From positions 2,731,006-2,795,005 of the forward strand of contig CAWHBD010000001.1 in NCBI GenBank assembly GCA_963827505.1: a DNA stretch of 64,000 nt, written 5' to 3'. The notes below the pieces were generated by a model that was given only the letters and a program-made list of their open reading frames with translations, searched no databases and was not told the origin of the DNA. The stretch is from an uncultured Candidatus Rokubacteria bacterium (GTDB lineage Bacteria > Methylomirabilota > Methylomirabilia > Rokubacteriales > CSP1-6). The translations under genes and the position numbers were made by a program. Within the stretch, counting starts at the first letter, position 1; the number at the start of each line of letters is the position of its first letter. Below are positions 1 through 64,000 of the stretch, one piece after another.

Positions 1-2
1 TC

Positions 3-353
3 CGCGTCGAGGAGGTCCTGGCCGGCAACCAGGAAGGGGCGATGGCGCAGGTCAAGAGCCGTCGCGTCGACGCGGCGGCGGTCAACTCGCGCTTTCTCGC
101 ACAGTACTCCGAGCGCGAGGGCGTTCAGTTTCGCGCGATCTACACCTCCGATCCCTATCCGGAGCTGGCGGTCATCGCGAACCCTCGGGTGCCGGCCGCC
201 GTCGTCGACAAAGTGCGGCAGGCGCTGCTCGCGATGAAGACGGATCCGCTCGCGAGTCCCGTCCTCGAGCAGGCCACCTCCCCCGGCTTCGAACCGGCGA
301 CCGACCGCGACTACGACGGCGTTCGCCGGATCTATCGACTGATCAGTCAATGA
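3..353 (+). CDS. PhnD/SsuA-type periplasmic substrate-binding protein, C-terminal part (5' end outside window)
   Basis: Frame is open from the window edge. The segments DAAAVNS and YPELAVIANPRVPAAVVDKVRQALLAM resemble phosphonate-binding-family C-termini. The stop overlaps the kinase start (ATGA). Confidence 0.6.
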   Translation, partial: RVEEVLAGNQEGAMAQVKSRRVDAAAVNSRFLAQYSEREGVQFRAIYTSDPYPELAVIANPRVPAAVVDKVRQALLAMKTDPLASPVLEQATSPGFEPATDRDYDGVRRIYRLISQ

Positions 354-3300
354 CCCGAAGCCTCCGGACCCTCCTGCTCGGCCTCACCAGCCTGGCTGTC
401 GTGCTCGTCACGCTCGGCGACCTCACGATCAACGTGAAGATGCGCACGGACACCGCGCGGCACCAGCTGACGGAGACCACCCAGCGCATGCTCGCGGCCA
501 GCCAGCCGCTGCTCCTCGGCGCGCTGGTGGTCGGCGATCTGGCCAGCGCCGAGCAGACGGTTCGCAATCTCAACGCCGGCCGGGTCTGGCGCCGGGTGCG
601 CCTCTACGAGCCCGACGGCCGGACGCTCATCTTCGATGCCTCCCCCGAGAAGCGGACCGACCACAGCGTGCCCGAGTGGTTCGGGCGACTTCTCCGCCTC
701 GATCTCTCCGAGGCGAGAGTCGACATCACCGCTCCGCCCACGGTCTACGCGGTGCTCGCCGTCGTCCCGTCGGCGGAGGAGGTGAGCCGGGCGCTCTGGC
801 AGGAAACGCGCACGATGGTCACGCTCGCCGTCGTACTCCTGGCCACGCTGATCGTGGTGCTGCACGTGATCCTCGCCTACGGCCTGCGCTCGGTCCGGAA
901 GCTCGGCGAGATCGCCGCGCGTTTCGGCGCCGGCGACCTCACCGTCCGCATGCCGGAGACGCGGGTCACCGAGCTGGCGCCGACCATGCGGGCGTTCAAT
1001 GCGATGGCGCAGAACCTCGAGGGCCTGATGGTCGAGCTGCAGGCCAAGGAGGCCGCCAACCGATCGCTGGCGGCGGGCGTCGAGCAAGCCGAGGAGGCCA
1101 TCCTGACCCTCGACCTGGAGCGCCGCGTCACCAGCTGGAACGTCGGCGCCCGCCGGCTCTTCGGCCGGCCGGCCGAGGCGATGATCGGGCATCCGATCGC
1201 CACCATCTTCGACGGCGAGGACGCCGATGCGGATCGGTTGGCCACCAGCCTGATCGAGACCCGGCTCCCCGAGCGGTTGGAGTTCACCCTGACCCGTCCG
1301 GACGGCTCGACATCGGTGGCCGCGTCGGCCTCCCAGCTGCATGACGAGAGCGGCCATCACGCGGGCTACATCGTGGTCGCCCGCGACGTCACCATGCGCC
1401 GGGCGGCCGAGCGGGCGCTCCGGCAGGCGAAGGAGGCCGCCGAGGCCGCGAATCGGGCCAAGGCCGAGTTCCTGGCCACGATGAGCCACGAGATCCGGAC
1501 GCCGATGAACGGCGTCCTCGGCATGAACGAGCTGCTGCTCGGCTCCGACCTCACGGCCGAGCAGCGGGAGTGCGCGACCCTGGTGCAGACCTCGGCCCAG
1601 GCGCTCCTGCAGGTGATCAACGACATCCTGGACTTCTCGAAGATCGAGGCGGGTCGCATCGAGCTGGAGACGCTCTCCTTCGACCTTCGTGCCACCGTGG
1701 GCCGGGCGCTCAAGCCGCTCGCCCTCCGCGCCCACGAGAAGGGGCTCGAGCTCGTGTGCGCCGTGCACCCGGCCGTGCCCGAGCACGTTGTCGGTGACCC
1801 GGGCCGCCTGCGGCAGGTGCTAGTCAACCTCGTGGGCAACGCGGTGAAGTTCACCGAGCAGGGCGAGGTGGTGGTCCGAATCGAGCTCCAGGGGACCGAG
1901 GCGGACGACGTCGTCCTCCACATCGTCGTGCGCGACACCGGGGTCGGTGTCCCCGCCGCCAAGCGCGACCTGATCTTCGACGCGTTCACGCAGGCCGATA
2001 GCTCCACGACCCGCCGCTTCGGAGGAACCGGTCTCGGGCTGGCGATCACCAAGCGGCTCGTCCAGCTCATGGGTGGGCGCATCTGGCTGGAGAGCGAGGA
2101 CGGCCGCGGGAGCGCCTTCCACTTCACGGCCCGGTTTGCCGTCGGCACCGCGGCGACGGTCGTCCTCGCCGGGCCACGAGAGCTCGACGGGTTGCCGGTC
2201 CTCGTCGTCGACGACAACGCGACGAGCCGACGCATGCTCGCGGAGATGCTCGGTGCCTGGCGGTTGACGCCCCAGGTCGTCGACAGCGGCGAGGCTGCCC
2301 TGGCGGCCCTGGAGACGCCCACACGGAAGGAGCCGATCCCGGCACTCATCATCACCGACCACGAGATGCCCGGGATCGATGGCATCGCCCTCACCAAGCG
2401 GCTGAAGGCCAACTCGGCGCTCGCTGGCATCCGGATCGTGATGTTGTCCTCGTCGAACCTTCCCCAGGACGTGACCCGCGCCAGGCGGGCCGGCGTCGAG
2501 GTGTTCCTGTCCAAGCCGGTCGGCCAGTCCGAGCTGCTGGACGCGATCATGTCCGTGTTCGCCCCGACCCTGGCGCCGCCGACCGCCATGCCGGCAGCGG
2601 CCTCCCGCATCGCGCCGGCGGCGGGCGGGAGCGGCTTGCGTGTGCTGATCGCCGAAGACAACGTGGTGAACCAGCGGGTGGCCTCCGGGCTGCTCCAGCG
2701 ACGGGGCCATCGCGCCGTCGTGGTGGGCACCGGCCGCGCCGCGCTCGAGGCTCTCGAGTCGCAGCCCTTCGATGTGGTCCTCATGGACATCGAGATGCCC
2801 GAGCTGGACGGCTTCGAGGCCACCGCTGCCATCCGGGCCTACGAGAAGGAGATCCGGAGTGGCGCCCGTCCGGTCCCGACCGGCAACGCCTACGCAGTAG
2901 CCCGCGACCGTGACCGCCGGATCCCGATCGTCGCGCTGACGGCCCACGCCATGAAGGGGATGCAGGAGCGCTGCCTGGCCGCGAAGATGGACGCGTATGT
3001 GTCCAAGCCGGTCCGGGCCGAGACCCTGGACGCGGCCCTGGCGCCGTTCATCCCCGCGGCCGCCGTGGCCATCGCCGAGGACGCTCGGGCGGCGATCGAT
3101 CGCGCCGCGGCGCTGCGTGCCGTCGGCGGCGACGAGGCGCTCCTGACAGACCTGATGCAACTGTTCCTGGAGGACTGCCCGGCGCGCGTCGCCGACCTGC
3201 GGGCCGCCGCCGCCAGCGGGGACCTCGCCCACGTCCAGCGCGCCGCCCATGCCGTCAAGGGTTCGGTGGGGACGTTCGGAGCACAGCTCGCCCGCGATCT

Positions 3301-3457
3301 CGCTGCGGATCTGGAGCGCGCCGGCCGGGAAGAGCGCCTGGGAGAGGTACCGGTGATGCTCGCCGCACTGGAGGCCGAGCTGGAGCGCGTGAACCGCGCC
3401 CTCCGTGCCGATCGCGCCGGCGGCACCGAGGCGACCCTCGACCTCGCAACCGGCTAG
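350..3457 (+). CDS. Hybrid sensor histidine kinase (TM-HAMP-PAS-HisKA-HATPase-REC-REC-Hpt)
   Basis: H-box FLATMSHEIRTPMNG, N-box LVNLVGNAVKFT, G boxes DTGVG and FGGTGLGLAI, two receivers (ITDHEMP, LMDIEMP), and Hpt AAHAVKGS. Confidence 0.95.
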   Translation: MTRSLRTLLLGLTSLAVVLVTLGDLTINVKMRTDTARHQLTETTQRMLAASQPLLLGALVVGDLASAEQTVRNLNAGRVWRRVRLYEPDGRTLIFDASPEKRTDHSVPEWFGRLLRLDLSEARVDITAPPTVYAVLAVVPSAEEVSRALWQETRTMVTLAVVLLATLIVVLHVILAYGLRSVRKLGEIAARFGAGDLTVRMPETRVTELAPTMRAFNAMAQNLEGLMVELQAKEAANRSLAAGVEQAEEAILTLDLERRVTSWNVGARRLFGRPAEAMIGHPIATIFDGEDADADRLATSLIETRLPERLEFTLTRPDGSTSVAASASQLHDESGHHAGYIVVARDVTMRRAAERALRQAKEAAEAANRAKAEFLATMSHEIRTPMNGVLGMNELLLGSDLTAEQRECATLVQTSAQALLQVINDILDFSKIEAGRIELETLSFDLRATVGRALKPLALRAHEKGLELVCAVHPAVPEHVVGDPGRLRQVLVNLVGNAVKFTEQGEVVVRIELQGTEADDVVLHIVVRDTGVGVPAAKRDLIFDAFTQADSSTTRRFGGTGLGLAITKRLVQLMGGRIWLESEDGRGSAFHFTARFAVGTAATVVLAGPRELDGLPVLVVDDNATSRRMLAEMLGAWRLTPQVVDSGEAALAALETPTRKEPIPALIITDHEMPGIDGIALTKRLKANSALAGIRIVMLSSSNLPQDVTRARRAGVEVFLSKPVGQSELLDAIMSVFAPTLAPPTAMPAAASRIAPAAGGSGLRVLIAEDNVVNQRVASGLLQRRGHRAVVVGTGRAALEALESQPFDVVLMDIEMPELDGFEATAAIRAYEKEIRSGARPVPTGNAYAVARDRDRRIPIVALTAHAMKGMQERCLAAKMDAYVSKPVRAETLDAALAPFIPAAAVAIAEDARAAIDRAAALRAVGGDEALLTDLMQLFLEDCPARVADLRAAAASGDLAHVQRAAHAVKGSVGTFGAQLARDLAADLERAGREERLGEVPVMLAALEAELERVNRALRADRAGGTEATLDLATG

Positions 3458-3469
3458 TCGTCCGCGATC

Positions 3470-3862
3470 TTACTCTTCGGACCTGGCGGACCGACGTCGC
3501 CCCGCCACCGACACCAGCACGATCAGCTGGCGCATGTCGATGGGCTTGCTCAGGACCGCCAGGAAGCCGGTGCTGGCCCGGTCCGGCATCCCGGTGATGG
3601 CAATCGCCGGGGTCTGGAACCCCCGGGCCCGCAGCTCGGTGAGGGTGTCGTTGCCCGACATCCCGGGCATCAGGATATCGAGCAGGACCACATCCGCCGC
3701 AAAGCTGGAGAGCCGGTCGAGGGCCTCTTTGCCGCTGGCCACCGTCGCCACTTCGTAGCCGCCCGAAATCGTCAAGAGATCGTTGAGCATCTGGAGGACG
3801 GACGGCTCATCGTCGGCGATGAGCACCCGAACCGGTGCTGCCTCGGTTTGCATGGTCGTCAT
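3470..3862 (-). CDS. Single-domain response regulator (REC)
   Basis: LIADDE, VLLDILMPGMSG and LSKP motifs. Start taken at MTTMQ. Confidence 0.85.
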   Translation of the reverse strand: MTTMQTEAAPVRVLIADDEPSVLQMLNDLLTISGGYEVATVASGKEALDRLSSFAADVVLLDILMPGMSGNDTLTELRARGFQTPAIAITGMPDRASTGFLAVLSKPIDMRQLIVLVSVAGRRRSARSEE

Positions 3863-3955
3863 CGTTAGATCCTTCGAGTGTCGCGGACCGGACGTTCGAA
3901 ACCAAAGCAGAAACGGCGTCGCGGCCATGCGGGCGGCGACTACGGTCGGTAAGGG

Positions 3956-4030
3956 TGGTGGCGGTGGGAGGAATTGAACCTCCGACACGGGGCTTATGAG
4001 ACCCCTGCTCTGCCGCTGAGCTACACCGCC
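3956..4030 (-). tRNA. tRNA with CAU anticodon, probably elongator tRNA-Met
   Basis: GGCGGTGTAGCTCAGCGGCAGAGCAGGGGTCTCATAAGCCCCGTGTCGGAGGTTCAATTCCTCCCACCGCCACCA folds into a cloverleaf with encoded CCA. G1-C72 is paired, so it is not an initiator. Ile2 is not fully excluded. Confidence 0.93.
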
Positions 4031-4255
4031 GTGGCTAGGAAACTCGCGCAGTTGCGGAGGGGAATTTTACCGTACCGACAGCCCTCGTGCCGAAAAACGT
4101 GGCTCTCGGTTCTACCTTTTGCGCCGGGCCCGGCGAGCCCACCCACCCTCGCGCGGGGGCGCAACGTTTGCTATATAATCCGCTCGGGCGAACGACGGAA
4201 GGCCCGATTCGACGGCACATACGTCTGGCCGGGTACGGCTCGGAGGAATCTTCAC

Positions 4256-4567
4256 ATGCAGCTCCGCACGACTCCTTGGCAAGACGAGACTGTGCTCCGC
4301 AGCAACGATGTCGAGGACGATGACGACGGGTTCGAGGACGACGACGCCGTGGACGACGAGGACGACGACGACCTGGACGACGACGAGGACGACGAAGACG
4401 ACGCCGACCCGGACGCCGAAGACGAGGAGGACGAACTCGACGACGACCTAGAGGACGATCTCGACGACGACGAGCTCGACGAGGATGACGAGGAGGATGA
4501 CGACGACGACGAGGATGACGACGAGCTCGACGACGACGAGGATGACGACGATGACGACGACGAGTAG
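4256..4567 (+). CDS. Asp/Glu-rich low-complexity hypothetical protein (103 aa)
   Basis: GGAGG RBS at about 4242, ATG at 4256, TATAAT at 4174-4179. Roughly 70 of the last 86 residues are D/E. Confidence 0.7.
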   Translation: MQLRTTPWQDETVLRSNDVEDDDDGFEDDDAVDDEDDDDLDDDEDDEDDADPDAEDEEDELDDDLEDDLDDDELDEDDEEDDDDDEDDDELDDDEDDDDDDDE

Positions 4568-4597
4568 CTCCCCTCTCGACTAGGAGGCCCGCGGGCA

Positions 4598-5347
4598 ATG
4601 GCACTACTCAGTGGTGACGGCTGGCTGTTCCTCCTGCGATGGTTTCACTTTCTCGCTGGTATCACCTGGATCGGCATGCTGTACTACTTCAACTTCGTTC
4701 AGACCCCCTTCTTCGGCAGCAAGTTCGTGGCGGACAACGCAACCGTGCGCAGCGGCATCGTCCGCGGCGGTCTCCTGAACTCGGCCCTGTGGTGGTTCCG
4801 CTGGGGCGCCATGTTCACCTTCATCACAGGCTGGCTCTACATCCTACACGTGGCCTTCGCGAAGTACGGCGGGCTCCGGGAGTTCGCGGCGAGCTCGTAC
4901 GGCTGGAAGATCTTCTTCGGCGGCATGCTCGGTAGCACCATGTGGGCGAACGTCTGGTTCGTGATCTGGCCCGGTCAGCAGGTCGTCATGGCCTCGGCCG
5001 AGCAGGTGGCGACCGGCGGCCAGGCCATCCCGGATGCCGCCGCCAAGGGCGCGCGGGCAGGCCTCGCATCGCGGACGAACACGATGCTATCGATTCCGAT
5101 GCTGTTCTTCATGGCCGCGGCCTCGCACCTGGCGATGGCCGACCCGGCCGGCAGCGGTCAGAAGTGGGGTGCGCTCATCCTGCTCGCGATCGTCATCATC
5201 GCCGCCGAGATCAACGCGCTGGTCGGGCCGGCCGCTCCGCCCTCCGGCGGTAAGAAGATGCTGGCGACGCTGAAGGGTACCTTCTGGGCGGGCTTCATCC
5301 TGACGGTCATCCTGTACGTCGTCCTGGTATTCCTCTTCGGCAAGTAA
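4598..5347 (+). CDS. PuuD/DUF989-like (urate hydroxylase N-domain) membrane protein
   Basis: N-terminal LRWFHFLAGITWIGMLYYFNFVQ, plus MWANVWFVIWPGQQ and SRTNTMLSIPMLFFM; several TM helices. Confidence 0.75.
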   Translation: MALLSGDGWLFLLRWFHFLAGITWIGMLYYFNFVQTPFFGSKFVADNATVRSGIVRGGLLNSALWWFRWGAMFTFITGWLYILHVAFAKYGGLREFAASSYGWKIFFGGMLGSTMWANVWFVIWPGQQVVMASAEQVATGGQAIPDAAAKGARAGLASRTNTMLSIPMLFFMAAASHLAMADPAGSGQKWGALILLAIVIIAAEINALVGPAAPPSGGKKMLATLKGTFWAGFILTVILYVVLVFLFGK

Positions 5348-5368
5348 CGCGAGGCGGGACGAGTCTCG

Positions 5369-5399
5369 ACGGGCCCGGCGCCGATGGCGCCGGGCCCGT
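5369..5399. terminator. Perfect 14-bp hairpin between convergent genes (likely bidirectional terminator)
   Basis: ACGGGCCCGGCGCC-GAT-GGCGCCGGGCCCGT. Confidence 0.7.
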
Positions 5400-5417
5400 T
5401 CGCGTTTCGGGCGGCGC

Positions 5418-5735
5418 CTACTTCACGAACTCGGCGAGGGCGTCGATGTCGCCCGCCACCTGGGGCTGGGGCGGCATCACCGCCGTGGGCCGCTTGGGCG
5501 TGTAGCCCGGTGGGTAGGTCCCCTTCAGCACCTTCGCCTCCAGCAGCGCCCGCGAGGAACCCTTGACGGGCGGCCCGACCGGGCCCGACTGGGCGGGGTC
5601 GAACGCGTGGCAGGCGGTGCACTGGGAGACGAAGACCTGGCGGCCCCGCTCGGCCAGGGGGCTGAGCTTCTCGCCCTGGCACGCCGCCAGGGTGAGCGCC
5701 GCCCCGGCGAGCATCAGGGTCCGCGCTCGGCTCAC
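5418..5735 (-). CDS. Monoheme c-type cytochrome lipoprotein
   Basis: Lipobox LAAC, heme motif CTACH, distal Met in AVMPP. The GTG start overlaps the DUF3501 stop. Confidence 0.85.
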   Translation of the reverse strand: MSRARTLMLAGAALTLAACQGEKLSPLAERGRQVFVSQCTACHAFDPAQSGPVGPPVKGSSRALLEAKVLKGTYPPGYTPKRPTAVMPPQPQVAGDIDALAEFVK

Positions 5736-6313
5736 GTGAAGTCCTCGGCCAGACGCCGCCGGACGGCCGGGGCCAGCACGGTACGGCCGCGATCGCCGGG
5801 GTGGTCGACGACGAGCGCGACCTCGGAATCGGCGAACGCCCGGCGGGCGGCCGGCGGCAGCGCGAACCGCACGAAGTGGACAGCCGAGAGCTTGCCGCGC
5901 TCCTCGTCGGAGTGGCCGGCCTCGAACACACCGGGCACCGCGGCGGCGCCCACCTGGAGCCGGACGTGGTCGCCGACGTCGATGCCGAGCAGCGTGTCGA
6001 GCACGGGCTTGATCTGCGCGGACTCGGCGATCTCGATGAACATGGTCGCGGCCAGCTCGCCCGGCCGCGGCAGCAGTCCGTTGTAGACCTCGACCTCCTC
6101 GGCGATCCGGCCCTCGTCCACGATCCGCTCGGCCCGGACCATCTCCTGGATCTGGAACCACACGGTCTCGCGGTTCTCGAAGACGAACGAGAGGTAGCGG
6201 CCCACTTCGACCCGGCGCTCGCTCTTGAGCGCGATGATCGCCCGTCGGCGGGCCTCGCGGACCCTCTCGTAGTCGTACAGGTTCAGGATCTCGCTCGTCT
6301 CCACCGGCCTCAT
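5732..6313 (-). CDS. DUF3501 family protein
   Basis: FENRETVWFQIQEMVRAERI and KLSAVHFVRF motifs, in the typical position after the FeS oxidoreductase. Confidence 0.85.
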   Translation of the reverse strand: MRPVETSEILNLYDYERVREARRRAIIALKSERRVEVGRYLSFVFENRETVWFQIQEMVRAERIVDEGRIAEEVEVYNGLLPRPGELAATMFIEIAESAQIKPVLDTLLGIDVGDHVRLQVGAAAVPGVFEAGHSDEERGKLSAVHFVRFALPPAARRAFADSEVALVVDHPGDRGRTVLAPAVRRRLAEDFT

Positions 6314-7602
6314 GGATCGTCGATCCCGTAGGCCTGGGCCAGCACCTGGATGGGATGGCGCGGCACGGTGCCGGTGCCCTGGGCGATCTGCAGCGCCGCC
6401 AGCGGGCAGTCGGTCGCCACCGTGGCCGCACCGGCCGTGCGGACAGCGTCGAAGAGTGGTTTGGCCACCTTCATCGAGAGGTCGAAGTACTGCGTCTTGA
6501 AGCCCCAGGTTCCGTCGACGGCCGAGCACCGCTCGATCACCGTGACCTCGGTACCGGGAATCGCGCGCAGCACGTCGGCCGACCGAGTTCCGATGTTCTG
6601 GGCCCGCAGGTGGCAGGGCACGTGGTACGTGACCGCTCCCACCGACCGGGGGAAGCGCGTGTCGAGGGCGCCGTCGGCGTGCAGCCGGGCCAGGTACTCG
6701 AAGAGGTCGCGGGTGTTGGCGGCGACGAGGCGTGCGTCGTCGGAGCCGTCGATCCACGGGTACTCCTGCTTGAGCATGTAGCTGCAGGTCGGTCCCGGCG
6801 AGACGATCTCGCGCCCCTCCCGCACGGCCGCGGCCAGCGTGTGCACGTTGTCGCGGATGAGCGCGCGGCACTGGTCGACGGCGCCACCATCGAGGTACGG
6901 CATCCCGCAGCAGCGCTGCTCGGGCACGCTGACGTCGACGCCGTTGCGCTCGAGCACCCGTACCGCCGCCCGGCCGATGGCCGGCGCGTTGTACTCGACG
7001 CTGCACGTCGCGAACAGCGCGACCTTGCGGGTGGCCGTCCGCCCGCCCTCGGCCGCCGCCGGCTTGGCCGTCGACCTGAACCACGAGGAGAATGTCGGCC
7101 GATGGAACTTCGGCAGCCGCCGGTCACGATGGATCCCGGCCACCGCCTGCATGAAGGCTCGGTGCACGGCCAGTTTGTTCATCCAGTTGGACAGCGGTGC
7201 CGTGAGGCTGCCGAGCGTGCCGACCAGGTCGGCGTTGCCCAGCATCCGGTCCTGCAGCGTGACGCCGCTACGGCGCGCCTCGGCCGCCCGGGCCCGCAGC
7301 ATCAGCCGGGGAAAGTCGACGGCCCACCGGTGCGGCGGCGTGTACGGGCAGTGGTTGTAGCAGAGCTTGCACTGGTAACAGAGGTCGACCACTTCCTTGA
7401 TGTCCGCCGACGGCAGCTTGTCGATGTCACCGTCGACAGCATCCCCGTCCAGCCGATCGAACATCACCTTGAACGACGGACACAGCGGCAGGCACCGCCG
7501 ACACCCCCCACAGATGTCGTACACCCGCCGCAACTCCACCTCGACCTTCCCCAGATCCCAAAACTCCGGCCTCCTCAGATCGAGCGCCGGATCGTCAGAC
7601 AT
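6310..7602 (-). CDS. GlpC/HdrD-like Fe-S oxidoreductase (rubrerythrin-associated)
   Basis: Two 4Fe-4S motifs (CGGCRRCLPLCP, CYQCKLCYNHCP) and CCG domains (RCCGMP, HVPCH). Confidence 0.88.
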   Translation of the reverse strand: MSDDPALDLRRPEFWDLGKVEVELRRVYDICGGCRRCLPLCPSFKVMFDRLDGDAVDGDIDKLPSADIKEVVDLCYQCKLCYNHCPYTPPHRWAVDFPRLMLRARAAEARRSGVTLQDRMLGNADLVGTLGSLTAPLSNWMNKLAVHRAFMQAVAGIHRDRRLPKFHRPTFSSWFRSTAKPAAAEGGRTATRKVALFATCSVEYNAPAIGRAAVRVLERNGVDVSVPEQRCCGMPYLDGGAVDQCRALIRDNVHTLAAAVREGREIVSPGPTCSYMLKQEYPWIDGSDDARLVAANTRDLFEYLARLHADGALDTRFPRSVGAVTYHVPCHLRAQNIGTRSADVLRAIPGTEVTVIERCSAVDGTWGFKTQYFDLSMKVAKPLFDAVRTAGAATVATDCPLAALQIAQGTGTVPRHPIQVLAQAYGIDDP

Positions 7603-7661
7603 GGTCGATGCTCCGAGTCGTGGCGTGCGGCATGGAAGAGGAGGTGATCAGCTCCGCCCGA

Positions 7662-7843
7662 GGGCGCACGGGTGGGGCGGGCCGAGGTGGTGGGCTGGGT
7701 TCGTGCAACCCGTTTCCCGCCAAGCCTGACCGCGCGCCCCCCCGGCCGGATGGAGCCCAGCCAAGGCGGCCTCGAGTCGGTCTCCGCCCTCGTGGTTGCA
7801 CGAACCCCAGCCCACCACCTCGGCCCGCCCCACCCGCGCGCCC
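7662..7843. repeat. Long inverted repeat (about 50-bp arms, 83-bp spacer) filling the intergenic gap; MITE/REP-like
   Basis: 7662-7710 GGGCGCACGGGTGGGGCGGGCCGAGGTGGTGGGCTGGGTTCGTGCAACC is the near-perfect reverse complement of 7794-7843. Confidence 0.85.
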
Positions 7844-7850
7844 GGGGTAG

Positions 7851-8300
7851 CTAGATCGCGTCCGCCGGCTCCTTGCCCGCCACCTGGGTGAGACCCTTGC
7901 CGAACCGCCCGGCGTGCGACTTCTCAGCCTTGGCCAGCGTCTCGAACCACTCGGCCAGCTCGGCCAGCCCCTCGTCGCGGGCGGTCTTCGCCATGCCGGG
8001 GTACATCTGCGTGTACTCGTACGTCTCGCCGGCCACCGCAGCCTTGAGGTTCTTCTCGGTCTTGCCGATTGGCTCGCCGGTGGCGGGGTCGCCGACCTCC
8101 TTCAGGAAGTCCAGATGGCCGAAAGCGTGGCCGGTCTCGGCGTCCGCGGTGTCCTTGAAGAGGCCCGCGATGTCCGGATATCCCTCGATGTCCGCCACTC
8201 GCGCGAAGTACAGGTAGCGGCGGTTGGCTTGTGACTCGCCCGCGAACGCTTCCTTGAGGTTCTCGAAGCTCTTGGTCCCCTTCAGGCTTCGCCCTGCCAT
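7851..8300 (-). CDS. rbr: Rubrerythrin (short type lacking the rubredoxin domain)
   Basis: AFAGESQANRRY, ETGHAFGH, GETYEYTQMYP and EKSHA diiron motifs. Confidence 0.92.
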   Translation of the reverse strand: MAGRSLKGTKSFENLKEAFAGESQANRRYLYFARVADIEGYPDIAGLFKDTADAETGHAFGHLDFLKEVGDPATGEPIGKTEKNLKAAVAGETYEYTQMYPGMAKTARDEGLAELAEWFETLAKAEKSHAGRFGKGLTQVAGKEPADAI

Positions 8301-8770
8301 TGGATCCTCCTTGCCGGTCGACGGGTGAGACCGCGGCGGCCCCGGCAGGCTCCGCAGCGGCCGTAGAACTCGATGCGCTGCACCAGCACCTCGAACCCGG
8401 TGCGCGACGCCACCCGGGCGCGGACGCCCCGGGCGTCGGCGGCCGGCACGTCGTAGATGCGCCCGCAGGCCACGCAGGTGAAGTGGTCGTGCGGCGCGGT
8501 GTTGCCGTCGAAGCGCATGCCCGCGAGGTCAGCCCGCTCGGTGAGCAGGCCCTCGGCAGCGAGCATGCGGAGGTTGCGGTAGACCGTGGCCAGGCTCACC
8601 CGGGGCAGCCGGCGCCGCACCAGCCGGTAGACGGCGGCGGCCGAGGGATGGGCGTCGGTGGCGCGCACGAGGTCGAGGATGACCTGCCGGGGGCGCGTGA
8701 GACGCTTGCCCCGCGCGTGCAGCGCGGCGGCGTGCGTGCGCTGGCCGACCGGGGCCTTCTTGGGAATCAT
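8282..8770 (-). CDS. perR: Fur-family regulator, PerR-like
   Basis: HPSA, SLATVYRNL, HDHFTCVACG and CGAC motifs; lies directly upstream of rubrerythrin. Confidence 0.85.
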   Translation of the reverse strand: MIPKKAPVGQRTHAAALHARGKRLTRPRQVILDLVRATDAHPSAAAVYRLVRRRLPRVSLATVYRNLRMLAAEGLLTERADLAGMRFDGNTAPHDHFTCVACGRIYDVPAADARGVRARVASRTGFEVLVQRIEFYGRCGACRGRRGLTRRPARRIQWQGEA

Positions 8771-8776
8771 TCTCAA
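8760..8776. promoter_or_regulatory. Fur/Per box-like palindrome overlapping the perR start
   Basis: TTGAGAATGATTCCCAA, 8-1-8 dyad with one mismatched pair. Confidence 0.7.
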
Positions 8777-8793
8777 GTGGAAGCGGCGGCCGA

Positions 8794-8823
8794 ATTCTAC
8801 CGGCGCCGCTTCCGACTTGTCAA
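8794..8823 (-). promoter_or_regulatory. Sigma-70-type promoter of the perR-rbr operon
   Basis: TTGACA-N18-TAGAAT on the minus strand. Confidence 0.7.
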
Positions 8824-8833
8824 TGCACGGGCG

Positions 8834-9118
8834 TCAGGCGCGCAGGCGGGTGCGGGCGGCGGCGAAGTCGATGATCCGGGCCGGGCCGACCGAGGTCGGG
8901 GCTGGCCCGAGGATGAGGTTGGCGCGCTGCTCCAGGAACGTTTGGTCGGTGTCGATCGGGGCGCGCCCGAAGCGGCGCACGGCTCGCGCGACCTCGAGGG
9001 CGGTGAGGCGCAGGCGCCACCAGAAGGCGACCAGGCGCTGGCGCGGCGTGAGCCGGAACGCGCGACGGGTGGGCGGCTCGGCCGGCGGTGCCGGAGGGGT
9101 CAGGTAGTAAACATTCAT
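8834..9118 (-). CDS. Hypothetical protein (94 aa)
   Basis: GAAGGAG RBS, ATGA overlap with the upstream ORF, C-terminal ARIIDFAAAR. Confidence 0.6.
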   Translation of the reverse strand: MNVYYLTPPAPPAEPPTRRAFRLTPRQRLVAFWWRLRLTALEVARAVRRFGRAPIDTDQTFLEQRANLILGPAPTSVGPARIIDFAAARTRLRA

Positions 9119-9513
9119 CGCAGTCCTCGCTCCTTCATCAACGCCGACATCCGCTCCCAGGCTCCGCTCAGGACATCGTCCAGCGCGGCCTCGGCCCGAT
9201 GAGCGGCGATCGTGGCCGACACCCGGTCCCGCGTCGAGACCGCCTGCTCGGCCCGGCGACGGGCCCCGGCTGCTGCCGCGCCCAGCGTGTGCTGCGCCTG
9301 GGCCAACGCGGCGAGCACCGATTGCGCGCTGTCGAGCTGGGGGGCCAGCGCCTCCGGCCGGGCGGCCGGCTCGGCCAGTGCCAGGGTGGGCCGAGTGGGC
9401 GGCGCCGTGATCGAAGTCGCCAGCACGACCCCGGGGCGCCACAGCGCCACGGAGGGCGAGATCTCTATGCCGCGACGGGCGAGGTCGAGCGACCGGTGAC
9501 GCGGGGTCTTCAT
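9115..9513 (-). CDS. Hypothetical Ala-rich, probably helical protein (132 aa)
   Basis: ATG just downstream of a sigma-54 promoter; translationally coupled to the next ORF. Confidence 0.55.
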   Translation of the reverse strand: MKTPRHRSLDLARRGIEISPSVALWRPGVVLATSITAPPTRPTLALAEPAARPEALAPQLDSAQSVLAALAQAQHTLGAAAAGARRRAEQAVSTRDRVSATIAAHRAEAALDDVLSGAWERMSALMKERGLR

Positions 9514-9528
9514 GGTAAAGCAGTCATG

Positions 9529-9543
9529 GCAACGAGAGTGCCA
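9529..9543 (-). promoter_or_regulatory. Sigma-54 (-24/-12) promoter
   Basis: TGGCAC-TCTCG-TTGC matches the TGGCAC-N5-TTGC consensus. Confidence 0.8.
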
Positions 9544-9606
9544 CGCCAGCGCTGCGCCAAGCCCGCGGAATTATGAGACTTGGTGGATCGGCAACTTAAC
9601 TAGAAT

Positions 9607-9642
9607 GGGAGGATCTCCCTGGTGGTCCCGGGAGAACCTCCC
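9607..9642. repeat. 13-bp inverted repeat (terminator or upstream activator site)
   Basis: GGGAGGATCTCCC-N10-GGGAGAACCTCCC, immediately after the activator stop codon. Confidence 0.55.
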
Positions 9643-9644
9643 TG

Positions 9645-11033
<1,389 letters not shown>

Positions 11034-11087
11034 CTGGCGTGATGATAGCACTTCCAGTAGACTCCCCATCTCAGGAGGACCGGCTGA

Positions 11088-13860
11088 ATGCCCCAGCCCC
11101 GGGGGCTCCGGATCGAGGGAGCCCGCCAGAACAACCTCAAGAACGTCTCCCTCGAGATTCCTCACGACCGGCTCACCGTCGTCACCGGCGTCTCCGGCTC
11201 CGGCAAGTCGTCGCTGGCCTTCGACACGCTCTTCGCGGAAGGGCAGTGGCGGTACATCGAGTCGCTGTCCACGTACGCGCGCATGTTCCTCGATCGCGTC
11301 GACCGGCCCGACGTCGACCGCGTCGAGAACATCCGGCCGGCCGTCGCCCTCGAGCAGAAGAACCCCGTGCGCACGGCGCGCTCGACCGTCGGCACCGCCA
11401 CCGAGGTCTACGACTACCTGCGGCTGCTCTACGCCAAGATCGGCCGCGTGCACTGCCCGCAGTGCGGCAGCCCGGCCGCCTCCCACTCGCCGGAGTCCAT
11501 CGCCGACACCCTGCTGTCCGAGCACGCCGGCGCCCGCGCGCTCGTCACCTTCGCGCTGCCGGTACCGGCCGGCCAGTCTCCCGCCGAGCTCTGGGCCGGG
11601 CTCACGCGCCGGGGCTTCGCACGTGTCCTCGTGAACGACGTTGCCTGCGACCTGGCGGCGCCGCCGCCGGCCTCGGTCGAGAGCCCGGTGGCGGTGGTGC
11701 TCGACCGGCTCGTGCTGGAGCCGGCCCACCGGGCCCGGCTCGTGGAATCGATCGAGGCGGCGCTGCGCGAGGGCGGCGGCCAGCTCGCGGTGGAGTTCAT
11801 CGGTGGCAGCCGCCGCGCGTTCGCCGAGGCCTTCCGCTGCGCCGGCTGCGGCACCGCGCTGGAGCGGCCTCAGCCGATGCTCTTCTCGTTCAACCACCCG
11901 CTCGGCGCCTGCGCCGAGTGCAAGGGGTTCGGCAACATCCTCAAGTACGACGAGGGACTCGTGGTGCCCGATCGCACCCTGAGCCTCGCGGGTGGGGCCG
12001 TGGAGCCGTGGACGCACCCCTCCGGTCGCTGGTACCAGCGCGAACTGCTCAAGGCGGCCAAGCGCTCGGGGGTCGATCCCACCCGCGCCTGGGACGACCT
12101 CGGCGAGACGGAGCGGGCCTTCGTGTACGAGGGCGCCGGCACGTTCCCCGGCATCAAGGGCTTCTTCGAGGAGATCGAGTCGTACCGGTACAAGCTGCAC
12201 GTGCGCGTCTTCCTCTCGCGCTACCGCAGTCAGTCCCCGTGCCCGGTGTGCCGGGGCGCCCGGTTGAAGCCACCGGCCCTGGCGGTGCGGGTCGCCGAGC
12301 GGACCATCGCCGAGTTCACCGGGCTCACCATCGAGGAGGCGGCCGCGGTGCTGGGCGACCTCAAGCTCACCGCCTGGGAGGCCGCCGTTGGCCGCGAGAT
12401 CATCCGCCAGCTGGGCGCCAAGCTCACGTTCCTGCTGCGAGTGGGGCTCGGCTACCTCACGCTGGCCCGGCAGACGCGGACGCTATCGGGTGGCGAGGCC
12501 CAGCGGATCAACCTGGCCAACCAGCTCGGCTCCCAGCTCGTCGGCACCCTCTACGTGCTCGACGAGCCGTCGATCGGCCTGCACGCGCGCGACACCATGC
12601 GGCTGGCCGACCTCTGTCGCGAGCTGGCCCAGGCCGGCAACACCGTCGTCGTGGTCGAGCACGACCGCGGATTCATCGAGGCGGCCGACCACGTCGTCGA
12701 GCTCGGCCCCGGCTCGGGCGAGCGCGGCGGCGAGATCGTCTTCGCGGGCCCCCAGGCCGAGTTCCGGAAGTCGACGCGCTCGCTGACCGCCCGCTACCTG
12801 TCGGGGCGGGAGAGCATCGCGGTGCCCGCTCGTGCGGCGGCCCGGCCGCCGCCAGCTCACTCTCACCGGCGCTCGCGAGCACAATCTCAAGGACGTCACG
12901 GTGCGGATCCCGTTGGGCACCCTCACGGTCGTCACCGGGGTGTCCGGCTCCGGCAAGTCCACGCTCATCCACGACACGCTCTACCGGGCGGTGGCCCGCG
13001 CCTTCAAGACCGAGTTCCAGTCGCCCGGCGTCTACGACGCGCTGGCCGGGCTCGAGTACCTCAAGGGCATCCGGCTGATCGACCAGGAACCGATCGGGCG
13101 CACGCCGCGCTCCAACCCGGTCACCTACGTGAAGGCCTTCGACGAGATCCGCAAGCTCTTCGCCGCCCTGCCCCGGTCCAAGGCCCTCGGCCTCGGCGCC
13201 GGCGCCTTCTCGTTCAACGTGCCGGGCGGCCGCTGCGAGTCGTGCCAGGGCGACGGCTTCCAGAAGCTCGAGATGTACTTCTTCGAGGACGTGTACGTCT
13301 CCTGCCAGGAGTGCGAGGGGCGTCGCTACCGGCCCGAGGTGCTGGGCGTGAGGTATCGCGGACGCTCGATCGGCGACGTGCTCCGCATGACGGTGGACGA
13401 GGCCGTCGATTTCTTCGCCGGCCAGCTCACGCTGGCCCGCCGGCTGCGCGTGATGCAGGACGTCGGCCTCGGCTACCTGCGCCTGGGCCAGCCGGCCACG
13501 ACGCTGTCGGGGGGCGAGGCGCAGCGGCTGAAGATCGCCGCCGAGCTGGGCGGGCGCGCCACCGGCGACGTCCTCTACGTGCTCGACGAGCCGACCACCG
13601 GCCTGCACCTCGACGACGTCAAGAAGCTGCTCGGCGTCCTCAACCGGCTCGTGGATGCCGGCAACACGGTGCTGGTGGTCGAGCACCATCTGGACGTCGT
13701 GAAGTGCGCCGACCACGTGATCGACCTCGGCCCCGAGGGTGGCGAGGCGGGCGGCGAGATCGTCGCCGAGGGATCGCCCGAGCAGATCGTGCAGACGCCA
13801 GGCTCCTACACGGGGAAGTTCCTGGCGGAGGTGCTGCCGAAGGTCAACGGCAAGCGATAG
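11088..13860 (+). CDS. uvrA: UvrA-family excinuclease ATPase paralog, with one frameshift near 12830
   Basis: Two ABC modules ([27 protein letters not shown]; [27 protein letters not shown]) and zinc fingers. The second half is in another frame from about 12832. Confidence 0.88.
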
Positions 13861-15083
13861 TGACCGTCTTCCACGGCTGGAAGGTCGTCACCGCGGCCTT
13901 CGTCATCCTGTTCACCGCCTACGGCGCCCAGTACTCGTTCGGAGTCTTCTTCAACGCGCTGCTACAGGAGTTCCACTGGAGCCGGGCCAGCCTCTCGGGC
14001 ATCTTCTCGCTCTACGCGTTCGGCTACTCCGTGGCCGGCTTCCCGGCCGGGCGGCTGACCGACGCCTGGGGACCGGGGCGAGTCATCGCGTGCGGGGCCC
14101 TGTTCCTCGGCGGCGCCCTGGCCGCCATGGCCGGGGTGACGGCGCTCTGGCAGCCCTACCTCCTCTACGGCGTGATTGCCGCCCTCGGGATGGGCACCGC
14201 CTACGTACCGTGCAACAGCACCGTGGTGAAGTGGTTCGTCCGCCGGCGGGGACTGGCCGTGGGGCTGGCCTCGAGCGGCGGCAGCGTCGGCACCTTCGTG
14301 CTGCCGCCGCTGGCCCAGGTCGCGGTGACCGGCCTGGGCTGGCGCGGCGCCTACCTGGTGCTGGGCGTGAGCGTGTTTACCGTGCTCGTGGCCACGGCGC
14401 CGGTCATGCGGCGTGATCCGGAGTCGATGGGCCTGCATCCTGACGGTGACGCGACCCCGCCGCCGGCCGTCCGCGCCGGCGGCCGTGGGTTCCGGCTCAG
14501 CGAAGCGATCCGCACCGGCACCTTCTGGCTGCTCACCGCGGTATTCGCCGCGACGTGGATCCCCGTGTTCATCCCCCTCGTGCACCTGGTGCCGCTCGCC
14601 CGCGATCTCGGTCACTCGCCCCTCGTGGCCGCGGCCGCCGTCAGCGTGCTGGGCGGCGGGGCCGTGCTGGGTCGTCTGATCATGGGCCCGACGTCGGACC
14701 GTCTCGGCCGCCGGCCCACGCTCGCGCTCGGCATGGTGCTGCAGGCGGGGGCATTCACCGCCTTCACGGTCGCCCGCGAGCTGCCCTCGCTGTACGCGGC
14801 CGCGCTCCTGTTCGGCTTCTCGTACGGGACGATCTCGACGCAGTTCCCGGCCATCGTCGGTGACTTCTTCGGCCGCACCCACGCCGGCTCGATCGTGGGC
14901 AGCCTGTTCGCGCTGGCCGGCTGCATGGCCGCCTGGGGCCCGCTCCTGGCCGGTGCCATCTACGACGCCACCGGCAGCTACCGGCCCGCCTTCCTGCTCG
15001 CGGCCGGGTTGAACCTCGTGGCTGTCGGCCTGCTCACCGCCTGCCGTCCGCCCCGTCGGGCGCTCACCGCAGCGCCGGCCTGA
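13860..15083 (+). CDS. MFS transporter (OFA/MCT-like)
   Basis: About 12 TM helices, GRLTDAWGP and SDRLGRR motif A copies. GTG start overlaps the uvrA TAG. Confidence 0.88.
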   Translation: MTVFHGWKVVTAAFVILFTAYGAQYSFGVFFNALLQEFHWSRASLSGIFSLYAFGYSVAGFPAGRLTDAWGPGRVIACGALFLGGALAAMAGVTALWQPYLLYGVIAALGMGTAYVPCNSTVVKWFVRRRGLAVGLASSGGSVGTFVLPPLAQVAVTGLGWRGAYLVLGVSVFTVLVATAPVMRRDPESMGLHPDGDATPPPAVRAGGRGFRLSEAIRTGTFWLLTAVFAATWIPVFIPLVHLVPLARDLGHSPLVAAAAVSVLGGGAVLGRLIMGPTSDRLGRRPTLALGMVLQAGAFTAFTVARELPSLYAAALLFGFSYGTISTQFPAIVGDFFGRTHAGSIVGSLFALAGCMAAWGPLLAGAIYDATGSYRPAFLLAAGLNLVAVGLLTACRPPRRALTAAPA

Positions 15084-15132
15084 GCGACCGCGCTATACTC
15101 CGGCGGGCAATCACGGCAGCCGGGGAGCGTCG

Positions 15133-16347
15133 ATGAGTCTTCGTGACAAGTACTGCATCGTGGGCGTGGGCGAGACCGAGTACTCGCGCGGGTCGGGCCG
15201 CTCGACCCGCGCCATGGCGGTCGAGGCGGTCCGCAAGGCCATTCTCGACGCCGGGCTCAAGGCCAGCGACGTGGACGGCATGCTGGACTACCAGTCGGGT
15301 GACTCCACGCTGGCACCCCACGTGGCGCCCGACCTGGGCATCCGCCTCAACTTCTACATGGACGTGGTCGGCGGCGGCTCGTCGACCGAGGCGCTCGTCG
15401 GCCTGGCCATCGGCGCCATCGAGGCCGGCATGTGCAAGACGGTGGCGATCTACCGTTCCATGAACGGCTACTCGGAGTTCCGCATCGGCGGCACCGGCGC
15501 CCGCGCCGCCCAGCCGGTGCGGGGGCTCGACCTGGCCCAGGTGCCGTTCGGCATGCGCAGCGCCGGCCAGAACTTCGCGCTCACGTTCATGCGCCACATG
15601 TACGACTACGGCACGACCTCCGAGCAGGTTGCCCATGTCAAGGTCGCCCACAGCAAGCACGCCTCCCAGAATCCCAAGGCGCTGCTCAAGGACCGGGTGA
15701 CCGTGCAAGACGTCGTCAACTCGCGCTGGATCGTCAAGCCGCTGCACCTGCTCGACTGCTGCCTGGAGACCGACAACGCGACCTGCATTATCGTGACCTC
15801 GGCCGAGCGGGCCCGCAACATGCGCCAGCGGCCGATCCACATCCTCGGCGTGGTCGGACGCGTGTCCAAGCCCCGGCTCGACTTCCACTGGGCCCACGGG
15901 CCCATCAGTCGCGTGGCCGGCTACTACGCCAAGGACCTCATCTTCCCGCAGGCCGGCATCTCGCCCGAGGACGTCAGCGTCACCGGCTCCTACGACGCCT
16001 TCACGTTCACCACGATGCTGCAGCTCGAGGAGTACGGCTTCTGCAAGAAGGGCGAGGGCGGCCAGTACGTCTCCAGCGGGGCCATCGAGCTGGGCGGCAA
16101 GCGCCCCAACAATACCTCGGGGGGCCACCTGTGCGAGGGGTACACCCACGGCATGTCGATGGTGATCGAGAACGTCCGCCAGTTGCGCGGCACCGTCGAC
16201 GACTACTGCCCCAAGGGCACCGAGGGTGTGCACACCTACGACTACTCGCCGGGCCGGTGCCGGCAGGTGAAGGACGCGACCATCACGATGAACCTCGGGT
16301 GGGCCATGCCGCCGCTCGGCAGCGCCCTCATCATGCGGAGGGCCTGA
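15133..16347 (+). CDS. SCP2-type thiolase-fold protein (Ltp2-like)
   Basis: IVGVGET, GGGSS at the usual catalytic Cys position, CCLETD, YDAFT, NTSGGHLCEGYTHG. Confidence 0.85.
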   Translation: MSLRDKYCIVGVGETEYSRGSGRSTRAMAVEAVRKAILDAGLKASDVDGMLDYQSGDSTLAPHVAPDLGIRLNFYMDVVGGGSSTEALVGLAIGAIEAGMCKTVAIYRSMNGYSEFRIGGTGARAAQPVRGLDLAQVPFGMRSAGQNFALTFMRHMYDYGTTSEQVAHVKVAHSKHASQNPKALLKDRVTVQDVVNSRWIVKPLHLLDCCLETDNATCIIVTSAERARNMRQRPIHILGVVGRVSKPRLDFHWAHGPISRVAGYYAKDLIFPQAGISPEDVSVTGSYDAFTFTTMLQLEEYGFCKKGEGGQYVSSGAIELGGKRPNNTSGGHLCEGYTHGMSMVIENVRQLRGTVDDYCPKGTEGVHTYDYSPGRCRQVKDATITMNLGWAMPPLGSALIMRRA

Positions 16348-16349
16348 GC

Positions 16350-16856
16350 ATGCCGCAGCCGGTGACCTATCGGGGAATGTCGTTCGTCATTCCCGACAAC
16401 GACAGCGAGTGGAACGAGTACTTCGGCCACGCGCGGCAGCACAAGCTCATGGTGCGCGCGTGCACGGCGTGCGGCCTCATGCGCTATCCGCCCACCCATG
16501 CCTGCCCATGGTGCATGGATCTGGGCTGGCGCTGGCAGGAGCTGAGCGGCAAGGGCACGATCCACTCCTACGAGATCGTCATGCACGCCATCCAGCCGGG
16601 CTTCAAGGAGATCACGCCCTACGCGGTCGTGCTGGTCGAGCTCGACGAGCAGCGCGGCAAACCGACGCCCGACGAGGCGCTGCGGATCATCGGCAACCTC
16701 GTGAAGGCGGACTTCTCGCCGGAGGACGAGGCCAAGGTGGCGATCGGGGCCCGGGTTCGCGTCACCTTTCAGGATCTCGCCGACCACTTCGCGCTGCCGC
16801 AGTTCACGCTGACCGACGAAGCGCCGGTCGGCCGCGTCTGGCGATTGGGCGGCTAG
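16350..16856 (+). CDS. DUF35 Zn-ribbon/OB-fold partner protein
   Basis: CTACG...CPWC, SGKGTIHSY, PYAVVLVELDE; adjacent to the thiolase. Confidence 0.88.
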   Translation: MPQPVTYRGMSFVIPDNDSEWNEYFGHARQHKLMVRACTACGLMRYPPTHACPWCMDLGWRWQELSGKGTIHSYEIVMHAIQPGFKEITPYAVVLVELDEQRGKPTPDEALRIIGNLVKADFSPEDEAKVAIGARVRVTFQDLADHFALPQFTLTDEAPVGRVWRLGG

Positions 16857-16891
16857 CCCGGCCGGCTCGGCGGCGGCAGCGATCCGATGAT

Positions 16892-18655
16892 CTAGTCGGG
16901 CCGGCGCTCCGCCTCGGGCTCGCTGAGCGGCCGGCCCGACGCCAGCGCCGAGATCTGTCGCGTGCGCGCCGCCCCCAGCGCCTCCGTGGTCGGCTCCAGC
17001 AGCAGACCGTAGAGATGCTCGGCGGCCAGCACCGGGGGGATGAGCACGTAGTCCGCCCCCTCGGCGTAGAGGCGCTCGGCCGACGCCCGGGTGTCGGCGG
17101 TGACGATCGCCCGCGCGCCCGGCACTAGCTGGCGGACCTGACGGAGCAGGCGCAGGTTGTCGGTTCCCTGCAGGAACCAGTCGGAAATGCTCGAGACGAC
17201 GACCTGCGCGTGCTCGATCCCGGCATGGCGCAGCGTGTCCGGGTTGCTGACGTCGCCGTAGTGGCATTCGACGCCGTCGGCCTGCAGCTGCTCCAGCGTC
17301 TCCGGGTTGAAGTCGAGCGCCACGATCCGCCGCTTCATGGCTGGATGCTCGCGCTCCAGGTGGCGCAGGAAGGCCAGCCCCTCGCGCGAGATGCCCAGGA
17401 AGAAGATGTCGTGCGGGTCGGCCGACGTTCGCTCTGTCCCCGGCGCCGGGCGCCCACTCCCCAGCCAGCGCGGCACCCCGGTGGCCTCGAGCGCACGGGC
17501 CAGCGCGGTGGCGAGTGCGTGGTTCCACCGGATCGCGTAGGTCGAGACGACCGCGGTCACGAGCAGCGCGTAGAGCACCAGTGAGGCCAGGGGCTGGCTC
17601 ACGTGGCCGAGGGCCAGCCCCAGCGAGACGATCACCAGCGAGAATTCGCTGATCTGACCCAGGTTGACGGCCACCACCCCGGCCGTGCGTGTGTCGAGCC
17701 GCAGGAACGCGAAGATCGGCAGCATTGCGACCAGGCGGCTCAAGACGACGAACACGGCCACCACCGCCGCCACCAGCAGGAGCTGCCGTGACGGCGCCGG
17801 CACCTTGAGGCCCAGGGCGACGAAGAACAGCGTCACGAAGAAGTCGCGGATGCCCGACAGCCGGGTGACGACCTCGGTACCGTACGGGAAGGCGGCGATG
17901 ACCATCCCGGCAATCAGCGCGCCCATCTCGCGGGACAGGCCCAGCGCGCCGGCGGTGCCGCTCACCAGGAAGCACCACGCGATGGCGGTCACCAGCAGAA
18001 GCTCAGTCGAGCGGGAGACCGAGCGGAACAGGGCGGGCAGCACGTAGCGGGAGAGCACGCCGGCCGAGGCCACCAGCGCCACCCCGGCCGCCACCGAGCC
18101 CAGCAGCACGGCCGGCCGCAGCTCTTGCAGGCTGGGCTGCAGGGCCAGGAACCCGATGGCCCACAGGTCCTGGAAGACGAGGACGCCCAGCGTGATTCGC
18201 CCGGCCAGCGTGCCCATCTCGAACTTGTCGAACAGCAGCTTCACCACGATGAGCGTCGAGGACAGGCTGACGGCGACGGCCAGGTAGAGGCGGTCGAAGC
18301 GGCCGCCGGTGCCGGCCACCAAATGGCCGAACGCCCACCACGCGAGCGCCACACAGATCGGGAACTGCAGGAGGCCGCTGACCACGATGCTGCGGCCGGC
18401 CTGGGCCAGCGCGGGGATGTTGATCTCCAGACCGATGATGAAGAGCAGGAAGATCAGCCCCATCTCGGAGATCAGCTCGATGCTCGCCTCGTCGGCGATG
18501 AGCCCCAGCCCGACGTTCGGGCCCAGCGCGGCGCCGGCGAGGATGTAGCCGAGGATCAGCGGCTGGCGAATGGTGCGCGCGACGAGTGCGAAGGCGGCGG
18601 CGGCGACGATGCCGACGCCGATCGCCATGAGGACGTCCGGATGGGGCGCGGTCAT
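16892..18655 (-). CDS. CPA2 cation:proton antiporter with TrkA-N/KTN domain (Kef-like)
   Basis: QPLILGYILAG, GVLVFQDLW, QISEFSLV, C-terminal YGDVSNPDTL. Confidence 0.88.
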   Translation of the reverse strand: MTAPHPDVLMAIGVGIVAAAAFALVARTIRQPLILGYILAGAALGPNVGLGLIADEASIELISEMGLIFLLFIIGLEINIPALAQAGRSIVVSGLLQFPICVALAWWAFGHLVAGTGGRFDRLYLAVAVSLSSTLIVVKLLFDKFEMGTLAGRITLGVLVFQDLWAIGFLALQPSLQELRPAVLLGSVAAGVALVASAGVLSRYVLPALFRSVSRSTELLLVTAIAWCFLVSGTAGALGLSREMGALIAGMVIAAFPYGTEVVTRLSGIRDFFVTLFFVALGLKVPAPSRQLLLVAAVVAVFVVLSRLVAMLPIFAFLRLDTRTAGVVAVNLGQISEFSLVIVSLGLALGHVSQPLASLVLYALLVTAVVSTYAIRWNHALATALARALEATGVPRWLGSGRPAPGTERTSADPHDIFFLGISREGLAFLRHLEREHPAMKRRIVALDFNPETLEQLQADGVECHYGDVSNPDTLRHAGIEHAQVVVSSISDWFLQGTDNLRLLRQVRQLVPGARAIVTADTRASAERLYAEGADYVLIPPVLAAEHLYGLLLEPTTEALGAARTRQISALASGRPLSEPEAERRPD

Positions 18656-18670
18656 GACGACACCATAGCC

Positions 18671-21052
18671 TCAGGAGGCGCCGAGCGCCCGCAGGGCCTC
18701 GCGAGCCAGCGCGGAGTCGGGCTGCTCGGCCAGCAACCGGCGGTACTCGGCGATGGCCTCGTCCCGCCGTCCCAGCCCCTCCAGCGCCCGGGCCAGGTTG
18801 AAGCGGGCGTCGGCGAGGGCCGGCAGGCGATCCAGCGCGAGCCGGGCGGCCGCGTGGGCGTCGGCGGGGCGGCCGATCTGCAGGTAGGCCGCGGCCAGGT
18901 TCGAGGCGGCGAGCGCACGCGCCTCGTCGGCGCCGTGCCAATCGGCGACGAGGGCCTGGCGCAGCGGCTCGACCGCCTCGGCCGGCCGGCGCGCGGCAAG
19001 CGCCACGTAGCCGACCTGTGCGCGGAGCACGCCGAAGCGAGGGTAGAGCGCGGCACCGCGGGTCACGTAGTCGCGGGCGCGCTCGAGATCGCCGACGGTC
19101 AGCGCGGCGTTGACGGCGTCGGCGTAGAAGTACGCGTTGTTGGGGTCCATGGCCAGCGCGCGGTCGAACTGCGCGAACGCCGCGGCTCCACCGCCCTCAG
19201 CAAGATCGGCCAGCACGCGGCCGAGGTTGGCGTGGTTGTACGAGTTCGCCGGCACCAGCCGCAGCGCGCGCTCGTACGCCATCCGCGCCTGGTCCAGCGC
19301 CCGGGCCCGCGCCGCCGCCTCGGGCGTCAGCCGCGCCTGCGCGTGGGCGGCGGTGCCGAGCTTCACCCAGTACAGCTCGGTGACGGGGTCGAGCGCGATG
19401 GCACGCTGCAGGCGCTCGACGGCCGGCGCCGGCTGGGTCGGCGTGAGCAGGACCCCCTGCTGGGCGGCCCAGGCGGCGGCGAGCGGCCGCAGCACGACGA
19501 CGACGAGCAGGACAGCGCCCGCCAGACTGCCCACCGCCAGCGCCGTCCGGCCTCCGGAGGACCGCGGCCGCACGGCCACCGCGGGCGAGTGGCCGAGCCG
19601 GTCGAGCACGAACGCCACGCCGGCCATTCCCACCAGCGCGGCCACGACGACGAGTCCCCCGATCACCCGGCCCGGCTCGTCGAGCAGCAGCTCGAAGGAC
19701 ACGTTGTGGATGAGGCCGCCGACCGCCAGCACGACCACAACGACGAGCGTGACGGCAAACGCCGGCTGGCGGTCGCGGGGCGGCGCCGGAGTCGCGGCCG
19801 GCCGGGCCAGGCGTGAGAGCAGCGCGGCCTGGGTGACGACCAGCGTGCCGCAGCCGGCGACCGTGAAGCTGAAGAGATCCTGGACGGCGAAGGCCATGGC
19901 CCCGGCGGCCAGGACGACGATCAGCAGCCGGTCCTCCCCGCCTCGCCACGCGCGCCACGCGGCCAGCACGAGGCCGACGACGAGCACCAGCCCCGCGAGG
20001 CCGCCGAGCATGCCCTGCGTGGCCAGCAGGTTGAGCGCCTCGTTGTGGGCGCGCGTGGGGCTGGCGTTCCACTCCAGCGCCCAGTAGGCCGCCGTGCGCT
20101 GGCTCGCGAACGCGAGCTGGAAGGTGTCGAGCCCGCTGCCCGCCACCGGGTGCTCGCGGAAGATTCCCCACGCCGCCGCCCAGATGTGCTGGCGGCTGAC
20201 CGAGTCGCCGAGCTGGCGTACGCGCTGGAGCAGCCCGGCCAGGACCAGGCCGCCGCCCGGCGCCGCGACGGCCAGCAGCGCCAGCGCGGCCACGGTGCCA
20301 CCGGCGGCGGCGCCGGCGGCGAGCGCAGCCCGCCAGTGGCCGGCCGCCAGCGCGCCGGTCACGAGGACGAGCGCGGCGGCCGCCAGCGCCAGCCAGGCGC
20401 CGCGGGAGACCGCGACCGCCACCGTCGTCCCCGCCGCCACGGCCACGATGGCGAGAGCGCCGGCCGCGACGCGGCGCCGGTGGCCGAGCGTGCGCGCGAG
20501 CGCGTAGACGACCAGCGGCAGCGCCATGGCCAGGTACGCCGCCAGGAAGTTCGGGTGGCCGAGCGTCGCGAACGGGCGCACGAGACCGCCGTGCCCGGCC
20601 ACCCGCGCATACAGGATGGGATCGATGCCGGCGACCTGCACCAGCGCATAGACGGCCGCGCCCGCCGCGGCCACCACCGGCGCTAGCAGCAACCGACGAG
20701 CGTCGTCGAGCCCCTCGCACAGGGCCCGAGTGGCCAGGAAAAGCACGGCGTAGCCGAGGAGCGTCGTCAGCCCGAAGTTGCTCTCGTGAGCGCCTAGCAG
20801 CGAGGTCCACGGGCTGATGGACGCCAGCGTGGAGACGACCGCCGAGGCCAGGAAGAGCGCGACGCCCAGGACCAGCGGGTCGCCGGCGAGGGCCCCGGGG
20901 CCGCCGGCCAGCGCCCGCGGGGCCAACGCGCCGAGGACGATGGCCGCCACCAGCAGCAGCGCGACCTTGTTGTACTCGAACGCCTCGATCGTGGCACGAG
21001 AGAAGACGAGCGGCGACAGCGCGAGGTGCCCGAAGAGCACGGCACGACCCAC
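18671..21052 (-). CDS. O-antigen ligase family membrane protein with C-terminal TPR repeats
   Basis: ATLGHPNFLAAYL, SRGAWL, GSGLDTF and AHNEALNLLATQG, followed by TPR-like helices. Confidence 0.82.
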   Translation of the reverse strand: MGRAVLFGHLALSPLVFSRATIEAFEYNKVALLLVAAIVLGALAPRALAGGPGALAGDPLVLGVALFLASAVVSTLASISPWTSLLGAHESNFGLTTLLGYAVLFLATRALCEGLDDARRLLLAPVVAAAGAAVYALVQVAGIDPILYARVAGHGGLVRPFATLGHPNFLAAYLAMALPLVVYALARTLGHRRRVAAGALAIVAVAAGTTVAVAVSRGAWLALAAAALVLVTGALAAGHWRAALAAGAAAGGTVAALALLAVAAPGGGLVLAGLLQRVRQLGDSVSRQHIWAAAWGIFREHPVAGSGLDTFQLAFASQRTAAYWALEWNASPTRAHNEALNLLATQGMLGGLAGLVLVVGLVLAAWRAWRGGEDRLLIVVLAAGAMAFAVQDLFSFTVAGCGTLVVTQAALLSRLARPAATPAPPRDRQPAFAVTLVVVVVLAVGGLIHNVSFELLLDEPGRVIGGLVVVAALVGMAGVAFVLDRLGHSPAVAVRPRSSGGRTALAVGSLAGAVLLVVVVLRPLAAAWAAQQGVLLTPTQPAPAVERLQRAIALDPVTELYWVKLGTAAHAQARLTPEAAARARALDQARMAYERALRLVPANSYNHANLGRVLADLAEGGGAAAFAQFDRALAMDPNNAYFYADAVNAALTVGDLERARDYVTRGAALYPRFGVLRAQVGYVALAARRPAEAVEPLRQALVADWHGADEARALAASNLAAAYLQIGRPADAHAAARLALDRLPALADARFNLARALEGLGRRDEAIAEYRRLLAEQPDSALAREALRALGAS

Positions 21053-21078
21053 CGCGCCCGGCCACTCCCGCGCGGGGG

Positions 21079-21597
21079 CTATCGCGTCAGCCTCGCCAGG
21101 ATCTCGTCGAAGGCCTTGTCGGCCAGAGCCCGGACCTCGTCACGCGTGAGCGGCTGGATGGGATGCGCGACCACGACCGTCTTGTAGGCGGCCGCCCCCA
21201 GCGCGGCCGCCTGGGCGGTCGCCGCCCGCACGAACTCGGCGGAGATGACCGTGGCCGTGGGAATACCCTGCTCCTCGAAGAACACGCCGTCGTGCACACT
21301 GCACGTCGTGCAGGACCCTCAATCGGCGAGGGCCTCGACGAGGACGTCGGTCGCGCTGAGAATCTCCCGGCGCAAGGCGACGGGCGCGGGCCGGGCGAAG
21401 GTCGGCTTCTTCTTGCGGACGATCGCCTTCACGCCGGTGCGCTCGCGCAGCAGTTCCTCCAGGCGGTCGAGCAGGTGATCGCTCTTGGCCTTGGCGATGT
21501 CGAGCAGCGTCACCACCTTGCCGTCCAGGCTCGCCGGCCGGGGCGCGGTCGGGCGGGGAACGGCGACGGAGTCGGTCGGGTCGAGGTAGTCGGTCAT
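21079..21597 (-). CDS. UGSC-family selenoprotein (TGA at 21319-21321 read as Sec), 172 aa
   Basis: The two track ORFs are in frame and join as ALAD-U-GSCTTCSVHD. Confidence 0.85.
21291..21313 (-). promoter_or_regulatory. Candidate bacterial SECIS hairpin(s) downstream of the UGA
   Basis: CGTGCA-GTG-TGCACG with loop G 20 nt after the UGA; alternative stem CTGCAC-GAC-GTGCAG. Confidence 0.5.
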
Positions 21598-22706
21598 CGG
21601 ATTTTCCTCATCACGAGGTTTGAGCCCTTCGAGAACGACCAGCCGGCCACGACGGCCGAGAACCGGCCGGCGCTGCCGCCGGCGACCACGATCTGGATGT
21701 GCTCGGGCTTGCGAAACTTGGGGATCAGCGTCTCGTCGTGCTCGGGGTCCGTGAACTTCCGCAGGACGTGCTCGGGCAGCCCGTCACCACCGTCGCGGCC
21801 GGGCACCAGTACCCGCACCGGCTTGTGCAGGCGCTCGAACAGGAAGCGCCGGACGTCCGCCTTGTGCCAGCCGTCGCCGGCGATGATCGCCGCGTGCTCC
21901 GGCGAGAGCACCAGCAGCGTGTCGCCCCAGTGGGTCATCTTGTGGTTCTCGATTACCGCCATGCTGGCCGCGATGGTCGCGCACAGGTCGGGGGCGGTGC
22001 GGCTGCGCTGGTCGTACACGGTGAGCGGCGCGTCGGCCGCCAGCAAGGCCACCGTGTCGTCGGTCGGCGCGAAGCCGTGCTCGACGGCCAGCGACTCCCA
22101 CGGGCTCGCCTCCTCCCGCTCGCCGATGCAGTACGTGTAGCGGCCCGGATGGGCCAGCGTCGACATGCTGACCACGCCCGGCACCGCCCCGCCGAGATTC
22201 ACGCACACGAAGCGCAGCGCGCGGCCGATCGTCGCGTTGGCCCGCCAGCCGGGCCCGAAGACCCCGGCCCCGCAGTTGACGTCGAGGCGGTGACGGATCG
22301 GGCCGTTGACGATCACCAGCGGCGCCGGCGCGTTCGTCGTCGCCGACACGCCGTGCAGGTCGAACGCCTCGTCGCATACCGCCTCCACCGCCGCGATCAC
22401 CACCGGCAGGTACTGCGGGAGGCAGCCGGCCATCACCGCATTGATGGCGATCTTCTCGACGGTCGCGCGGCCGTAGTTGGGCGGCACCAGGGCGATCAGC
22501 TCGTCGGCCGGCCGGCCGAGGGCGTCGAGGGCGCGCTGCACGCGCTCGCGCGTGGGTGGCACGACGGGCAAGCCGTCGGTCAGGCCCCGGGCATAGAGCT
22601 CCTCGACGGGGTCGGGTGGAGCGGGAGGACTCGACGCGGCCGACCGAGCTACGGCGATCTTCGCGCGGCGAGTGGGGCCGCGGCCGGCCGCGGTCTTGCG
22701 AGGCAT
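21594..22706 (-). CDS. UGSC-associated protein (large partner subunit)
   Basis: TDGLPVVPPT, KIAINAVMAGC, GPGWRANATIGRAL and HPGRYTYCIGE, a family that typically precedes UGSC genes. Overlaps the UGSC start. Confidence 0.75.
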   Translation of the reverse strand: MPRKTAAGRGPTRRAKIAVARSAASSPPAPPDPVEELYARGLTDGLPVVPPTRERVQRALDALGRPADELIALVPPNYGRATVEKIAINAVMAGCLPQYLPVVIAAVEAVCDEAFDLHGVSATTNAPAPLVIVNGPIRHRLDVNCGAGVFGPGWRANATIGRALRFVCVNLGGAVPGVVSMSTLAHPGRYTYCIGEREEASPWESLAVEHGFAPTDDTVALLAADAPLTVYDQRSRTAPDLCATIAASMAVIENHKMTHWGDTLLVLSPEHAAIIAGDGWHKADVRRFLFERLHKPVRVLVPGRDGGDGLPEHVLRKFTDPEHDETLIPKFRKPEHIQIVVAGGSAGRFSAVVAGWSFSKGSNLVMRKIR

Positions 22707-22741
22707 GGGCAGAGGCTAACACAGGCAGGTATGCTGGCCGT

Positions 22742-23716
22742 ATGCGGCGCCCTCGCGCGCTCCTGGCGGTCGTGGCGGCGCTGCTCGTCGGCTGCGCCGC
22801 CGCGCCCGCGACCGTCGACCCGGGCGCCTGGCAGGCTCCGGCCGGGCGCGCGCATCCGCTCGTCGGCAAGATCTGGGACACACGGGCGCAGCGCTTCGTG
22901 TCCTCCGACGCGGTGGTGGCGGGGCTAACCCGCGCGCGCTACGTGCTGCTCGGTGAGCGCCACGACAACCCCGACCATCACCGTGTGCAGGCCGCGCTCG
23001 TGCGCGCGCTGCTGGCGGCTGGCCGGCGGCCGGCGGTGGCGTTCGAGATGTTCACCGCGGACGACGCGACCGCCATCGCCCGGCACCTGACGATCGCGCC
23101 GCGCGATGCGGCCGGGCTGGCCGTGGCCGTCGACTGGAAGCGCTCGGGGTGGCCCGACTGGGCCCACTACGAGCCGATCGCGCAGGCCGCGCTGGACTTC
23201 GGCCTGCCGATCGTCGCCGGCAACCTGGCACCCTCGACAGCACGGGCGCTGGCGCGGGGCGACCGCGGGGCCTTGCCGGGCCGCCTGGCCGAGCAGCACG
23301 CCCTCGACCGGCCAATTCCGGACGGCGGGCAGGCGGCGCTCACCGCCGAGATCGCCGAGGCCCACTGCGGCGCCGTCCCCGCCGAGCGCCTGGAGGGCAT
23401 GGTCCTCGCTCAGCGCGCTCGCGACGCCACGCTCGCCGAGAGCATGCTGACGGCCTCCGGCGACGGCGCCGTGCTGATCACGGGCACCGGCCACGCCCGG
23501 GCGGATCGGGGCGTGCCGATCTACCTGCGCGCACGCGCGCCGGGCGCCACGATCGCCACGCTGGCCCCGCTCGAGGTGCGCGAGGGCTGGACGCGACCGG
23601 AGGACTACGCGGGGGCATACGGGGGGCGGCTGCCGTTCGACTGGGTGTGGTTCACGCCGCGGATGGGCGACGGCGACCCCTGCAGCGGCGTCAAGCGCCC
23701 TCCCGCGCGGAGCTGA
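22742..23716 (+). CDS. ChaN/DUF399 family lipoprotein (heme-uptake-like)
   Basis: Lipobox LVGC, LLGERHDNPDHH, VAFEMF, QRARDATLA, ITGTGHA. Confidence 0.82.
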   Translation: MRRPRALLAVVAALLVGCAAAPATVDPGAWQAPAGRAHPLVGKIWDTRAQRFVSSDAVVAGLTRARYVLLGERHDNPDHHRVQAALVRALLAAGRRPAVAFEMFTADDATAIARHLTIAPRDAAGLAVAVDWKRSGWPDWAHYEPIAQAALDFGLPIVAGNLAPSTARALARGDRGALPGRLAEQHALDRPIPDGGQAALTAEIAEAHCGAVPAERLEGMVLAQRARDATLAESMLTASGDGAVLITGTGHARADRGVPIYLRARAPGATIATLAPLEVREGWTRPEDYAGAYGGRLPFDWVWFTPRMGDGDPCSGVKRPPARS

Positions 23717-23766
23717 CGACGGCGGGAGCCGACAGCACCGGCACGCCGCACGGCCGAGGGCGCGGT

Positions 23767-24493
23767 CTAGCCGCGACAGGCGCGGAAGTTGGCGTAGTCG
23801 CCGGCGGCGGTGGACTTCGTGTCGTCGGCGTCGGTGAGGACGGCGATCCCGCCGGGCTTGGGGGTCTCGGACGCCTTGAACGACGCCTGCCAGTCCTCGA
23901 GGACGTTGACACGCTCCTCGACCCAGGCCTCCGTCGACGCTGGCCGGCCGCTGCGCAGCACCCGCACCTGGGTGAGGCCGCCATTGGACGTCAGGTGGCG
24001 TGCCGACCGGCACCTTCTCGCTCCAGACGTACTTCACCGCCTGGGGTCCGCGGACCTTCGAGTAGGGAACGGCCATGTAGACGGCGAGCGCGCTGTCGTT
24101 GGTGCTCCGACTTACGCTCGTCGGCGCCGCGTGGGGAACTCGCGCGGCCGCCACGACCAGGCCAGGATGGGATGGGCCCCGAGGTCCCACTGTTCTGTCT
24201 CGCGCGCGGCCTGGATGCCGAGGCCGCGGGACAGGGCGCGGAGGAAGTGCCGCCCGCCCTCCTCGCCACGCGGTAGACGTCCTTGCCCTCGTCCTTGCGC
24301 GGCTTCCAGCCGGAGGGAAACTCGCCGACCTTGGCCTTCGAGAAGTCGTCGAGCGACGATGCAGTCGTCGGGCCGACCGGCGCGCGGCCTGCGCGAGGGC
24401 CAGGCCGGCGGCGAGGAACAGGGCGAGCAGGACGAGGACACGCACACCTGACGGCAAGAGCAAGCGCCGGGCCAGCGGCCGGGCAACGACCAC
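23767..24493 (-). pseudogene. DUF3047 family exported protein, broken by several frameshifts (possibly sequencing indels)
   Basis: Fragments in different frames: PILAWSWRP, NDSALAVY, AVKYVWSEKVPVGT, WVEERVNVLEDW, GIAVLTDADDT. Confidence 0.7.
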
Positions 24494-24494
24494 G

Positions 24495-25911
24495 CTAGTG
24501 GCCCCGACGCCACCAGTGGTGCACGAGATTATCGACCACCTCGCCGAGCTGGCCGATGGTGCGGCACTCGCGCACGATGTCGCAGGCCGGCGCGTACATC
24601 GGCATCACGCTGTCGCCGATGCCCCAGCCCCACTGGCCCTCGGGATTGAGCCAGATGATGCCCTTCACGCGCTCGCGGATCTGTCGCATCGCCCACGCCT
24701 GGGGGTCGTTGTAGTTGTTGCGGGCGTCGCCCAGCAGCAGGATCGGTCGTCTTGCGGTCGAGCGACTCCAGCTCGGTGGTGGCGAAGCGGCTGAACGCGT
24801 AGCCGAAGTCCGAGCGGCAGTGGTAGTCGACCGGCGCGCCCTTGAGCGCCCACTCGATGGCCCGCTCGACCGGGTGGGTCGCTGAACGCGCCTGGTGACC
24901 TCGGCGATCTCGGAGACGAACACGTAGGAGCGCACGCGGCTGAAGCACTCCTGCAGGCTCCACACGAGCTGCAGCATGAAGCGGGAGGCGTTGCGCACCG
25001 AGTCGGAGACGTCGCAGATGGTGATGAGCTTCGGCTTCTCCCGGTGCCGGCGTTTGAGGAAGATCTCCATCGGGATGCCGCCGTACTGGAGGCTCTTGCG
25101 GGTCGTGCGCCGGGTGTCGATGCGGCCCTTCTGCTCCTGCCGCTGGCGCAGGGCCAGCGCGTCCTTGATCCGGCGGGCGAGCCGGGCCACGACCGTTCTT
25201 CATCTGCGCGACCTCGTCGGGGGTCAGCGCGAAGAGCGGCTTGTCGGCGAGGACCTCGCGCGTGAGCTTCTCGCCCGGCCCGGTAGGCCCGGCGCTCCAG
25301 CTCGCGCTCCACGTGCTGACGGATCATGCGGCGGAAGGCCTCCAGCCGCAGCTCCAGGTAGTTGCGGATGCGGGCGAGCTGGCCGGGGTCGAGGCCCCGC
25401 GCCTCCAGGGCCTGCATGATGCTGCTCGATGTCGCGCTCGATGGCCGACCAGTCGAACTGGTCGGAGATGCGGCGGCAGAAGTAGCCGACCTGCAGGAAG
25501 TACATCAGCCGCTCGAGGCCGGCGCTCTGGGCGCCACCCCGGATGGCCATCTCCATCTCGCTCCCCTGCCCGCGCATGAGCAGCTCGGTCAGCTCGTCGA
25601 GCTCGAGGTCCTCCTCGTTGGCCAGCCGGTCGAGCAGATCCTGCACCTTCGGGATCCTCGGGGCCGAGCGCCTTCTTGAGCCCCTCGCCGAGCGCCTCGA
25701 GGTCGAGGAAGTAGAGGTTGAAGATCCGGTTGAAGGTCTCCTGGTCACGGGCCTCCTTGACCAGCGTGGAGGCGAGCGTGGCCTTGAAGGTCTCGCGGTC
25801 GGTCAGGCCGACCTCGGCGCTCGCCGCCAGGGCGTCGAGCGCCTCGGCGGTCGAGATGCGGATCTCGGCCCGCCGCAGGTCGCCGATGAACTCGAGGATC
25901 CGTTCTTCCAT
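24495..25911 (-). pseudogene. CoxE-like VWA-domain protein with multiple frameshifts (possibly sequencing indels)
   Basis: FIGDLRRAEIRISTAE, ICDVSDSV (MIDAS-like), LLLGDARNNY and IWLNPE fragments lie in alternating frames. Confidence 0.8.
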
Positions 25912-25915
25912 CGTC

Positions 25916-26833
25916 CTAGGCCGGGGTGTCCGCGAGGACCTTGTCGAGGGCGCCCTTGACGCGCTCGATGTCCTTCTCGTACTTCACGAGCATCGTCAGC
26001 GTGGACTCGACCAGGGCGGGGTCCAGCTCCTTGGCGTTGAGGATCACCAGCGAGCGGGCCCAGTCGATCGACTCCGAGACGGACGGCGGCTTGCGCAGCT
26101 CCAGCGTGCGGATCTTCTGCACGGCCGCCACCACCGCCTGGGCCAGCCGCTCCGGCGCCTCCGGCACCTTGAGCCGGATGATCTCCAGCTCGTCGGCGGG
26201 GGCGGGAAAGTCGATGAACAGGTGCAGGCAGCGGCGCTTGAGGCCGTCGCTCAGCTCGCGCGCGTTGTTGGAGGTGAGCACGACCAGGGGGATGTGCCTC
26301 GCCTTGATGGTGCCGAGCTCGGGGATCGAGACCTGGAAGTCGGACAGCACCTCCAGCAGGAACGCCTCGAACTCCGGCTCTGCCTTGTCGATCTCGTCGA
26401 TCAGCAGCACGACCGGGTCGTCGGACCGGATCGCCTGCAGCAGCGGGCGCGGGGACAGGAAGCGGTACGAGAAGAACGCGTCGTCTTGGCCGGCGATGCG
26501 CGACACCGCCTCCGGCAGCGAGGGCGCGTCGGCGATCAGCTCGCCGATGCGCTCGCGCAGGAGCTGGGTGTAGAGCAGCTGCTTGGCGTACTTCCACTCG
26601 TAGAGCGCCTTGCCCTCGTCGAGTCCCTCGTAGCACTGCAGCCGGATGAGGGGCCGCTGGGTGACGTCGGCCAGCGTCTTGGCCAGCTCGGTCTTGCCGA
26701 CGCCGGCCGGGCCTTCGATGAGCACCGGCCGTCCCATGCGCGCGGCGAGGAACATGACGGTCGAGATGCGGCGGTTGGAGATGTAGCGCGCGTCGCGGAA
26801 CTGCCGCTGGACGTCTTCCACGGACTCGAACAT
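25916..26833 (-). CDS. MoxR-family AAA+ ATPase (CoxD-like)
   Basis: EGPAGVGKTE, RLQCYEGLD, LLIDEIDKA, LTSNNARELSDGLKRRC. Confidence 0.92.
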   Translation of the reverse strand: MFESVEDVQRQFRDARYISNRRISTVMFLAARMGRPVLIEGPAGVGKTELAKTLADVTQRPLIRLQCYEGLDEGKALYEWKYAKQLLYTQLLRERIGELIADAPSLPEAVSRIAGQDDAFFSYRFLSPRPLLQAIRSDDPVVLLIDEIDKAEPEFEAFLLEVLSDFQVSIPELGTIKARHIPLVVLTSNNARELSDGLKRRCLHLFIDFPAPADELEIIRLKVPEAPERLAQAVVAAVQKIRTLELRKPPSVSESIDWARSLVILNAKELDPALVESTLTMLVKYEKDIERVKGALDKVLADTPA

Positions 26834-26855
26834 GCAGGCTCCTCGTCGCTCAAAG

Positions 26856-26869
26856 TGAATGCCCGTTCA
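26856..26869. promoter_or_regulatory. Palindromic operator directly downstream of a TACAAT -10 of moxR
   Basis: TGAATGCCCGTTCA; minus-strand TACAAT at 26869-26874. Confidence 0.6.
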
Positions 26870-26897
26870 TTGTACCCGAAGGCGCCGACCTCGATCG

Positions 26898-27477
26898 TCA
26901 CCGGCTGCGGCCCCCACCGCGAATCATCCGGTCGCGAATCTCCTCCTGGGTGCGATCGGCCGGCCGATCGTCCGCGGCGCGGCGGCGGCGCGTCCGGCGG
27001 CGAGCCGCGCAGGAGGTCCAGCACGCGGGCGCCCACGCCCTTCTTCTCCCCGGGGGTCGTAACCGGTGCCGGGTCGGGCGGGGCGACTCCGCCCGGCGTC
27101 GCCCGGGCCGCGTCGGGCCACAGCGTGGCGACATCCTGCACCAGCGCGTCGGGCTCGACGCGGGCGTCGCTCGCAATCTCGCCCCACGGGGCGCCCGTGC
27201 GTCGGGCGGCGAATACCTTCTCGATCGGATGGCCGCCGCGGCTGGCGATCCGGTGCGAGATGAACAGATCGCCCCAGCCCAGCCGCGTGCCCGCCCGCTC
27301 CGCCCGCAGCGCGTCGGACGTGGTGCCCAGGAACTTCGCCATGTGCTCCACCGCGGCCGGCTCGGCCGCCGGCGTGATCGCGCGATCGACGCCGCCGGCG
27401 ACGGCATCAAGTCGATCCTGGGCGGCCGCCGGTCGCGCCGCCAGCACGAGGATGAGCAGCGCCAGCGCTCTCACCAT
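26898..27477 (-). CDS. Exported hypothetical protein, one frameshift near 26990
   Basis: Signal peptide MVRALALLILVLAARPAAA, LGWGDL and PWGEIA segments. The C-terminus continues in another frame. Confidence 0.55.
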
Positions 27478-27558
27478 CACCACGTCACCGTCACCTCCAT
27501 GCCCGTGATGCGCGCCCGCCGAAGTATGCCGCGCCCGCCCGGTATGTACAATGCGCGC

Positions 27559-28659
27559 ATGCCCGAGCCGACCCAGGCCGCGCGCTATCACCGCCGGCAG
27601 CTCTGGCTCGGGCTGGCCGGCTTCGCGCTCGGTTTCGTATATCTCGTGGTCATCCTCGCCTCGGGCGCAGCCGCCGCGCTGGCCGAGACGGTGGCGGTCC
27701 GCGTCGACGCGTGGTGGGCGCGCGTGGCCGCGGTAGCCGTGGCCCTGGCAGCGGGCCGGGCGCTGCTCGGATTGCCCCTGGCGTGGGCGCGCGGGTTCTG
27801 GCTCCCGCGGCGGTACGGCCTGTTGCACCAGCCACTCGGCTCGTGGCTCGCCGACCGCGCCAAGGCGGCCGTGCTCGGCGGCGCGCTGGCCGTGGGCGGC
27901 GTCGTGGTGCTGTACGCGTTGATCCGCACGACCGCGTGGTGGTGGCTGGTCGGCACCGCCGTGTTCCTCGTCGTCGGGATCGGGCTCGCGGCGCTGTTCC
28001 CGATCGTCGTGGTCCCGCTCTTCTACCATCTCACCCGCCTCGGCGACCCCGCGTTGGAGCGCCGGCTGCTCGGGCTGGCCGAGCGGGCCGGGGTCGCCGC
28101 CATCGGCGTGTGGATCGTGGACCAGTCGCGCAAGAGCCGCACGGCCAACGCCGGCGTCGTCGGCCTCGGCCGCACGCGTCGCATCATCCTCTTCGACACG
28201 CTGGCCACCGGATTCCGCGAGGAGGAGGTCGAGGCCGTGCTGGCCCACGAGCTGGCCCACCACGTTCACGGCGACACCTGGCGCGGGCTCGTCCTGCAGG
28301 GCGTGCTGACGCTGGTGACCTTCTGGGCGGCCGCGTGGCTGCTCGACGCCGGGGTCGCGTGGTGGGGGCTGGCGGGGCCGGCCGATCCAGCCGGGCTGGC
28401 CTGGCTGGAGCTCGTGCTCACAGTTCTGGGGGCGCTCCAGCTCCCGCTCACCAACAGCTTCTCTCGCCGGATCGAGCGACAGGCCGACGACTTCGCGCTC
28501 GGCCTCACCCGCGACCCGGCGGCGTTCATCGGCGCCATGGAGCGGCTCGGCGACCTGAACCTCGCCGAGCGCCGGCCGCACCGCCTCGAGGAATGGTTGC
28601 TCTACTCGCACCCCGCGCTCGATCGCCGCATCGAGCGCGCCAGAGGAGAAGCCGCATGA
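27559..28659 (+). CDS. M48 (Ste24-like) membrane zinc metalloprotease
   Basis: SRTANAGVVG, LAHELAHH, SRRIERQADDFA, YSHPALDRRI. Confidence 0.9.
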   Translation: MPEPTQAARYHRRQLWLGLAGFALGFVYLVVILASGAAAALAETVAVRVDAWWARVAAVAVALAAGRALLGLPLAWARGFWLPRRYGLLHQPLGSWLADRAKAAVLGGALAVGGVVVLYALIRTTAWWWLVGTAVFLVVGIGLAALFPIVVVPLFYHLTRLGDPALERRLLGLAERAGVAAIGVWIVDQSRKSRTANAGVVGLGRTRRIILFDTLATGFREEEVEAVLAHELAHHVHGDTWRGLVLQGVLTLVTFWAAAWLLDAGVAWWGLAGPADPAGLAWLELVLTVLGALQLPLTNSFSRRIERQADDFALGLTRDPAAFIGAMERLGDLNLAERRPHRLEEWLLYSHPALDRRIERARGEAA

Positions 28660-29522
28660 GCGTTCGCCGCACCCTGCGCCATCTGATCGAGCCCAAGAAC
28701 GGCCTCGTCGTCCCCGGCGCCTATGACGGCGTCTCCGCGCGACTCGTCGAGCGCGCCGGGTTCCCTGTCGTCTACATGACCGGCTACGGCACATCGGCCT
28801 CGCGCCTGGGCCTGCCCGACCTCGGCTACGCCGGTCTCGCCGAGATGGCCGATCACGCCCGCAATCTCGCCGCCGCCGTCTCCATCCCCCTGATCGCCGA
28901 CGCCGACACCGGCTACGGCAACGCCCTCGGCGTGCGGCGCACCGTGCAGGCGTACGAGACGGCGGGCGTGGCGGCGTTGCACATCGAGGATCAGGTCGCG
29001 CCCAAGCGGTGCGGTCATCTCAGCGGGCACCAGATCGTGCCGCTCGCCGAGTTCGCCGGCAAGATCCGCGCGGCGGCCGACGCCCGGCGCGATCCGGATC
29101 TCCTGATTATCGCGCGCACCGACGCCATCTCGGCCGTGGGCTTCGACGAGGCGCTCCGGCGCGGCGAGGCGGCGGTGCGGGCGGGCGCCGACGTGCTGTT
29201 CATCGAGGCGCCCCGCGACGAAGACCAAGTGGAGCGCGTGGCGAAGGCCTTCGACACGCCGCTGCTCTACAACTATGCGGCGGGGGGCCGCTCGCCGCTG
29301 CTGCCCTTCGCCCGGCTGCGGGCCCTCGGCTACGCGATCATCATCCTGCCGGTCGACACGCTGCTGGTCGCGACGAAGGCGATGGCGGGATTCCTGGCGG
29401 CCCTGCGCGCAGCCGACGACGCCGTGGCCCTCGGCGAGCAGGCCCTGCCGTTCGCGGAATTCAACGCGTTCATCGGCGCCACCGAGCAGATGGCACTGGC
29501 CGATCGCTATCGGGAGGCGTGA
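28656..29522 (+). CDS. Isocitrate lyase/PEP mutase superfamily enzyme (PrpB/2-methylisocitrate lyase-like)
   Basis: PGAYDG, DADTGYGN, HIEDQVAPKRCGH, IIARTD. Confidence 0.85.
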   Translation: MSVRRTLRHLIEPKNGLVVPGAYDGVSARLVERAGFPVVYMTGYGTSASRLGLPDLGYAGLAEMADHARNLAAAVSIPLIADADTGYGNALGVRRTVQAYETAGVAALHIEDQVAPKRCGHLSGHQIVPLAEFAGKIRAAADARRDPDLLIIARTDAISAVGFDEALRRGEAAVRAGADVLFIEAPRDEDQVERVAKAFDTPLLYNYAAGGRSPLLPFARLRALGYAIIILPVDTLLVATKAMAGFLAALRAADDAVALGEQALPFAEFNAFIGATEQMALADRYREA

Positions 29523-29592
29523 GGGACCGGGCGGAAGGGCGAGCGAGATCGGCCGAGGCGGGAGGCCCTGGTGGGCCCCCCGCCCCGATGCG

Positions 29593-30399
29593 CTAGTTCG
29601 CGACGGCGCAGACCGCGCCAGCCTCGACCGTGTCGGCGAAGTTGCTCGTGAGGGTATTGCGGATCGACAGCGTCCACTGACCACGACCGCTGGGCCAGCC
29701 GGTCCAGTCCACACCCTGCGGGAAGGGCTGGCGGACGTTGGTGGCCAATCGCGAGACGTAGCCGGAAAACACGCTGGCGCCGGCCGGGCAATTGACCGTG
29801 ATGTTCTGGATGCCGCCCATCGCCAGGACGGTCACCGACATCGGCACCGTCACGACCTGGTAACCGCTCAGCCCACTCGCACCTTGCGGTCCCGCCGGAC
29901 CAGCGGGACCCTGTGCCCCCGTCGCACCGGTGGCACCGACCGCACCGGCGGCGCCGGCCGGCCCCGCCGAACCCTGAGCGCCGGCCGGGCCCATCGGTCC
30001 CTGTGGACCAGTCGGACCCGCAGGCCCCGCGGGACCCCGCGGACCCGTACTGCCACCACCGTACGGAACGAGCGCGACCGACATCGAGTCGTACTGGTTG
30101 GACAGCCGGTTACGAGCCACGATCAGCTCGTAGGTGCCGCGGGCGATGCCGTGCGGGAGGAGAACCACGATCTCATCCGTCTTGTGGCGGACGATGTCGA
30201 GCCGGTCGTCACCGAGCCATACGGTGATCGAACGCATTCCGAATTGACCGCGCAGCGTCAGGGTGCCGCCCTCGAGATCAGGATGGGCACTCTCCAGCAC
30301 GACTGGACCGTTGTACGACGACGGACTATGCGCGAACGCCGGTGCCGCGAAGCTCAGCACCAGCAACAAGGCGACTGTGCAACGTCGTAGATGTCCCAT
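29593..30399 (-). CDS. Secreted collagen-like (Gly-X-Y) repeat protein
   Basis: Signal peptide ending SFAAPAFA, a beta-rich N-domain, about 20 Gly-X-Y triplets and a Cys-containing C-domain. GGAGAG RBS. Confidence 0.85.
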
Positions 30400-30790
30400 G
30401 TGGACTCTCCGGTTGAGAGACGGCTCAGTCCAGACGCTTGCGATGGATACCGCTTTCGCCGGCGCGGGAGCCGCACGAGTGTGTCCTGCAACCCCGCGAC
30501 CAAAACCCCGGTGCTGCGAAAACGTACACTTGACACTTCCTGACACGACCAGTCTGCGGCCACTGGATGCCGCCTTGTCACCCAGGCGGGGCGAGTTGGT
30601 AAGCCGCGTTTTGCGTACGAAAAATGTGCGATCCGCGCCCCGGAATCCCGCGCCCTCGGGCCTCCGAGGCAAACGAGGACTGACGATGCGCTGACACTGC
30701 CGGGGCCCCGGGAGGCCGCGGATGGAGTGATATAGTTCTTCCCGCCGGTAATGCCGGCGCAGCCCATCACGACCCCGCGGGGAGACCTCG

Positions 30791-31960
30791 ATGACCACGA
30801 CCAAGGAGCTGATCGGCCAGGCGGTCGACCGCTTGGCCGACGACCTCGAAGCCCTGTCGCGACGGATCCACGACCATCCCGAGCTCGCCTACCAGGAAGT
30901 CCAGGCTGCGCGGTGGCTGTCGGACTATCTGGCCGGTCAGGGCTTCGAGGTCGAGCGTGGAGTCGCCGGAGTGGAGACCGCGTTCCGGGCCACGGTCGAG
31001 ACGGGCGCCGGCCCGACGATCGCCATACTGTGCGAGTACGATGCGCTCCCGTCGATCGGCCACGCCTGCGGCCACAACGTGATCGCGACCTCGGGAGCCG
31101 GGGCCGGCGCGGCCCTGGCGGCCGTGCGCGACGCGCTGCCGGCCGGACGCATCCAGGTCATCGGCACGCCGGCCGAGGAGGGCGGTGGTGGCAAGGTCAA
31201 GCTCATCAACGGTGGCGTCTTCGAGCGCGTGGACGTGGCGATGATGATCCACGGCTTCGATCGGTGGATCCTGCACCAGGACCTGCTCGGCATCGTGCGC
31301 GTGGGCTTCGAGTTCGCCGGTAAGGCGGCTCACGCCTCCGCCGATCCGTGGGAGGGCGTGAACGCGCTCGACGCGGTGATCCAGACCTTCAACAACGTCA
31401 GCATGCTGCGCCAGCAGATCCGGCCGGACGCCCGCATCCACGGTATCGTCACCCAGGGCGGCGCCGCGCCCAACATCATCCCGGAGGCCGCGGCCTGCAC
31501 CTTCTACGTGCGGGCGGCCAAGCTCGACGAGATGTGGGCGCTGCACAAGCGCGTGGTCGCCTGCGCCGAGGGCGCGGCCACGGCGACCGGCTGCTCGCTC
31601 AAGGTCGTCGAGTTCGAGGCGCCCTACGAGCCGCTCAAGCGCAACGACACGCTGCTGGGCCTGTTCCGGGCCAACATGCGGACAACCGGAGCCGTGGAGT
31701 CGCCGCCGCTGCCCGACCGCATGGGCTCCTCCGACATCGGCAACGTGAGCCAGGTGATTCCGGCCATCCAGCCGATGGTGCAGATCGCCCCTCACGGCAC
31801 GCCGATCCACTCGCGCGACTTCGAGGCGGCGGCGGTATCGCCGCTGGCCCGCCAGGGCATGTGCCAGGCGGCCAAGACGATGGCGATGACCACCTACGAC
31901 CTGCTCGCCGATCCCGACCTGGTGAAGAAGGCGCGGGCGGAGTTCGAGGCGATGCGATGA
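30791..31960 (+). CDS. M20 family amidohydrolase
   Basis: [42 protein letters not shown]. Confidence 0.9.
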
Positions 31961-32484
31961 AGAGCCGAAGCGTCGCCGTGGTCCTCGCATCGCTGCTCGC
32001 TTCCGGGTGTGCGACCGGAAGCATCCCCGTCGACACCACGGCCCGGGCCGAGTTGCGCAACGCCGGCGGCCAGGCGGTGGGCACCGCCACCTTCACGCAG
32101 GTGGGCAACGCCGTGCGGGTGACGCTCGAGGCGCAGGGCCTGCCGGCCGGCCCCAAGGGCGTGCACATTCACGCCGTCGGCAAGTGCGACGGGCCGGACT
32201 TCGCCTCGGCCGGGAGCCACTTCAACCCCACCGGACGCCAGCACGGCGCCCTGAATGCCCAGGGCCCGCACGCCGGCGACCTGCCGAACCTCACCATCGG
32301 CGCCGACGGCAAGGGGCGGCTGGAGAGCACGACCGAGCTGATCTCGCTCGTCGGGGGACCGAGCTCGGTGTTCGACGCCGACGGCAGCGCGCTCGTCGTG
32401 CACGCCGCGCCGGATGACTTCAAGACGGATCCGACCGGGAACTCGGGCGCGCGGATCGGTTGCGGGGTGATCGGGCGCAAGTGA
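31957..32484 (+). CDS. sodC: Cu/Zn superoxide dismutase lipoprotein
   Basis: Lipobox LASGC, HIH, HFNP, HG, HAGDL, VVHAAPDD, GARIGCG. Confidence 0.9.
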   Translation: MKSRSVAVVLASLLASGCATGSIPVDTTARAELRNAGGQAVGTATFTQVGNAVRVTLEAQGLPAGPKGVHIHAVGKCDGPDFASAGSHFNPTGRQHGALNAQGPHAGDLPNLTIGADGKGRLESTTELISLVGGPSSVFDADGSALVVHAAPDDFKTDPTGNSGARIGCGVIGRK

Positions 32485-32621
32485 GCCCGGTGCCGGCGGT
32501 GCGGTCGCTACCGCCGCCCCGATCTTCCCCCTCGCAGTTTCTCGTCCAATCGCGCGCCCGTCAGAAGGCGCTTCGTCGCCCTGCGTCGCGCTGGTCCCGC
32601 GCGCCTCAAGATGACGGGTTG

Positions 32622-33779
32622 TCAGCGGCTCGGCGCCGGCAGGGGGCGCGGGGCGTGGCCCGTATAGTCGGCGCGGGGGCGAATGAGACGGTTGTCGGCG
32701 TACTGCTCGAGGGCGTGGGCGCACCAGCCGGCGATGCGACCGGTCGCGAAGATGGACGTGCAGAGATCGGCCGGGATGCCGAGGGCGTCATAGACCACCG
32801 CCGAGAAGTAGTCGACGTTCACCGGCAGGCTGGTGCGCGCGCGCATGGCGTCGTAGAGGCGCTCGGCCACCTCGAACAGTCGCTCGCGGCCGGTGGCCTC
32901 CGCCATGGACTTGGCCATGCCGCGCAGGACGCGCGCGCGGGCGTCATCCACCCGGTAGACGCGATGACCGAACCCGGGCACGCGCGACTTCGGATCCGTG
33001 CGCTGCTGCCGGCTGAGCGTGTCTCGCCGGCCGAGCCGGCTCTCCACGAATGCCTCCGCCTTGGCGGGGTCGCCGATCTCGCGCAGCATCAGCAGCACGT
33101 CCTCGTTGGCGCCGCCGTGGCTCGGCCCCTTGAGCGTGGCGATGGCGGCCACGACCGCCGAGTGCAGGTCGGCCCGGGTCGCGACGGCCACCCGGGCGGC
33201 AAAGGTGGAGGCGTTGAACTCGTGGTCGGCGTGCAGGGTCAGGATGACGTCGAGCACGCGCGCCACATCCGCCGCCGGCGCCCGCCCCTCCAGCAGCGTG
33301 AGGAACCAGGCGGCGTGGGATCCGCCGGCCGGCGCCGTCGCCGGCTCCCGGCCCTGGCGCAGGTGATGCCAGGCCGCGACCACGGCTGGGATCAGCGTCA
33401 TCAGGCGGAACGCCTTGGCCAGGTTCGCGTCGGGCTCGTTGGACGCCGCGTCGGGATCGAGCGCCGCCGCCGCCGAGACCGCGGTGCGGAGCGCGTCAAG
33501 CGGATGGCTCGTGCGCGGCAGTCCCCGCAGCAGGGCCACCAGCGGCGCCGGCAATGCGCGGGCCTCGGCCAGCCGCGCCCGGAACGCGCGCGCCTCGTCG
33601 GTAGCCGGCAGCTCGCCGTGCCACAGCAGGCGGGTGACGTCCTCGAACGGCACCGCGCCGGCCAGGTCGCCGATCTCGTAGCCGCGGTAGTAGAGCCGCC
33701 CGGCGCCGCCGTCGATCGTGCAGACTCCGGAGCGAGCGGCGATGACGTCCTCCAGCCCAGCCTTCCAGTCGCTGTCCAT
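32622..33779 (-). CDS. Citrate/2-methylcitrate synthase
   Basis: LYYRGY, HADHEFNASTF, GPSHGGAN, GFGHRVY, NVDYFSA. Confidence 0.92.
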   Translation of the reverse strand: MDSDWKAGLEDVIAARSGVCTIDGGAGRLYYRGYEIGDLAGAVPFEDVTRLLWHGELPATDEARAFRARLAEARALPAPLVALLRGLPRTSHPLDALRTAVSAAAALDPDAASNEPDANLAKAFRLMTLIPAVVAAWHHLRQGREPATAPAGGSHAAWFLTLLEGRAPAADVARVLDVILTLHADHEFNASTFAARVAVATRADLHSAVVAAIATLKGPSHGGANEDVLLMLREIGDPAKAEAFVESRLGRRDTLSRQQRTDPKSRVPGFGHRVYRVDDARARVLRGMAKSMAEATGRERLFEVAERLYDAMRARTSLPVNVDYFSAVVYDALGIPADLCTSIFATGRIAGWCAHALEQYADNRLIRPRADYTGHAPRPLPAPSR

Positions 33780-33816
33780 GTGTGCCCTCCTCCCGGCGGC
33801 CCGCGGCCGGCCCTGC

Positions 33817-33845
33817 TATATTGATACTACATGATTTATATTGAT
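33817..33845. promoter_or_regulatory. AT-rich direct repeat (TATATTGAT x2, 20-bp period) between citrate synthase and the HTH gene
   Basis: TATATTGAT at 33817-33825 and 33837-33845. Confidence 0.6.
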
Positions 33846-33906
33846 TCAACCGCCTGGAACGGGGCGCCGGGGACAGCCCCGCGCGCCATCTGGTAGCCTG
33901 CGGGCG

Positions 33907-34137
33907 ATGGTGATCCTGGACGGCGAAGAGTTCCTGACGGTCGAGGAAGCGGCCGCACTCCTGGGGGTAAAGCGGGAGACGCTCTACGCCTACGTGAGCC
34001 GCGGGGTCCTCAAGAGCTACCGCCAGGGCATCAAGCGGCAGCGCCTGTACCGCCGGGCCGAGGTGGCGGCGCTGATCAGGCTGGACCGCGGCCGCCGGCC
34101 GGTGATCCCGCCGGCCGAGGACTGGATCCGCGACTGA
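33907..34137 (+). CDS. Stand-alone MerR/excisionase-like HTH protein (76 aa)
   Basis: LTVEEAAALLGVKRETLYAYVSRG. Confidence 0.85.
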   Translation: MVILDGEEFLTVEEAAALLGVKRETLYAYVSRGVLKSYRQGIKRQRLYRRAEVAALIRLDRGRRPVIPPAEDWIRD

Positions 34138-34149
34138 GGCGCGGCCGCG

Positions 34150-34725
34150 CTACCCCAGCGCGGCCACGATTTTCCGCGACTGCTTCATGTGGTCGATGGC
34201 GTGCCGCCTCCACGACACCATCGCGTACGCCTTCCAGTCGAGATCCTCGACCCAGTGCAGCGGCCGCACCCGGCCGTCGGGCCCGGTGACGTTCACCACC
34301 ATGACGATCGGCGCCCGGGCGTCGGTCTCGAACGCGACCGGCACCGCCGCCAGCACCTCGACGACGTCGCGCTGGGCCCGGCGCAACTCGTCCAGCAGCC
34401 ACGACCACGGCCGCAGCGAGGGGGCCTTGGATTGCAGCGCCGCCGGGATGGGATCGCCTGGCGGGCGCTCGCCGGCCAGGACGCACCGCAGCTCGTCGAG
34501 GCCAGGCCGGTAGGTCTCCACGAGGTGGTCGACCACCTCCTGCACCGACCACTCGCCGGCGAGGGGGCGCTCGGCGGCGCGGCCGGGTGGCACGCCGGCC
34601 AGCACCGCTTCCAGAGCCTTCATCGCCGCCGTGATCCGATCGCGCACCTCGAGCGGCGTCAGTGTGGCGGTGCTGCTGAAGTACTCGCGGGCGCGCGCCT
34701 GAGCCTGGGTCTCTGCCGCCGTCAT
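34150..34725 (-). CDS. DinB-family protein
   Basis: GEWSVQEVVDHL and HAIDHMKQ. Confidence 0.7.
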   Translation of the reverse strand: MTAAETQAQARAREYFSSTATLTPLEVRDRITAAMKALEAVLAGVPPGRAAERPLAGEWSVQEVVDHLVETYRPGLDELRCVLAGERPPGDPIPAALQSKAPSLRPWSWLLDELRRAQRDVVEVLAAVPVAFETDARAPIVMVVNVTGPDGRVRPLHWVEDLDWKAYAMVSWRRHAIDHMKQSRKIVAALG

Positions 34726-35330
34726 GGAGTCTCCTTCGCGAGGTAACGGGCGATGGCGTCGTCGCAGAACCGCGCGGCGTCGGCGACGCTGAACGCCTCG
34801 GGATCGAACGTGAGCTGCAGAGAGACGCCGTCCACCAGGCCGAGCACGACGGCGGCCGCCCGCTGCGGGTCCACCGCCCGGAAGTGGCCGGCCGTGACGC
34901 CCTCGCTGACGAGGCGGCCGATCAGCCGGCGCGTGCGCGCGTAGACCTCGGCGTTCACCTCGCGCAGCCGCCGGTCGTGCATCATCTCGCCCCAGAACTC
35001 GAGGAAGACGACCCAGACCTCGGGCTGGCGGACGGCGACGTCCAGGCAGGCGCGCACGAGGGCGCGCAGGCGGGCGGCGGGATCACGGCCGGTCCGCGAC
35101 TGGGCGGCGGCGACCCGGCGGTCGAGGTCCCGGCTGACCGTCTCCAGGGTGGCGGCGAGGATCGCGCGCTTGTCGGCGAAGTAGTAGTGGAGGATGCCCT
35201 GGCTCACCCCCGCCGCCCGCGCGACCTTCTTCATGGTGAGCCGGGTGTAGCCGTCGCGGGCGAGGCAGCGCACGGTCGCCCGCACGATCTGCTCCCGCCG
35301 CACCGGACCCATGCCGACCTTGGGACTCAT
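34722..35330 (-). CDS. TetR-family regulator (BetI-like C-domain)
   Basis: LTMKKVARAAGVSQGILHYYFADK; GLVDGVSLQ. Confidence 0.9.
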   Translation of the reverse strand: MSPKVGMGPVRREQIVRATVRCLARDGYTRLTMKKVARAAGVSQGILHYYFADKRAILAATLETVSRDLDRRVAAAQSRTGRDPAARLRALVRACLDVAVRQPEVWVVFLEFWGEMMHDRRLREVNAEVYARTRRLIGRLVSEGVTAGHFRAVDPQRAAAVVLGLVDGVSLQLTFDPEAFSVADAARFCDDAIARYLAKETP

Positions 35331-35343
35331 GCCGGGTTCCTTT

Positions 35344-35361
35344 ATTGACTGGCCGACCAAT
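35344..35361. promoter_or_regulatory. Imperfect palindrome, candidate TetR operator
   Basis: ATTGACTGGCCGACCAAT just upstream of the tetR start. Confidence 0.45.
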
Positions 35362-35405
35362 TATCTTCGACATCAGCCGATCGCGCAACCGGGCACGTCA
35401 GCGAA

Positions 35406-37001
35406 TCAGTCGCGCGGGGGCCGCTGGCGCCGGCGCTCGGAGGCCCGCTCGGCCTCCAGGCGCTCGAGCTCGACCGCGGAGTGATCGGCGAAGATCATGG
35501 CGGCGGCGATGGCCCGGTGGCCAGCCCCCTCGGCGATCAGGCGATGCATCGCCTGGCCGATGCGGCGGTAGGACGGATGGCCTTGCGGGGTCGTCCGGAG
35601 CTCGATGAGGTGCATGGCCTCGCGCGCGTTCATGTCCACGTAGAAGCGGACGCGGCAGGCCATGGGCACGGCGTAGGAGGCCGCCTCGGGGTGGCCGGCG
35701 GCGGCGATGGCGTCGTGCAGCTCGGCGGTGGTATCCATCACACGCGTCCAGTCGGCGGCGCCGCCCGCTTCATCGACGGCCTCCGGCATCGCCCACCCGT
35801 GCCGGGGGGTGAGTCGCTGCCACTCCAGGGTGAGCAGGCGATGCCGCTGCAGGTCGCGGAAGGCGCCGTAGTCGGCGAGAACGTCGAAGCGGTAGGCCGT
35901 CCGCTCGAAGGCACGGCCGGGACGGTGGCGCCGGTTCTTCCGCGCCCCCACGTACGCGCGCAGCACGTCGGCGCGCCGCTCCGGCGACAGCGCGCGGGCG
36001 ATCGCCTGCAGGGCACGGTCCGAGCGATCGCTGACCGCGTACAGCGCGGCGGCGACGACCTTCACTTCGCCGTCCGGATCGAAGTCAGTCAGCGCGACCT
36101 CTTCCGTCTCGACCGGCCCGGCGGCCGCCGCCGGCGCCAGCAGCTCCTTGGCGATGGCCCGGGTGGCCGCACGCGTCTCGGCCAGGTAGGCGGACCAGAC
36201 GCCGCCCCGATCGGGCACGTCGACGCGCCGCAGGAAGGCCGGGATCACCATGCGCAGCTCGACGAGCATGAGCTCCGCACAGGCGCGCACCTCGGCGAGC
36301 GGATGCGCGCGCATGCGCAGCAGCATCTGCTCGTACCCCTGGCCGGTGCCGTAGATCCCGACGTTCGACGTCGTGGCGGCCGGCAGCAGACCTCTCAGGG
36401 TGTCGAGGGCCTTGGCCCGGATCGTCGTCCGGTAGACGCCCTCCGACTCCTCGGCCGCCCGCGGGTGCTTGGCCTCGAAGAAGGCGCGCAGGCGGGGCAG
36501 CCACTCGCGATACGTGTCGAACGCGCGGTCCAGGGTAGCGACGTACCGCTCGCGCAGGGTGCCGGCCAGCTCGGCCGGCACGTGATAGCGGTAGCGCCCG
36601 TCCGGCCGATCGTCGTACGGGATGTAGCGCGTCGACTGCTCGAGATAGGCCATGAGCCGGCCCCACTCGAGCACCTTGGTGAGGATGTTCGACGCGCCCT
36701 CGCAGGCCAGGTGAACGCCGCCGAGCTGCGCCACCGAATCGTCGCCGTACTCGACGAAGACCCGCTCGTAGAGCCGCTCGGCCCGGCTCGTGTCCAGGCC
36801 CGGGGCCGGCGGAGCCAGCGTCTCGCCAGAGACGAACTCGTCAAGGAACAGGCGGCGCAGCGATTTGGGTGAGCGCGAGTAGCGCGCGAAGAGCGCGCCC
36901 TTGACGACCTCGGGCAGGTTGACGAGCGCGAAGACCGGCCGGTCGACGTTCGTGAAGTAGGGGGCGAGCGTCGTCTGCTCCTCGGCGCTGAACGACTCCA
37001 T
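35406..37001 (-). CDS. thyX: Flavin-dependent thymidylate synthase, long tandem-domain form
   Basis: YGDDSVAQL, EQSTRY, LRGLLPAAT, RDLQRHR, IELRTTPQGH. Confidence 0.88.
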   Translation of the reverse strand: MESFSAEEQTTLAPYFTNVDRPVFALVNLPEVVKGALFARYSRSPKSLRRLFLDEFVSGETLAPPAPGLDTSRAERLYERVFVEYGDDSVAQLGGVHLACEGASNILTKVLEWGRLMAYLEQSTRYIPYDDRPDGRYRYHVPAELAGTLRERYVATLDRAFDTYREWLPRLRAFFEAKHPRAAEESEGVYRTTIRAKALDTLRGLLPAATTSNVGIYGTGQGYEQMLLRMRAHPLAEVRACAELMLVELRMVIPAFLRRVDVPDRGGVWSAYLAETRAATRAIAKELLAPAAAAGPVETEEVALTDFDPDGEVKVVAAALYAVSDRSDRALQAIARALSPERRADVLRAYVGARKNRRHRPGRAFERTAYRFDVLADYGAFRDLQRHRLLTLEWQRLTPRHGWAMPEAVDEAGGAADWTRVMDTTAELHDAIAAAGHPEAASYAVPMACRVRFYVDMNAREAMHLIELRTTPQGHPSYRRIGQAMHRLIAEGAGHRAIAAAMIFADHSAVELERLEAERASERRRQRPPRD

Positions 37002-37036
37002 GGTCACCGCGATGGTAGCACCGACGACGGAGGCGA

Positions 37037-37357
37037 TCAGCCGAGCCCGCGCAGGAGCGCCACGGTGGCAACCGCGAGCGCGATGGTCGCGAACAGGTTG
37101 ACGCGCCACGCGGCCAGGACGAACACGACCACCGCGCCCCACAGCGGCGGGTGGGCCGGCGAGGCCATTAGCCGGCCGTGATCGACCAGGATCAGCGGCA
37201 GCGCCAGGGCGGGCAGCACGGCCAGCGGGATGAGCCGCAGCCATAGCCGCAAGCGTGGTGGCAGCGGACGCCGGGCCAGGGCCAGCAGCAAGGGCGCCCG
37301 GGTGAGATAGGTCGCCACCGCCATGCCGGCGATCACCAGCCACACGTCCGTCCTCAT
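37037..37357 (-). CDS. azlD: AzlD-domain membrane protein
   Basis: TYLTRAPLL...LPALALP; overlaps the azlC stop. Confidence 0.8.
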   Translation of the reverse strand: MRTDVWLVIAGMAVATYLTRAPLLLALARRPLPPRLRLWLRLIPLAVLPALALPLILVDHGRLMASPAHPPLWGAVVVFVLAAWRVNLFATIALAVATVALLRGLG

Positions 37358-38067
37358 GGCGACTCCGGCTCCAGCACCAGCGCCGCCACCCCGCTGACGA
37401 CGACGCCGGCGATGACGATGTGCCAGTTGCCCGGCAGCACCAGCGCCACCGCGATGGCCAGTCCCCCACCCGCCAGCGCCACCAACCAGTCCGTCCATCT
37501 GTGCAGCTGGACGGCGATGAGGGCCAGGAACACGGCGGGGAAGGCGAAGTCGAGCCCCCAGCGCGCGGGCTCGGCGACCAGACCGCCGAGCTGGGTGCCG
37601 ACCGGCACGCCGGTCAGGAACGCCACGCCGATGGCACCGGCGCTGCCGAGGTAGAACCACGGATCGGGTGGATTGCGATGCGCGACCGCGATCGCGAATG
37701 ACTCGTCGTTGATCCAGTGGGCGACCAGGGCCAGCCACGCCCGCGGAAAGCCGCGGAAGGCCGGCGCCAGCGACGCGGCCATCAGGTAGTGGCGCATGTT
37801 GATCACGTACGTGGTCAGCACGATGGCCACCGCCGGGGCCCCGGCGGCGAGCATCGGCACCGCCACGAACTGCGAGGCGCCGGCCAGGACCAGGAGCGAC
37901 ATTCCCCAGACCTGGCCCGGCCGCAGCCCCGCCTGCACGGCGAGGCCCCCGAACACGGTGCCGTACACGAACACCGACGGGACGAGGGCGAGGGAAGCGA
38001 CGAACCCGGCCCGGAAGCGGCCGGACGGCGGGCCCTCCTCGGCCGCATCGGGGCCGGCGTCGCTCAC
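37354..38067 (-). CDS. azlC: AzlC-family permease
   Basis: LAGASQFVA, INMRHYLM, NDESFA, LDFAFPAVFLAL. Confidence 0.88.
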   Translation of the reverse strand: MSDAGPDAAEEGPPSGRFRAGFVASLALVPSVFVYGTVFGGLAVQAGLRPGQVWGMSLLVLAGASQFVAVPMLAAGAPAVAIVLTTYVINMRHYLMAASLAPAFRGFPRAWLALVAHWINDESFAIAVAHRNPPDPWFYLGSAGAIGVAFLTGVPVGTQLGGLVAEPARWGLDFAFPAVFLALIAVQLHRWTDWLVALAGGGLAIAVALVLPGNWHIVIAGVVVSGVAALVLEPESP

Positions 38068-39113
38068 AGGAATGCCCGCTCGAGGAAGAGGACCACCCCA
38101 ACCAGCAGGATCGCCAGCGAGGAGCTCCAGATCACTCGTCGCTCCCACCGTGTCCTCCGCACGAGCACTAGCAGCGGGAGCGCCACCGCAACAACGAGGG
38201 CCTGCCCGATCTCGACGCCGGCGTTGAACCCGAAGAGCGAGAGCAGCAACCCCTGGGTCGGCAGGCCGACCTCGCGCAGGGCCGAGGAGAAGCCGAAGCC
38301 GTGAACCAGCCCGAAGCACAAGCTGACGAGCCAGCGCCGGGATACCACGGGCGTGCGGACGAGGTTCTCGGCCGCCACCAACGCGATCGACAGGGCGATG
38401 ACCGCCTCCACCAGCCGGGCGGGTAGCGCGACGACGTCCAGCACCGCGAGGACCAGCGTCACGCTGTGGGCGAGGGTGAACGCGGTGATGATCTTGGCCA
38501 GCGCGAGCCAGCCGCCACCGCGGAGCAGAAGCCCGAGGAGAAACAGCAGGTGGTCCCACCCGCTCAGGATGTGCTCGACGCCGAGCAGCACGAAGCTCGC
38601 GGCCCCCCGACCGCCGTCACCGGTGAGGCGGGTCTCGCGTGACTCGGGGGAGAACGCGAACTGCGTCGTGCGGCCGAACGCGTCGATCCGGGCCAGCGTG
38701 TGGTAATCGGCGCCGAGCACGTCGAAGAGGTCGTCACGGATCCGCAGGACACGGACCTCGCCACCGCACGTGAAGTCCACGACCAGCGTCAGGTTCTCGG
38801 GCTGAGCGGCGACGGGCTGCACCGATCCGGGCCCGGCTGCACAGCGCCGGCCCTCGGCAGCGAGCGTCACCTTCTCGCGGACGAATCCCAGCAGGCGGTC
38901 GCGACTGGCGGCGTCGCCGGCGCGCGCCTGCTGGATGGCCTGGGCCGCCGCCGGCGGCAGCGCGGCCGGCCACAGGGTGAGGCTGTAGCGTGCGCCGTCG
39001 CCGTGGACCGCAATCGCGGCGTAGCCGGTGCTGCCGCCGGTGTGCGCCAGGCCCGACCCCGCGGCGACGACCACGAGCGCGAGGGCAGCCGCGAGGGCCC
39101 TCACGGTTCTCAT
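38064..39113 (-). CDS. HupE/UreJ-family protein with a periplasmic N-domain
   Basis: Signal peptide followed by AH, GVEHILSGWDHLLFL, FTLAHSVTL, FGLVHGFGF, FNAGVEIGQ. Confidence 0.88.
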   Translation of the reverse strand: MRTVRALAAALALVVVAAGSGLAHTGGSTGYAAIAVHGDGARYSLTLWPAALPPAAAQAIQQARAGDAASRDRLLGFVREKVTLAAEGRRCAAGPGSVQPVAAQPENLTLVVDFTCGGEVRVLRIRDDLFDVLGADYHTLARIDAFGRTTQFAFSPESRETRLTGDGGRGAASFVLLGVEHILSGWDHLLFLLGLLLRGGGWLALAKIITAFTLAHSVTLVLAVLDVVALPARLVEAVIALSIALVAAENLVRTPVVSRRWLVSLCFGLVHGFGFSSALREVGLPTQGLLLSLFGFNAGVEIGQALVVAVALPLLVLVRRTRWERRVIWSSSLAILLVGVVLFLERAFL

Positions 39114-39715
39114 CGACGGCCCGCGGGGCCGGTGGTGGTCTCGCCCGCCGCCCGGGTGAGGGCGAGCAGGTTGTCGATCTGGTACTTCGGAATGGTCACC
39201 ACGACGGGACGACCGACCGCCATCACATACCGGCTCACCGTGTCGGGGGCGACCTGGCCCACGGCGTACTGCACGAGCGGCTGCGAGGCCTTCGGTCGAT
39301 AGAGCAGGATGAGGATCTCGGGCGCCGTGACGCCGTAATCGGGCCCGTCCTTGGCGAGGGCGAAGTCCCGTTCGACACGCGTTCGCGCGAAGGCGGTGAC
39401 GGCGCGCTCGATGCGCTCGGCCAGGGCCGGGTCGGCCGCGTGCTCGTGGCTCGCTTCCGCCCCGGTATGAACCCCGTGATAGAACCAGGTCCCGCTCGGG
39501 TCGCGCTCGAAGCGATGCAGACGTCCGGCATCCGCCACCTCGAGCGCGCCCAGCTGGTCCACCGACACCGGCACCAGCCGGCGCGGATCGGCGTCGGTCG
39601 CGGCCGGAGCGGCGCGACGGCGGTCGGCGTACTCGATCGCCGCGATGCCCGCGACCATTATGCCGAGCAGCCCCCAGACGATCACGAGCCGGCGACGGCG
39701 GGGGGCCACACTCAA
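39110..39715 (-). CDS. DUF4340-like membrane-anchored periplasmic protein
   Basis: N-terminal TM helix, DYGVTAP, and VVTIPKYQIDNL; follows gldG with overlap. Confidence 0.6.
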   Translation of the reverse strand: MSVAPRRRRLVIVWGLLGIMVAGIAAIEYADRRRAAPAATDADPRRLVPVSVDQLGALEVADAGRLHRFERDPSGTWFYHGVHTGAEASHEHAADPALAERIERAVTAFARTRVERDFALAKDGPDYGVTAPEILILLYRPKASQPLVQYAVGQVAPDTVSRYVMAVGRPVVVTIPKYQIDNLLALTRAAGETTTGPAGRR

Positions 39716-41297
39716 TGCTGCTTCCACCACACCGCCGTGCCGACCACGGCCAGCAGGGCGGGGACGAGCAGCACCGACACGAAGAACGTGCCCTTCATCT
39801 GTCGGTTGGTGAGGTTGACCCGGGGCAGGTCGGCGGTGCGCGGCTGGATGCCGATCAGGTTCTCCTGCGCGGCCAGGTAGTTCACCGTGTTCAGGAACAG
39901 CGTGCCGTTGCCCATGATGTGGAAGAACGAGTTCGTGGCGAAGTCCGAGTCGCCCACCACGGCGATGCGGGATCGGCGAGCCCTCGGGCGTCGGCGCGCC
40001 GTCGTCGCCGCCGGGCCGCCGCAGGGCGGTCACCATCAGCGTGGCCGGGCCCGGCCGGTCGCGGCCTTCGACGAAGCCGACGCGATCCTGGCTCGCCTGG
40101 CCCCAGCTGTTCTGCGACGAGTTGACGAGCGGCACGACGGAGGTGCCCGGCACCCGCTGCGGATGTCGGGGAGAGCGAGCGCACGCCCGGGAAGAAGGTC
40201 AGCGGCAGGTCGCGGGTGATCTGGTGGCGGTTGTAGTCGCTGACCGCCGGCGCGGAGACGTCCGCCCAGAAGTGGCTCGCCTCGTCGATGACGATGTCGT
40301 CATCGACCACCACGCCGTACTCGCGGAGCACGGGCTCGAGCCCGGTCGTCACGAACGGGATCGAGCATGAAGAACGCATTGCCGCCCCCGGCCAGGTACG
40401 CGGCGATCGCCTCGACCTCGACCGGCAGCAGCGGCCAGCTTCGGCCCCGCCACGACCAGCACGGCGCAGTCGGCGAGGCGCGTTCGCACGCTGCACGAGC
40501 AGGACCTTCTGCGACCTGATAGTTCAGCGGTCTCCAGCGCGTGGCGGGCCTTGGCCATGCCGTGCCGCTCGTGCAGCACGTACTTGGCGCCCAGCCCGTG
40601 CGAGTGACCGGGCGCGCCTTCCAGATGGTCGTGCGATTCCAGGCTGAACGGATCCGGCTCCCCGTGGCCGTCGAGAAAGCACACCCGCTGGCGAGGCCGC
40701 CTGCGACACGCGCAGGATGCCGTTGGCGATATCCGTCTCGCGGCCGCCGTTGACCTGCAGCCGGCGGCCCTCCGCTTCCAGGACGGCGGTGCCGGCGAAG
40801 TTGACGCCGAGCATCCGCGCCTGGGCAGGGTTGATCATCGGATCGTAGAACTCGACGGTCACGAGCCGGTTCTGGCGAGCGATCAGCTCGTAGAGCTCGA
40901 CCGTCTCCCGCATCATCGGATCGTGGAAAAACGTGATGCGCACCGGCCGGCTCGAGCCGCTTCAGCATCGTGACCGTCGGCTCGGACAGGGAGTACAGGC
41001 CGGCGCTGGTCAGGTCGAACCGGAACGGAAAGCGCACGGACAGGTAGGCCAGCGCCAGCAGCACGCCGATCACACCCGCTGTGTACAGGGCGATCTCGCC
41101 CCGGCGCCGGCGGACCAGGGCGCCCAGCTCCCCGCGCAGGCCCGACGGCGCCGACGGCCGTCAACAGCGCGCCCGGCCCCACCAGGAGCATCGTCCAGCC
41201 AACCGGCTCCAGGAGGATCAGCGTGCAGGACGAGCGCCGCCGCCAGCAGCATGACGCCGGCCAGGAGGATCAGCCCCGCGCGGTAGGAACGATCCAC
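39712..41297 (-). CDS. GldG-like ABC auxiliary periplasmic protein (several frameshifts, probably sequencing indels)
   Basis: RFDLTSAGLYSLSEPT, EFYDP, FLDGHGE, VVGDSDFATN, NTVNYLAAQENLIGIQPR, and a C-terminal TM. Confidence 0.8.
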
Positions 41298-41298
41298 C

Positions 41299-42002
41299 TC
41301 AGCGGCGCCACTGCAGGTAGCCGGCGCTCAGCGTCAGGGCGATCGCGGACACGATCAGGAAGAAGGCGACCGCCTCGGTGCGCACCAGCCCCTGGATGAA
41401 GTCGGTGAAGTGCAGCGCGAACGAGAGGTAACCGACCAGGCCCCGCAGCTCGGGCGACCGCTGGAAGGTCTGCAGGTGGCCGACGAACCAGAAGGCCAGC
41501 AGCACCGCCGCGGTGAGCAGCGCGGCCACGATCTGGTTGTGGGTCAGCGTCGAGAAGAACAGGCCGATCGCCAGGCAGGCCATCCCGAGCAGCACGAATC
41601 CGAGGTAGCCGGCCACGATGGTCGTGGTCTCGGGCGTTCCGAACAGGTAGAGCGGGACCAGATCGATCAGGGTGCCGGCCGTGATGGCCAGCAAGATCGT
41701 CACCGCGCCCAGGAACTTTCCGGCCACGATCTGCCACGGCGTCAGCGGCAGGGTCAGCAGCAGCTCGGCGGTCCCCGCACCGTGCTCGGCGGCCAGCAGC
41801 CGCATCGAGATCACCGGCGCCAGGGTCAGGAGCAGGATGCCCATGTTCTGGAACGTCCCCGCCATGCCGGTCTCGCCGGTCAGGAAGACGTTGTAGAGGA
41901 AGAAATAACCCGTGCCGAGCAGGAACACGGCGACCACGTAGTAGGCGATCGGCGAGCGAAAGTAGCTGGCGAGCTCCTTCTGGTACAGGGCGAGCGTGCC
42001 GC

Positions 42003-42006
<4 letters not shown>
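41299..42006 (-). CDS. GldF-like ABC-2 permease
   Basis: KELASYFRSPIAY, ISMRLLAAE, ELLLTLP, VAGKFLG. Confidence 0.88.
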
Positions 42007-42977
<971 letters not shown>

Positions 42978-42991
42978 GATGGAAACAAGAA

Positions 42992-43013
42992 GGCCCCCCG
43001 AAACCGGGGGGCC
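42992..43013 (-). terminator. Intrinsic terminator-like hairpin after the lactonase gene
   Basis: GGCCCCCCG-N4-CGGGGGGCC followed on the minus strand by TTCTTGTTT. Confidence 0.6.
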
Positions 43014-43040
43014 CTCCGACACCCTCCAGTGGGGATGGCG

Positions 43041-43904
43041 CTACTTAAACCACTTGCCGCCCTTGGCCTTGTACTGGTCCTGGTCGTGACCGAAAAAGAG
43101 CTCGGCGCTCTCGAGGTCGCGGATCATCTTCAGCCGGCCGATGGAGTTGTTGTAGTCCTTGACGCTGTAGTTGAGCCCGGCCGGGTAGCCGTCAAGGTTC
43201 TCCTGCATCCAGATGGCGTCCTGGGCCATGACCAGCGTCTGGCCGCTGGCCAGCTTCACCTTGACCGACTGGTGGCCGAGAGTGTGGCCGGGCGTGCTGA
43301 GGATCGTGACGGAGCCGTCGCCGAACAGGTCGTAGTCGCCGTCGAGCTCCAGGTAGTTGAAGTCCCGGGCCTCGCCGTCGAAGTCGCCCATCACGAACAC
43401 GCCGCCGCCCCGCTGGAACTTCTCGGGCCACCACGCCTGATACAGCTCCTTCTTCTGGAGGACGTGGAGGGCCTTGGGAAAGAGCTTGATGTTGCCGATG
43501 TGGTCGAGGTGGGAGTGCGAGGTGATGACGACCTTCACCTTGTCCGCCGCGTAGCCGAGCTTCTGCAGCTGCCGGTCGATGACGTCGTCGCGCTTCTGGC
43601 TCGGCTTGAGACCGTCGCAGTTGCCGGGCGCCCAGTGGGTCTTGCACTGCCCGTCCGAGATCTTGGCGTTGTTGCCGGTGTCGAAGACGACAAGCCCCTT
43701 CGGGTGATCGATGATCCAGACGCTCACCGGAATCGTGACGTCGCGGGCCTTCTCCTTGGGCACGGTCGGAATCAGGTCCTGGATGTTGAAGGGACCGAAG
43801 AAGCCGCTGGTGCCCCAGTACACGGCCTTGACCTGGGCGAGTGCGGAGGAGGGGGCGGCGAACACGAGCGCGAGCAGCGCCGCGACGATCCCGAGCTTCT
43901 TCAT
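43041..43904 (-). CDS. N-acyl-homoserine lactonase family (AiiA/AttM-like MBL fold) with signal peptide
   Basis: MKKLGIVAALLALVFAAPSSALA, VFDTG, SHSHLDHIG, DLFGDG, TPGHTLGHQS, AQDA. Confidence 0.85.
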   Translation of the reverse strand: MKKLGIVAALLALVFAAPSSALAQVKAVYWGTSGFFGPFNIQDLIPTVPKEKARDVTIPVSVWIIDHPKGLVVFDTGNNAKISDGQCKTHWAPGNCDGLKPSQKRDDVIDRQLQKLGYAADKVKVVITSHSHLDHIGNIKLFPKALHVLQKKELYQAWWPEKFQRGGGVFVMGDFDGEARDFNYLELDGDYDLFGDGSVTILSTPGHTLGHQSVKVKLASGQTLVMAQDAIWMQENLDGYPAGLNYSVKDYNNSIGRLKMIRDLESAELFFGHDQDQYKAKGGKWFK

Positions 43905-43918
43905 GGACCGATCTCCTT

Positions 43919-43939
43919 TGATCACCAACTGATCACCAA
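43919..43939. promoter_or_regulatory. Tandem direct repeat TGATCACCAA x2 (11-bp period) abutting the lactonase RBS
   Basis: 43919-43928 and 43930-43939 are identical. Confidence 0.55.
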
Positions 43940-44050
43940 TGTCATCGATCGAGCCGGATGCCAGGACGCGACCGAACGATAGCGCGAGGTCTCTTCGACT
44001 GTCAAGATCGCGGAAAGGCGATGGTACTCTAGCGGCCCCGAGGAGAGCCC

Positions 44051-45034
44051 ATGGCACTCAAGATCGGCTTCATCCCCATCGAGGGCGGGCACTACTACCG
44101 CGAGGCGCTGGAGGAGGTCACCCGGGCCGAGGAGCTCGGCTTCGACTCCGTCTGGATGGAGGAGCATCACTCGGTCACCGACCACTACTGGCCCTCGCCC
44201 ATCCCCGTGCTGGCCGGCTTCGCCACCCGCACCTCACGGCTTGTGCTCGGCACCGACATCATCGTCGCCGCCTTCCACCACCCGGTACGGCTGGCCGAGG
44301 ACGCCGTGATGCTCGATGCCATCTCCAACGGTCGGTTCGTGCTGGGCATCGCCATTGGCTACAAGCCCGACGAATTCGCCCTCTACGGCGTCGATCTCGA
44401 GAAGCGTGGCGCCCGGTTCGAGGAACAGCTGGCCATCATGAAGGGCCTGTGGACCCAGGAGCGGATCCAGTTCAAGGGCACGTACTACACGCTCGAGGGC
44501 CGGCTGGAGCCCAAGCCCGTGCAGAAGCCCCACCCGCCGGTGTGGATCGGCGGCTGGGGCGACATCACCCTGCGCCGGGCCGCCACCCTGGCCGACAACT
44601 GGATTCCCGGCCCGACGGCCGACCTCGCGCGGCTGCTGGCCGGCAAGCGGCAGTTCCTGGAGCAGCGGCAGGCCGCGGGCCGGCCGGCACCGGTCGAGTG
44701 GCCGCTGACGCGCGACGTGATCATCGCCGACACGGACCGGGAGGCTCGGGCGCTCGCTGAGGAGCACATCATGGTGGCCTACCGCCGCGAATACGCCGGC
44801 GGCTGGCGGCACCCGTTCATCGACGCCTCGATCGCCACCAACCTCGACAAGCTGATGGCCGACCGGTTCATCATCGGGGGTCCCGAGCAGTGCCTGACCC
44901 GCATTCAGCGGTTCGTCGAGCAGTACGGCATGACCCACCTGATCTGCCGGATGTTCTTCCCGGGCATGGCGCACGCCCGAATCATGCGTGGACTCGAGCT
45001 CATTTCGCGCGAGATCATGCCGGTTTTTCGGTGA
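44051..45034 (+). CDS. LLM-class flavin-dependent oxidoreductase
   Basis: AEELGFDSVWMEEHH, HPVRLAED, SNGRFVLGIAIGY, PVQKPHPPVWIGG. Confidence 0.9.
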   Translation: MALKIGFIPIEGGHYYREALEEVTRAEELGFDSVWMEEHHSVTDHYWPSPIPVLAGFATRTSRLVLGTDIIVAAFHHPVRLAEDAVMLDAISNGRFVLGIAIGYKPDEFALYGVDLEKRGARFEEQLAIMKGLWTQERIQFKGTYYTLEGRLEPKPVQKPHPPVWIGGWGDITLRRAATLADNWIPGPTADLARLLAGKRQFLEQRQAAGRPAPVEWPLTRDVIIADTDREARALAEEHIMVAYRREYAGGWRHPFIDASIATNLDKLMADRFIIGGPEQCLTRIQRFVEQYGMTHLICRMFFPGMAHARIMRGLELISREIMPVFR

Positions 45035-45117
45035 CCTACGGGTCAGACCAAATGCTGGCGGAGTCCTAACTATGTGATATACTGAGCCTTGCCGGTTCCC
45101 GATGACGGCGAGGGGGA

Positions 45118-46179
45118 GTGATTCCGATCGCTCAGACCACCTATCGGATCGATCGTTCGTACGCGTGGAACTACGAGCACGCGCCCAAGCTTCCACGCGT
45201 GCGCCGGCTGCCCGCACCACCCGGCGCTCGGCTGTTCAACTATGCGCTCAACTCGCCGCTGGGCATCGCGGCCGGCCCGCTGCTGAACTCCAAGTGGGTT
45301 GAGGCGTATGCTCGCGTTGGATTCGACGTCCTGACCTACGCGACCGTCCGGAGCAGCTTCTCCCCGGCCCATGCGCTGCCGAACATCCGACCGGTCGAGA
45401 ACCGCGAGCAGGCCGCGGTGGCGACCCGGCGGCCGGGGCTCAACGGCAACCTGACGCTGGCCGTCTCGCTGGGAACGCCCTCGATGGAGCCCGACGTGTG
45501 GCGCAAGGACGTGCGGCGCGCCCGGGAGCGCATCGGTAAGGGCCAGGTGCTGATCGTCAGCGTGCTGGGCACCGTACCGCCAGGCGGGGACCGGGAGGCG
45601 CTCATCGCCGACTACGCGCTCTGCGCACGGTGGGCCGCCGAGGCAGGCGCCGATGTCATCGAGGTGCACTTGGCGTGGCCCGACCCCTTCGCGGACCAGC
45701 CGCAGGCGATCTACGAGAACCTGCCGCTGTCCGCCCAGATCCTCTACCGGGTCCGTACGAGCGTGAGCGTCCCGGTCGTGGCCAAGTTCGGGGCCTTCCG
45801 CACACCGCGGCTCCTGCACGACACCGCCACCAAGCTGGCGGCGTGGGCCAGCGGCTTCACGCTCGTGCACGGCTTCCAGCGCCGAGTGATCGACGAGGCC
45901 GGCGCGGTCGCCTTCGACGGGGCCGGCCGCGACCGCGCCGACATCGTGGGGGCCGACACCTTCGCGGCAGCGTCCCGGCAGACCCTGGAGCTGATCGCGT
46001 GGAGGCGGGCCGGGTGCTGGGACCGCGCGGTCCTGGCCGTCGGTGGCATCACCACCGCCGAGCGGGCCCACGAGATGCTGCGCGAGAGCGCCGACGCCGT
46101 CCTGGTCGCCACCGCGGCTCTGTCGGCACCAATGCTGGCCGTCCGCTTCCGCGAGCAGCGAGCCACCGCCGTCGCGTGA
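45118..46179 (+). CDS. Dihydroorotate dehydrogenase-like FMN TIM-barrel protein with a degenerate active site
   Basis: SPLGIAAGPLLN, GFDVLTYATVRS, LIVSV, AVGGITT. The NxSCPN motif is replaced by HLAWPD. Confidence 0.7.
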   Translation: MIPIAQTTYRIDRSYAWNYEHAPKLPRVRRLPAPPGARLFNYALNSPLGIAAGPLLNSKWVEAYARVGFDVLTYATVRSSFSPAHALPNIRPVENREQAAVATRRPGLNGNLTLAVSLGTPSMEPDVWRKDVRRARERIGKGQVLIVSVLGTVPPGGDREALIADYALCARWAAEAGADVIEVHLAWPDPFADQPQAIYENLPLSAQILYRVRTSVSVPVVAKFGAFRTPRLLHDTATKLAAWASGFTLVHGFQRRVIDEAGAVAFDGAGRDRADIVGADTFAAASRQTLELIAWRRAGCWDRAVLAVGGITTAERAHEMLRESADAVLVATAALSAPMLAVRFREQRATAVA

Positions 46180-46280
46180 GATCGGTGCCGGGGGAGCATC
46201 TTTCTCCCGGGCCCCGGCAGTCGCGTCTGCACTGCGAATAAGTTTCGTACCCGGCGGTGTCCCCCCTACTGTAGTCAGCG

Positions 46281-47609
46281 GTGAAAAGCCTGCCGCGTGC
46301 GTGCGCGAGATTCCGGGCTCTGACGCTGTGCGGCTCGCTCGTGCTCGCCGGCGTCGCTCCGCAGCCGGCGTGGGCCGGAGCGCCAACCGACGCCATGCGG
46401 GACTTCTTCGGCGCCGTCAACATCGTGCTCGCCAACCCCCGCACCGAGGATCAGCCGCTCGAGCGACTGCGGGCCATCCGACGGCACGTCGACGACGTCT
46501 TCGACTTCCGCGAAGCCGCCCGGCTCGCGCTGGGTCGCGAGTGGTCGGCGCACACCGCTGCCGAGCAGAACGAGTTCGTCGCCCTCTTCGCCGATCTCCT
46601 CGAGCGCTCCTTCGTCTGGCGCGTGGCCGGTAAGGCCGCCCTCGGTGGTGGCGTCAAGGTGCAGTACGGCGGCGAGACGGTGGAGGGTGACACCGCCACC
46701 GTCGAGACCGCGATCGCCGCTCGCGAAGGCAGCGATCTCCGACTCGACTTCCGCATGGTGTGGCGGGCCGACCGGTGGGTCGTGCGGGACGTCGTGATGG
46801 ACGGCGTCAGCACGATGGAGAACTACCACGCGCAGTTCCAGCGGGTGGTGCGCGACAGCTCGTGGCGCGACCTCATGGGGCAGCTGCGGGCCAAGGTCAG
46901 CGTCACCGCCGTTCAAGTGGCGGCCGAGCCGGCGTCGCCGCCGCGGTCTGGTGTCCTCGCGGCCGGACCGGCTGCCCCGCCCGACCTCGATCGTTCCGTG
47001 GATGAGCGCCAGGCCATCGCACGCGACGTCGCCGCAGTGATCACGCCGGGCCTGGCCTCCCGCGACATCGCGCCGCTGCTGCCGCTGCGGCCGCCGGCCT
47101 TCGCCGAGCCCGAGCGCCGGGTCTCGCCACCGCCGCCGCCCGTGGCCCCGATACCCGCGACCGTGCCGCCCGTTGTCGCCGGCCCCGTGGCCGCTCTCGA
47201 TAACGTGGAGGCCTCTCGGCCGGCCCGAATGAGCGACGGGGAGCCCGGTCGGCTCGAGGCCGCGCGACCCGCGCGTAGCATCGAGCCGGTGCGACTCGTG
47301 CCGCCGGTGACCGCCGCGCTGCTCGCCGAGCCGCCCAGCCGACCGCCGGCCGCACGGCCGGTGGTCGCGCGCGCCACGCCCACGGCGCCAGGGTTCTGGA
47401 TCCAGGTCGGCGCCTTCCGCAGCCCGACGACGGCGGGACGCGTCGCCGAGCGGGTGCAGGGTGAGATCCTGGTCGCGCCCGCCGGCACTCCCACGGAGCC
47501 GCTGGTCCGCGTGCGGGTCGGTCAGTTCGCGAGCCGGGCCGAGGCCATCGCCAGGCTCCGCGAGTTTCAGAGCCTCGGTTACCAGCCCGTTATCGCCGCC
47601 GAACGCTGA
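46281..47609 (+). CDS. MlaC/Ttg2D-like domain fused via a Pro-rich linker to a SPOR domain
   Basis: FDFREAARLALGREW, WVVRDVVMDGVSTMENYHAQF; C-terminal WIQVGAFRS...RVRVGQFASRAEA. Confidence 0.8.
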   Translation: MKSLPRACARFRALTLCGSLVLAGVAPQPAWAGAPTDAMRDFFGAVNIVLANPRTEDQPLERLRAIRRHVDDVFDFREAARLALGREWSAHTAAEQNEFVALFADLLERSFVWRVAGKAALGGGVKVQYGGETVEGDTATVETAIAAREGSDLRLDFRMVWRADRWVVRDVVMDGVSTMENYHAQFQRVVRDSSWRDLMGQLRAKVSVTAVQVAAEPASPPRSGVLAAGPAAPPDLDRSVDERQAIARDVAAVITPGLASRDIAPLLPLRPPAFAEPERRVSPPPPPVAPIPATVPPVVAGPVAALDNVEASRPARMSDGEPGRLEAARPARSIEPVRLVPPVTAALLAEPPSRPPAARPVVARATPTAPGFWIQVGAFRSPTTAGRVAERVQGEILVAPAGTPTEPLVRVRVGQFASRAEAIARLREFQSLGYQPVIAAER

Positions 47610-47667
47610 GCCCGCGGACCCGACCGGGTCCCCGTACTGACCATCGACGCGTGATACGCTAGCGCGC

Positions 47668-48657
47668 GTGCGCTGGCTGATCGTCCTGCCGTTCGCACGG
47701 CCGGGACTGATGGGGGTCGATTTCGGCGACGAGCTCCGCGAGCTCGGCCACGAGGTCCGGCTCTTCTCCTATCGGCGCGACAATCCGCTCTACAAGAACA
47801 CGCCCACCAAGGCCGCCTACCAGCAGCTCATCCTGCGCCGCCTGGAGCGGGTGTGCGCCGACTGGCGGCCGGAGATGGCCCTGGTCATCAAGGGCGGTCC
47901 GATCAGCCCCGGAGTCATCGCGCGCGTGCGCGCCCGGCACGGCACGCGCTTCGTCAACGTCTTCCCCGACAACCCGCTGTGGATGATCCCGTTCGAGTGC
48001 ATCGAGGCCTACGACGTCTTCTTCACCAAGGAACGCTACGCGATGCGCTCGCTGCAGTCGGTGGGGCTACGCAATCTGCACTACCTGCCGATGTACTGCG
48101 TCCCCACCTTGCACCACCCGGTCACCCCCACCGACGAGGAGCGGCAGCGTTTCGGTGCCGGCGTCTCGCTGGTCGGCAACCGCTACGACTACCGCGAGCG
48201 TCTCGTGCGAGAGCTGGCCGACCGCCCCCTGCGCGTGTGGGGCGGCGGCTGGCGCGGCGCCACCGATCCCGCGGTGCGCCGGGTCGTGGCTGGCGGCGCG
48301 GTGTTCGGCCACGACAAGCTCTGTGTGTACGCCTCCTCCACGCTATCGCTGAACCCTCACCACCCGATGAACGACATCGTCGGCGTCAACACGCGCGCCT
48401 TCGAGCTGGCCGCGGCCGGCGCTTGCCAGGTGGCGGATTTCAAGGAGGACCTGACGACGCTCTTCAAGCCGGGCGAGGAGGTGCTGCTCTACCGCGACCT
48501 CGCCGAGATGGGACGGCTGCTCGACACCTACCTGGCCCGGCCCGACGAGGCCCGCGCCATCGGAGCCAATGCGCGCCGCCGCGCCCTCGCCGAACACACG
48601 CTGCGGCACCGCGTGGACGAGATGCTGGCCGTGATCCAGGCCCGCTGCGCGCGATGA
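47668..48657 (+). CDS. CgeB-family glycosyltransferase
   Basis: FPDNP, VSLVGNRY, VNTRAFELAAAG, ALAEHTLRHR. Confidence 0.82.
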   Translation: MRWLIVLPFARPGLMGVDFGDELRELGHEVRLFSYRRDNPLYKNTPTKAAYQQLILRRLERVCADWRPEMALVIKGGPISPGVIARVRARHGTRFVNVFPDNPLWMIPFECIEAYDVFFTKERYAMRSLQSVGLRNLHYLPMYCVPTLHHPVTPTDEERQRFGAGVSLVGNRYDYRERLVRELADRPLRVWGGGWRGATDPAVRRVVAGGAVFGHDKLCVYASSTLSLNPHHPMNDIVGVNTRAFELAAAGACQVADFKEDLTTLFKPGEEVLLYRDLAEMGRLLDTYLARPDEARAIGANARRRALAEHTLRHRVDEMLAVIQARCAR

Positions 48658-49883
48658 CGATCGAGTCGCTGGCCCGGGGGCTGATCTGCATCGACTGCGG
48701 CGCCGCCGCATCGCTCGGCTATCGCCTGCAGTGCGAGCGCTGTGCTGGCCTGCTCGAGCTCACCTACGACCTGGATCGGCTCCGTCGCGAGGGGCCGGCC
48801 GGCCTGAGCGGGCACGGCCTGTGGCGTTACGCCGCGGTACTGCCGATCGCCGATCCCGCCCACCGGGTCACGCTCGGCGAGGGGGCCACGCCGCTGCTGG
48901 ACGCCCCCCGGCTGGCCCGGCAGCTCGGCGTCCACCGGCTGCGCCTGAAGTTCGAGGGCGCCAACCCGACCGGCACCGTGAAGGACCGCTCCTCGGCGAC
49001 GGGTGTCGGCGCCGCCCTGCAGTTCGGCTTCGCCACGACGTCGGTGGTCTCCTCCGGCAACGCTGGCTCCTCGATCGCCGCCTACTCGGCGCGGGCGGGG
49101 CTGCGCTCGCTGATCTTCGCCTACGAGCGGGCCTCGGCCCCCAAGCTCCTGCACATGGCCGCGACGACGTCCGACCTCGTCATCTACAAGGGCGTGTACG
49201 ACGACCTCATCGCGATCTGGGACCGGCTGGTCGAGGACCGCCTGTTCTTCGACTGCGGCGCCTCCCGCAACGCCTACAAGCACGAGGGCAAGAAGACCAT
49301 CGCCTACGAGATCGCCGAGCAGAGCAACTGGACCCCACCCGACGTCGTGGTGGCGCCGGTGGCCGTCGGCGAGACCTTCATCGCGGCCGCCCGAGGCTTC
49401 CGCGAGATGCACGCGGCCGGCTGGATTCCCCGGGTGCCGCGCATGGTGGCCGCGCAGGCCGCGCGGGCCAACGCCGTCGTACGGGCATTCCGCGATGGCA
49501 CCGCCATCACGCCGCTATCGATCGGCTACACGGTGGCCGAGGGGCTGGCGGCCGGCAAGCCCGGCCGCAAGGGCGACTGGGTCCTGCGACTGCTGCGCGA
49601 GCAGGGCGGCACGGCCGGCGAGGCCGAGGACGAGGAGATCCTGGCTGCCCAGCGCACCCTGGCCCGCACCGAGGGCGTATGGGCGGGGCCGACCGGCGTG
49701 GCCACGCTCGCTGTGCTGACCCGCCTGCTCGCCGAGCGCGCGCTCGATCCCGCCCAGGACATCTGCGTGATCCTCAGCGAGACCGGGCTGAAGACTGAAG
49801 CCGAGCCGCCGAGCCGCACCGGCGTCGCCTTCGACGAGGCCTCGCTGCGCCGGCTGGTGGCCGAGCGGCTCGGCGCTCGCTGA
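48654..49883 (+). CDS. Threonine synthase-like PLP enzyme
   Basis: N-terminal CxxC..CxxC, VTLGEGATPL, EGANPTGTVKDR, SSGNAG, EGKKTIAYE. Confidence 0.8.
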   Translation: MTIESLARGLICIDCGAAASLGYRLQCERCAGLLELTYDLDRLRREGPAGLSGHGLWRYAAVLPIADPAHRVTLGEGATPLLDAPRLARQLGVHRLRLKFEGANPTGTVKDRSSATGVGAALQFGFATTSVVSSGNAGSSIAAYSARAGLRSLIFAYERASAPKLLHMAATTSDLVIYKGVYDDLIAIWDRLVEDRLFFDCGASRNAYKHEGKKTIAYEIAEQSNWTPPDVVVAPVAVGETFIAAARGFREMHAAGWIPRVPRMVAAQAARANAVVRAFRDGTAITPLSIGYTVAEGLAAGKPGRKGDWVLRLLREQGGTAGEAEDEEILAAQRTLARTEGVWAGPTGVATLAVLTRLLAERALDPAQDICVILSETGLKTEAEPPSRTGVAFDEASLRRLVAERLGAR

Positions 49884-49893
49884 TCCCGCTGCC

Positions 49894-50466
49894 GTGCCGA
49901 TGCCCCGCGCGTTCTACCTGCGATCCGCGCGCGCGGTCGCCCGCGATCTGCTCGGCTGCATCCTCGTCTCCCGGCGGGGACGCACTATCGCGAGCGGCCG
50001 CATCGTCGAGACCGAGGCCTATCTCGGCCCCGAGGACGGCGCCTCCCACGCGGCATTCCGGCCGGGTAGCCACTGGCTCTTCTACGGCGAGGGCGGCCTT
50101 GCCTACGTCTTCCTCAACTACGGCACGCACCACTGCCTGAACGCGATCGCGGGGCCGGCGGGGACACCGGGCTGTGTGCTGATCCGGGCGCTGGAGCCGC
50201 TGACCGGACTGGGGGCCATGGGGCGCCGCCGCGGGGTGGCGGCCGACGCGCGCCGGCTGGCGTCGGGGCCCGGTAACCTCACCCGCGCGCTCGCCGTCTC
50301 GCTGCGCGACAACGGCGCCGACCTCGCGCGGGGGCCCCTGACGATCGAGCCGGCCCCCCGGCCGCGACGGTTCCGCATCGCCACCGGCCCGCGGGTCGGT
50401 ATCACCCGCTCGGTCGAGCTGCCCCTGCGATTCTGGATCGCGGGCAACCCGTTCGTCTCTCGCTGA
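49894..50466 (+). CDS. mpg: DNA-3-methyladenine glycosylase (AAG/MPG)
   Basis: RIVETEAY, YVFLNYGTHHCLN, CVLIRALEP, GPGNL, GPRVGI. Confidence 0.9.
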   Translation: MPMPRAFYLRSARAVARDLLGCILVSRRGRTIASGRIVETEAYLGPEDGASHAAFRPGSHWLFYGEGGLAYVFLNYGTHHCLNAIAGPAGTPGCVLIRALEPLTGLGAMGRRRGVAADARRLASGPGNLTRALAVSLRDNGADLARGPLTIEPAPRPRRFRIATGPRVGITRSVELPLRFWIAGNPFVSR

Positions 50467-50485
50467 CGTCGGCCGCGCCCCGGGC

Positions 50486-51274
50486 TCAGAAGAAGTAGGG
50501 GCGGAGCTCCTCGGCCACCTCGACGACACCACCGAAGTGGGCGCGCGCCTCGACGGCCAGCGGCGCGACGTCGGCGTGGTACTCGGCGCCGACGTGCGTG
50601 AGGATCAGGCGCGGCACGCCGGCCCGGGCCGCGATCTGGCCCGCCTCGGCAGCGCTGGAGTGGGCAGAGGCGTGGCCGGGCGGCCGGTCGCGCTCGGCGA
50701 ACGTCGCCTCGTGCACGAGCACGTCGGCGCCGCGGGCGAGCGCGGCGACCGCCTCGCTGGGGCGCGTGTCGGACGAATAGACGACCGCCCCGCCCGCCTC
50801 AACGTCCACGCGCACCGCGAAGTTGGGCATGGCCCCGTGCTCGTTCGGCGTGGTACGGACGGCCAGCGGGCCGCTGGTGAACGCCGGGGCGCCGGCGCCG
50901 AGGTCGATCGGCGCCAGCACCACCGGGAACATGCCGGGCCGGTCCCACACCCGGAACACCGTGAGCAGCCCGCGCAGCGGCTCGACGTGCTCGGGTCGGC
51001 ACACGACGGTCAGCGGGGCGTGCCGGTCGAGGAGAGCCAGCTGGCGTACCACCGAGGGCAGGCCGTACGCGTGATCGACGTGCACGTGGGTGACGACCAC
51101 GTGGGTGAGCACGAGCGGGTCGACGCCCAGCCGGCGCAGGCGATGCATCGCGCTGCCCCCGCAGTCCAGCAGCACGGCAACGCCGCCCGCCTCGATCACG
51201 ATCGACGTGTTGTCGCGCACGGCTGAGGCCAGCGCCCCCGCGGTCCCCAGGAAGGTGAAGCGGGCCGCGGTCAC
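50486..51274 (-). CDS. RNase Z/BN-like MBL-fold hydrolase
   Basis: FLGTAG, LLDCG, THVHVDH, YSSDT, HEAT, LTH. Confidence 0.8.
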   Translation of the reverse strand: MTAARFTFLGTAGALASAVRDNTSIVIEAGGVAVLLDCGGSAMHRLRRLGVDPLVLTHVVVTHVHVDHAYGLPSVVRQLALLDRHAPLTVVCRPEHVEPLRGLLTVFRVWDRPGMFPVVLAPIDLGAGAPAFTSGPLAVRTTPNEHGAMPNFAVRVDVEAGGAVVYSSDTRPSEAVAALARGADVLVHEATFAERDRPPGHASAHSSAAEAGQIAARAGVPRLILTHVGAEYHADVAPLAVEARAHFGGVVEVAEELRPYFF

Positions 51275-52017
51275 CGGCCCTCGCGGAGGGCCGCCGGGTC
51301 GAAGAGCGTGTCGGCCAGCCCGGTGTTGACGGTGATCGTGCGGACGACGATGAGCACCACGAGCTTGCCGTCGACGAAGGCCTCCTGGCGGTGCGGGAAG
51401 AAGAAGGCCCCCGCCAAGCGCCGGTGCTCGGAGAAGGCAAGGTCGACCACGCCCTCGCCCTTGGGTAGCCGCTCGCGCCGGATGAGGCGGACCACGCCGT
51501 GATCGGGATCGAGCCAGACCGACGGGGTGTCCCGCTCGCCGGGCTTGGCCCCGATCACGGTGACGGCACGCCCGGCCAAACGGGTCACGTGGCTGACGTC
51601 GTCGCGGACCCCGAGCGAGCGCCACTCGGCCAGCAAGTCGTCCGCGGTGCGCCGGAACGGGATCACCAGGTGGGTCCGGTCGCGCTCCCGATCGCCCGCC
51701 GGCGCCTCGGAGACGCGCCCGTCGGCCGAGCGCAGCCACACCTGGCCCTCGGTCGACAGCCGCACCTCGCGCCGGCCCTCGACCACCTGCTCGACCCGCT
51801 GGCGCCGGGGGACCTTGATCCACACCCGCTGCTCGCCGGTAGAGTGGGGGTGGCGACCGTCCGGGTGGAAGAGCGTGAAGGTCTGCTCGATCGCCAGGTC
51901 GCTGACCTGGGCCCCGGCCAGGCGAGTCACGAACGTCTCGACCGCCGAGCGGGCATCGGCGGCCAGAGCGGCCGCCGGGAGCAGCAAGGCGGCCAGGATG
52001 GCGAAGCGTCGCGCCAC
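51271..52017 (-). CDS. Exported hypothetical protein (LolA/outer-membrane-sorting-like fold possible)
   Basis: Signal peptide, beta-rich body, C-terminal VNTGLADTLFDP. Confidence 0.55.
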   Translation of the reverse strand: MARRFAILAALLLPAAALAADARSAVETFVTRLAGAQVSDLAIEQTFTLFHPDGRHPHSTGEQRVWIKVPRRQRVEQVVEGRREVRLSTEGQVWLRSADGRVSEAPAGDRERDRTHLVIPFRRTADDLLAEWRSLGVRDDVSHVTRLAGRAVTVIGAKPGERDTPSVWLDPDHGVVRLIRRERLPKGEGVVDLAFSEHRRLAGAFFFPHRQEAFVDGKLVVLIVVRTITVNTGLADTLFDPAALREGR

Positions 52018-52060
52018 GGTTTCTTATAGCGTGTAAGACCGCAAAAGACCTTGCAAAACG

Positions 52061-52090
52061 TTGACAGGCGAGCAACGCGCTTCGTATGAT
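52061..52090 (+). promoter_or_regulatory. Sigma-70-type promoter of the tol-pal operon
   Basis: TTGACA-N18-TATGAT, followed by an AAGGAG RBS. Confidence 0.65.
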
Positions 52091-52115
52091 CGAACAAAAG
52101 TAAAAGGAGCAGCCG

Positions 52116-52847
52116 TTGCCTACCTCCGAGGCGCTCAGTTCCGGGGTCCTCGAACTGATCCTGAACGCTGGACCGGTCGCGAAGTTCGTCCTCGCGGTCC
52201 TCCTGCTGTTCTCGATCGGGTCGTGGGCCCTCATTGTGGAGAAGTGGTGGCAGTTCCGGCGGGTCCGCCGCCAGACCCTGGCCTTCGTGAAGGTCTTCCG
52301 CGAGGGGCGCCGGCCCTCGGTCGTGCACGGCGCGGCGCGCAAGTTCCGCGACAGCCCCCTGGCCCAGATCTACGCGGCGGCCTACAGCGAGATCTCGGGC
52401 ATCCCCGATGTCGTGGACTCGGTGGTCGACGACGGCGACGAGGGGCTGCCCCAGGACCGGCTGGAGGCCGTGCACCGGGCCATGCGGCGCTCGGCCGGGC
52501 TGGAGATTGCCCAAATCGAGCGGTACCTGCCCTTCCTGGCCACTACGGCCAGCGCGACCCCGTTCATCGGGTTGTTCGGTACCGTGTGGGGCATCATGTC
52601 GTCCTTCCACGGCATCAGCAGCCAGGGGTCGGCCAGCCTGGCCGTCGTGGCGCCCGGCATCTCCGAGGCGCTGATCGCCACCGCGGCGGGCCTGGCCGCC
52701 GCCATCCCCGCCGTCATCGGCTACAACTACTTCCTCAATCGCGTGCGCCACTGGGCGACGGAGATGGACGGCTTCATCCTCGACCTGCTCAACGTGCTCA
52801 GCCGCCCCGTGGCGAAGCTGGCCCGGCCGACCAAAGATGGCGTTTAA
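52116..52847 (+). CDS. tolQ: TolQ (MotA/TolQ/ExbB)
   Basis: SATPFIGLFGTVWGIM, APGISEALIATAAGL. Confidence 0.92.
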   Translation: MPTSEALSSGVLELILNAGPVAKFVLAVLLLFSIGSWALIVEKWWQFRRVRRQTLAFVKVFREGRRPSVVHGAARKFRDSPLAQIYAAAYSEISGIPDVVDSVVDDGDEGLPQDRLEAVHRAMRRSAGLEIAQIERYLPFLATTASATPFIGLFGTVWGIMSSFHGISSQGSASLAVVAPGISEALIATAAGLAAAIPAVIGYNYFLNRVRHWATEMDGFILDLLNVLSRPVAKLARPTKDGV

Positions 52848-53268
52848 CCTCGGATCGTCGGAGGGCGGCGAGCGACGTCTGGGCTCGTCGCTGGCCGAGA
52901 TCAACATCATCCCGCTGGTCGACGTCGTCCTGGTCCTCCTGCTGATCTTCATGCTGACGGCGCCCATGATGTACCGCGGCATCGACGTGAACCTGCCGCG
53001 GGCCGCCGCCAAGCCGACCGCGGTGGAGGAGCGGATGGTCCTCACGGTCACCAAGGACCGGACGCTCTACCTCAACGACAAGCGGGTGGCGGCGGGCAGC
53101 CTCGACACCCAGCTGCGGGCCGCCATGCAGGGGAGGACGGACAAGACGCTCTACCTCAAGGCTGATGCCGGCCTGGCCTACGGAGCGGTCATCGAAACGA
53201 TGGACCAGGTGCGCCGGGCCGGTATCGAGCGCCTGGGCATGGTAACCGAGCCCACGCGGGAGCGCTGA
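52837..53268 (+). CDS. tolR: TolR (ExbD family)
   Basis: EINIIPLVDVVLVLLLIFMLTAP. Confidence 0.9.
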   Translation: MAFNLGSSEGGERRLGSSLAEINIIPLVDVVLVLLLIFMLTAPMMYRGIDVNLPRAAAKPTAVEERMVLTVTKDRTLYLNDKRVAAGSLDTQLRAAMQGRTDKTLYLKADAGLAYGAVIETMDQVRRAGIERLGMVTEPTRER

Positions 53269-53270
53269 GG

Positions 53271-54176
53271 GTGGGTGCCGCGGGCCTGTTGCTGCTCACC
53301 CCGCGTCTGCGACCCAAGACCGGCCCGGCGCTCCGGACGTCGCCGCCGCCCGTCACCGCGGCCGTGCTCTCGGCCATGCTCCACGGCGCGCTCGCGGTCG
53401 CGGTGCTGGTGGCCGCGAGTGCCTGGTCCCGCAGTCAGCCCAAGACCTACGTCGTGAATCTGGTCCCGGCGGTGGCCGCGGTTGGCTCGCCCCAGGGGCG
53501 CGCCGCCCAGCCCCCGCGCGTCGCGGAACCGACCCCACGCCCGCCTGAGCGCCCCGCCGAGCTGCCGGATCGGCCCGCCCCACGGCCGGCGCCCACTCCA
53601 CCGCCCGAGTTGCCGACACGGGCCCCCGAGCTGCCCGCGCGGCCGCCCGAGATGCCGCCACGGACGGCGGCGTCGTTGCCCGACCGGCCCCTGCCGCCCC
53701 GGCCGTCGGCCATGCCGCGGGCCGGCGAGAAAGAACTGCCGCCCGTGGCCAGCACCCCGACACCACCCGCCCCGACGCCTTCGGCCCCGACGACGGCCGC
53801 TGCCCGCCCCGAGCCGCCGCCGCCATCGCCGGCGCTGGGCCGGGCGTCGGGCTCCGCGCAGGGCGCGGGCGCCGTCACGCTGAACGCCTCCGACTTTCCG
53901 TTCGCCTGGTACCTGTCGGCGGTGCAGCGCAAGATCACCGAGCGCTGGGACGGCCGCGCGCTGCAGGGTCGCCAGCCCGTGGTGACCTTCGAGATCGCCC
54001 GTGATGGCCAGGTGTCGAACGTCGCGATCAAGGACAGCAGCGGCAACCGATACTACGACCTCACCGCGATGCGAGCGATCGCCGAGGCGGCACCATTCCC
54101 GAAGCTCCCGCCGGAATTCCCCGGCTCCGTGCTCCGCATCCACCTGGGCTTCAACTTCATGCAGGATCGAGGCTGA
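53271..54176 (+). CDS. tolA: TolA/TonB-family energy transducer
   Basis: TM with SAMLH, Pro-rich stalk, TonB_C-like C-terminus (SSGNRYYDLTAMRAI); position in the operon. Confidence 0.8.
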   Translation: MGAAGLLLLTPRLRPKTGPALRTSPPPVTAAVLSAMLHGALAVAVLVAASAWSRSQPKTYVVNLVPAVAAVGSPQGRAAQPPRVAEPTPRPPERPAELPDRPAPRPAPTPPPELPTRAPELPARPPEMPPRTAASLPDRPLPPRPSAMPRAGEKELPPVASTPTPPAPTPSAPTTAAARPEPPPPSPALGRASGSAQGAGAVTLNASDFPFAWYLSAVQRKITERWDGRALQGRQPVVTFEIARDGQVSNVAIKDSSGNRYYDLTAMRAIAEAAPFPKLPPEFPGSVLRIHLGFNFMQDRG

Positions 54177-54180
54177 CCCG

Positions 54181-55512
54181 ATGAGCATTCGACGCCAACT
54201 CGCGCTGATCCTCCTGGTCACCCTGGCCCTGCCCGGCATGTGGCCGGTGGCGCCGCCGCCGCCCGCTCGCGCCCAGGCCGTGGACGTGTTCCTCAACGTC
54301 ACCGGCGGCGGCGCCCGCAAGCTCAACATTGCCGTCCCGGAGTTCACGGTCACCACCGGCGCCGATCCCACCGGGATCGGCAAGCTGCTGTCGACAGTGG
54401 CCGGGGCCGACCTCACCTTCTCGGGCCTCTTCAGCGTCGTGGCCGCCGAGGGCGCCATCCCCGCCAACAATCCGGAGGCGTTGCGGCGCTCGTGGACGGA
54501 GTTCGCGGCGGCCGGTGCCCACGCCGGCGTGCACGGGCTGGCCGCGCTGCGCGGCGATCGGGCCGAGGTCGAGATGCGTCTGTACGACCTGACGACCCCC
54601 GATCATCGGCTGATCGGCACCAAGAAGTTCGAGCTGCCGGTCGCCCAGGCGCGGCGCCTCGGTCACAAGGTCGCCGACGAGGTCGTGCTGCAGTTCACCG
54701 GTGAGCCCGGCATCGCCGACACCAAGATCGCCTACGTGACCGGACCCCGGGGGGCGAAGGAGATCCTGATGGCCGACTACGACGGTGCCGGCATCACCTC
54801 GGTGACGAAGAACGGCTCGATCAATCTCTCGCCCGTGTGGAGTCCGGACGCGCGGTCGCTGGCGTTCACCTCCTACAAGCAGGGCTATCCAGACCTCTAC
54901 CGGGCGTTTCCGTTCGAGCGGCGCCCCGACCAGACGCTGGCTGCCTTCGTCGGCATCAACACCTCGCCCGCCTTCAGCCCCGACGGCAAGAGCCTGGCGA
55001 TGACCCTCAGCAAGGACGGCAATCCCGAGATCTACGTGCTCAACCTGGCCAGCGGCGTCATGCGGCGCCTCACGCGCCACGCCGGCATCGACACCGAGCC
55101 GAGCTGGGCACCGACCGGCCGTCAGATCGCGTTCATCTCCGACCGCTCCGGCACGCCCCACGTCTACGTGATGGATGCTGAGGGCGCCAACGTCCGCCAG
55201 CTCACGTCGGGCGGGTTCCACACCCAGCCGCGGTGGTCGCCGCGCGGTGACACGATCGCCTACACGCAGCGGGCGGGCGCCCACGATATCTGGGTCGTGG
55301 ACGTCGACGGCTCCAACCCCCGCCGGCTCACGAACGGCGGCGACAACCAGGGCCCGACGTGGGCTCCGAGCGGCCGCCATCTCGCGTTCCAGTCCAACCG
55401 TCTCGGTCGCTGGCAGATCTTCGCCGTGCTCGCCGACGGCACCGCGGCCGCACCCATCACGCGAGGCGCCACCGAGAGCACAAGTCCTTCGTGGTCCCCT
55501 CGCTTGCCGTGA
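54181..55512 (+). CDS. tolB: TolB
   Basis: N-domain followed by PD40 repeats (SPVWSPD, SPAFSPDG, EPSWAP). Confidence 0.92.
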   Translation: MSIRRQLALILLVTLALPGMWPVAPPPPARAQAVDVFLNVTGGGARKLNIAVPEFTVTTGADPTGIGKLLSTVAGADLTFSGLFSVVAAEGAIPANNPEALRRSWTEFAAAGAHAGVHGLAALRGDRAEVEMRLYDLTTPDHRLIGTKKFELPVAQARRLGHKVADEVVLQFTGEPGIADTKIAYVTGPRGAKEILMADYDGAGITSVTKNGSINLSPVWSPDARSLAFTSYKQGYPDLYRAFPFERRPDQTLAAFVGINTSPAFSPDGKSLAMTLSKDGNPEIYVLNLASGVMRRLTRHAGIDTEPSWAPTGRQIAFISDRSGTPHVYVMDAEGANVRQLTSGGFHTQPRWSPRGDTIAYTQRAGAHDIWVVDVDGSNPRRLTNGGDNQGPTWAPSGRHLAFQSNRLGRWQIFAVLADGTAAAPITRGATESTSPSWSPRLP

Positions 55513-55565
55513 TACGATTTCGCTGCTTCAGAGTGTTCAGGTGCCGGTGTCAACAAGGAGGCGAC

Positions 55566-56168
55566 ATGCTGTCAAGCCGCTGGATTCACGTCACGATGAC
55601 GTCGTTGCTGCTCTTCGGTGTAGTCCTGGCGGGTTGCGCGAAGCGGCCGGCGACCACCCAGGCATCGGCGCCCGCCCCCACCGCCGCCGCGGCGACGACG
55701 CCCGGGAGCGGGCCAGCCATGGCTCCGGCCCCGGCCGCCCCCTCGGGCGACGCAACCACGGCTCCGGCCACGGCGGCGCCGTCCACGGCGACGCCGGCGG
55801 CTCGTCCCCCCGTCGCGGAGTTCCGGTCGGTCCCCGAGCTGAAGGACGCGTTCTTCGACTTCGACAAGTACGACATCCGCCCGGCTGACGCCAAGGTGCT
55901 CGACGCCAACGCCACCTGGCTGAAGGCGAACGCGAACAACCTGGTCCTGATCGAGGGACACTGCGACGAGCGCGGCACCAACGAGTACAACCTCGCGCTC
56001 GGCGAGCGTCGCGCGAAGTCGACGATGAACTACCTCGTCTCCCAGGGCGTCCAGGCCAGCCGCATCACGATCATCAGCTACGGTGAAGAGCGGCCCACGT
56101 GCAGCGAGAAGACCGAAGAGTGCTGGGCCAAGAACCGCCGCGCCCACTTCCTCGTCAAGCCCCGCTAG
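55566..56168 (+). CDS. pal: Peptidoglycan-associated lipoprotein
   Basis: Lipobox LAGC, FFDFDK, IEGHCDERGTNEYNLALGERRA, NRRA. Confidence 0.95.
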   Translation: MLSSRWIHVTMTSLLLFGVVLAGCAKRPATTQASAPAPTAAAATTPGSGPAMAPAPAAPSGDATTAPATAAPSTATPAARPPVAEFRSVPELKDAFFDFDKYDIRPADAKVLDANATWLKANANNLVLIEGHCDERGTNEYNLALGERRAKSTMNYLVSQGVQASRITIISYGEERPTCSEKTEECWAKNRRAHFLVKPR

Positions 56169-56182
56169 GCACCGCTGAGTCG

Positions 56183-57181
56183 GTGACGAGGCGGTCGCGC
56201 GGCCGCCTCGTCGCCGGGTTGTCTGTCGTCGGGCTGGTCTTCCTCGCCGGATGTGCCAGTGTCGCCGACGTCACCGGCACCGCCACCCAGCAGGACCTCG
56301 TGGAGATGCGGGGTGAGATCGCGTCCGCGCGCCAGGCGGCCCAGCGTGCCCGCGCCGACGCGGAGAGCGCCGCCCAGCGCGCCGTCGACGTGCGGCTGCG
56401 CACACAAGGGGCGGAGAGCGAGCGTCAGCTGGCCACACTCACCCGCCGCCTCGACACGCTCGCCACCTCGGTCAGCGAGCTCGGTGCGCGCGTCGACGAG
56501 CTATCGGCTCGCGTGGATGCGCTGGGGCGGCAGGTGCGAAGCGGCGCGCCGGCTGGCCCCGCCGGCCCGGGCGGACCCGCCGCGCCCCGCACGGCAACGC
56601 CGCCCGGACCGCTGGGCGCACCATCCCCGGCGCCGGGCGCCGCGACGGCAACACCCGCGATACCGGTCGTGCCGGCGACCCCGGCACCGGCCGCGCCCGC
56701 GGCGCCCCCGGCCACGCCCCAGACGCCGACGGCGGGCGCGCGGCCGGCCACCAACGCGCTCCAGCCGCAAGACATCTATCAGGCGGCGTACATCGACTTC
56801 AGCAAGGGCAGTTACGCGCTCGCCATGGCCGGCTTCCGCGAGTTCCTGCGCCGCTTCCCCGATCACCCGCTGGCCGGCAACGCGCAGTATTGGATCGGCG
56901 AGGGCCACTTCAGCCTGGCCCGGGGCCACACCAACGCCGGCCAGGCCGACAAGGCGACGCAGGAGCTGGAGCAAGCGGTGCAGGAGTTCAGGAAGGTGCT
57001 GGCGAACTATCCCCGGGGCGAGAAGGCGCCGACCTCGCTCTACAAGGAAGCGCTGGCCTTGGTCGAGCTGAAGCAGCCGGCGCTGGCCCAGCAGCGGCTG
57101 GAGTACCTGATCGCCAGCTTCCCCCAGGCGGAGGAGACCCCGCTCGCGCGAGAGCGGCTGGCCGCGATCAAGGGCCGGTAG
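56183..57181 (+). CDS. cpoB: CpoB/YbgF (coiled coil, Pro/Ala linker, TPR)
   Basis: Lipobox LAGC, FLRRFPDHPLAGNAQYWIGE; last gene of tol-pal. Confidence 0.88.
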   Translation: MTRRSRGRLVAGLSVVGLVFLAGCASVADVTGTATQQDLVEMRGEIASARQAAQRARADAESAAQRAVDVRLRTQGAESERQLATLTRRLDTLATSVSELGARVDELSARVDALGRQVRSGAPAGPAGPGGPAAPRTATPPGPLGAPSPAPGAATATPAIPVVPATPAPAAPAAPPATPQTPTAGARPATNALQPQDIYQAAYIDFSKGSYALAMAGFREFLRRFPDHPLAGNAQYWIGEGHFSLARGHTNAGQADKATQELEQAVQEFRKVLANYPRGEKAPTSLYKEALALVELKQPALAQQRLEYLIASFPQAEETPLARERLAAIKGR

Positions 57182-57184
57182 CCG

Positions 57185-57670
57185 TCAGTCCTTGTCCAGC
57201 CCGAAGACCCAGACGACGGCGACGTCCTGCTCGGGCGTGGAGTAGACCATCACGGTGCCGCGAGGGTCATCGGTGCTGGCCGAGGTAACCAGCACGCCGG
57301 TCTCGAGCAGCGGCTGGCCCGGCGTCCACTGCCACACGCCGACCGACATCAGCAGCGCCGCCATCGCTCCCGCAAGTGCCCAGCGTGGACGGGCCACGCG
57401 CTGCCACCAGGACCGGGCGGGCGGCGCCGGCCGGGCGTGGCGCCGGTCCTCGATGCCACGCACGACACCCGGCCAGAACCCTGACCAGTCCGGCTCGACG
57501 GCGGCGACGGTACCCCGCAACAGCCCATGGAGACGGCGCAACTCGTCGGCCTCCCGCTGGCAACTCCCACAAGAAGCGAGGTGAGCGGCCGTCAAGCGCG
57601 CCGTCTCCTGGTCGAGAGCCCCGTCCAGGTATCCACCGATGCGTCGCCGGGTCCGGTAGCAGGTCAACAC
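57185..57670 (-). CDS. zf-HC2 (ZAS) anti-sigma factor-like protein
   Basis: YLDGAL..HLASCGSC, a TM helix and a short periplasmic tail. Confidence 0.8.
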   Translation of the reverse strand: MLTCYRTRRRIGGYLDGALDQETARLTAAHLASCGSCQREADELRRLHGLLRGTVAAVEPDWSGFWPGVVRGIEDRRHARPAPPARSWWQRVARPRWALAGAMAALLMSVGVWQWTPGQPLLETGVLVTSASTDDPRGTVMVYSTPEQDVAVVWVFGLDKD

Positions 57671-57714
57671 GTCCGTTGGACGGCGCCTCCCCCCCTCGTT
57701 ATTCTCACGGCTGG

Positions 57715-58341
57715 ATGATACCCGAACGTCCGGTTACCTTCGGCACCCCCGGGCTGGAGGGCGCCCTAGCCCAGCGCCCAGGGGCTCGGGCCGGGGTGGT
57801 CGTCTGCCACCCACATCCCCGGTACGGCGGAGACATGGACAGCCCCGTGGTGGTGACGGCCGCCGGCGCCTGCGGCCAGGCCGGCCTGGCGACCCTCCGA
57901 TTCAACTTCCGGGGTGTCGGCCGGTCGGCCGGGGCCTGGGATGAGGGCCGCGGAGAGCAGGACGACGTCCGCGCCGCCGTGGGACACCTCGCCGAGGTGC
58001 TGGGGCCCGCGGTCCCGGTGGCCCTGGCGGGCTATTCCTTCGGGGCCGCCATCGCCGCGCAGGTCGCGGCATCCGGAGCGGCGCTGGCCGGCCTGCTTCT
58101 CATCGCGCCGCCGCTGGCCAGGCGAGGCCTACCCGCCTGGCCGGCGGCCGTGCAGGGTCAGGTGCTGGTCGTGGCGGGCAGCGCCGACACCTACTGCCCA
58201 GCCCCGGCCCTGGCGGCGCTAGCCAAGGCGTGGCCGGCGGCCACCGTGACAGTGCTGGCCGGCGCGGACCACTTCTTCGTTGGCGGGCTCGAGCCACTCG
58301 ACGCGGCAGTCAGGGACTGGGCGGCGAAGGTGCCTCGATAG
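57715..58341 (+). CDS. Alpha/beta hydrolase (COG2945-like)
   Basis: CHPHPRYGGDMD, RFNFRGVG, GYSFG, ADHFF. Confidence 0.88.
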   Translation: MIPERPVTFGTPGLEGALAQRPGARAGVVVCHPHPRYGGDMDSPVVVTAAGACGQAGLATLRFNFRGVGRSAGAWDEGRGEQDDVRAAVGHLAEVLGPAVPVALAGYSFGAAIAAQVAASGAALAGLLLIAPPLARRGLPAWPAAVQGQVLVVAGSADTYCPAPALAALAKAWPAATVTVLAGADHFFVGGLEPLDAAVRDWAAKVPR

Positions 58342-58344
58342 CGG

Positions 58345-58944
58345 CTACACCCGGGGCAGGCGGTTGGGGGTCGCGGTCCCGGCCGAGAGGATGACCCGCA
58401 GCCCCTCCTCGACCGTGAGCCCCGTGAAGATCACGTCGCTGCGCGGCACCACCACCACGTCGCCCAGGTAGAGGTTGTTGGTCGGCACGAAAACCGTCAC
58501 CATCTCGCCCTTTCCCACCGGCGACTCCAGCGTCAGCTCGCTGGTGACGAAGGCGAAGGCCCACGTGCCCTCCCGGGGGTGCTGGACGAGGACGACGGCC
58601 TTGAACGATCCCCGCCGCTCCGGCGAGAACGAATCGATCAGCATCTTGATCGAGGGATAGAGCAGGCGGAAGACCGGCACCCGGTACAGGAGCTTGTCGC
58701 CGAACGAGAGCACCCGGCGCCCCACCACGTTGCGGGCCACGATGCCCATGAGCAGGATGATCGCGACGGCCGTCAGGAAACCGAGACCCCACCCCGCCAC
58801 CGGCCGGCCCAGCATGCGTCCGTAGATCGGCGCGAATCGGTCGTCGATCCAGCTCCAGAAGATCCACAGGATCCAGGAGGTGGCGATGGCCGGAAGCGTC
58901 ACGAAGATCCCGGCGATGAAGCGAACCTTCAGCCAGTTCTTCAT
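58345..58944 (-). CDS. DUF502 family membrane protein
   Basis: FIAGIFVTLP, VFVPTNN, LSAG. Confidence 0.85.
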   Translation of the reverse strand: MKNWLKVRFIAGIFVTLPAIATSWILWIFWSWIDDRFAPIYGRMLGRPVAGWGLGFLTAVAIILLMGIVARNVVGRRVLSFGDKLLYRVPVFRLLYPSIKMLIDSFSPERRGSFKAVVLVQHPREGTWAFAFVTSELTLESPVGKGEMVTVFVPTNNLYLGDVVVVPRSDVIFTGLTVEEGLRVILSAGTATPNRLPRV

Positions 58945-59096
58945 CGTGCGCGATCACTCATGCCGATGCGATCATGACACCGCTCCACCTCAATCGCAAA
59001 ACCCCCAACACCACGCCGAGGGTTCCTGAGCAAGAACGCCCGCTCGCAAAGCGATAGAAGGCAGGGAGGAGCGCAACCCTAGCCGCGCGACGACCG

Positions 59097-59123
59097 TCGG
59101 AAGGGGGCTCAGCCCCCCTCCGA
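59097..59123. repeat. GC-rich hairpin right after the pepM stop (terminator/REP-like)
   Basis: TCGGAAGGGGGCT-C-AGCCCCCCTCCGA. Confidence 0.55.
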
Positions 59124-59125
59124 GC

Positions 59126-60727
59126 TCAGATTGCCGACGCGTCGATCAGATCCGTGAGGTTGTTGACGTTGACCCAGCCGCCCCGCGTGTAGACGACGGT
59201 CACGGGCCGGCCCCTGGCCAGCACGCGGGCGAGCAGGTCGGTGAGTCGCGCGCTCGCCAGCGTGCCGTCGACGCGCGCCTCGGCGATGGCCTCGCGCAGC
59301 CAGGCGGCGCCGGTGCCACCCAGGTGGAGCAGGCCGATCCAGCCTCCGTGGCTGTCCTCGGCGCTCACGGCCTCGCCGACGGCGTCGAGCTGCACGGGCT
59401 CGAAGCTGAAGCGCCCAGCATCAGGCCGGCTGCCGCGCACGCGGTCGGCGACCGCCTGGCCGGCCAGGGCGCTGTCGACCGACAGCGTGATCCCCTCCCC
59501 CGCCTCCTCCAGCAGCGCCTGCACGATGTGCCGCTTGAGCACGATGTCGCCGAACGCGAGCAGCGTGCCGGGCCCCAGCGCGGTCTCGGCCAAGGCCAGC
59601 GAGTAGGCCTCGCTGGTCGTCGCGAAATCCGGGTTGTCGACGAAGCGGGCGCCGGCCATCTGCACGGCCTCGCCCCGGTAGCCGCGCACCACGGTGACCG
59701 CGCGGCAGCCGAAGTGGCCGAGGTCGTCGAGCAGCCGGGCCAGGATCGGCCGGCCCTGCACCTTGAGCATGGCCTTGGGCACCGCCGCCGTGAGGCCGCC
59801 GAAGTCGGCCCCGGCGCCGGCAGCCAGGATCACCGCCGACAGCGTGTCCTCGCGGGCGGCCGGCAGGTAGCGGCGCTCGGCCTGCTCCAGCTCCTCGTCA
59901 CCCTGCAGCCGGAACACCTCGGGCAGCGGCGCCACCTGGGGCTCGACGTCGATGAGCGACTGGTCGGTGTGCAGGCGCCGGGCCGTGGCCTGCATGGCCG
60001 AGATGGCCGCCCGCAGCAGGTGGTTGGCCCACACGACCACGCTGACGCCGCGGGCGCGGTACTCCGCCGTCGGCGTGCGCCAGTACTTGGTCGGCACCAG
60101 CACCACCGGCGCCCGGTTGGCCCAGGCGTCGAGGAACGCGATGATCTCGGCCGCGCTCGACTGGCGGCTGTGGATCAGGATCGCGTCGGCGCCGGCCAGG
60201 TGGTAGGCCTCCGCCCGCCGGATCGCCTCGGCCAGCCCCCAGCCGGCGATCAGCGCCTCGACGCGGGCCACGAGGACGAAGTCGGAGTCGGCCTGGCTGT
60301 CCTTGCCGGCCTTGATCTTGCCGCAGAACTCCTCGACGTCGGCCAGCGGCTGCTGCTCGGAGCGCAGGAACGAGTTCGTCTTCGGGAAGAGCTTGTCCTC
60401 GATGGTGACGCCGGCCACGCCGGCCTGCTCCAGCTTGCGCACGAGGCGGCGCATGTTGTTGAAGTTGCCGTAGCCGGTGTCGCCGTCGACCAGCACCGGC
60501 ACCGCGGCGGCGTCGGCCATGAAGCCGACGTGGTCCACCACCTGCGACCAGGACAGCTCGTTGTTGTCGCGGACGCCGAACGAGGCCGACGTCGTGAGGC
60601 CGCTGGCCCACACGGCCTCGAAGCCGGCCTCGGCGGCGATACGGGCCGAGATGCCGTCGTGAGCCTCCATCAGGAACGCGATCTCGGGCCGGCTCACCAG
60701 TCGCCGTAGCTGGGTCGTGCGCTTCAC
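59126..60727 (-). CDS. pepM: Phosphoenolpyruvate mutase fused to an NTP-transferase domain
   Basis: PepM signature [26 protein letters not shown]; C-domain VILAAG...PKAML. Confidence 0.93.
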
Positions 60728-60729
60728 CG

Positions 60730-61878
60730 TCAGCCTCCGAGCACGGCCGCCCGGAATCGATCCCGGAGAACGGCCGGCGTGTAGGGGATGCGCGGGACGT
60801 CCGCCTCCTCGGCGGTGACCTTGACGAGCACGAAGTGGGGACCGTCGGCGCCGAACGCGGCCCGCAGTGCCGACTCCAGCGCCCACGGCTCGGTCACCGC
60901 CACCGCGGTGGCGAAGCCGGCGGCGGCGGCCACACGGTCGAGGCGCACACCCCGCGAGAGCGAGGCCTGGTTGCCGGTGGAGCCGTAGACCTCGTTGTCG
61001 AAGACGAGGTGGACGAAGTTGGCGGGCCGCCGGTCGGCGATCATGGCCAGGATGCCGAGGTTCATCAGCAGATTGCCGTCGCCGTCGAAGACCACCGCGC
61101 GACGGTCGGGCCGCGTCAGGGCCAGGCCGAGGCCAATGGCCGGGGCCAGTCCCATCGAGCCGATCATGTAGAAGCTCTGGGGGCGGTCGGCCAGCGAGAA
61201 GCTCTCGCGGCAGATGTAGCCGTTGGCGTGAGCGATCGGATCGTCGCCGGCGGCCTTGAGCGCGATGCCGAGCGCGGTGAGCCGCGGCATCGTCGCCGGC
61301 GGCAGCAGCCCGTCGGGCGCGGGTGGCGCCGCCACCGGGGTGACGGCGGCGGCCGTGCGGGCGGCCGCACCGCCGTGAACGGCGCCCGTCTCGACGACCT
61401 TCGGCGGCACCAGGAGCGCGACGGGCGAGTGGCGCGCGTTCATCTCGGCGGCGGCCCAGGCCAGGTCAGCGTCGAGCGAGTCGACGGCGAGCACGCGATG
61501 GGGCACGCCCAGCAGCTCGAGAAGCCTCGGTGAGATCTCGCCGGTGAGGATGTGCTCGGGCGCGTCCTTGCCGCCGAAGCCGCGCCACGTCACGATCAGG
61601 AGCGCCGGGAGGCCGTACATGAGTGAGAGCGACGCCAGCGCGTTGAGGCTGGTGCCAAGCCCGGAGTTCTGCATCAGCACCACCGGCCGCCGGCCTCCGA
61701 ACCAGGCGCCGGCCGCCACCCCGACCGCGGCGTCCTCGCGCACGGCCGCCACGTAGGGGGCACGGGTGCCGCGCTCCAGCACGGCGATGAGGTCCTCGAT
61801 CAGCGAGCACGGCACCCCCGTGAAGAAGTCGAAGCCGTGGCGCTCGAGGCGGGCGGCGAAGTCGTGGCCGGAGATCAT
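60730..61878 (-). CDS. ppd: Phosphonopyruvate decarboxylase (fused alpha/beta, TPP-dependent)
   Basis: [35 protein letters not shown]...[11 protein letters not shown]; directly upstream of pepM. Confidence 0.85.
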
Positions 61879-61888
61879 CGCGGCCCGC

Positions 61889-62599
61889 TCAGGTCCGGGC
61901 GACGCGGCTGCCGCCCATCACGCGCAGGAAGTCGCCGAGGGCGGCGAAGCGCATGAACGGGTTCTGGCGCTTCTCGTCGCCGATCGTCGACGCCGCCCCG
62001 CCGTAGTTGTGGCCGGGGAAGAGGACGGTGTCGTCGGGCAGCGCGCCCAGACGCTGGGTGAGCGAGTAGTACATCTCGCTGGGATCGCTGCCCGGCAGGT
62101 CGGTGCGGCCGCACGAGCCGATGAACAGGGTGTCCCCCGAGATCAGCCGCCCGTCGACCAGGAAGCACTGCGAGCCCGGCGTGTGTCCAGGGGTGTGCAG
62201 GAAGGTCAGCCGCAGGCGACCAACCTCGAGCGTGTCGTGGTTGTCGACCTTCACGAGGTCGGAGCCGAGGCCGGGCAGGAACTCGCGCTCGGCCTTGTGC
62301 ACGTAGACCCGGGACGGCGCCCGGGCCAGCAGCTCCTCAACCCCGGGGATACGTCCCGGCATGCCCCACGAGGCCAGGCTACCCCCCACGTGGTCCTGGT
62401 GGGTGTGAGTCACCAGCGCCCCGATCAGCCTCATCCCGTCGGCGGCCACGGTGTCGACGATCGTGTCGATTTCCCAGGCGGGATCGACCACCACGCACTC
62501 ACGGGCGACGGGGTCTCCGACCAGGTAGACGAAGTTCTGCATGGGGCCCAGCTCGAGCTGCTTCAGGTAGATCGCGTCCGCGTCCGGCACGGGGGTCAT
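61889..62599 (-). CDS. MBL-fold hydrolase (glyoxalase II-like)
   Basis: THTHQDH, TPGHTPGS, SGDTLF, GRTDL, PGH. Confidence 0.85.
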   Translation of the reverse strand: MTPVPDADAIYLKQLELGPMQNFVYLVGDPVARECVVVDPAWEIDTIVDTVAADGMRLIGALVTHTHQDHVGGSLASWGMPGRIPGVEELLARAPSRVYVHKAEREFLPGLGSDLVKVDNHDTLEVGRLRLTFLHTPGHTPGSQCFLVDGRLISGDTLFIGSCGRTDLPGSDPSEMYYSLTQRLGALPDDTVLFPGHNYGGAASTIGDEKRQNPFMRFAALGDFLRVMGGSRVART

Positions 62600-62639
62600 G
62601 CTACCCCAGCCCCCGAGACTGCGCTACAATCCGAACTAC

Positions 62640-62653
62640 TGAACGGACGTTCA
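62640..62653. promoter_or_regulatory. Palindromic operator downstream of TACAAT (62625-62630)
   Basis: TGAACGGACGTTCA. Confidence 0.65.
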
Positions 62654-62690
62654 TTCATTCAGTAAGCGACCGAGCCAGAGGAGTCCGACG

Positions 62691-63689
62691 ATGTCCACGC
62701 CGATCAGCGGACAGCAAGCGGCCCGGCGAGTGTCCTACCAGCTCGAGACGCTGTGGGACTATGACTACGAGCCGACGCACGCGGAGCTCGACACCCTGTA
62801 CGAGACCGCCAAGAAGAACCAGTGGAACGGCTCCACCGCCATCGACTGGAGCCGGCCGATCGGCGCCGAGGGCCCGGTGTTGAACGTGCAGGTCGCCTTC
62901 GCCGGCACCAACTTCTTCAGCCGACTCACCCCCGAAGAGCAGAAGGAGGTCGAGGTCCGGGTGTCGGCCTGGCGGCTCAGCCAGTTCCTGCACGGCGAGC
63001 AGGGGGCGCTGGTGGTGTGCGGCCAGCTCGTCAACTCGATCCCCGAGCTGGACGCCAAGCTCTATGCCTCCACCCAGGTCGTGGACGAGGGGCGCCACGT
63101 CGAGGTCTTCGAGCGCTACGTCAAGAAGCTGCACGGCATCTACCCGGTCGACCCGCTGCTCAAGGCCGTGCTCGACGAGATCCTGGCCACGAACATGTGG
63201 GAGCTGAAGCTGCTGGGCATGCAGATGATCGTCGAGGGGCTCGCCATCGCCGCCTTCAACGTGATGCGCCGGCAGACGGCCGACCCCACCCTGGCCCAGC
63301 TCCTCGACTACGTGATGCAGGACGAGGGGCGCCACGTGAACTTCGGCTACTTCGCGCTGCGCCGCTCCATCCCCAACATGGAGGCGGCCAAGCGCGAGTA
63401 CCTCGAGGACTTCACCTTCAAGGTGTGCGACCTCATGTACGCGCGGGATGAGCGCACCGGCTTCCGCTCGATCCAGGACGTGTGGAACGAGATGGGCTGG
63501 GACGGCGAGAAGATCTGGCGGGACACCGTGAAGACCTCGCAAACCACGAAGGCGTTCAACAGCTTCCTGTTCCAGGAGAACCTGATGCCCCGCCTGGTCC
63601 GGCTGGGGATGATCTCCGAGCGGATCGCGCCTCGCTACCGTGAGATCGGCCTACTCCAGAGCCAGGAAGGCGTAGCCAACCGCCCGTAG
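62691..63689 (+). CDS. Ferritin-like diiron-carboxylate protein (AurF/desaturase-like)
   Basis: FLHGEQGAL, DEGRHVE, IVEGLA, DEGRHVNFG: two EXXH motifs. Confidence 0.82.
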   Translation: MSTPISGQQAARRVSYQLETLWDYDYEPTHAELDTLYETAKKNQWNGSTAIDWSRPIGAEGPVLNVQVAFAGTNFFSRLTPEEQKEVEVRVSAWRLSQFLHGEQGALVVCGQLVNSIPELDAKLYASTQVVDEGRHVEVFERYVKKLHGIYPVDPLLKAVLDEILATNMWELKLLGMQMIVEGLAIAAFNVMRRQTADPTLAQLLDYVMQDEGRHVNFGYFALRRSIPNMEAAKREYLEDFTFKVCDLMYARDERTGFRSIQDVWNEMGWDGEKIWRDTVKTSQTTKAFNSFLFQENLMPRLVRLGMISERIAPRYREIGLLQSQEGVANRP

Positions 63690-63884
63690 ATCCTGCTCCA
63701 CGGTGGTCCGGGTCCGGCGCTCGACGCCGCGGCGCTCCGAGGTGGAGCCGTTGGCACGGCCGCGGCGCTCTCCCCGCCGGCGGTCCCAGATGATCTCGAC
63801 GGTATCGGCGTCAGCGAAGGTCTGACTGAGGTAGCGAAACAGGTCAGCCCGATCTCGGGCCACGATGAAGAGCTCACGGGCCAT
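63651..63884 (-). CDS. Small Arg-rich hypothetical protein (77 aa)
   Basis: ATG start, protein-like N-terminus LFIVARDRADLFRYL, and a DRRRGERR...ERRGVERR segment. 3' end overlaps the diiron gene. Confidence 0.65.
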   Translation of the reverse strand: MARELFIVARDRADLFRYLSQTFADADTVEIIWDRRRGERRGRANGSTSERRGVERRTRTTVEQDLRAVGYAFLALE

Positions 63885-63906
63885 CGGGACCCGAATTTAC
63901 ATCAGT

Positions 63907-64000
63907 TCACCCCTTAAAGTCGTCTGGTACTTTTGGTGTCGGGCCCAGCGTGCGGCTCTCCACGCTGAAGACCGTCGGCTGGGCCTTGGTCCGGATGTAG
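63907..64000 (-). CDS. 3' end of a gene entering from beyond the window
   Basis: Reads YIRTKAQPTVFSVESRTLGPTPKVPDDFKG-stop; weakly reminiscent of DUF4340 C-termini. Confidence 0.4.
   Translation of the reverse strand, partial: YIRTKAQPTVFSVESRTLGPTPKVPDDFKG

Follow-up and report, generated by a model that had tools for sequence, protein, structure and literature searches.

The window examined in this study, a 64,000-nucleotide stretch of the genome of an uncultured Candidatus Rokubacteria bacterium, carries on its minus strand two overlapping genes, the second of which is split by open reading frame callers. The callers report 21319..21597 (92 aa) and 21079..21297 (72 aa), which share one frame on this strand and flank a TGA at 21321-21319. 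When this TGA is read as selenocysteine (U), 21597..21079 becomes a complete gene of 172 codons, running from an ATG at 21597-21595 to a TAG stop at 21081-21079. Its 172-residue product reads ...EALAD-U93-GSC96-TTC99-SVHD..., and the redox motif U93-G-S-C96-T-T-C99 spans 21321..21301 (codons at 21321-21319, 21312-21310 and 21303-21301). The protein scores 157.5 bits against NF041046 (curated cut-off 125) and 169.8 bits against PF24696 (cut-off 25), the latter match covering residues 4-171 of 172. The single frame across the TGA and the two family scores agree with the original prediction of a selenoprotein gene divided by the ORF caller. The same prediction called the protein hidden, which is true for gene callers only: the family is curated under both accessions and was already described in 2008 (PMC2398784). 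Public annotation systematically cuts UGSC genes to 94-aa fragments.

The first gene of the pair, 22706..21594 on the minus strand, encodes a 370-aa protein, hereafter the partner. It belongs to a very large family that has no Pfam or NCBIfam model and whose more than 7,900 homologues are all annotated as "hypothetical". The GC3 of the partner gene is 0.94. Its TGA stop codon overlaps the ATG of the UGSC gene by 4 nt within the sequence ATGA (21597-21594), an overlap that had been noted before and can be read directly from the sequence. With a GAGGA at 21609-21605 and a 7-nt spacer, these nucleotides make up a translational coupling element (21609..21594, minus strand) through which UGSC follows as second cistron. 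Scans of the locus for promoters and terminators, and against Rfam, gave no match. This copy is flanked by genes for a Wzy_C/TPR membrane protein and for a divergent ChaN lipoprotein.

Decoding of the in-frame TGA

The TGA occurs at the identical codon, followed by GSCTTC, in all 54 related loci compared (45-94% identity), two of which are from Hyphomicrobiales. The 78 codons beyond the TGA contain no stop in any of 53 loci, and divergence in this segment amounts to 0.13, 0.09 and 0.35 at codon positions 1, 2 and 3, the pattern of a translated region. Such retention of the TGA, together with coding-type divergence free of stops, places the ORF arrangement far beyond chance. Furthermore, each of the UGSC matches listed from 61 Methylomirabilota genomes (n = 150) carries exactly one TGA, at the Sec codon. 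The homologues with Cys in place of Sec that had been anticipated were found in abundance; full-length members have Cys in this column and align continuously through the site.

The genome also contains the machinery for Sec insertion that the prediction presupposed. It has a tRNA-Sec (69.7 bits, anticodon TCA) and matches above cut-off for selA, selB and selD. Both selA and selB are interrupted, by a TAG and frameshifts, in the source assembly (C3:1551181-1554516), which is error-prone; SelA is intact in other genomes of the same genus, and we read the interruptions as probable assembly errors.

Downstream of the TGA lies a SECIS-type hairpin (21307..21289, minus strand), whose 8-bp stem pairs 21307-21300 with 21296-21289 around a GUG triloop at 21299-21297. 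The triloop is of the GUN type. The spacer between UGA and hairpin is 11 nt, consistent with the SECIS-like distance originally proposed, and the stem of the source copy contains one A.A mismatch. The hairpin is found in register in eight other UGSC genes, with 91.7% of cells paired over the nine sequences, and compensatory changes affect two pairs among the paralogues (CG to GC, and UA to AU or GU). None of 500 shuffles matched the observed conservation. Plain minimum free energy folding of the UGA region gave a z-score of about 0, so that support for the hairpin is comparative rather than energetic.

One could argue that translation really ends at the TGA, and that the locus makes two products, one of 92 aa and another of 72 aa initiated at the GTG at 21297, or is a pseudogene. 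The 94-aa fragments shown by gene callers and public databases would fit this idea, as would the interrupted appearance of selA and selB, were it not for the intact selA of same-genus genomes. However, the comparative data already contradict it: purifying selection extends past a TGA conserved in every locus and present exactly once in every UGSC match listed from the phylum, Cys homologues run through the site uninterrupted, and the hairpin covaries. Moreover, GTG 21297 lies inside the hairpin itself (loop and 3' arm) and has no Shine-Dalgarno sequence. We regard termination at this codon as extremely improbable. Judged from these sequence comparisons, 21597..21079 is shown to be a single UGSC-family selenoprotein gene in which the UGA at 21321-21319 would be decoded as Sec with the help of the downstream hairpin.

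The motif around U93 is not uniformly conserved. Among 36 diverse members, conservation reaches 90% or more at D92, C/U93, G94 and C96, and CGSC is present in 81 of 100 full-length representatives. The position equivalent to C99 is occupied, in 100 diverse full-length homologues, by W in 32, C in 30, A in 14, S in 10 and other residues in the rest; within the source genome, only three of nine paralogues have C99. In these alignments, family-wide conservation is limited to U/C-G-S-C, with a variable third position. The three-chalcogen site (Sec plus CxxC) postulated earlier is thus not a feature of the family.

Association of UGSC with its partner

The partner gene lies directly upstream of UGSC in about 50 of the 54 loci. 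Among the remainder, two Rokubacteria contigs retain only remnants of it, and no partner gene lies within 6 kb of UGSC in the two from Hyphomicrobiales; a 671-aa ORF upstream of the Hyphomicrobiales UGSC gene proved unrelated to the partner. An HMM census of the source genome counted 12 genes for the partner and 11 UGSC sequences, and in each case the two lay side by side or within one reading frame. These amount to about 11 UGSC/partner modules, at least nine of them with the TGA, and are part of a wider expansion in Rokubacteria, where genomes carry 2-12 Sec-type UGSC copies. In other taxa the two proteins occur as fusions of 540-570 aa, in both orders. Coupling, adjacency and fusion give good grounds for the claim that the 370-aa protein is a true partner of UGSC. 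Given adjacency in nearly all orthologous loci, about 11 adjacent or fused modules in one genome and single polypeptides elsewhere, UGSC and the partner very probably form one complex.

The fusion of UGSC to an unknown domain ("Unknown_1") was reported in 2008 by Zhang & Gladyshev (PMC2398784). Since both the family and this fusion have been in print since then, the present locus adds a member to a known orphan kind: it is a solid further example of the pair formed by UGSC and its unnamed partner, not a new kind of system. It shares with the family (NF041046/PF24696) the D-U-G-S-C motif, the alternation of Sec and Cys and the association with the unknown domain, and nothing essential sets it apart; it has an extra Cys (UxxCxxC). 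What the locus does offer is a clean, well-supported, translationally coupled two-gene unit in a genome with about 11 such units.

UGSC might be viewed as a non-catalytic accessory of the large protein, acting in redox or in selenium or metal handling as a carrier, chaperone or regulatory switch. UxxC sites are able to bind soft metals, the predicted fold of UGSC (see below) is a generic flavodoxin-like alpha/beta domain, and some genomes have UGSC without an adjacent partner. These properties contrast with the fusions in both orders and with the joint expansion of the two genes into the roughly 11 modules of the source genome. Both observations argue for a fixed 1:1 functional unit, and the partner offers no conserved Cys on which a redox chaperone could act. 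An accessory role therefore appears very unlikely.

Predicted folds and relation to known systems

The AlphaFold2 model of UGSC (pLDDT 96.5) consists of five parallel beta-alpha units in a flavodoxin/Rossmann-like arrangement, with the U93 motif at the N-terminus of helix 94-109, following strand 85-91. Foldseek searches of the PDB with this model returned generic flavodoxin-like folds with TM scores of at most 0.53 (flavodoxin-like proteins, lumazine synthase, CheY-like and PTS-IIB domains), and there was no thioredoxin-fold protein among the matches. The thioredoxin-like fold surmised in the literature is therefore not borne out by the model. The Trx-, Prx- and DsbA-like selenoproteins of thioredoxin fold do have in common with UGSC a U/C-x-x-C pair at a helix N-terminus, but their fold differs from the flavodoxin/Rossmann-like one predicted here.

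The model of the partner has a pLDDT of 82, with the N-terminal ~27 residues disordered. Foldseek found weak matches only (TM at most 0.33), the best of them to class I fumarate hydratase and others to Toblerone-fold and PurM-like proteins; hydro-lyases, an epimerase and cyclic amide hydrolases are among these faint likenesses. Pfam and NCBIfam gave no match for the partner, even when 24 members were searched at E<=5, and PDB sequence searches with UGSC and the partner, as proteins and as profiles, returned nothing meaningful. Conserved motifs of the partner include DGLPVVPPT, INAVMAGC, RANATIGR and AENE..SPW, and its conserved residues are of the Thr/Asn/Arg/Glu type; a predicted conserved pocket is lined by T52, N89, T124, N157, R162, R165 and E196. 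No Cys or Ser is invariant among 24 diverse partners, which argues against a pyruvoyl group or a thiol relay in this protein. Kinship with class I (Fe-S) fumarate hydratase was rejected: TM scores are 0.25-0.33 with an rmsd of 14-19 A, and that enzyme uses three Cys ligands for its 4Fe-4S cluster, whereas the partner has no invariant Cys.

Another comparison is with the Sec-bearing B proteins of the Stickland reductases. In an hhalign comparison, UGSC aligned weakly with a PrdB-like selenoprotein profile (E 7e-4 over 77 columns and 3e-3 over 79 columns, probability 10-26%), in a register that superimposes the Sec residues, the Cys residues and the two E..GIPT segments. With 20 shuffled controls the E values were 0.25-0.93, and the reversed profile gave 0.8. 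The Sec-region profile was built from DNA loci, the protein homologues listed being fragments that end at Sec. PF07355 does not match the UGSC protein of this locus (E<=0.01), and a set of 36 UGSC proteins likewise gave no match at E<=1; the source genome also encodes true PrdB-like genes, and these do match it. In PrdB and GrdB/F/H, as in UGSC, Sec with its following xxC (xxCxxC in GrdB) closes a beta-strand, and a helix and an E..G-I-P-T strand come next; the UxxCxxC motif is already known from GrdB/F/H (PMC6778437, PMC13188914). PrdB and GrdB also act together with a bigger, substrate-specific protein whose gene is adjacent, just as UGSC lies beside its larger partner.

UGSC also differs from these proteins. 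The N-terminal half of PrdB (~140 residues) is missing from UGSC. We considered whether the partner might correspond to this half, but hhalign, run with the whole partner and with its C-terminal half, aligned only 12-13 columns ("E.E..PW..L", E 0.01-0.05), which is insufficient. PrdA and GrdE are proproteins that cleave themselves at a Cys to generate a pyruvoyl group and are unrelated to the UGSC partner, with its lack of invariant Cys or Ser. No grdA, grdC or prdC gene is found near the UGSC locus. Finally, the hosts of PrdB and GrdB are Stickland fermenters, in contrast to the largely aerobic soil and water bacteria that carry UGSC.

A possible selenolate-based reductase

The prediction of a two-subunit selenium-dependent oxidoreductase stands as far as the second subunit is concerned. 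The oxidoreductase part is harder to sustain from the partner, which has no invariant Cys, or from the surroundings, as no reductase, thioredoxin or NifU-like gene adjoins this copy. Our best guess, which we put forward tentatively, is nonetheless that the complex is a reductase. The nearly invariant D-U/C-G-S-C at a strand-to-helix junction supports such a reading, as do the weak Sec-on-Sec match to PrdB-like proteins and the UxxCxxC of GrdB/F/H. Further support comes from gene contexts. A small NifU-like CxxC protein is encoded upstream of five of the seven fused genes examined and is itself fused to one UGSC protein, and the neighbors of the paralogues are transporters and catabolic enzymes (SBP_bac_5, Amidohydro_3, Hydantoinase_B, Peripla_BP_6, TctC and acyl-CoA genes).

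One could envision the following scheme. The large subunit would bind a small carboxylate-type substrate through its conserved Thr/Asn/Arg/Glu residues, and the small flavodoxin-like subunit would supply the selenolate of U93, at the helix N-terminus, to attack it. C96 might then resolve the adduct to give an Se-S bond, which in this orthologue could be transferred to C99. An external dithiol would then restore the reduced state; thioredoxin could serve, or the small NifU-like CxxC protein that accompanies the fused versions. Apart from the missing pyruvoyl group, such a scheme would resemble the way in which D-proline and glycine reductase use their Sec-bearing B proteins. Taken as a whole, a Sec-type UGSC gene whose product forms a two-protein complex acting as a reductase by a selenolate mechanism is the best explanation we can offer, and on balance a probable one.

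A non-redox enzyme deserves consideration as well. In an isomerase, racemase, lyase or transferase, Sec together with C96 would serve as nucleophile or as acid/base while the large subunit holds the substrate, and no external reductant would be needed. This would account for the absence of an adjacent reductase or thioredoxin gene at this module and at the other modules of the genome whose neighbors were examined, and it accords with a partner whose conserved residues are Thr/Asn/Arg/Glu, not Cys, and whose faint fold likenesses are to the hydro-lyases, epimerase and amide hydrolases named above. However, a housekeeping thioredoxin need not be linked to the genes it serves, and the U/C-x-x-C, which hardly varies and sits at a helix N-terminus, has the classic geometry of a redox pair. 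The recurrence of NifU-like CxxC proteins beside or fused to the pair, and the fact that the weak Sec-site alignment is with subunits of reductases, also speak for redox chemistry. We consider a non-redox function unlikely.

It is tempting to carry the reductase reading further and to speculate that UGSC corresponds, as a free-standing protein, to the C-terminal, Sec-bearing half of PrdB/GrdB. Together with the large subunit it would constitute a family of pyruvoyl-independent, Stickland-like reductases that cleave C-X bonds beside a carboxylate by means of a selenolate and a resolving Cys. Aerobic soil Rokubacteria would then have 6-12 substrate-specific, all-Sec paralogues per genome, and in some lineages the NifU-like CxxC protein would be the dedicated electron donor. 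We consider this proposal rather unlikely. The flavodoxin-like fold, the in-register likeness to the Sec site of PrdB/GrdB and the recurrent NifU-like CxxC neighbor are small but testable points, each of which narrows the mechanism. With so many UGSC units per genome, Rokubacteria are well suited to a search for the substrates through the contexts of the paralogues.

A mis-split selenoprotein gene of the UGSC family

Two ORFs called on the minus strand of the window, 21597..21319 (92 aa) and 21297..21079 (72 aa), share a common frame. With the in-frame TGA at 21321-21319 read as selenocysteine (U), 21597..21079 encodes a single protein of 172 residues, ...DVLVEALAD-U-GSCTTCSVHDGVFFEEQGIPT..., which, with Cys replacing U, scores 157.5 bits against NF041046, "UGSC family (seleno)protein" (cut-off 125), and 169.8 bits across residues 4-171 against PF24696. 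The coordinates and motif of the original prediction were confirmed on re-reading the window ORFs, and its claim of a selenoprotein split by gene calling was borne out by these scores together with the conservation of the TGA, the translation of the frame beyond it and the SECIS hairpin described below. The gene is thus a genuine selenoprotein gene that gene calling split wrongly; it belongs to a known orphan family, has a real SECIS and is coupled translationally to the family's usual partner. The interpretation originally offered was correct in outline; it overstated novelty, as the window pair is an addition to an already known family, and also its three-chalcogen site (see below).

A scan of species-representative genomes gave 54 related loci, 52 from Rokubacteria/Methylomirabilota and two from Hyphomicrobiales (45-48% identity). 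In all 54, the corresponding codon is TGA and GSCTTC comes directly after it. Differences from the window after the TGA (0.13/0.09/0.35 at codon positions 1/2/3) are distributed much as before it (0.19/0.13/0.35), and a stop within 78 codons of the TGA occurs in none of 53 loci; therefore, the downstream region is translated in the UGSC frame. Two contigs counted within the 52, L048 (DATIWG010000051.1, labeled Nitrosotalea sp.) and L040 (labeled Candidatus Dormiibacterota), carry a Rokubacteria-type UGSC gene (76-77% identity), in L048 along with Rokubacteria synteny, and are probably mis-binned.

Entries in public protein databases are mostly fragments of 94-95 aa ending in ...ALAD, some named "hypothetical protein" and some "3-hydroxyacyl-CoA dehydrogenase". 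HMMER, run exhaustively against 1.84 billion cluster representatives, gave 1,109 relatives, many of them full-length (170-190 aa) with Cys in the Sec column; homologues with Cys for the TGA thus exist. Among 36 diverse members, D92, C/U93, G94 and C96 are each at least 90% conserved. Across 61 genomes of Methylomirabilota, UGSC matches number 2-12 per genome (median about 6) in the Rokubacteria family and are absent from the Methylomirabilis-type family; each of the 150 matches listed contains exactly one TGA.

SECIS hairpin and selenocysteine machinery

Orthologues of the window gene differ so little in the stretch following the UGA that no covariation can be read from it. The hairpin alignment comprises nine sequences, namely the window gene and eight further UGSC genes of the same genome that differ after the UGA. 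All eight paralogues form a hairpin in the window's register, with an 11-nt spacer, an 8-bp stem and a GUN triloop, and 91.7% of the cells in the alignment are paired. Double-sided changes occur at two pairs (C-G to G-C; U-A to A-U or G-U), a covariation reached by none of 500 shuffles, and sliding the partner strand lowers pairing to 14-53%. In the window, this comparison places the stem at 21307-21300/21296-21289 (minus strand, one A.A mismatch) and the loop at 21299-21297. The GTG at 21297, a possible start for the second ORF, begins with the last loop base and extends two bases into the 3' arm.

The genome (7.0 Mb, 4 contigs, 70% G+C) encodes the Sec machinery that the original prediction looked to: a tRNA-Sec (69.7 bits, anticodon TCA), selA and selB adjoining it, and selD. 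In this assembly selA is interrupted by an in-frame TAG as well as a frame change, and selB by two frame changes (contig C3, 1551181-1554516; L009-L011). These breaks are probably long-read assembly errors, since SelA is full-length and uninterrupted in five other genomes of the genus, the sole other broken case is also a few-contig assembly of low completeness, several other genes of the present genome are frame-shifted, and its completeness estimate is only 63% despite the 4 contigs.

The partner protein

The stop codon (TGA) of the partner ORF (22706..21594, minus strand, 370 aa) overlaps the UGSC start codon (ATGA, 21597-21594), and GAGGA lies 7 nt 5' of the latter. The partner protein matches no Pfam or NCBIfam model and no PDB sequence, and its more than 7,900 database relatives are all unnamed. 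Of the 54 loci, about 50 have the partner directly upstream of UGSC. The others are one locus at a contig end, two in Rokubacteria contigs with a partner remnant, and the two from Hyphomicrobiales, where no partner was found within 6 kb; pairing is therefore not universal. The remnants (23-56 aa, beside an intact UGSC gene; L044:5782-6001 and L048:5178-6001) reflect either deletion or an assembly artefact. At one Hyphomicrobiales locus (L067:3542-5557), a 671-aa ORF without Pfam match occupies the partner's usual place.

An HMM census of the window's own genome counted 12 partner genes against 11 UGSC sequences; without exception the two kinds adjoin each other or share a frame, and at least nine UGSC genes carry the TGA. 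Ten further modules lie at 82014-83664, 541995-543622, 552355-554133, 1105846-1107437, 2180716-2182350 and 2262724-2265280 on contig C1, 261198-262783 and 454459-457345 on C4, 920746-922321 on C2 and 2019592-2021008 on C3; at least eight have TGA at the Sec codon, and three contain frame breaks. Both gene orders occur, and three or four modules appear to be fusions, UGSC to partner or partner to UGSC. Fusion proteins of 540-570 aa exist in other taxa, and a "UGSC/Unknown_1" fusion was reported in 2008 (PMC2398784). The upstream position, the ATGA overlap and the fusions uphold the proposed partnership, and the two proteins very probably form one enzyme. Among 24 diverse partners, G45, T52, A87, A93, G94, G135, P136, N157, I160, G161, R162, E196, W203, G211, G279 and G343 are invariant; no Cys or Ser is.

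Resemblance to PrdB and possible function

The same genome carries three PrdB-like selenoprotein genes (PF07355, the family of D-proline and glycine reductase selenoprotein B), at C3:1367120-1367911, C4:192118-192732 and C3:2080634-2081059, each with one in-frame TGA in a U-x-x-C motif; the first two read ...VVLTPA-U-GLC-NQTVGLVQRAIEAAGIPTIGI.... Like UGSC, these run from a strand through U-x-x-C and a helix to an E..GIPT strand. Such genes occur in 60 of 81 Methylomirabilota genomes; the public proteins, labeled "D-proline reductase PrdB", are cut at 171 aa. As database proteins end at Sec, the PrdB-like profile (30 genes) was built from DNA. It aligns with the UGSC profile over 77-79 columns, Sec on Sec and Cys on Cys (E = 7e-4 to 3e-3, hhalign probability 10-26%); twenty column shuffles gave E values of 0.25-0.93, and the reversed profile 0.8. 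The PF07355 model itself does not match UGSC, nor is the partner similar to the N-terminal half of the PrdB-like proteins. The alignment hints at a remote homology, or failing that at an equivalent active site, without proving either.

GrdB/F/H have been described with UxxCxxC (PMC6778437, PMC13188914), which the window's U-G-S-C-T-T-C fits exactly. The third Cys is nonetheless a subfamily feature, because its column is variable in 100 diverse UGSC proteins (W in 32, C in 30, A in 14, S in 10) and only 3 of 9 paralogues in this genome have it; the claim of a three-chalcogen site was thus too broad.

The AlphaFold2 model of UGSC (36 sequences, pLDDT 96.5) has five beta-alpha units, with U93 located where strand 85-91 gives way to helix 94-109. 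Foldseek returned only generic flavodoxin-like PDB matches (TM ≤0.53), including FMN proteins, lumazine synthase, CheY-like and PTS-IIB domains, so that a "likely thioredoxin-like fold", as guessed in the literature, is not supported by the model. The partner model (pLDDT 82, pTM 0.82) has no convincing solved relative; class I fumarate hydratases come closest (TM 0.25-0.33).

The UGSC/partner enzyme might be a reductase whose mode of action resembles that of the Sec-bearing B proteins in D-proline and glycine reductase, though with no pyruvoyl subunit. The chief alternative is that the Sec/Cys pair performs non-redox catalysis. No reductase gene was found adjacent to the window module. Modules elsewhere in the genome have as neighbors an Iso_dh dehydrogenase; an SBP_bac_5 binding protein together with an SDR, an Amidohydro_3 enzyme and an alpha/beta hydrolase; a URO-D-like protein; or Hydantoinase_B with a Liv-type ABC transporter. 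In other taxa, fused genes form part of an NMT1-type ABC transporter/PGA_cap/PrpD cluster or of an acyl-CoA cluster, or have as neighbors TctC, or TetR and an SDR.

The window neighbors are syntenic in related Rokubacteria, have no evident link to the pair and are uninformative: a Wzy_C/TPR membrane protein (18671-21052, minus strand) 26 nt downstream of UGSC, a Na+/H+ exchanger with a TrkA_N domain (16892-18655, minus), a divergent ChaN-type lipoprotein (Cofac_haem_bdg; 22742-23716, plus), a VWA CoxE-like protein (24495-25190, minus) and a MoxR/CoxD-like AAA ATPase (25916-26833, minus).

Immediately upstream of five of seven fused genes examined in other taxa lies a gene for a small CxxC protein of 82-99 aa (L070:3876-4136, L104:746-1045, L106:1227-1505, L107:418-681 and L108:6620-6868). 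All five proteins have weak NifU-domain matches (PF01106; E 1e-4 to 1e-3, under the Pfam threshold). The one such gene in the window's genome (C1:95197-95634) adjoins no module. This NifU-like protein may be a third component or electron donor of the pair; in one UGSC protein, a NifU domain is fused.

Follow-up and report, generated by a model that had tools for sequence, protein, structure and literature searches.

The two loci and their palindromes

The window (the whole 64,000-nucleotide stretch of DNA analysed here) contains two copies of a short palindrome, each lying just upstream of a gene start. The first, TGAATGCCCGTTCA, is at positions 26856–26869; read on the strand of the gene that it precedes it is the reverse complement, TGAACGGGCATTCA, and it lies 22 nt from the ATG (26833) of a minus-strand gene for a MoxR-class AAA+ ATPase. 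The second, TGAACGGACGTTCA, is at 62640–62653, inside a 91-bp gap between divergent genes for a metallo-beta-lactamase (MBL)-fold hydrolase and an AurF-like protein, 37 nt from the ATG (62691) of the latter. The match reported in a preliminary description of this DNA is borne out: the sites agree at 12 of 14 positions, with mismatches at positions 8 and 10. Both are predicted FadR boxes, the first as operator of an AAA+/VWA operon.

On the minus strand, the -10 hexamer TACAAT of the AAA+ gene (26869–26874) overlaps site 1 by one base, its last base being common with the operator, and in AAA+ orthologues TACAAT or TAGAAT is likewise fused to the dyad. The plus-strand TACAAT of the AurF-like gene (62625–62630) is followed by 9 nt and then site 2, and the form gCGCTAnAAT is kept in orthologues. 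The repressor position proposed earlier thus stands as regards overlap with the -10/start region and conservation of the -10; a consensus scan recognised no full sigma-70-type promoter and no -35 at either window site, and the promoter evidence for that position is therefore the conserved -10 itself. The extension of site 2, TTCATTCAGT, is present on the plus strand at 62654–62663, where it supplies extra ATTCA half-sites with a 4-bp shift, and GTTCATTCA is found again in several orthologous sites. The Bacillus FadR operator also has tandem half-sites 4 bp apart (PMC5397183).

The AAA+ ATPase (305 aa; 25916–26833, minus strand; Pfam AAA_5, AAA_2 and AAA_3) is MadB-like, scoring 352 bits against NCBIfam NF047784 (MadB), below the equivalog cut-off of 475, and is 78–98% identical across the order. 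It is followed by a minus-strand gene (24498–25911) for a MadC-like VWA protein of CoxE type (Pfam VWA_CoxE; 152 bits against NCBIfam MadC, below the cut-off of 600). We found no paper in the literature on MadB/MadC of this kind. The VWA gene is broken into at least five frame pieces, which fall in three frames by tblastn, and its GC3 phase switches along its length; in relatives it is intact at 462–469 aa. Intact orthologues of the pair carry Walker A and B motifs in the AAA+ protein (GPAGVGKT, DEIDK) and a DxSxS MIDAS in the VWA protein (DVSDS). The two genes form a unit whose neighbours vary between genera, with no client enzyme gene beside them. Upstream on the same strand is a gene for a small exported protein (26898–27410), which ends 24 nt short of the -10; neither Pfam nor NCBIfam gives a match, and the gene is missing at the corresponding position in one genome (G002).

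The AurF-like gene (62691–63689, plus strand) encodes a 332 aa ferritin-like dimetal-carboxylate protein that scores 55.7 bits against Pfam AurF, above the gathering score. Two E...ExxH motifs provide four Glu and two His ligands in a four-helix core, and 24 sequences all share the residues E103, E133, H136, E182, E212 and H215. An AF2 model (pLDDT 87) finds its best PDB matches in R2lox and then in aldehyde-deformylating oxygenase (ADO), although the score against the NCBIfam R2lox equivalog (43.7 bits) is far below the cut-off of 194. R2lox is a fatty-acid-binding protein (PMC9314684). With R2lox and ADO as the closest folds of the model, the protein does look lipid-related, as had been supposed, and would fit a lipid-responsive regulon. 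Its conserved divergent partner, the glyoxalase-II-like MBL-fold hydrolase (61889–62599, minus strand), stays beside it at about 32 of 45 loci. The minus-strand region 59126–61878, which lies downstream of the hydrolase gene, encodes a phosphonopyruvate decarboxylase and a PEP mutase fused to a nucleotidyltransferase (NCBIfam TIGR03297, 302 bits; NCBIfam TIGR02320, 372 bits); these genes occur only in the closest relatives and are a lineage-specific addition.

Frequency and conservation of the dyad

Comparison of orthologous sites reduces the relevant motif to TGAAY-N4-RTTCA: conservation does not extend to the four bases in the centre, among them the G and C that the preliminary description had fixed within the spacer. 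Its pattern, TGAAYGNNCRTTCA, does single out the two window sites in the 7.0 Mb genome, and in the window it matches at these two known places only, with 0 matches in 100 shuffles; the looser TGAAYNNNNRTTCA has six matches in the whole genome. Such raw counts are nonetheless no strong evidence: dyads of matched composition with permuted arms have 0–6 genome matches each (one has 28), a range that takes in the observed number. The counts would be compatible with a chance resemblance between two unrelated AT-rich intergenic words, as would the window counts obtained when mismatches are allowed, which are at chance level.

Several features contradict that reading. First, each site is found in many genera in the corresponding place, amid intergenic sequence that has otherwise diverged. 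The dyad is present upstream of 20 of 29 Rokubacteria AAA+ orthologues, in the form TACAATGAAC-N4-RTTCA, and of 17 of 45 AurF/R2lox-like orthologues, these being 17 of the roughly 32 loci that have kept the MBL neighbour. It also precedes 13 of 30 orthologues of an operon for a DUF455 ferritin-like protein and, in the form TTGACA-17-TAGAATGAAC-N4-GTTCA, 26 of 30 orthologues of fadR, a single-copy gene for a TetR-family protein. Its place before these orthologues is the same, either on a TAnAAT -10 hexamer or directly behind it. Second, the probability of a dyad per region calculated from base composition is about 2e-4, against an observed 38–87%. Third, when perfect 5-mer dyads are counted without any prior pattern, TGAAC-N4-GTTCA is the commonest in all three ortholog upstream sets so counted. 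The conservation before the AurF-like, AAA+ and fadR genes, together with this unbiased count, leaves a chance resemblance with a probability close to nil, and both palindromes are confirmed as real, conserved sites. The box is absent or degenerate in 28 of 45 AurF-like, 9 of 29 AAA+ and 17 of 30 DUF455 orthologues, and control is therefore lineage-variable.

In the source genome six exact sites score 19.6–23.9 with a position weight matrix, the next two score 18.0, and no other site exceeds 14.5; all six are directly upstream of gene starts, a further sign against chance. Three relatives have 5–8 exact sites each (none with a reversed control pattern), and these precede fadR, the DUF455 operon, the AAA+ gene and an acyl-CoA dehydrogenase gene.

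A Bacillus-type FadR as the probable regulator

The fadR gene is at about C1:374.1–374.7 kb, 2.4 Mb from the window, with a box at its own promoter (C1:374717). In the 26 of 30 orthologous fadR promoters that have the box, TTGACA-17-TAGAAT is fused to the dyad, and the fadR promoter carries the strongest and most conserved copy of the box. The protein, one copy per genome, is 72–87% identical across the family, and its recognition helix, AGxAxGTIYLYFKxK, is conserved. The copy in the source assembly is frameshifted, and a same-genus relative has an intact one, which scores 207 bits against the NCBIfam FadR equivalog NF053878 (cut-off 200). Alignments of the Rokubacterial TetR protein to the FadR of B. 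subtilis (3WHB, E 7e-41) and that of B. halodurans (5GP9, E 7e-39) cover its whole length, and by these sequence criteria it is a full-length orthologue of the Bacillus protein FadR/YsiA. Frameshifts are abundant in the source assembly.

The operators can also be compared. That of B. halodurans FadR is GATGAATGAATACTCATTCAT, made up of 16-bp inverted repeats whose halves are 4 bp apart, with one dimer bound per repeat (PMC5397183), and the B. subtilis consensus is WTGAATGAMTANTCATTCAN, with the half-site ATGAAT. The Rokubacterial TGAAY-N4-RTTCA matches the solved TGAAT-N4-ATTCA geometry in all ortholog sets. The conserved dyads and the FadR orthologue indicate that a single repressor of the TetR lipid/acyl-CoA type very probably serves both sites, as had been proposed. 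The regulon, described earlier as of an undescribed kind, is instead very probably that of the known Bacillus-type FadR (YsiA). Nor is the regulator probably the BetI-type TetR protein encoded within the window (34722–35360, minus strand; Pfam TetR_N and TetR_C_6) that had been put forward: there is no dyad near its gene and no further one in the window when one mismatch is allowed.

Other regulators recognise similar cores. The ARG box is TGAAT-N4-ATTCA, the Cheo-type SOS box bound by LexA is GAAC-N4-GTTC, and the ArsR/SmtB core is TGAA-N6-TTCA. It could be argued that one of these, or the BetI-type protein, binds the dyads in place of FadR, since a perfect GAAC-N4-GTTC lies within site 2, a relative has the ArgR box TGAATGTTCATTCA before an argR-like gene, and metalloprotein-like products (diiron, MBL, VWA-MIDAS) would suit a metal sensor. 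However, the lexA and recA promoters of the source genome carry different palindromes, CTCAAC-N4-GTTGAG and TGCACGCGTGCA, and no TGAAC dyad. Against ArgR, the sites have GC-rich centres and occur as single boxes, unlike ARG boxes, which are tandem and AT-rich, and no argR homologue of the relative's type is detectable in the source genome. Moreover, the box is at its strongest and most conserved on the fadR promoter itself, with further sites before acyl-CoA dehydrogenase genes. We therefore think it very unlikely that a regulator other than FadR accounts for the dyads; shared or competing binding by regulators with similar cores (ArgR, LexA, ArsR/SmtB) may occur.

The predicted regulon

The six exact sites of the source genome lie before the genes fadR–enoyl-CoA hydratase–SDR, two acyl-CoA dehydrogenase paralogues, a DUF455/MiaE_2-like/acyl-CoA carboxylase operon, the MoxR-class AAA+/VWA pair (window site 1) and the MBL/AurF-like pair (window site 2), where control of the MBL gene is only possible; the dehydrogenase, hydratase and SDR identities come from reading the translations. 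With its sites directly before fadR and before beta-oxidation-type and other genes, the set has the make-up of a FadR regulon. The analysis shows directly where the sites lie, that they are conserved, that the regulator is a FadR orthologue and that the dyad fits the geometry of the solved operator; with these observations we consider it highly likely that each of the two dyads is an operator for a FadR of Bacillus type (YsiA family, TetR fold).

Binding, repression and the response to acyl-CoA we infer. A FadR dimer bound to TGAAY-N4-RTTCA, at the -10 hexamer or immediately after it, would block RNA polymerase, and long-chain acyl-CoA would release the dimer. Rokubacteria, an uncultured phylum of soil, thereby gain a predicted transcription-factor regulon that is well supported. 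A fatty-acid signal over the highly conserved MoxR/VWA pair, the R2lox/AurF-like oxidase with its MBL partner and the DUF455/MiaE_2-like pair would also narrow the search for their substrates.

Is the AAA+/VWA pair a chaperone for the dimetal proteins?

The preliminary description went further and suggested that the MoxR-VWA pair matures or reactivates the diiron enzyme. We find no direct support for this, and gene co-occurrence does not support it either. In its broader form, the idea is that the AAA+/VWA proteins install the dimetal site in the AurF/R2lox-like protein, or in other FadR-controlled ferritin-like proteins, or repair it there. It draws on the placement of the pair and the AurF-like gene under one predicted repressor, on the presence of three ferritin-like proteins (AurF-like, DUF455 and MiaE_2-like) within one small regulon, and on the intact Walker and MIDAS motifs of the orthologues. 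There is also an analogy: NorQ/NorD is a MoxR/VWA pair needed for iron insertion, by which nitric oxide reductase receives its non-haem iron (PMC9976466). However, the Rokubacterial pair is a two-gene operon that adjoins no client gene, and the two partners are distributed differently. Of 151 phylum genomes, about 95 have an AAA+ orthologue and 38 an AurF-like one; some 60 genomes have the former without the latter, four have the AurF-like gene without an AAA+ orthologue, and at least two genomes that are more than 90% complete (G057 and G080) have the AAA+ gene with neither AurF-like nor DUF455. Furthermore, many dimetal-carboxylate proteins, R2lox included, have been reconstituted with metal in vitro according to solved-structure entries. 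A chaperone–client relationship is thus unlikely.

We give similarly little weight to a more elaborate scheme in which the acyl-CoA sensor would switch on, along with beta-oxidation enzymes, an oxidative lipid-modification module. The module would comprise up to three ferritin-like dimetal enzymes (AurF/R2lox-like, DUF455 and MiaE_2-like), with MoxR/VWA loading or repairing their metal sites and the MBL-fold protein acting as a thioesterase that feeds free fatty acid to the R2lox-like enzyme. Were it true, R2lox-type proteins, whose function is unsettled, would gain a physiological context and a first chaperone.

Comparison with known systems

The AAA+/VWA locus resembles NorQ/NorD, CbbQ/CbbO, CoxD/CoxE and RavA/ViaA (PMC9976466), in which a MoxR AAA+ gene is followed directly by a gene for a MIDAS VWA protein, and its VWA domain is of CoxE type. 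It differs from the nor, cbb and cox pairs in having no client gene alongside, and from NorQ/NorD-type pairs in that it is apparently under a fatty-acid sensor, as predicted here. The AurF-like protein shares the ferritin-like four-helix core and the Glu4His2 ligand set with AurF, R2lox and ADO, and its best structural matches, R2lox and ADO, both bind fatty acids or fatty aldehydes; identity to these proteins is only about 20%, with TM-scores of 0.5–0.7, and they differ from it in that the Rokubacterial protein is paired with an MBL-fold hydrolase.

The closest parallel is the FadR of B. subtilis and B. halodurans (3WHB, 5GP9/5GPC; PMC5397183), a TetR-family repressor that responds to acyl-CoA and binds it in its C-terminal domain. 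The two systems have in common the recognition helix, the TGAAT/TGAAC half-site with 4-bp spacing in a 16-bp inverted repeat, autoregulation, an operator over the promoter, and control of acyl-CoA dehydrogenase and enoyl-CoA hydratase genes. There are also clear differences. First, the preferred half-site is TGAAC in Rokubacteria and TGAAT in Bacillus. Second, most Rokubacterial operators are a single inverted repeat, whereas that of Bacillus is a double repeat with a 4-bp offset that binds a dimer of dimers. Third, the Rokubacterial regulon is small (5–8 sites) and belongs to an uncultured phylum, Rokubacteria (Methylomirabilota). Finally, it takes in the MoxR/VWA pair and ferritin-like dimetal proteins, neither of which we found mentioned as FadR targets in a limited check of the FadR literature. 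The Bacillus-type FadR box is thereby extended to a distant phylum, with an ordinary regulatory mechanism and unusual members.

Thermus thermophilus also has a TetR-type FadR, whose operator is TTRNACYNRGTNYAA. It too belongs to the TetR family and senses acyl-CoA, and its short dyad overlies promoters of genes for fatty-acid degradation, but the spacing and consensus of its operator differ, and by PDB search the Rokubacterial FadR is much closer to Bacillus FadR than to that of T. thermophilus.

Paired dyads upstream of the AAA+/VWA and AurF-like genes

The window, C1:2731006–2795005, belongs to a Candidatus Rokubacteria (phylum Methylomirabilota) genome of 7.0 Mb (70% GC, four contigs) and contains two similar dyads located just upstream of genes. 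Site 1 (26856–26869, as TGAATGCCCGTTCA) precedes a gene pair coding for a MoxR-class AAA+ ATPase (25916–26833) and a VWA protein; on the strand of the downstream gene it reads TGAACGGGCATTCA, lies 22 nt from the ATG, and overlaps the last base of a TACAAT (26869–26874, minus strand). Site 2 (62640–62653), which reads TGAACGGACGTTCA on the strand of its own downstream gene, is 9 nt beyond a TACAAT at 62625–62630 and 37 nt from the ATG of a gene for an AurF-like protein (62691–63689), and its TTCATTCA extension provides additional half-sites offset by 4 bp. Compared on the gene strand, TGAACGGGCATTCA and TGAACGGACGTTCA are identical at 12 of 14 positions, confirming the match noted in a preliminary description of the sequence. 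A promoter scan found no full −35/−10 promoter at either site.

Counting matches is by itself weak evidence that this resemblance is more than fortuitous. The pattern first proposed, with a fixed G and C inside the spacer, finds only the two window sites, both in the window and in the whole genome. The looser dyad TGAAYNNNNRTTCA has six genome matches versus one for its reversed control, permuted-arm dyads of the same composition have between 0 and 6 (with one at 28), and the window count falls to the level of shuffled sequence when mismatches are allowed. With permuted-arm controls giving such similar counts, genome-wide over-representation was dropped as evidence.

Position and conservation, as judged from sequence comparisons, are together decisive for something more than chance. 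First, all six genome matches of TGAAYNNNNRTTCA are directly upstream of gene starts. Second, the dyad is present upstream of orthologues in many genera at a fixed place relative to a TAnAAT −10; 20 of 29 AAA+ orthologues have an upstream TACAATGAAC-N4-RTTCA and 17 of 45 AurF-like orthologues an upstream gCGCTAnAAT-N8-10-TGAAC-N4-GTTCA, and the intergenic sequence outside the dyad has diverged in both groups. Third, an exhaustive count of perfect 5-mer dyads, with spacer lengths from 0 to 8, ranks TGAAC-N4-GTTCA first in each of three ortholog sets. Fourth, the six genome matches score 19.6–23.9 bits with a weight matrix derived from the orthologous copies; two other sites score 18.0, and nothing else exceeds 14.5. 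Finally, three relatives have 5–8 exact dyads each versus none for the reversed control, including copies at the DUF455 operon, the AAA+ gene, an acyl-CoA dehydrogenase gene, and fadR, which encodes a TetR-family, predicted acyl-CoA-responsive repressor described below. A chance resemblance of the two dyads is thus excluded by their conservation upstream of orthologues, the check that the preliminary description had suggested. The central four bases vary freely among orthologous sites, so the fixed G and C lie outside the motif, which is better represented as TGAAY-N4-RTTCA.

Several further exact dyads in the relatives precede a catalase gene, a histidine kinase gene and a SorC regulator/ligase pair; these seem to be chance occurrences or sites of another factor. 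The last, the perfect palindrome TGAACATGTGTTCA (G133, a relative, C11:214973), has a SorC-type regulator gene on one side and a gene resembling ATP-dependent DNA ligase on the other, and is probably a site of another factor.

Members of the predicted regulon

Boxes (predicted FadR operators) are located in the genome before fadR and the enoyl-CoA hydratase and short-chain dehydrogenase (SDR) genes that follow it, before two acyl-CoA dehydrogenase paralogues (TGAACGGTGGTTCA at both), before a DUF455 ferritin-like gene, and before the AAA+/VWA pair and the AurF-like gene. The DUF455 operon (C1:494400–497990) continues with a second ExxH protein, weakly MiaE_2-like, and acyl-CoA carboxylase subunits. 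Its box is kept in 13 of 30 orthologous operons, the remainder having another, TATAAT promoter; in about half, the FadR promoter is replaced by a CGTATAAT promoter about 6–8 nt before the start codon, and the DUF455 transcript would then be leaderless.

The assembly is rich in frameshifts (e.g. window 24498–25911, C1:374100–374700 and C3:15000–16900), and the VWA gene, fadR, both acyl-CoA dehydrogenase genes and the DUF455 operon each extend over two or three frames. Completeness is estimated at 63% despite the 7.0 Mb in 4 contigs, and a long-read MAG of the same genus (G144) has similar frameshifts in places. Long-read indel error seems a better explanation for these frameshifts than pseudogenisation.

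The AAA+ protein (Pfam AAA_5) is 78–98% identical across the order, and its gene is directly followed by one for a VWA protein (CoxE type, about 469 aa), here in at least five frame pieces. The two form a self-contained unit whose neighbors differ between genera. The top NCBIfam match of the AAA+ protein is the MadB family, but below cut-off. A 'MadB/MadC' identity was rejected: literature searches found nothing relevant, and the cut-off was not exceeded in any of the 14 control genomes. The only homologues that a search retrieved were close relatives, under the name 'MoxR-like ATPase'. Most relatives have a second MoxR-class AAA+ paralogue of about 50% identity (C2:153019–153819 here; 4944–5858 of locus L187), which in the relative G002 is behind a branched-chain amino-acid-type ABC transporter operon with no adjoining VWA gene, an uninformative context. 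In several genera the AAA+ promoter is immediately preceded by a conserved gene (26898–27410, minus strand) for a small exported protein of about 170–200 aa with no family match, and beyond it is a divergent M48 peptidase gene.

In the AurF-like protein (Pfam AurF) the six metal ligands, E103, E133, H136, E182, E212 and H215, are invariant. Its structure is modelled confidently (pLDDT 87), and the solved folds closest to the model are R2-like ligand-binding oxidases, followed by aldehyde-deformylating oxygenase, both of which bind fatty acids or aldehydes (PMC9314684). The divergent partner of the gene encodes an MBL-fold, glyoxalase-II-like hydrolase, a widely conserved pairing. Behind it, in the closest relatives only, are phosphonate biosynthesis genes (phosphonopyruvate decarboxylase, and PEP mutase fused to a nucleotidyltransferase), an operon within 59126–62599 (minus strand) and within reach of the box at site 2.

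The preliminary description went further in proposing that MoxR-VWA matures the diiron AurF-like enzyme, which is possible but unsupported. Circumstantial evidence for such a chaperone comes from the three ferritin-like proteins that the regulon includes, but gene distribution argues against dedicated pairing. Among 151 sampled genomes, about 95 have the AAA+ orthologue and 38 the AurF-like one; about 60 have the AAA+ gene without the AurF-like gene and four the reverse. In at least two genomes, G057 and G080, the AAA+ gene is present and the AurF-like and DUF455 proteins are both absent. Predicted co-regulation by a single TetR is supported.

A Bacillus-type FadR as the predicted regulator

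Several other regulators were considered. The BetI-type TetR gene at 34722–35360, put forward initially as a candidate, has no dyad nearby and was discarded. LexA is excluded notwithstanding the GAAC-N4-GTTC within site 2, since the dyad is missing from both the lexA and the recA promoter; these carry other palindromes, CTCAACACTGGTTGAG and TGCACGCGTGCA (C2:545510–545560 and C3:2327500–2327560, respectively), which also differ from each other. For ArgR, the dyad core is that of an ARG box, but spacer composition, box number and gene content do not fit; the window sites are single boxes with GC-rich centres, and no argR of the type in the relative G027 was found in this genome. In G027 an argR-like gene is preceded by TGAATGTTCATTCA and a second AT-rich box (C6:1742912, locus L180). 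TGAATGTTCATTCA is likely an ARG box and shares its core with the FadR box, so that the two regulons may cross-talk or be mistaken for one another in prediction.

One of the six genome sites, TGAATCGCGATTCA at C1:374717, is about 25 nt upstream of the TetR-family gene that we designate fadR. It is frameshifted here, like many genes of the assembly. A search with a read-through query shows that 56 of the 61 family members each have a single intact copy, at 72–87% identity. In 26 of 30 of these genomes its promoter is TTGACA-17-TAGAATGAAC-N4-GTTCA, which by its sequence is a textbook promoter of a putatively autoregulated repressor. An intact orthologue scores 207 bits against a threshold of 200 for the NCBIfam equivalog of Bacillus-type FadR (YsiA), aligns over its full length with FadR of B. 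subtilis (3WHB, E 7e-41) and B. halodurans (5GP9, E 7e-39), and has a recognition helix almost unchanged from theirs; together these identify the TetR as a Bacillus-type FadR. The same box at both window sites thus supports, as predicted regulation, the earlier suggestion of control by one acyl-CoA-type TetR.

The consensus for B. subtilis FadR is WTGAATGAMTANTCATTCAN, with the half-site ATGAAT, and the solved B. halodurans operator, GATGAATGAATACTCATTCAT, consists of 16-bp inverted repeats with halves 4 bp apart, each bound by one dimer (PMC5397183). The Rokubacterial TGAAY-N4-RTTCA has exactly the same geometry, and the two dyads are an ordinary pair of predicted FadR operators; what is new is the phylum, and the regulon has unusual members. 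Site 2, with the offset half-sites of its extension, can be likened to the Bacillus double operator.

Follow-up and report, generated by a model that had tools for sequence, protein, structure and literature searches.

A conserved PEP mutase-fused LicC/PntC-fold domain lacking most canonical catalytic residues in a two-gene phosphonate starter module of Rokubacteria

In a soil Rokubacteria genome, ppd and a pepM-NTP_transf_3 fusion gene (pepM-NT) form a two-gene starter for the C–P bond, predicted to take PEP to phosphonopyruvate and on to phosphonoacetaldehyde. The starter itself is known and ordinary; the variant is the rewiring of the fused domain. This C-terminal domain is a member of a conserved LicC/PntC-fold subfamily found fused to PepM. 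The fold itself is retained, together with the LAA-G loop, the lysine of PK and the residue equivalent to LicC Asp107. Missing are the arginine of the PPi site (PntC Arg15), Lys153 and Glu104, the acid that binds the amine; in the Rokubacteria clade Asn also stands in for both remaining acidic Mg ligands. Judging from its sequence, the fused domain is most likely not the AEP cytidylyltransferase of the pathway, and a non-catalytic or regulatory role is plausible: it may bind a ligand and tune PEP mutase, perhaps as a sensor of CTP or of a CMP-phosphonate. We lean towards the reading as a whole, that is, a starter module carrying a conserved fused domain with a non-catalytic ligand-binding role, with the later steps encoded elsewhere.

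Results

Gene content of the module

The window is the whole stretch of DNA that was analysed, 64,000 nucleotides. One run of genes in it is transcribed in the order mbl, ppd and pepM-NT (Table 1). The ORF originally listed for the fusion (59126–60886) is over-extended; the actual GTG start lies 2 nt past the ppd stop and 8 nt past a GGAGG. The product is 100% identical to the public-collection protein P0004. It scores 371.7 bits against the equivalog model TIGR02320, above the cut-off of 319.55, and carries the PepM active-site signature EDKxxxxxNS at residues 110–119 (60371–60400). PF12804 is found on the same polypeptide with 49.5 bits (gathering score 27; residues 351–466 of P0001), which places it in the Ppm-PF12804 fusion class. 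Ppd falls slightly below the TIGR03297 cut-off of 312.5; the next-best family, sulfopyruvate decarboxylase beta, reaches 164 against a cut-off of 221.5. The 2-nt stop-to-start gap indicates that ppd, which encodes the phosphonopyruvate-consuming enzyme, is translationally coupled to pepM-NT, and Ppd is present in 16 of the 18 clade-1 loci. Gene calls, family scores and motif coordinates thus confirmed the single mbl-ppd-pepM run and the PepM signature described in the initial annotation. Its statement that no AEP transaminase, reductase or transferase gene is adjacent also holds: none was found within about 10 kb on either side of the module.

Table 1 Features of the phosphonate module and its neighbours, in window coordinates
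Feature	Position	Strand	Basis and remarks
pepM-NT fusion	59126..60727	-	533 aa plus stop; GTG start at 60727; TIGR02320, PF13714, PF12804
PEP mutase domain	59852..60727	-	E 1.7e-118 against Mytilus PepM 1M1B
LicC/PntC-fold domain, PepM-fused subfamily	59129..59839	-	Residues about 297–533; AF2, Foldseek, site table, dN/dS
ppd	60730..61878	-	TIGR03297, 302.1 bits; both TPP domains found
mbl, ETHE1/GloB-like MBL-fold	61889..62599	-	PF00753; co-directional with ppd
DUF502 membrane protein	58345..58944	-	PF04367; resident neighbour downstream of the insertion
AurF/R2-like diiron oxygenase	62691..63689	+	PF11583; divergently transcribed

Residues of the fused domain

An alignment with LicC and Tde-PntC showed that the deviating motifs noticed earlier (GAGADF and a non-acidic C-terminal motif) are real. 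The D of GAGAD (within LAAGAGADF, 59801–59827) aligns with the arginine of GxG(T/S)R, PntC Arg15, and this placement is unambiguous because the spacing to the PK motif (VPKAML, 59765–59782) is unchanged. Both Asn of WVNVN, part of a WVNVNN-containing motif at 59147–59176, align with LicC Glu216 and Asp218. The PntC Lys153 equivalent is Glu, and the substrate-amine acid (PntC Glu104, LicC Asp105) is replaced by Phe; this site is Tyr or Phe in each of the 85 fused domains examined. The PK lysine (PntC Lys25) is kept and is invariant across all groups compared, and the LicC Asp107 equivalent is kept in FGD (59540–59557). Among the features of a competent PntC or LicC, the fold and the PK lysine are thus present, and Arg15, Lys153, Glu104 and the full acidic Mg set are absent.

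We compared 61 fused domains from other phyla and 20 of the Rokubacteria clade with 27 stand-alone nucleotidyltransferases (Table 2). The aligned stand-alone enzymes are canonical (27 of 27), and fused and stand-alone types fall apart on the tree. None of the PepM-fused PF12804 domains sampled, from 80 loci in many phyla, has Arg15. The absence of both Arg15 and Glu104 characterises the sampled fused domains as a whole and is not peculiar to the gene studied here. The Rokubacteria clade deviates most, since its Glu216 and Asp218 equivalents are both Asn. The scaffold of the nucleotide site (LAA-G, PK, DN, GD and W) is invariant across phyla in the fused domains. In the wider fused family, an Arg two positions ahead of the Arg15 site (S-R-G) is retained and could take over its part; 5 of the 61 members have Lys at the site itself.

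Table 2 Residues at catalytic and ligand positions in fused and stand-alone domains
Site	Fused, other phyla	Fused, Rokubacteria clade	Stand-alone
PntC Arg15	Arg 0/61 (E40, D5, K5)	D/E 17/20	Arg 27/27
PntC Glu104	Tyr/Phe 61/61	Phe 20/20	D/E 23/27
PntC Lys153	Lys 8/61	D/E 17/20	Lys 27/27
LicC Glu216	Asp 61/61	Asn 20/20	Glu 27/27
LicC Asp218	Asp 31, Asn 30	Asn 20/20	Asp 27/27

Conservation and predicted fold

The fused transferase had been called degenerate. In the sense of a decaying domain this is not borne out. The odd motifs are fixed in 120 homologues at 68–100% identity to the C-domain, dN/dS of the domain is 0.08–0.44 (0.07–0.28 for the PepM domain, the former being higher in 18 of 18 comparisons), and its AF2 model reaches a pLDDT of 95.4. 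Fixed motifs, purifying selection and a confident fold therefore argue against decay. The top Foldseek matches of this model are LicC 1JYK (E 2e-15, TM 0.76/0.81) and PntC 6PD2 (TM 0.76). The full-length AF2 monomer consists of two good domains joined by a linker (289–294, pLDDT <50) with no fixed interdomain interface; because its pTM is 0.59, it is uninformative on communication between the domains.

Catalysis, ligand binding or scaffold

The retained PK lysine and one Mg-binding Asp count against a non-catalytic reading. Asn can coordinate Mg in the nucleotidyltransferase superfamily, as in GlmU. An active, non-canonical transferase is the strongest competitor, even if an unlikely one. Such an enzyme would cytidylylate AEP or another phosphonate by means of the PK lysine, Asp108 and an Asn/Asp-bound metal, and would link C–P formation to activation in the manner of Fom1. 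Consistent with it are the invariance of the fold, of the LAA-G loop, of the PK lysine and of the LicC Asp107 equivalent, and the strong purifying selection on the domain; PepM-PF12804 fusions are also regarded as PntC in the literature (PMC6697681, PMC8942020). A second transferase is absent from the surroundings of many fusion loci: 41 of the 62 loci outside clade 1 encode no separate nucleotidyltransferase within 10 kb, so that the fused domain might be the sole transferase in those lineages.

Against activity stand the missing Arg15, Lys153 and Glu104 equivalents, which are acidic or aromatic in this clade, and the two Asn in place of the Glu216 and Asp218 ligands. In Tde-PntC, the mutants R15A, K25A and K153A each show <10% activity, a loss of more than 90%, although R15A retains some (PMC6697681). 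Moreover, this genome also encodes a fully canonical paralogue, as do 21 of the 62 fusion loci outside the Rokubacteria clade. In the inventory of Rice et al. (2019, PMC6697681), Ppm-PF12804 is the most frequent fusion (33% of Ppm enzymes), and a transferase encoded by a separate gene often occurs with it. The catalytic residues of the fused domain were unexamined in that study and in Li & Horsman (2022, PMC8942020), the only two papers that turned up when the literature outside subscription journals was searched; no functional study of the Ppm-fused PF12804 domain was found there.

We consider it improbable that the domain is an appendage inert towards both catalysis and ligands, kept to stabilise or assemble the PEP mutase oligomer. 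The missing catalytic residues and a constraint somewhat weaker than that on PepM, as seen in the dN/dS comparisons, would fit such a role, but a mere scaffold has no need of LAA-G, PK, DN, GD and W motifs that are invariant across phyla, and the monomer model offers no confident interface between the domains.

We return to a ligand-binding domain without catalysis. Extended to the whole family, this would make the commonest PEP mutase-fused domain, annotated as PntC, a pseudo-enzyme sensor of CTP or a CMP-phosphonate that feeds back on the first committed step, with the Rokubacteria clade (GAGAD, WVNVN) as its most stripped-down form. We put this extension forward tentatively and with less confidence than the reading of the present locus. 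Ppd is missing within 10 kb in 22 of the 62 fusion loci outside clade 1, and around the one such locus that was annotated, from Nitrospirales (L088), phosphonate genes are absent; the fused domain therefore travels with PepM and not with AEP chemistry. Two ORFs in another locus, L136, had no Pfam match.

Boundaries of the unit

The membership of mbl in the unit, as first proposed, did not survive comparison with related genomes. Its product has 9RHQ, 4YSB and 4CHL as nearest solved structures. The gene is near-universal in the phylum: of 151 genomes, 114 have a single-copy orthologue, PepM-free ones included. In PepM-free G012, mbl is followed by the DUF502 gene at the same site, without ppd and pepM, and in G066 the DUF502 gene adjoins ppd. 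As mbl and the DUF502 gene are resident in PepM-free relatives, the unit is ppd plus pepM-NT, an insertion between these two residents beside the Tol-Pal cluster. On this distribution, we reject the MBL protein as a pathway enzyme. The AurF-like oxygenase is likewise unsupported as a tailoring enzyme: its gene occurs in 5 of the 18 clade-1 loci and persists in G066, which has no pepM-NT. A self-contained, non-standard mbl-ppd-pepM pathway, in which the MBL enzyme and perhaps the AurF-like oxygenase finish a novel phosphonate, is suggested by the spacing of only 10 nt between mbl and the co-directional ppd downstream of it and by the divergent AurF-like gene alongside, but is very improbable and largely refuted by these distributions and by the lack of MBL, DUF502 and AurF homologues in any of the 62 fusion loci that lie outside the Rokubacteria clade.

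Later steps of the pathway

The expectation that downstream genes lie elsewhere in the genome proved correct. A genome search for a transaminase, pntC and Fe-ADH yielded the first together with a canonical LicC/PntC-type nucleotidyltransferase, but the two distant Fe-ADH copies are not linked to the module. The AEP transaminase (C1:385247–386305; TIGR03301, 383.6 bits, over the cut-off) would carry out the transamination. Its orthologue adjoins pepM-NT in L040, L042, G064, G093, G023 and G133 and occurs in 16 of 17 clade-1 genomes; in G066, of the same genus, transaminase and pepM-NT are both missing. The transaminase is also present in about 24 PepM-free genomes and at C1:385 kb adjoins a PhnA-like gene, itself split over two frames, so it may be catabolic. 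PhnX was not found in the genome, and no match to PhnY exceeded its cut-off. The transaminase may thus be anabolic, catabolic or both.

A second locus (locus C, C1:1070486–1073581), embedded among hopanoid/Mla lipid genes and next to inositol-phosphate synthase, encodes the canonical nucleotidyltransferase (C1:1070486–1071496), a CDP-alcohol phosphatidyltransferase and a 2OG oxygenase. We propose that this nucleotidyltransferase activates the phosphonate and that the phosphatidyltransferase transfers it to lipid, with participation of the 2OG oxygenase. The oxygenase and the nucleotidyltransferase are reciprocal best hits with genes of the Calothrix pepM cluster; the phosphatidyltransferase matches that cluster weakly (about 29 bits, tied with two other loci). 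The counterparts of the locus C genes in G014 and G105 are contiguous with Ppd and the transaminase. The oxygenase also occurs in about 25 PepM-free genomes. The nucleotidyltransferase matches LicC with 40.7 bits and PntC with 39.2, compared with 30.7 and 28.6 for the two IPCT structures, is far under every NCBIfam cut-off, and may activate inositol phosphate instead of AEP. LicD was not found in the genome, which speaks against LicD-type transfer. The end product is probably a lipid. The non-standard route considered in the initial annotation is unneeded, because a standard AEP route can be put together from the dispersed genes.

Discussion

About one-third of all PEP mutases carry the fused domain, and the literature counts it toward the dominance of nucleotidyl activation in phosphonate biosynthesis. 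Should it be no PntC, this conclusion would have to be revised, and what the most frequent Ppm fusion does would have to be asked anew. Either way, the "minimal" phosphonate modules of Rokubacteria are starter cassettes for an AEP route whose genes are dispersed and which probably ends in a lipid; they are not novel pathways.

The domain shares its fold with Tde-PntC (6PD1/6PD2) and S. pneumoniae LicC (1JYK/1JYL), with Foldseek TM scores of 0.76–0.81, as well as the LAA-G loop, the PK lysine and the Asp107 equivalent. Sequence identity to these enzymes is just 16–19%, and it differs from them in Arg of GxG(T/S)R to Asp, Glu104/Asp105 to Phe, Lys153 to Glu, and Glu216 and Asp218 to Asn. Non-catalytic paralogues of the nucleotidyltransferase fold that regulate an active partner are exemplified by GMPPA with GMPPB (PDB 7D72), GalF and the large subunits of ADP-glucose pyrophosphorylase. 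A sensor role of the fused domain would parallel these: as in GMPPA and GalF, fold and ligand site persist without the basic residues of catalysis, alongside an active paralogue. Whereas those proteins regulate a homologous transferase, the partner of the domain described here would be PEP mutase, an unrelated enzyme to which it is fused, and regulation is suggested by analogy.

The architecture, PepM with EDKxxxxxNS and a C-terminal MobA-like NTP_transf_3 domain, is that of the Ppm-PF12804 fusions inventoried by Rice et al. (2019, PMC6697681). To that inventory we add that the fused domain of this genome is without Arg15, Lys153 and Glu104, and that its clade carries Asn-x-Asn where the acidic pair would stand. 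The "Burkholderiales_CDP-OH" clusters of AEP phosphonolipid type combine a Ppm-NT fusion, Ppd, AEPT, a second PntC, a 2OG oxygenase and phospholipid genes (Li & Horsman 2022, PMC8942020). The same gene set is found in this genome, in Calothrix L056 and in Methylomirabilota G014 and G105; unlike in the Burkholderiales clusters, it is spread here over three loci up to 2.4 Mb apart, with the late genes in a hopanoid/Mla/inositol-phosphate synthase neighbourhood. Fom1 of fosfomycin biosynthesis is likewise a PEP mutase fused to a cytidylyltransferase, which acts later in the same pathway (PMC6697681). In contrast to the domain studied here, the transferase of Fom1 is N-terminal, has the unrelated PF01467 fold and is experimentally active.

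Extent of the phosphonate unit

The window (70% G+C) spans C1:2731006-2795005 (contig coordinates) of a 7.0-Mb genome in four contigs, the closest relatives of which carry the names Candidatus Rokubacteria or Methylomirabilota. Three consecutive minus-strand genes encode an MBL-fold protein, a thiamine-diphosphate decarboxylase (ppd) and pepM-NT, a PEP mutase (PepM) fused to a C-terminal PF12804 nucleotidyltransferase-like domain (C-domain). Gene calls, family scores and motif positions confirmed the initial annotation as to this run and the odd motifs of the fused domain; every pepM-NT motif noted there ([22 protein letters not shown] and [10 protein letters not shown]) was found in the window. 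The ORF listed for pepM-NT (59126-60886) is over-long. The real start is a GTG 2 nt past the ppd stop, preceded by GGAGG, which yields a 533-aa product equal to the public protein P0004. A Tol-Pal cluster (tolQ, tolR, tolA, tolB and a YbgF/CpoB-like TPR gene; 52116-57181) lies a short way downstream, with its pal position lacking annotation; it is followed by a zf-HC2 anti-sigma gene on the minus strand (57188-57733) and then by an SglT-like alpha/beta hydrolase.

Coordinates of the genes discussed (C1, contig coordinates; others, window positions)
Feature	Position	Strand	Remarks
MBL-fold gene	61889-62599	-	MBL-fold
Thiamine-diphosphate decarboxylase (ppd)	60730-61878	-	top family phosphonopyruvate decarboxylase; TIGR03297 302.1 bits (cut-off 312.5)
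PEP mutase + C-terminal PF12804 fusion (pepM-NT)	start 60727	-	TIGR02320 371.7 bits (cut-off 319.55); PF12804 49.5 (27)
AurF / R2-like diiron oxygenase	62691-63689		divergent from mbl, 91-bp spacer; in only some close relatives
AEP transaminase	C1:385247-386305		TIGR03301 383.6 bits, above NCBIfam cut-off
PhnA-like phosphonoacetate hydrolase	C1:386323-387532 (L009:10317-11530)		directly upstream of AEP transaminase
Locus C	C1:1070486-1073581 (L127:9486-12581)		canonical LicC/PntC-type transferase, CDP-alcohol phosphatidyltransferase, HalD-like 2OG oxygenase

The MBL-fold gene had been counted as part of the phosphonate unit, which its distribution contradicts. The ETHE1/GloB-like protein has a single-copy orthologue in 114 of 151 sampled phylum genomes, PepM-bearing or PepM-free, with identities of 54-97% across the phylum and 73-97% inside its own order. 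The PepM-free genome G012 has the order MBL, DUF502, hydrolase, Tol-Pal, with neither ppd nor pepM in the MBL-DUF502 gap, and G066, of the same genus as the window, has MBL, Ppd, DUF502 (L133:8213-10750) with ~60 bp in place of pepM-NT. Homologues of MBL, DUF502 and AurF are absent from the vicinity of all 62 fusion loci that fall outside this clade (clade 1, the Rokubacteria fusions that include the window's pepM-NT), and an AurF-like gene occurs at only 5 of 18 clade-1 loci. Both mbl and DUF502 are thus ruled out as pathway genes. Because they also reside where PepM is missing and are absent from the outside fusion loci, the phosphonate unit is ppd plus pepM-NT, inserted between resident mbl and DUF502. 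The G066 locus looks like a decaying remnant of this module. The phylum tallies of MBL, transaminase and oxygenase take in the unpublished genomes G029, G047, G058 and G101, and no claim depends solely on them.

A conserved fused domain with altered active-site residues

The C-domain had been described as degenerate. Evidence against decay comes from several sides. G-x-G-x-[DE]-F and W-V-N-V-N are kept by nearly all of the 120 homologues listed (C-domain identity 68-100%). Against 18 Rokubacteria orthologues, dN/dS is 0.08-0.44 for the C-domain and 0.07-0.28 for the mutase domain, so that selection on the former is clear and slightly looser. The AlphaFold model of the C-domain has a mean pLDDT of 95.4, and its top fold matches are LicC (1JYK) and PntC (6PD2), with TM 0.76-0.81.

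A scan of species-representative genomes recovered the full-length fusion at 80 loci in Rokubacteria, Nitrospirales, Calothrix, Bacteriovorax, Alphaproteobacteria, Bacillales, Ignavibacteria and others. We aligned 85 fused domains (61 from other phyla, 20 from this clade and four attached to a variant PepM-like protein of sister Rokubacteria) with 27 separately encoded transferases from fusion loci, four sister-genome loci and the genome itself. The LAA-to-PK spacing is identical throughout, and therefore the glycine loop aligns unambiguously.

Residues at catalytic positions of stand-alone and fused domains
Position	Stand-alone (n=27)	Fused, other phyla (n=61)	Fused, this clade (n=20)
PntC Arg15	Arg 27	Arg 0 (Glu 40, Asp 5, Lys 5)	Asp/Glu 17
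PntC Glu104 / LicC Asp105	Asp/Glu 23	Tyr 58, Phe 3	Phe 20
PntC Lys153	Lys 27	Lys 8	Asp/Glu 17
LicC Glu216	Glu 27	Asp 61	Asn 20
LicC Asp218	Asp 27	Asp 31, Asn 30	Asn 20

The PK lysine is retained in all aligned sequences except one, and the equivalent of LicC Asp107 in every one. In Tde-PntC, the R15A, K25A and K153A mutants each have <10% activity, and GxG(T/S)R supplies the pyrophosphate site through its first five residues (Rice et al., PMC6697681). From the site comparison and these mutant data, the C-domain lacks four of seven sequence or fold features of a competent PntC/LicC enzyme; it has kept the fold, Lys25 and one of the metal ligands. The main rival reading is that of a putative active but non-canonical transferase. 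Judged from the alignment, the motif deviation is a trait of the entire fused subfamily as sampled, of which this gene is one member. This clade is monophyletic in the tree (support 100%), and one weakly supported branch (62) sets the stand-alone enzymes apart. Two papers name the fused domain PntC (PMC6697681, PMC8942020), and neither looks at these residues.

The company kept by the fusion also bears on its role. Outside this clade, a canonical stand-alone transferase lies within 10 kb at 21 of the 62 fusion loci, and at 22 there is no Ppd within that distance. Since the C-domain accordingly goes with PepM and not with AEP chemistry, a role tied to the mutase fits better than an AEP-activating one, short of proof. 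L088 (Nitrospirales), the one annotated Ppd-free locus, has an orphan pepM-NT at 9977-11611; there and at other Nitrospirales loci (L055, L063-L065, L070 and others) no Ppd, transaminase or second transferase lies within 10 kb. The L088 neighbours are unrelated (M48 peptidase, MarR, Fe-S protein, SDR, JmjC).

AEP transaminase

Later pathway genes had been proposed to lie elsewhere in the genome. The search found a candidate for one of them, an AEP transaminase. Orthologues directly adjoin pepM-NT in L040, L042, G064, G093, G023 and G133. Of the 17 genomes whose clade-1 fusion is full-length, 16 were found to have one; G066 (91% complete), which likewise lacks pepM-NT, is the sole member of the genus in which none was found. 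The gene is also present in ~24 PepM-free genomes and so may serve catabolism too. The PhnA-like gene is split across two reading frames near C1:386909-386919 (319 + 268 bits), and is either a pseudogene or broken by an assembly indel. Marker completeness is only 62.9% for 7.0 Mb in four contigs, which suggests a long-read assembly with many indel errors and makes apparent frameshifts such as that in phnA questionable. PhnX was not found in the genome, nor PhnY above cut-off.

Candidate activation and transfer genes

The genome search for a pntC-type gene was successful at locus C, away from pepM-NT. The genes around this locus encode squalene-hopene cyclase, MlaEFDC, inositol-3-phosphate synthase and an HpnN-like MMPL transporter. 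The locus C oxygenase and LicC/PntC-type transferase pair as reciprocal best matches with genes of Calothrix HK-06, in a cluster that runs CDP-OH transferase, 2OG oxygenase, PntC, PepM-NT, Ppd, AEP transaminase. In G014 and G105 the orthologues of both share one uninterrupted stretch with a split Ppd and the transaminase: this run (L135:7331-14112 and L136:1751-11060) holds HpnH, HpnG, two ORFs without Pfam match, the split (alpha/beta) Ppd-like decarboxylase, CDP-OH transferase, PntC-like nucleotidyltransferase, AEP transaminase, 2OG oxygenase and MlaC. With pepM-NT as query, PepM was not detected at either locus or, genome-wide, in G014. The oxygenase occurs in ~25 PepM-free genomes as well.

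AEP and inositol phosphate are both candidate substrates of the locus C transferase, between which its sequence does not decide. As the genome has no LicD, a lipid acceptor is likelier than a glycan. Locus C may specify a lipid head group that bears phosphonate or inositol, with a link to hopanoids.

Related loci occur in sister Rokubacteria genera (L129-L132; e.g. L130:7700-9343, 9400-10557), where a PepM-like protein has EDNxFPKxCS instead of EDKxxxxxNS (TIGR02320 274.6 bits, under cut-off) and is fused to a nucleotidyltransferase domain with GSGKS and WLEID. Filters based on EDKxxxxxNS would overlook it. Its gene and a Ppd-like gene occupy precisely the gap that separates MlaC from the canonical transferase in the hopanoid/Mla locus. 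On the flanks of the AEP-lipid-type pepM cluster of Calothrix sp. HK-06 (L056:6087-17668) lie two B12-radical-SAM genes, a YdjC-like gene and a GT21 glycosyltransferase, which look similar to HpnJ, HpnK and HpnI, side-chain genes of hopanoids. The hopanoid association is common to this cluster and the Methylomirabilota loci.

Proposed role of the fused domain

That ppd and pepM-NT form a working two-gene starter module, with the fused domain a conserved, distinct subfamily, is well supported. The evidence moderately supports a C-domain that is not the AEP cytidylyltransferase of the pathway, and AEP synthesis completed by the transaminase elsewhere. We infer a lipid end product via locus C. 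The full-length monomer model, in which both domains are confident but pTM is 0.59 and the linker is disordered, neither helps nor hurts a sensor or regulatory reading. By analogy, the C-domain may be ligand-sensing or regulatory, its model being the inactive nucleotidyltransferase paralogues GMPPA, GalF and the large subunit of ADP-glucose pyrophosphorylase.
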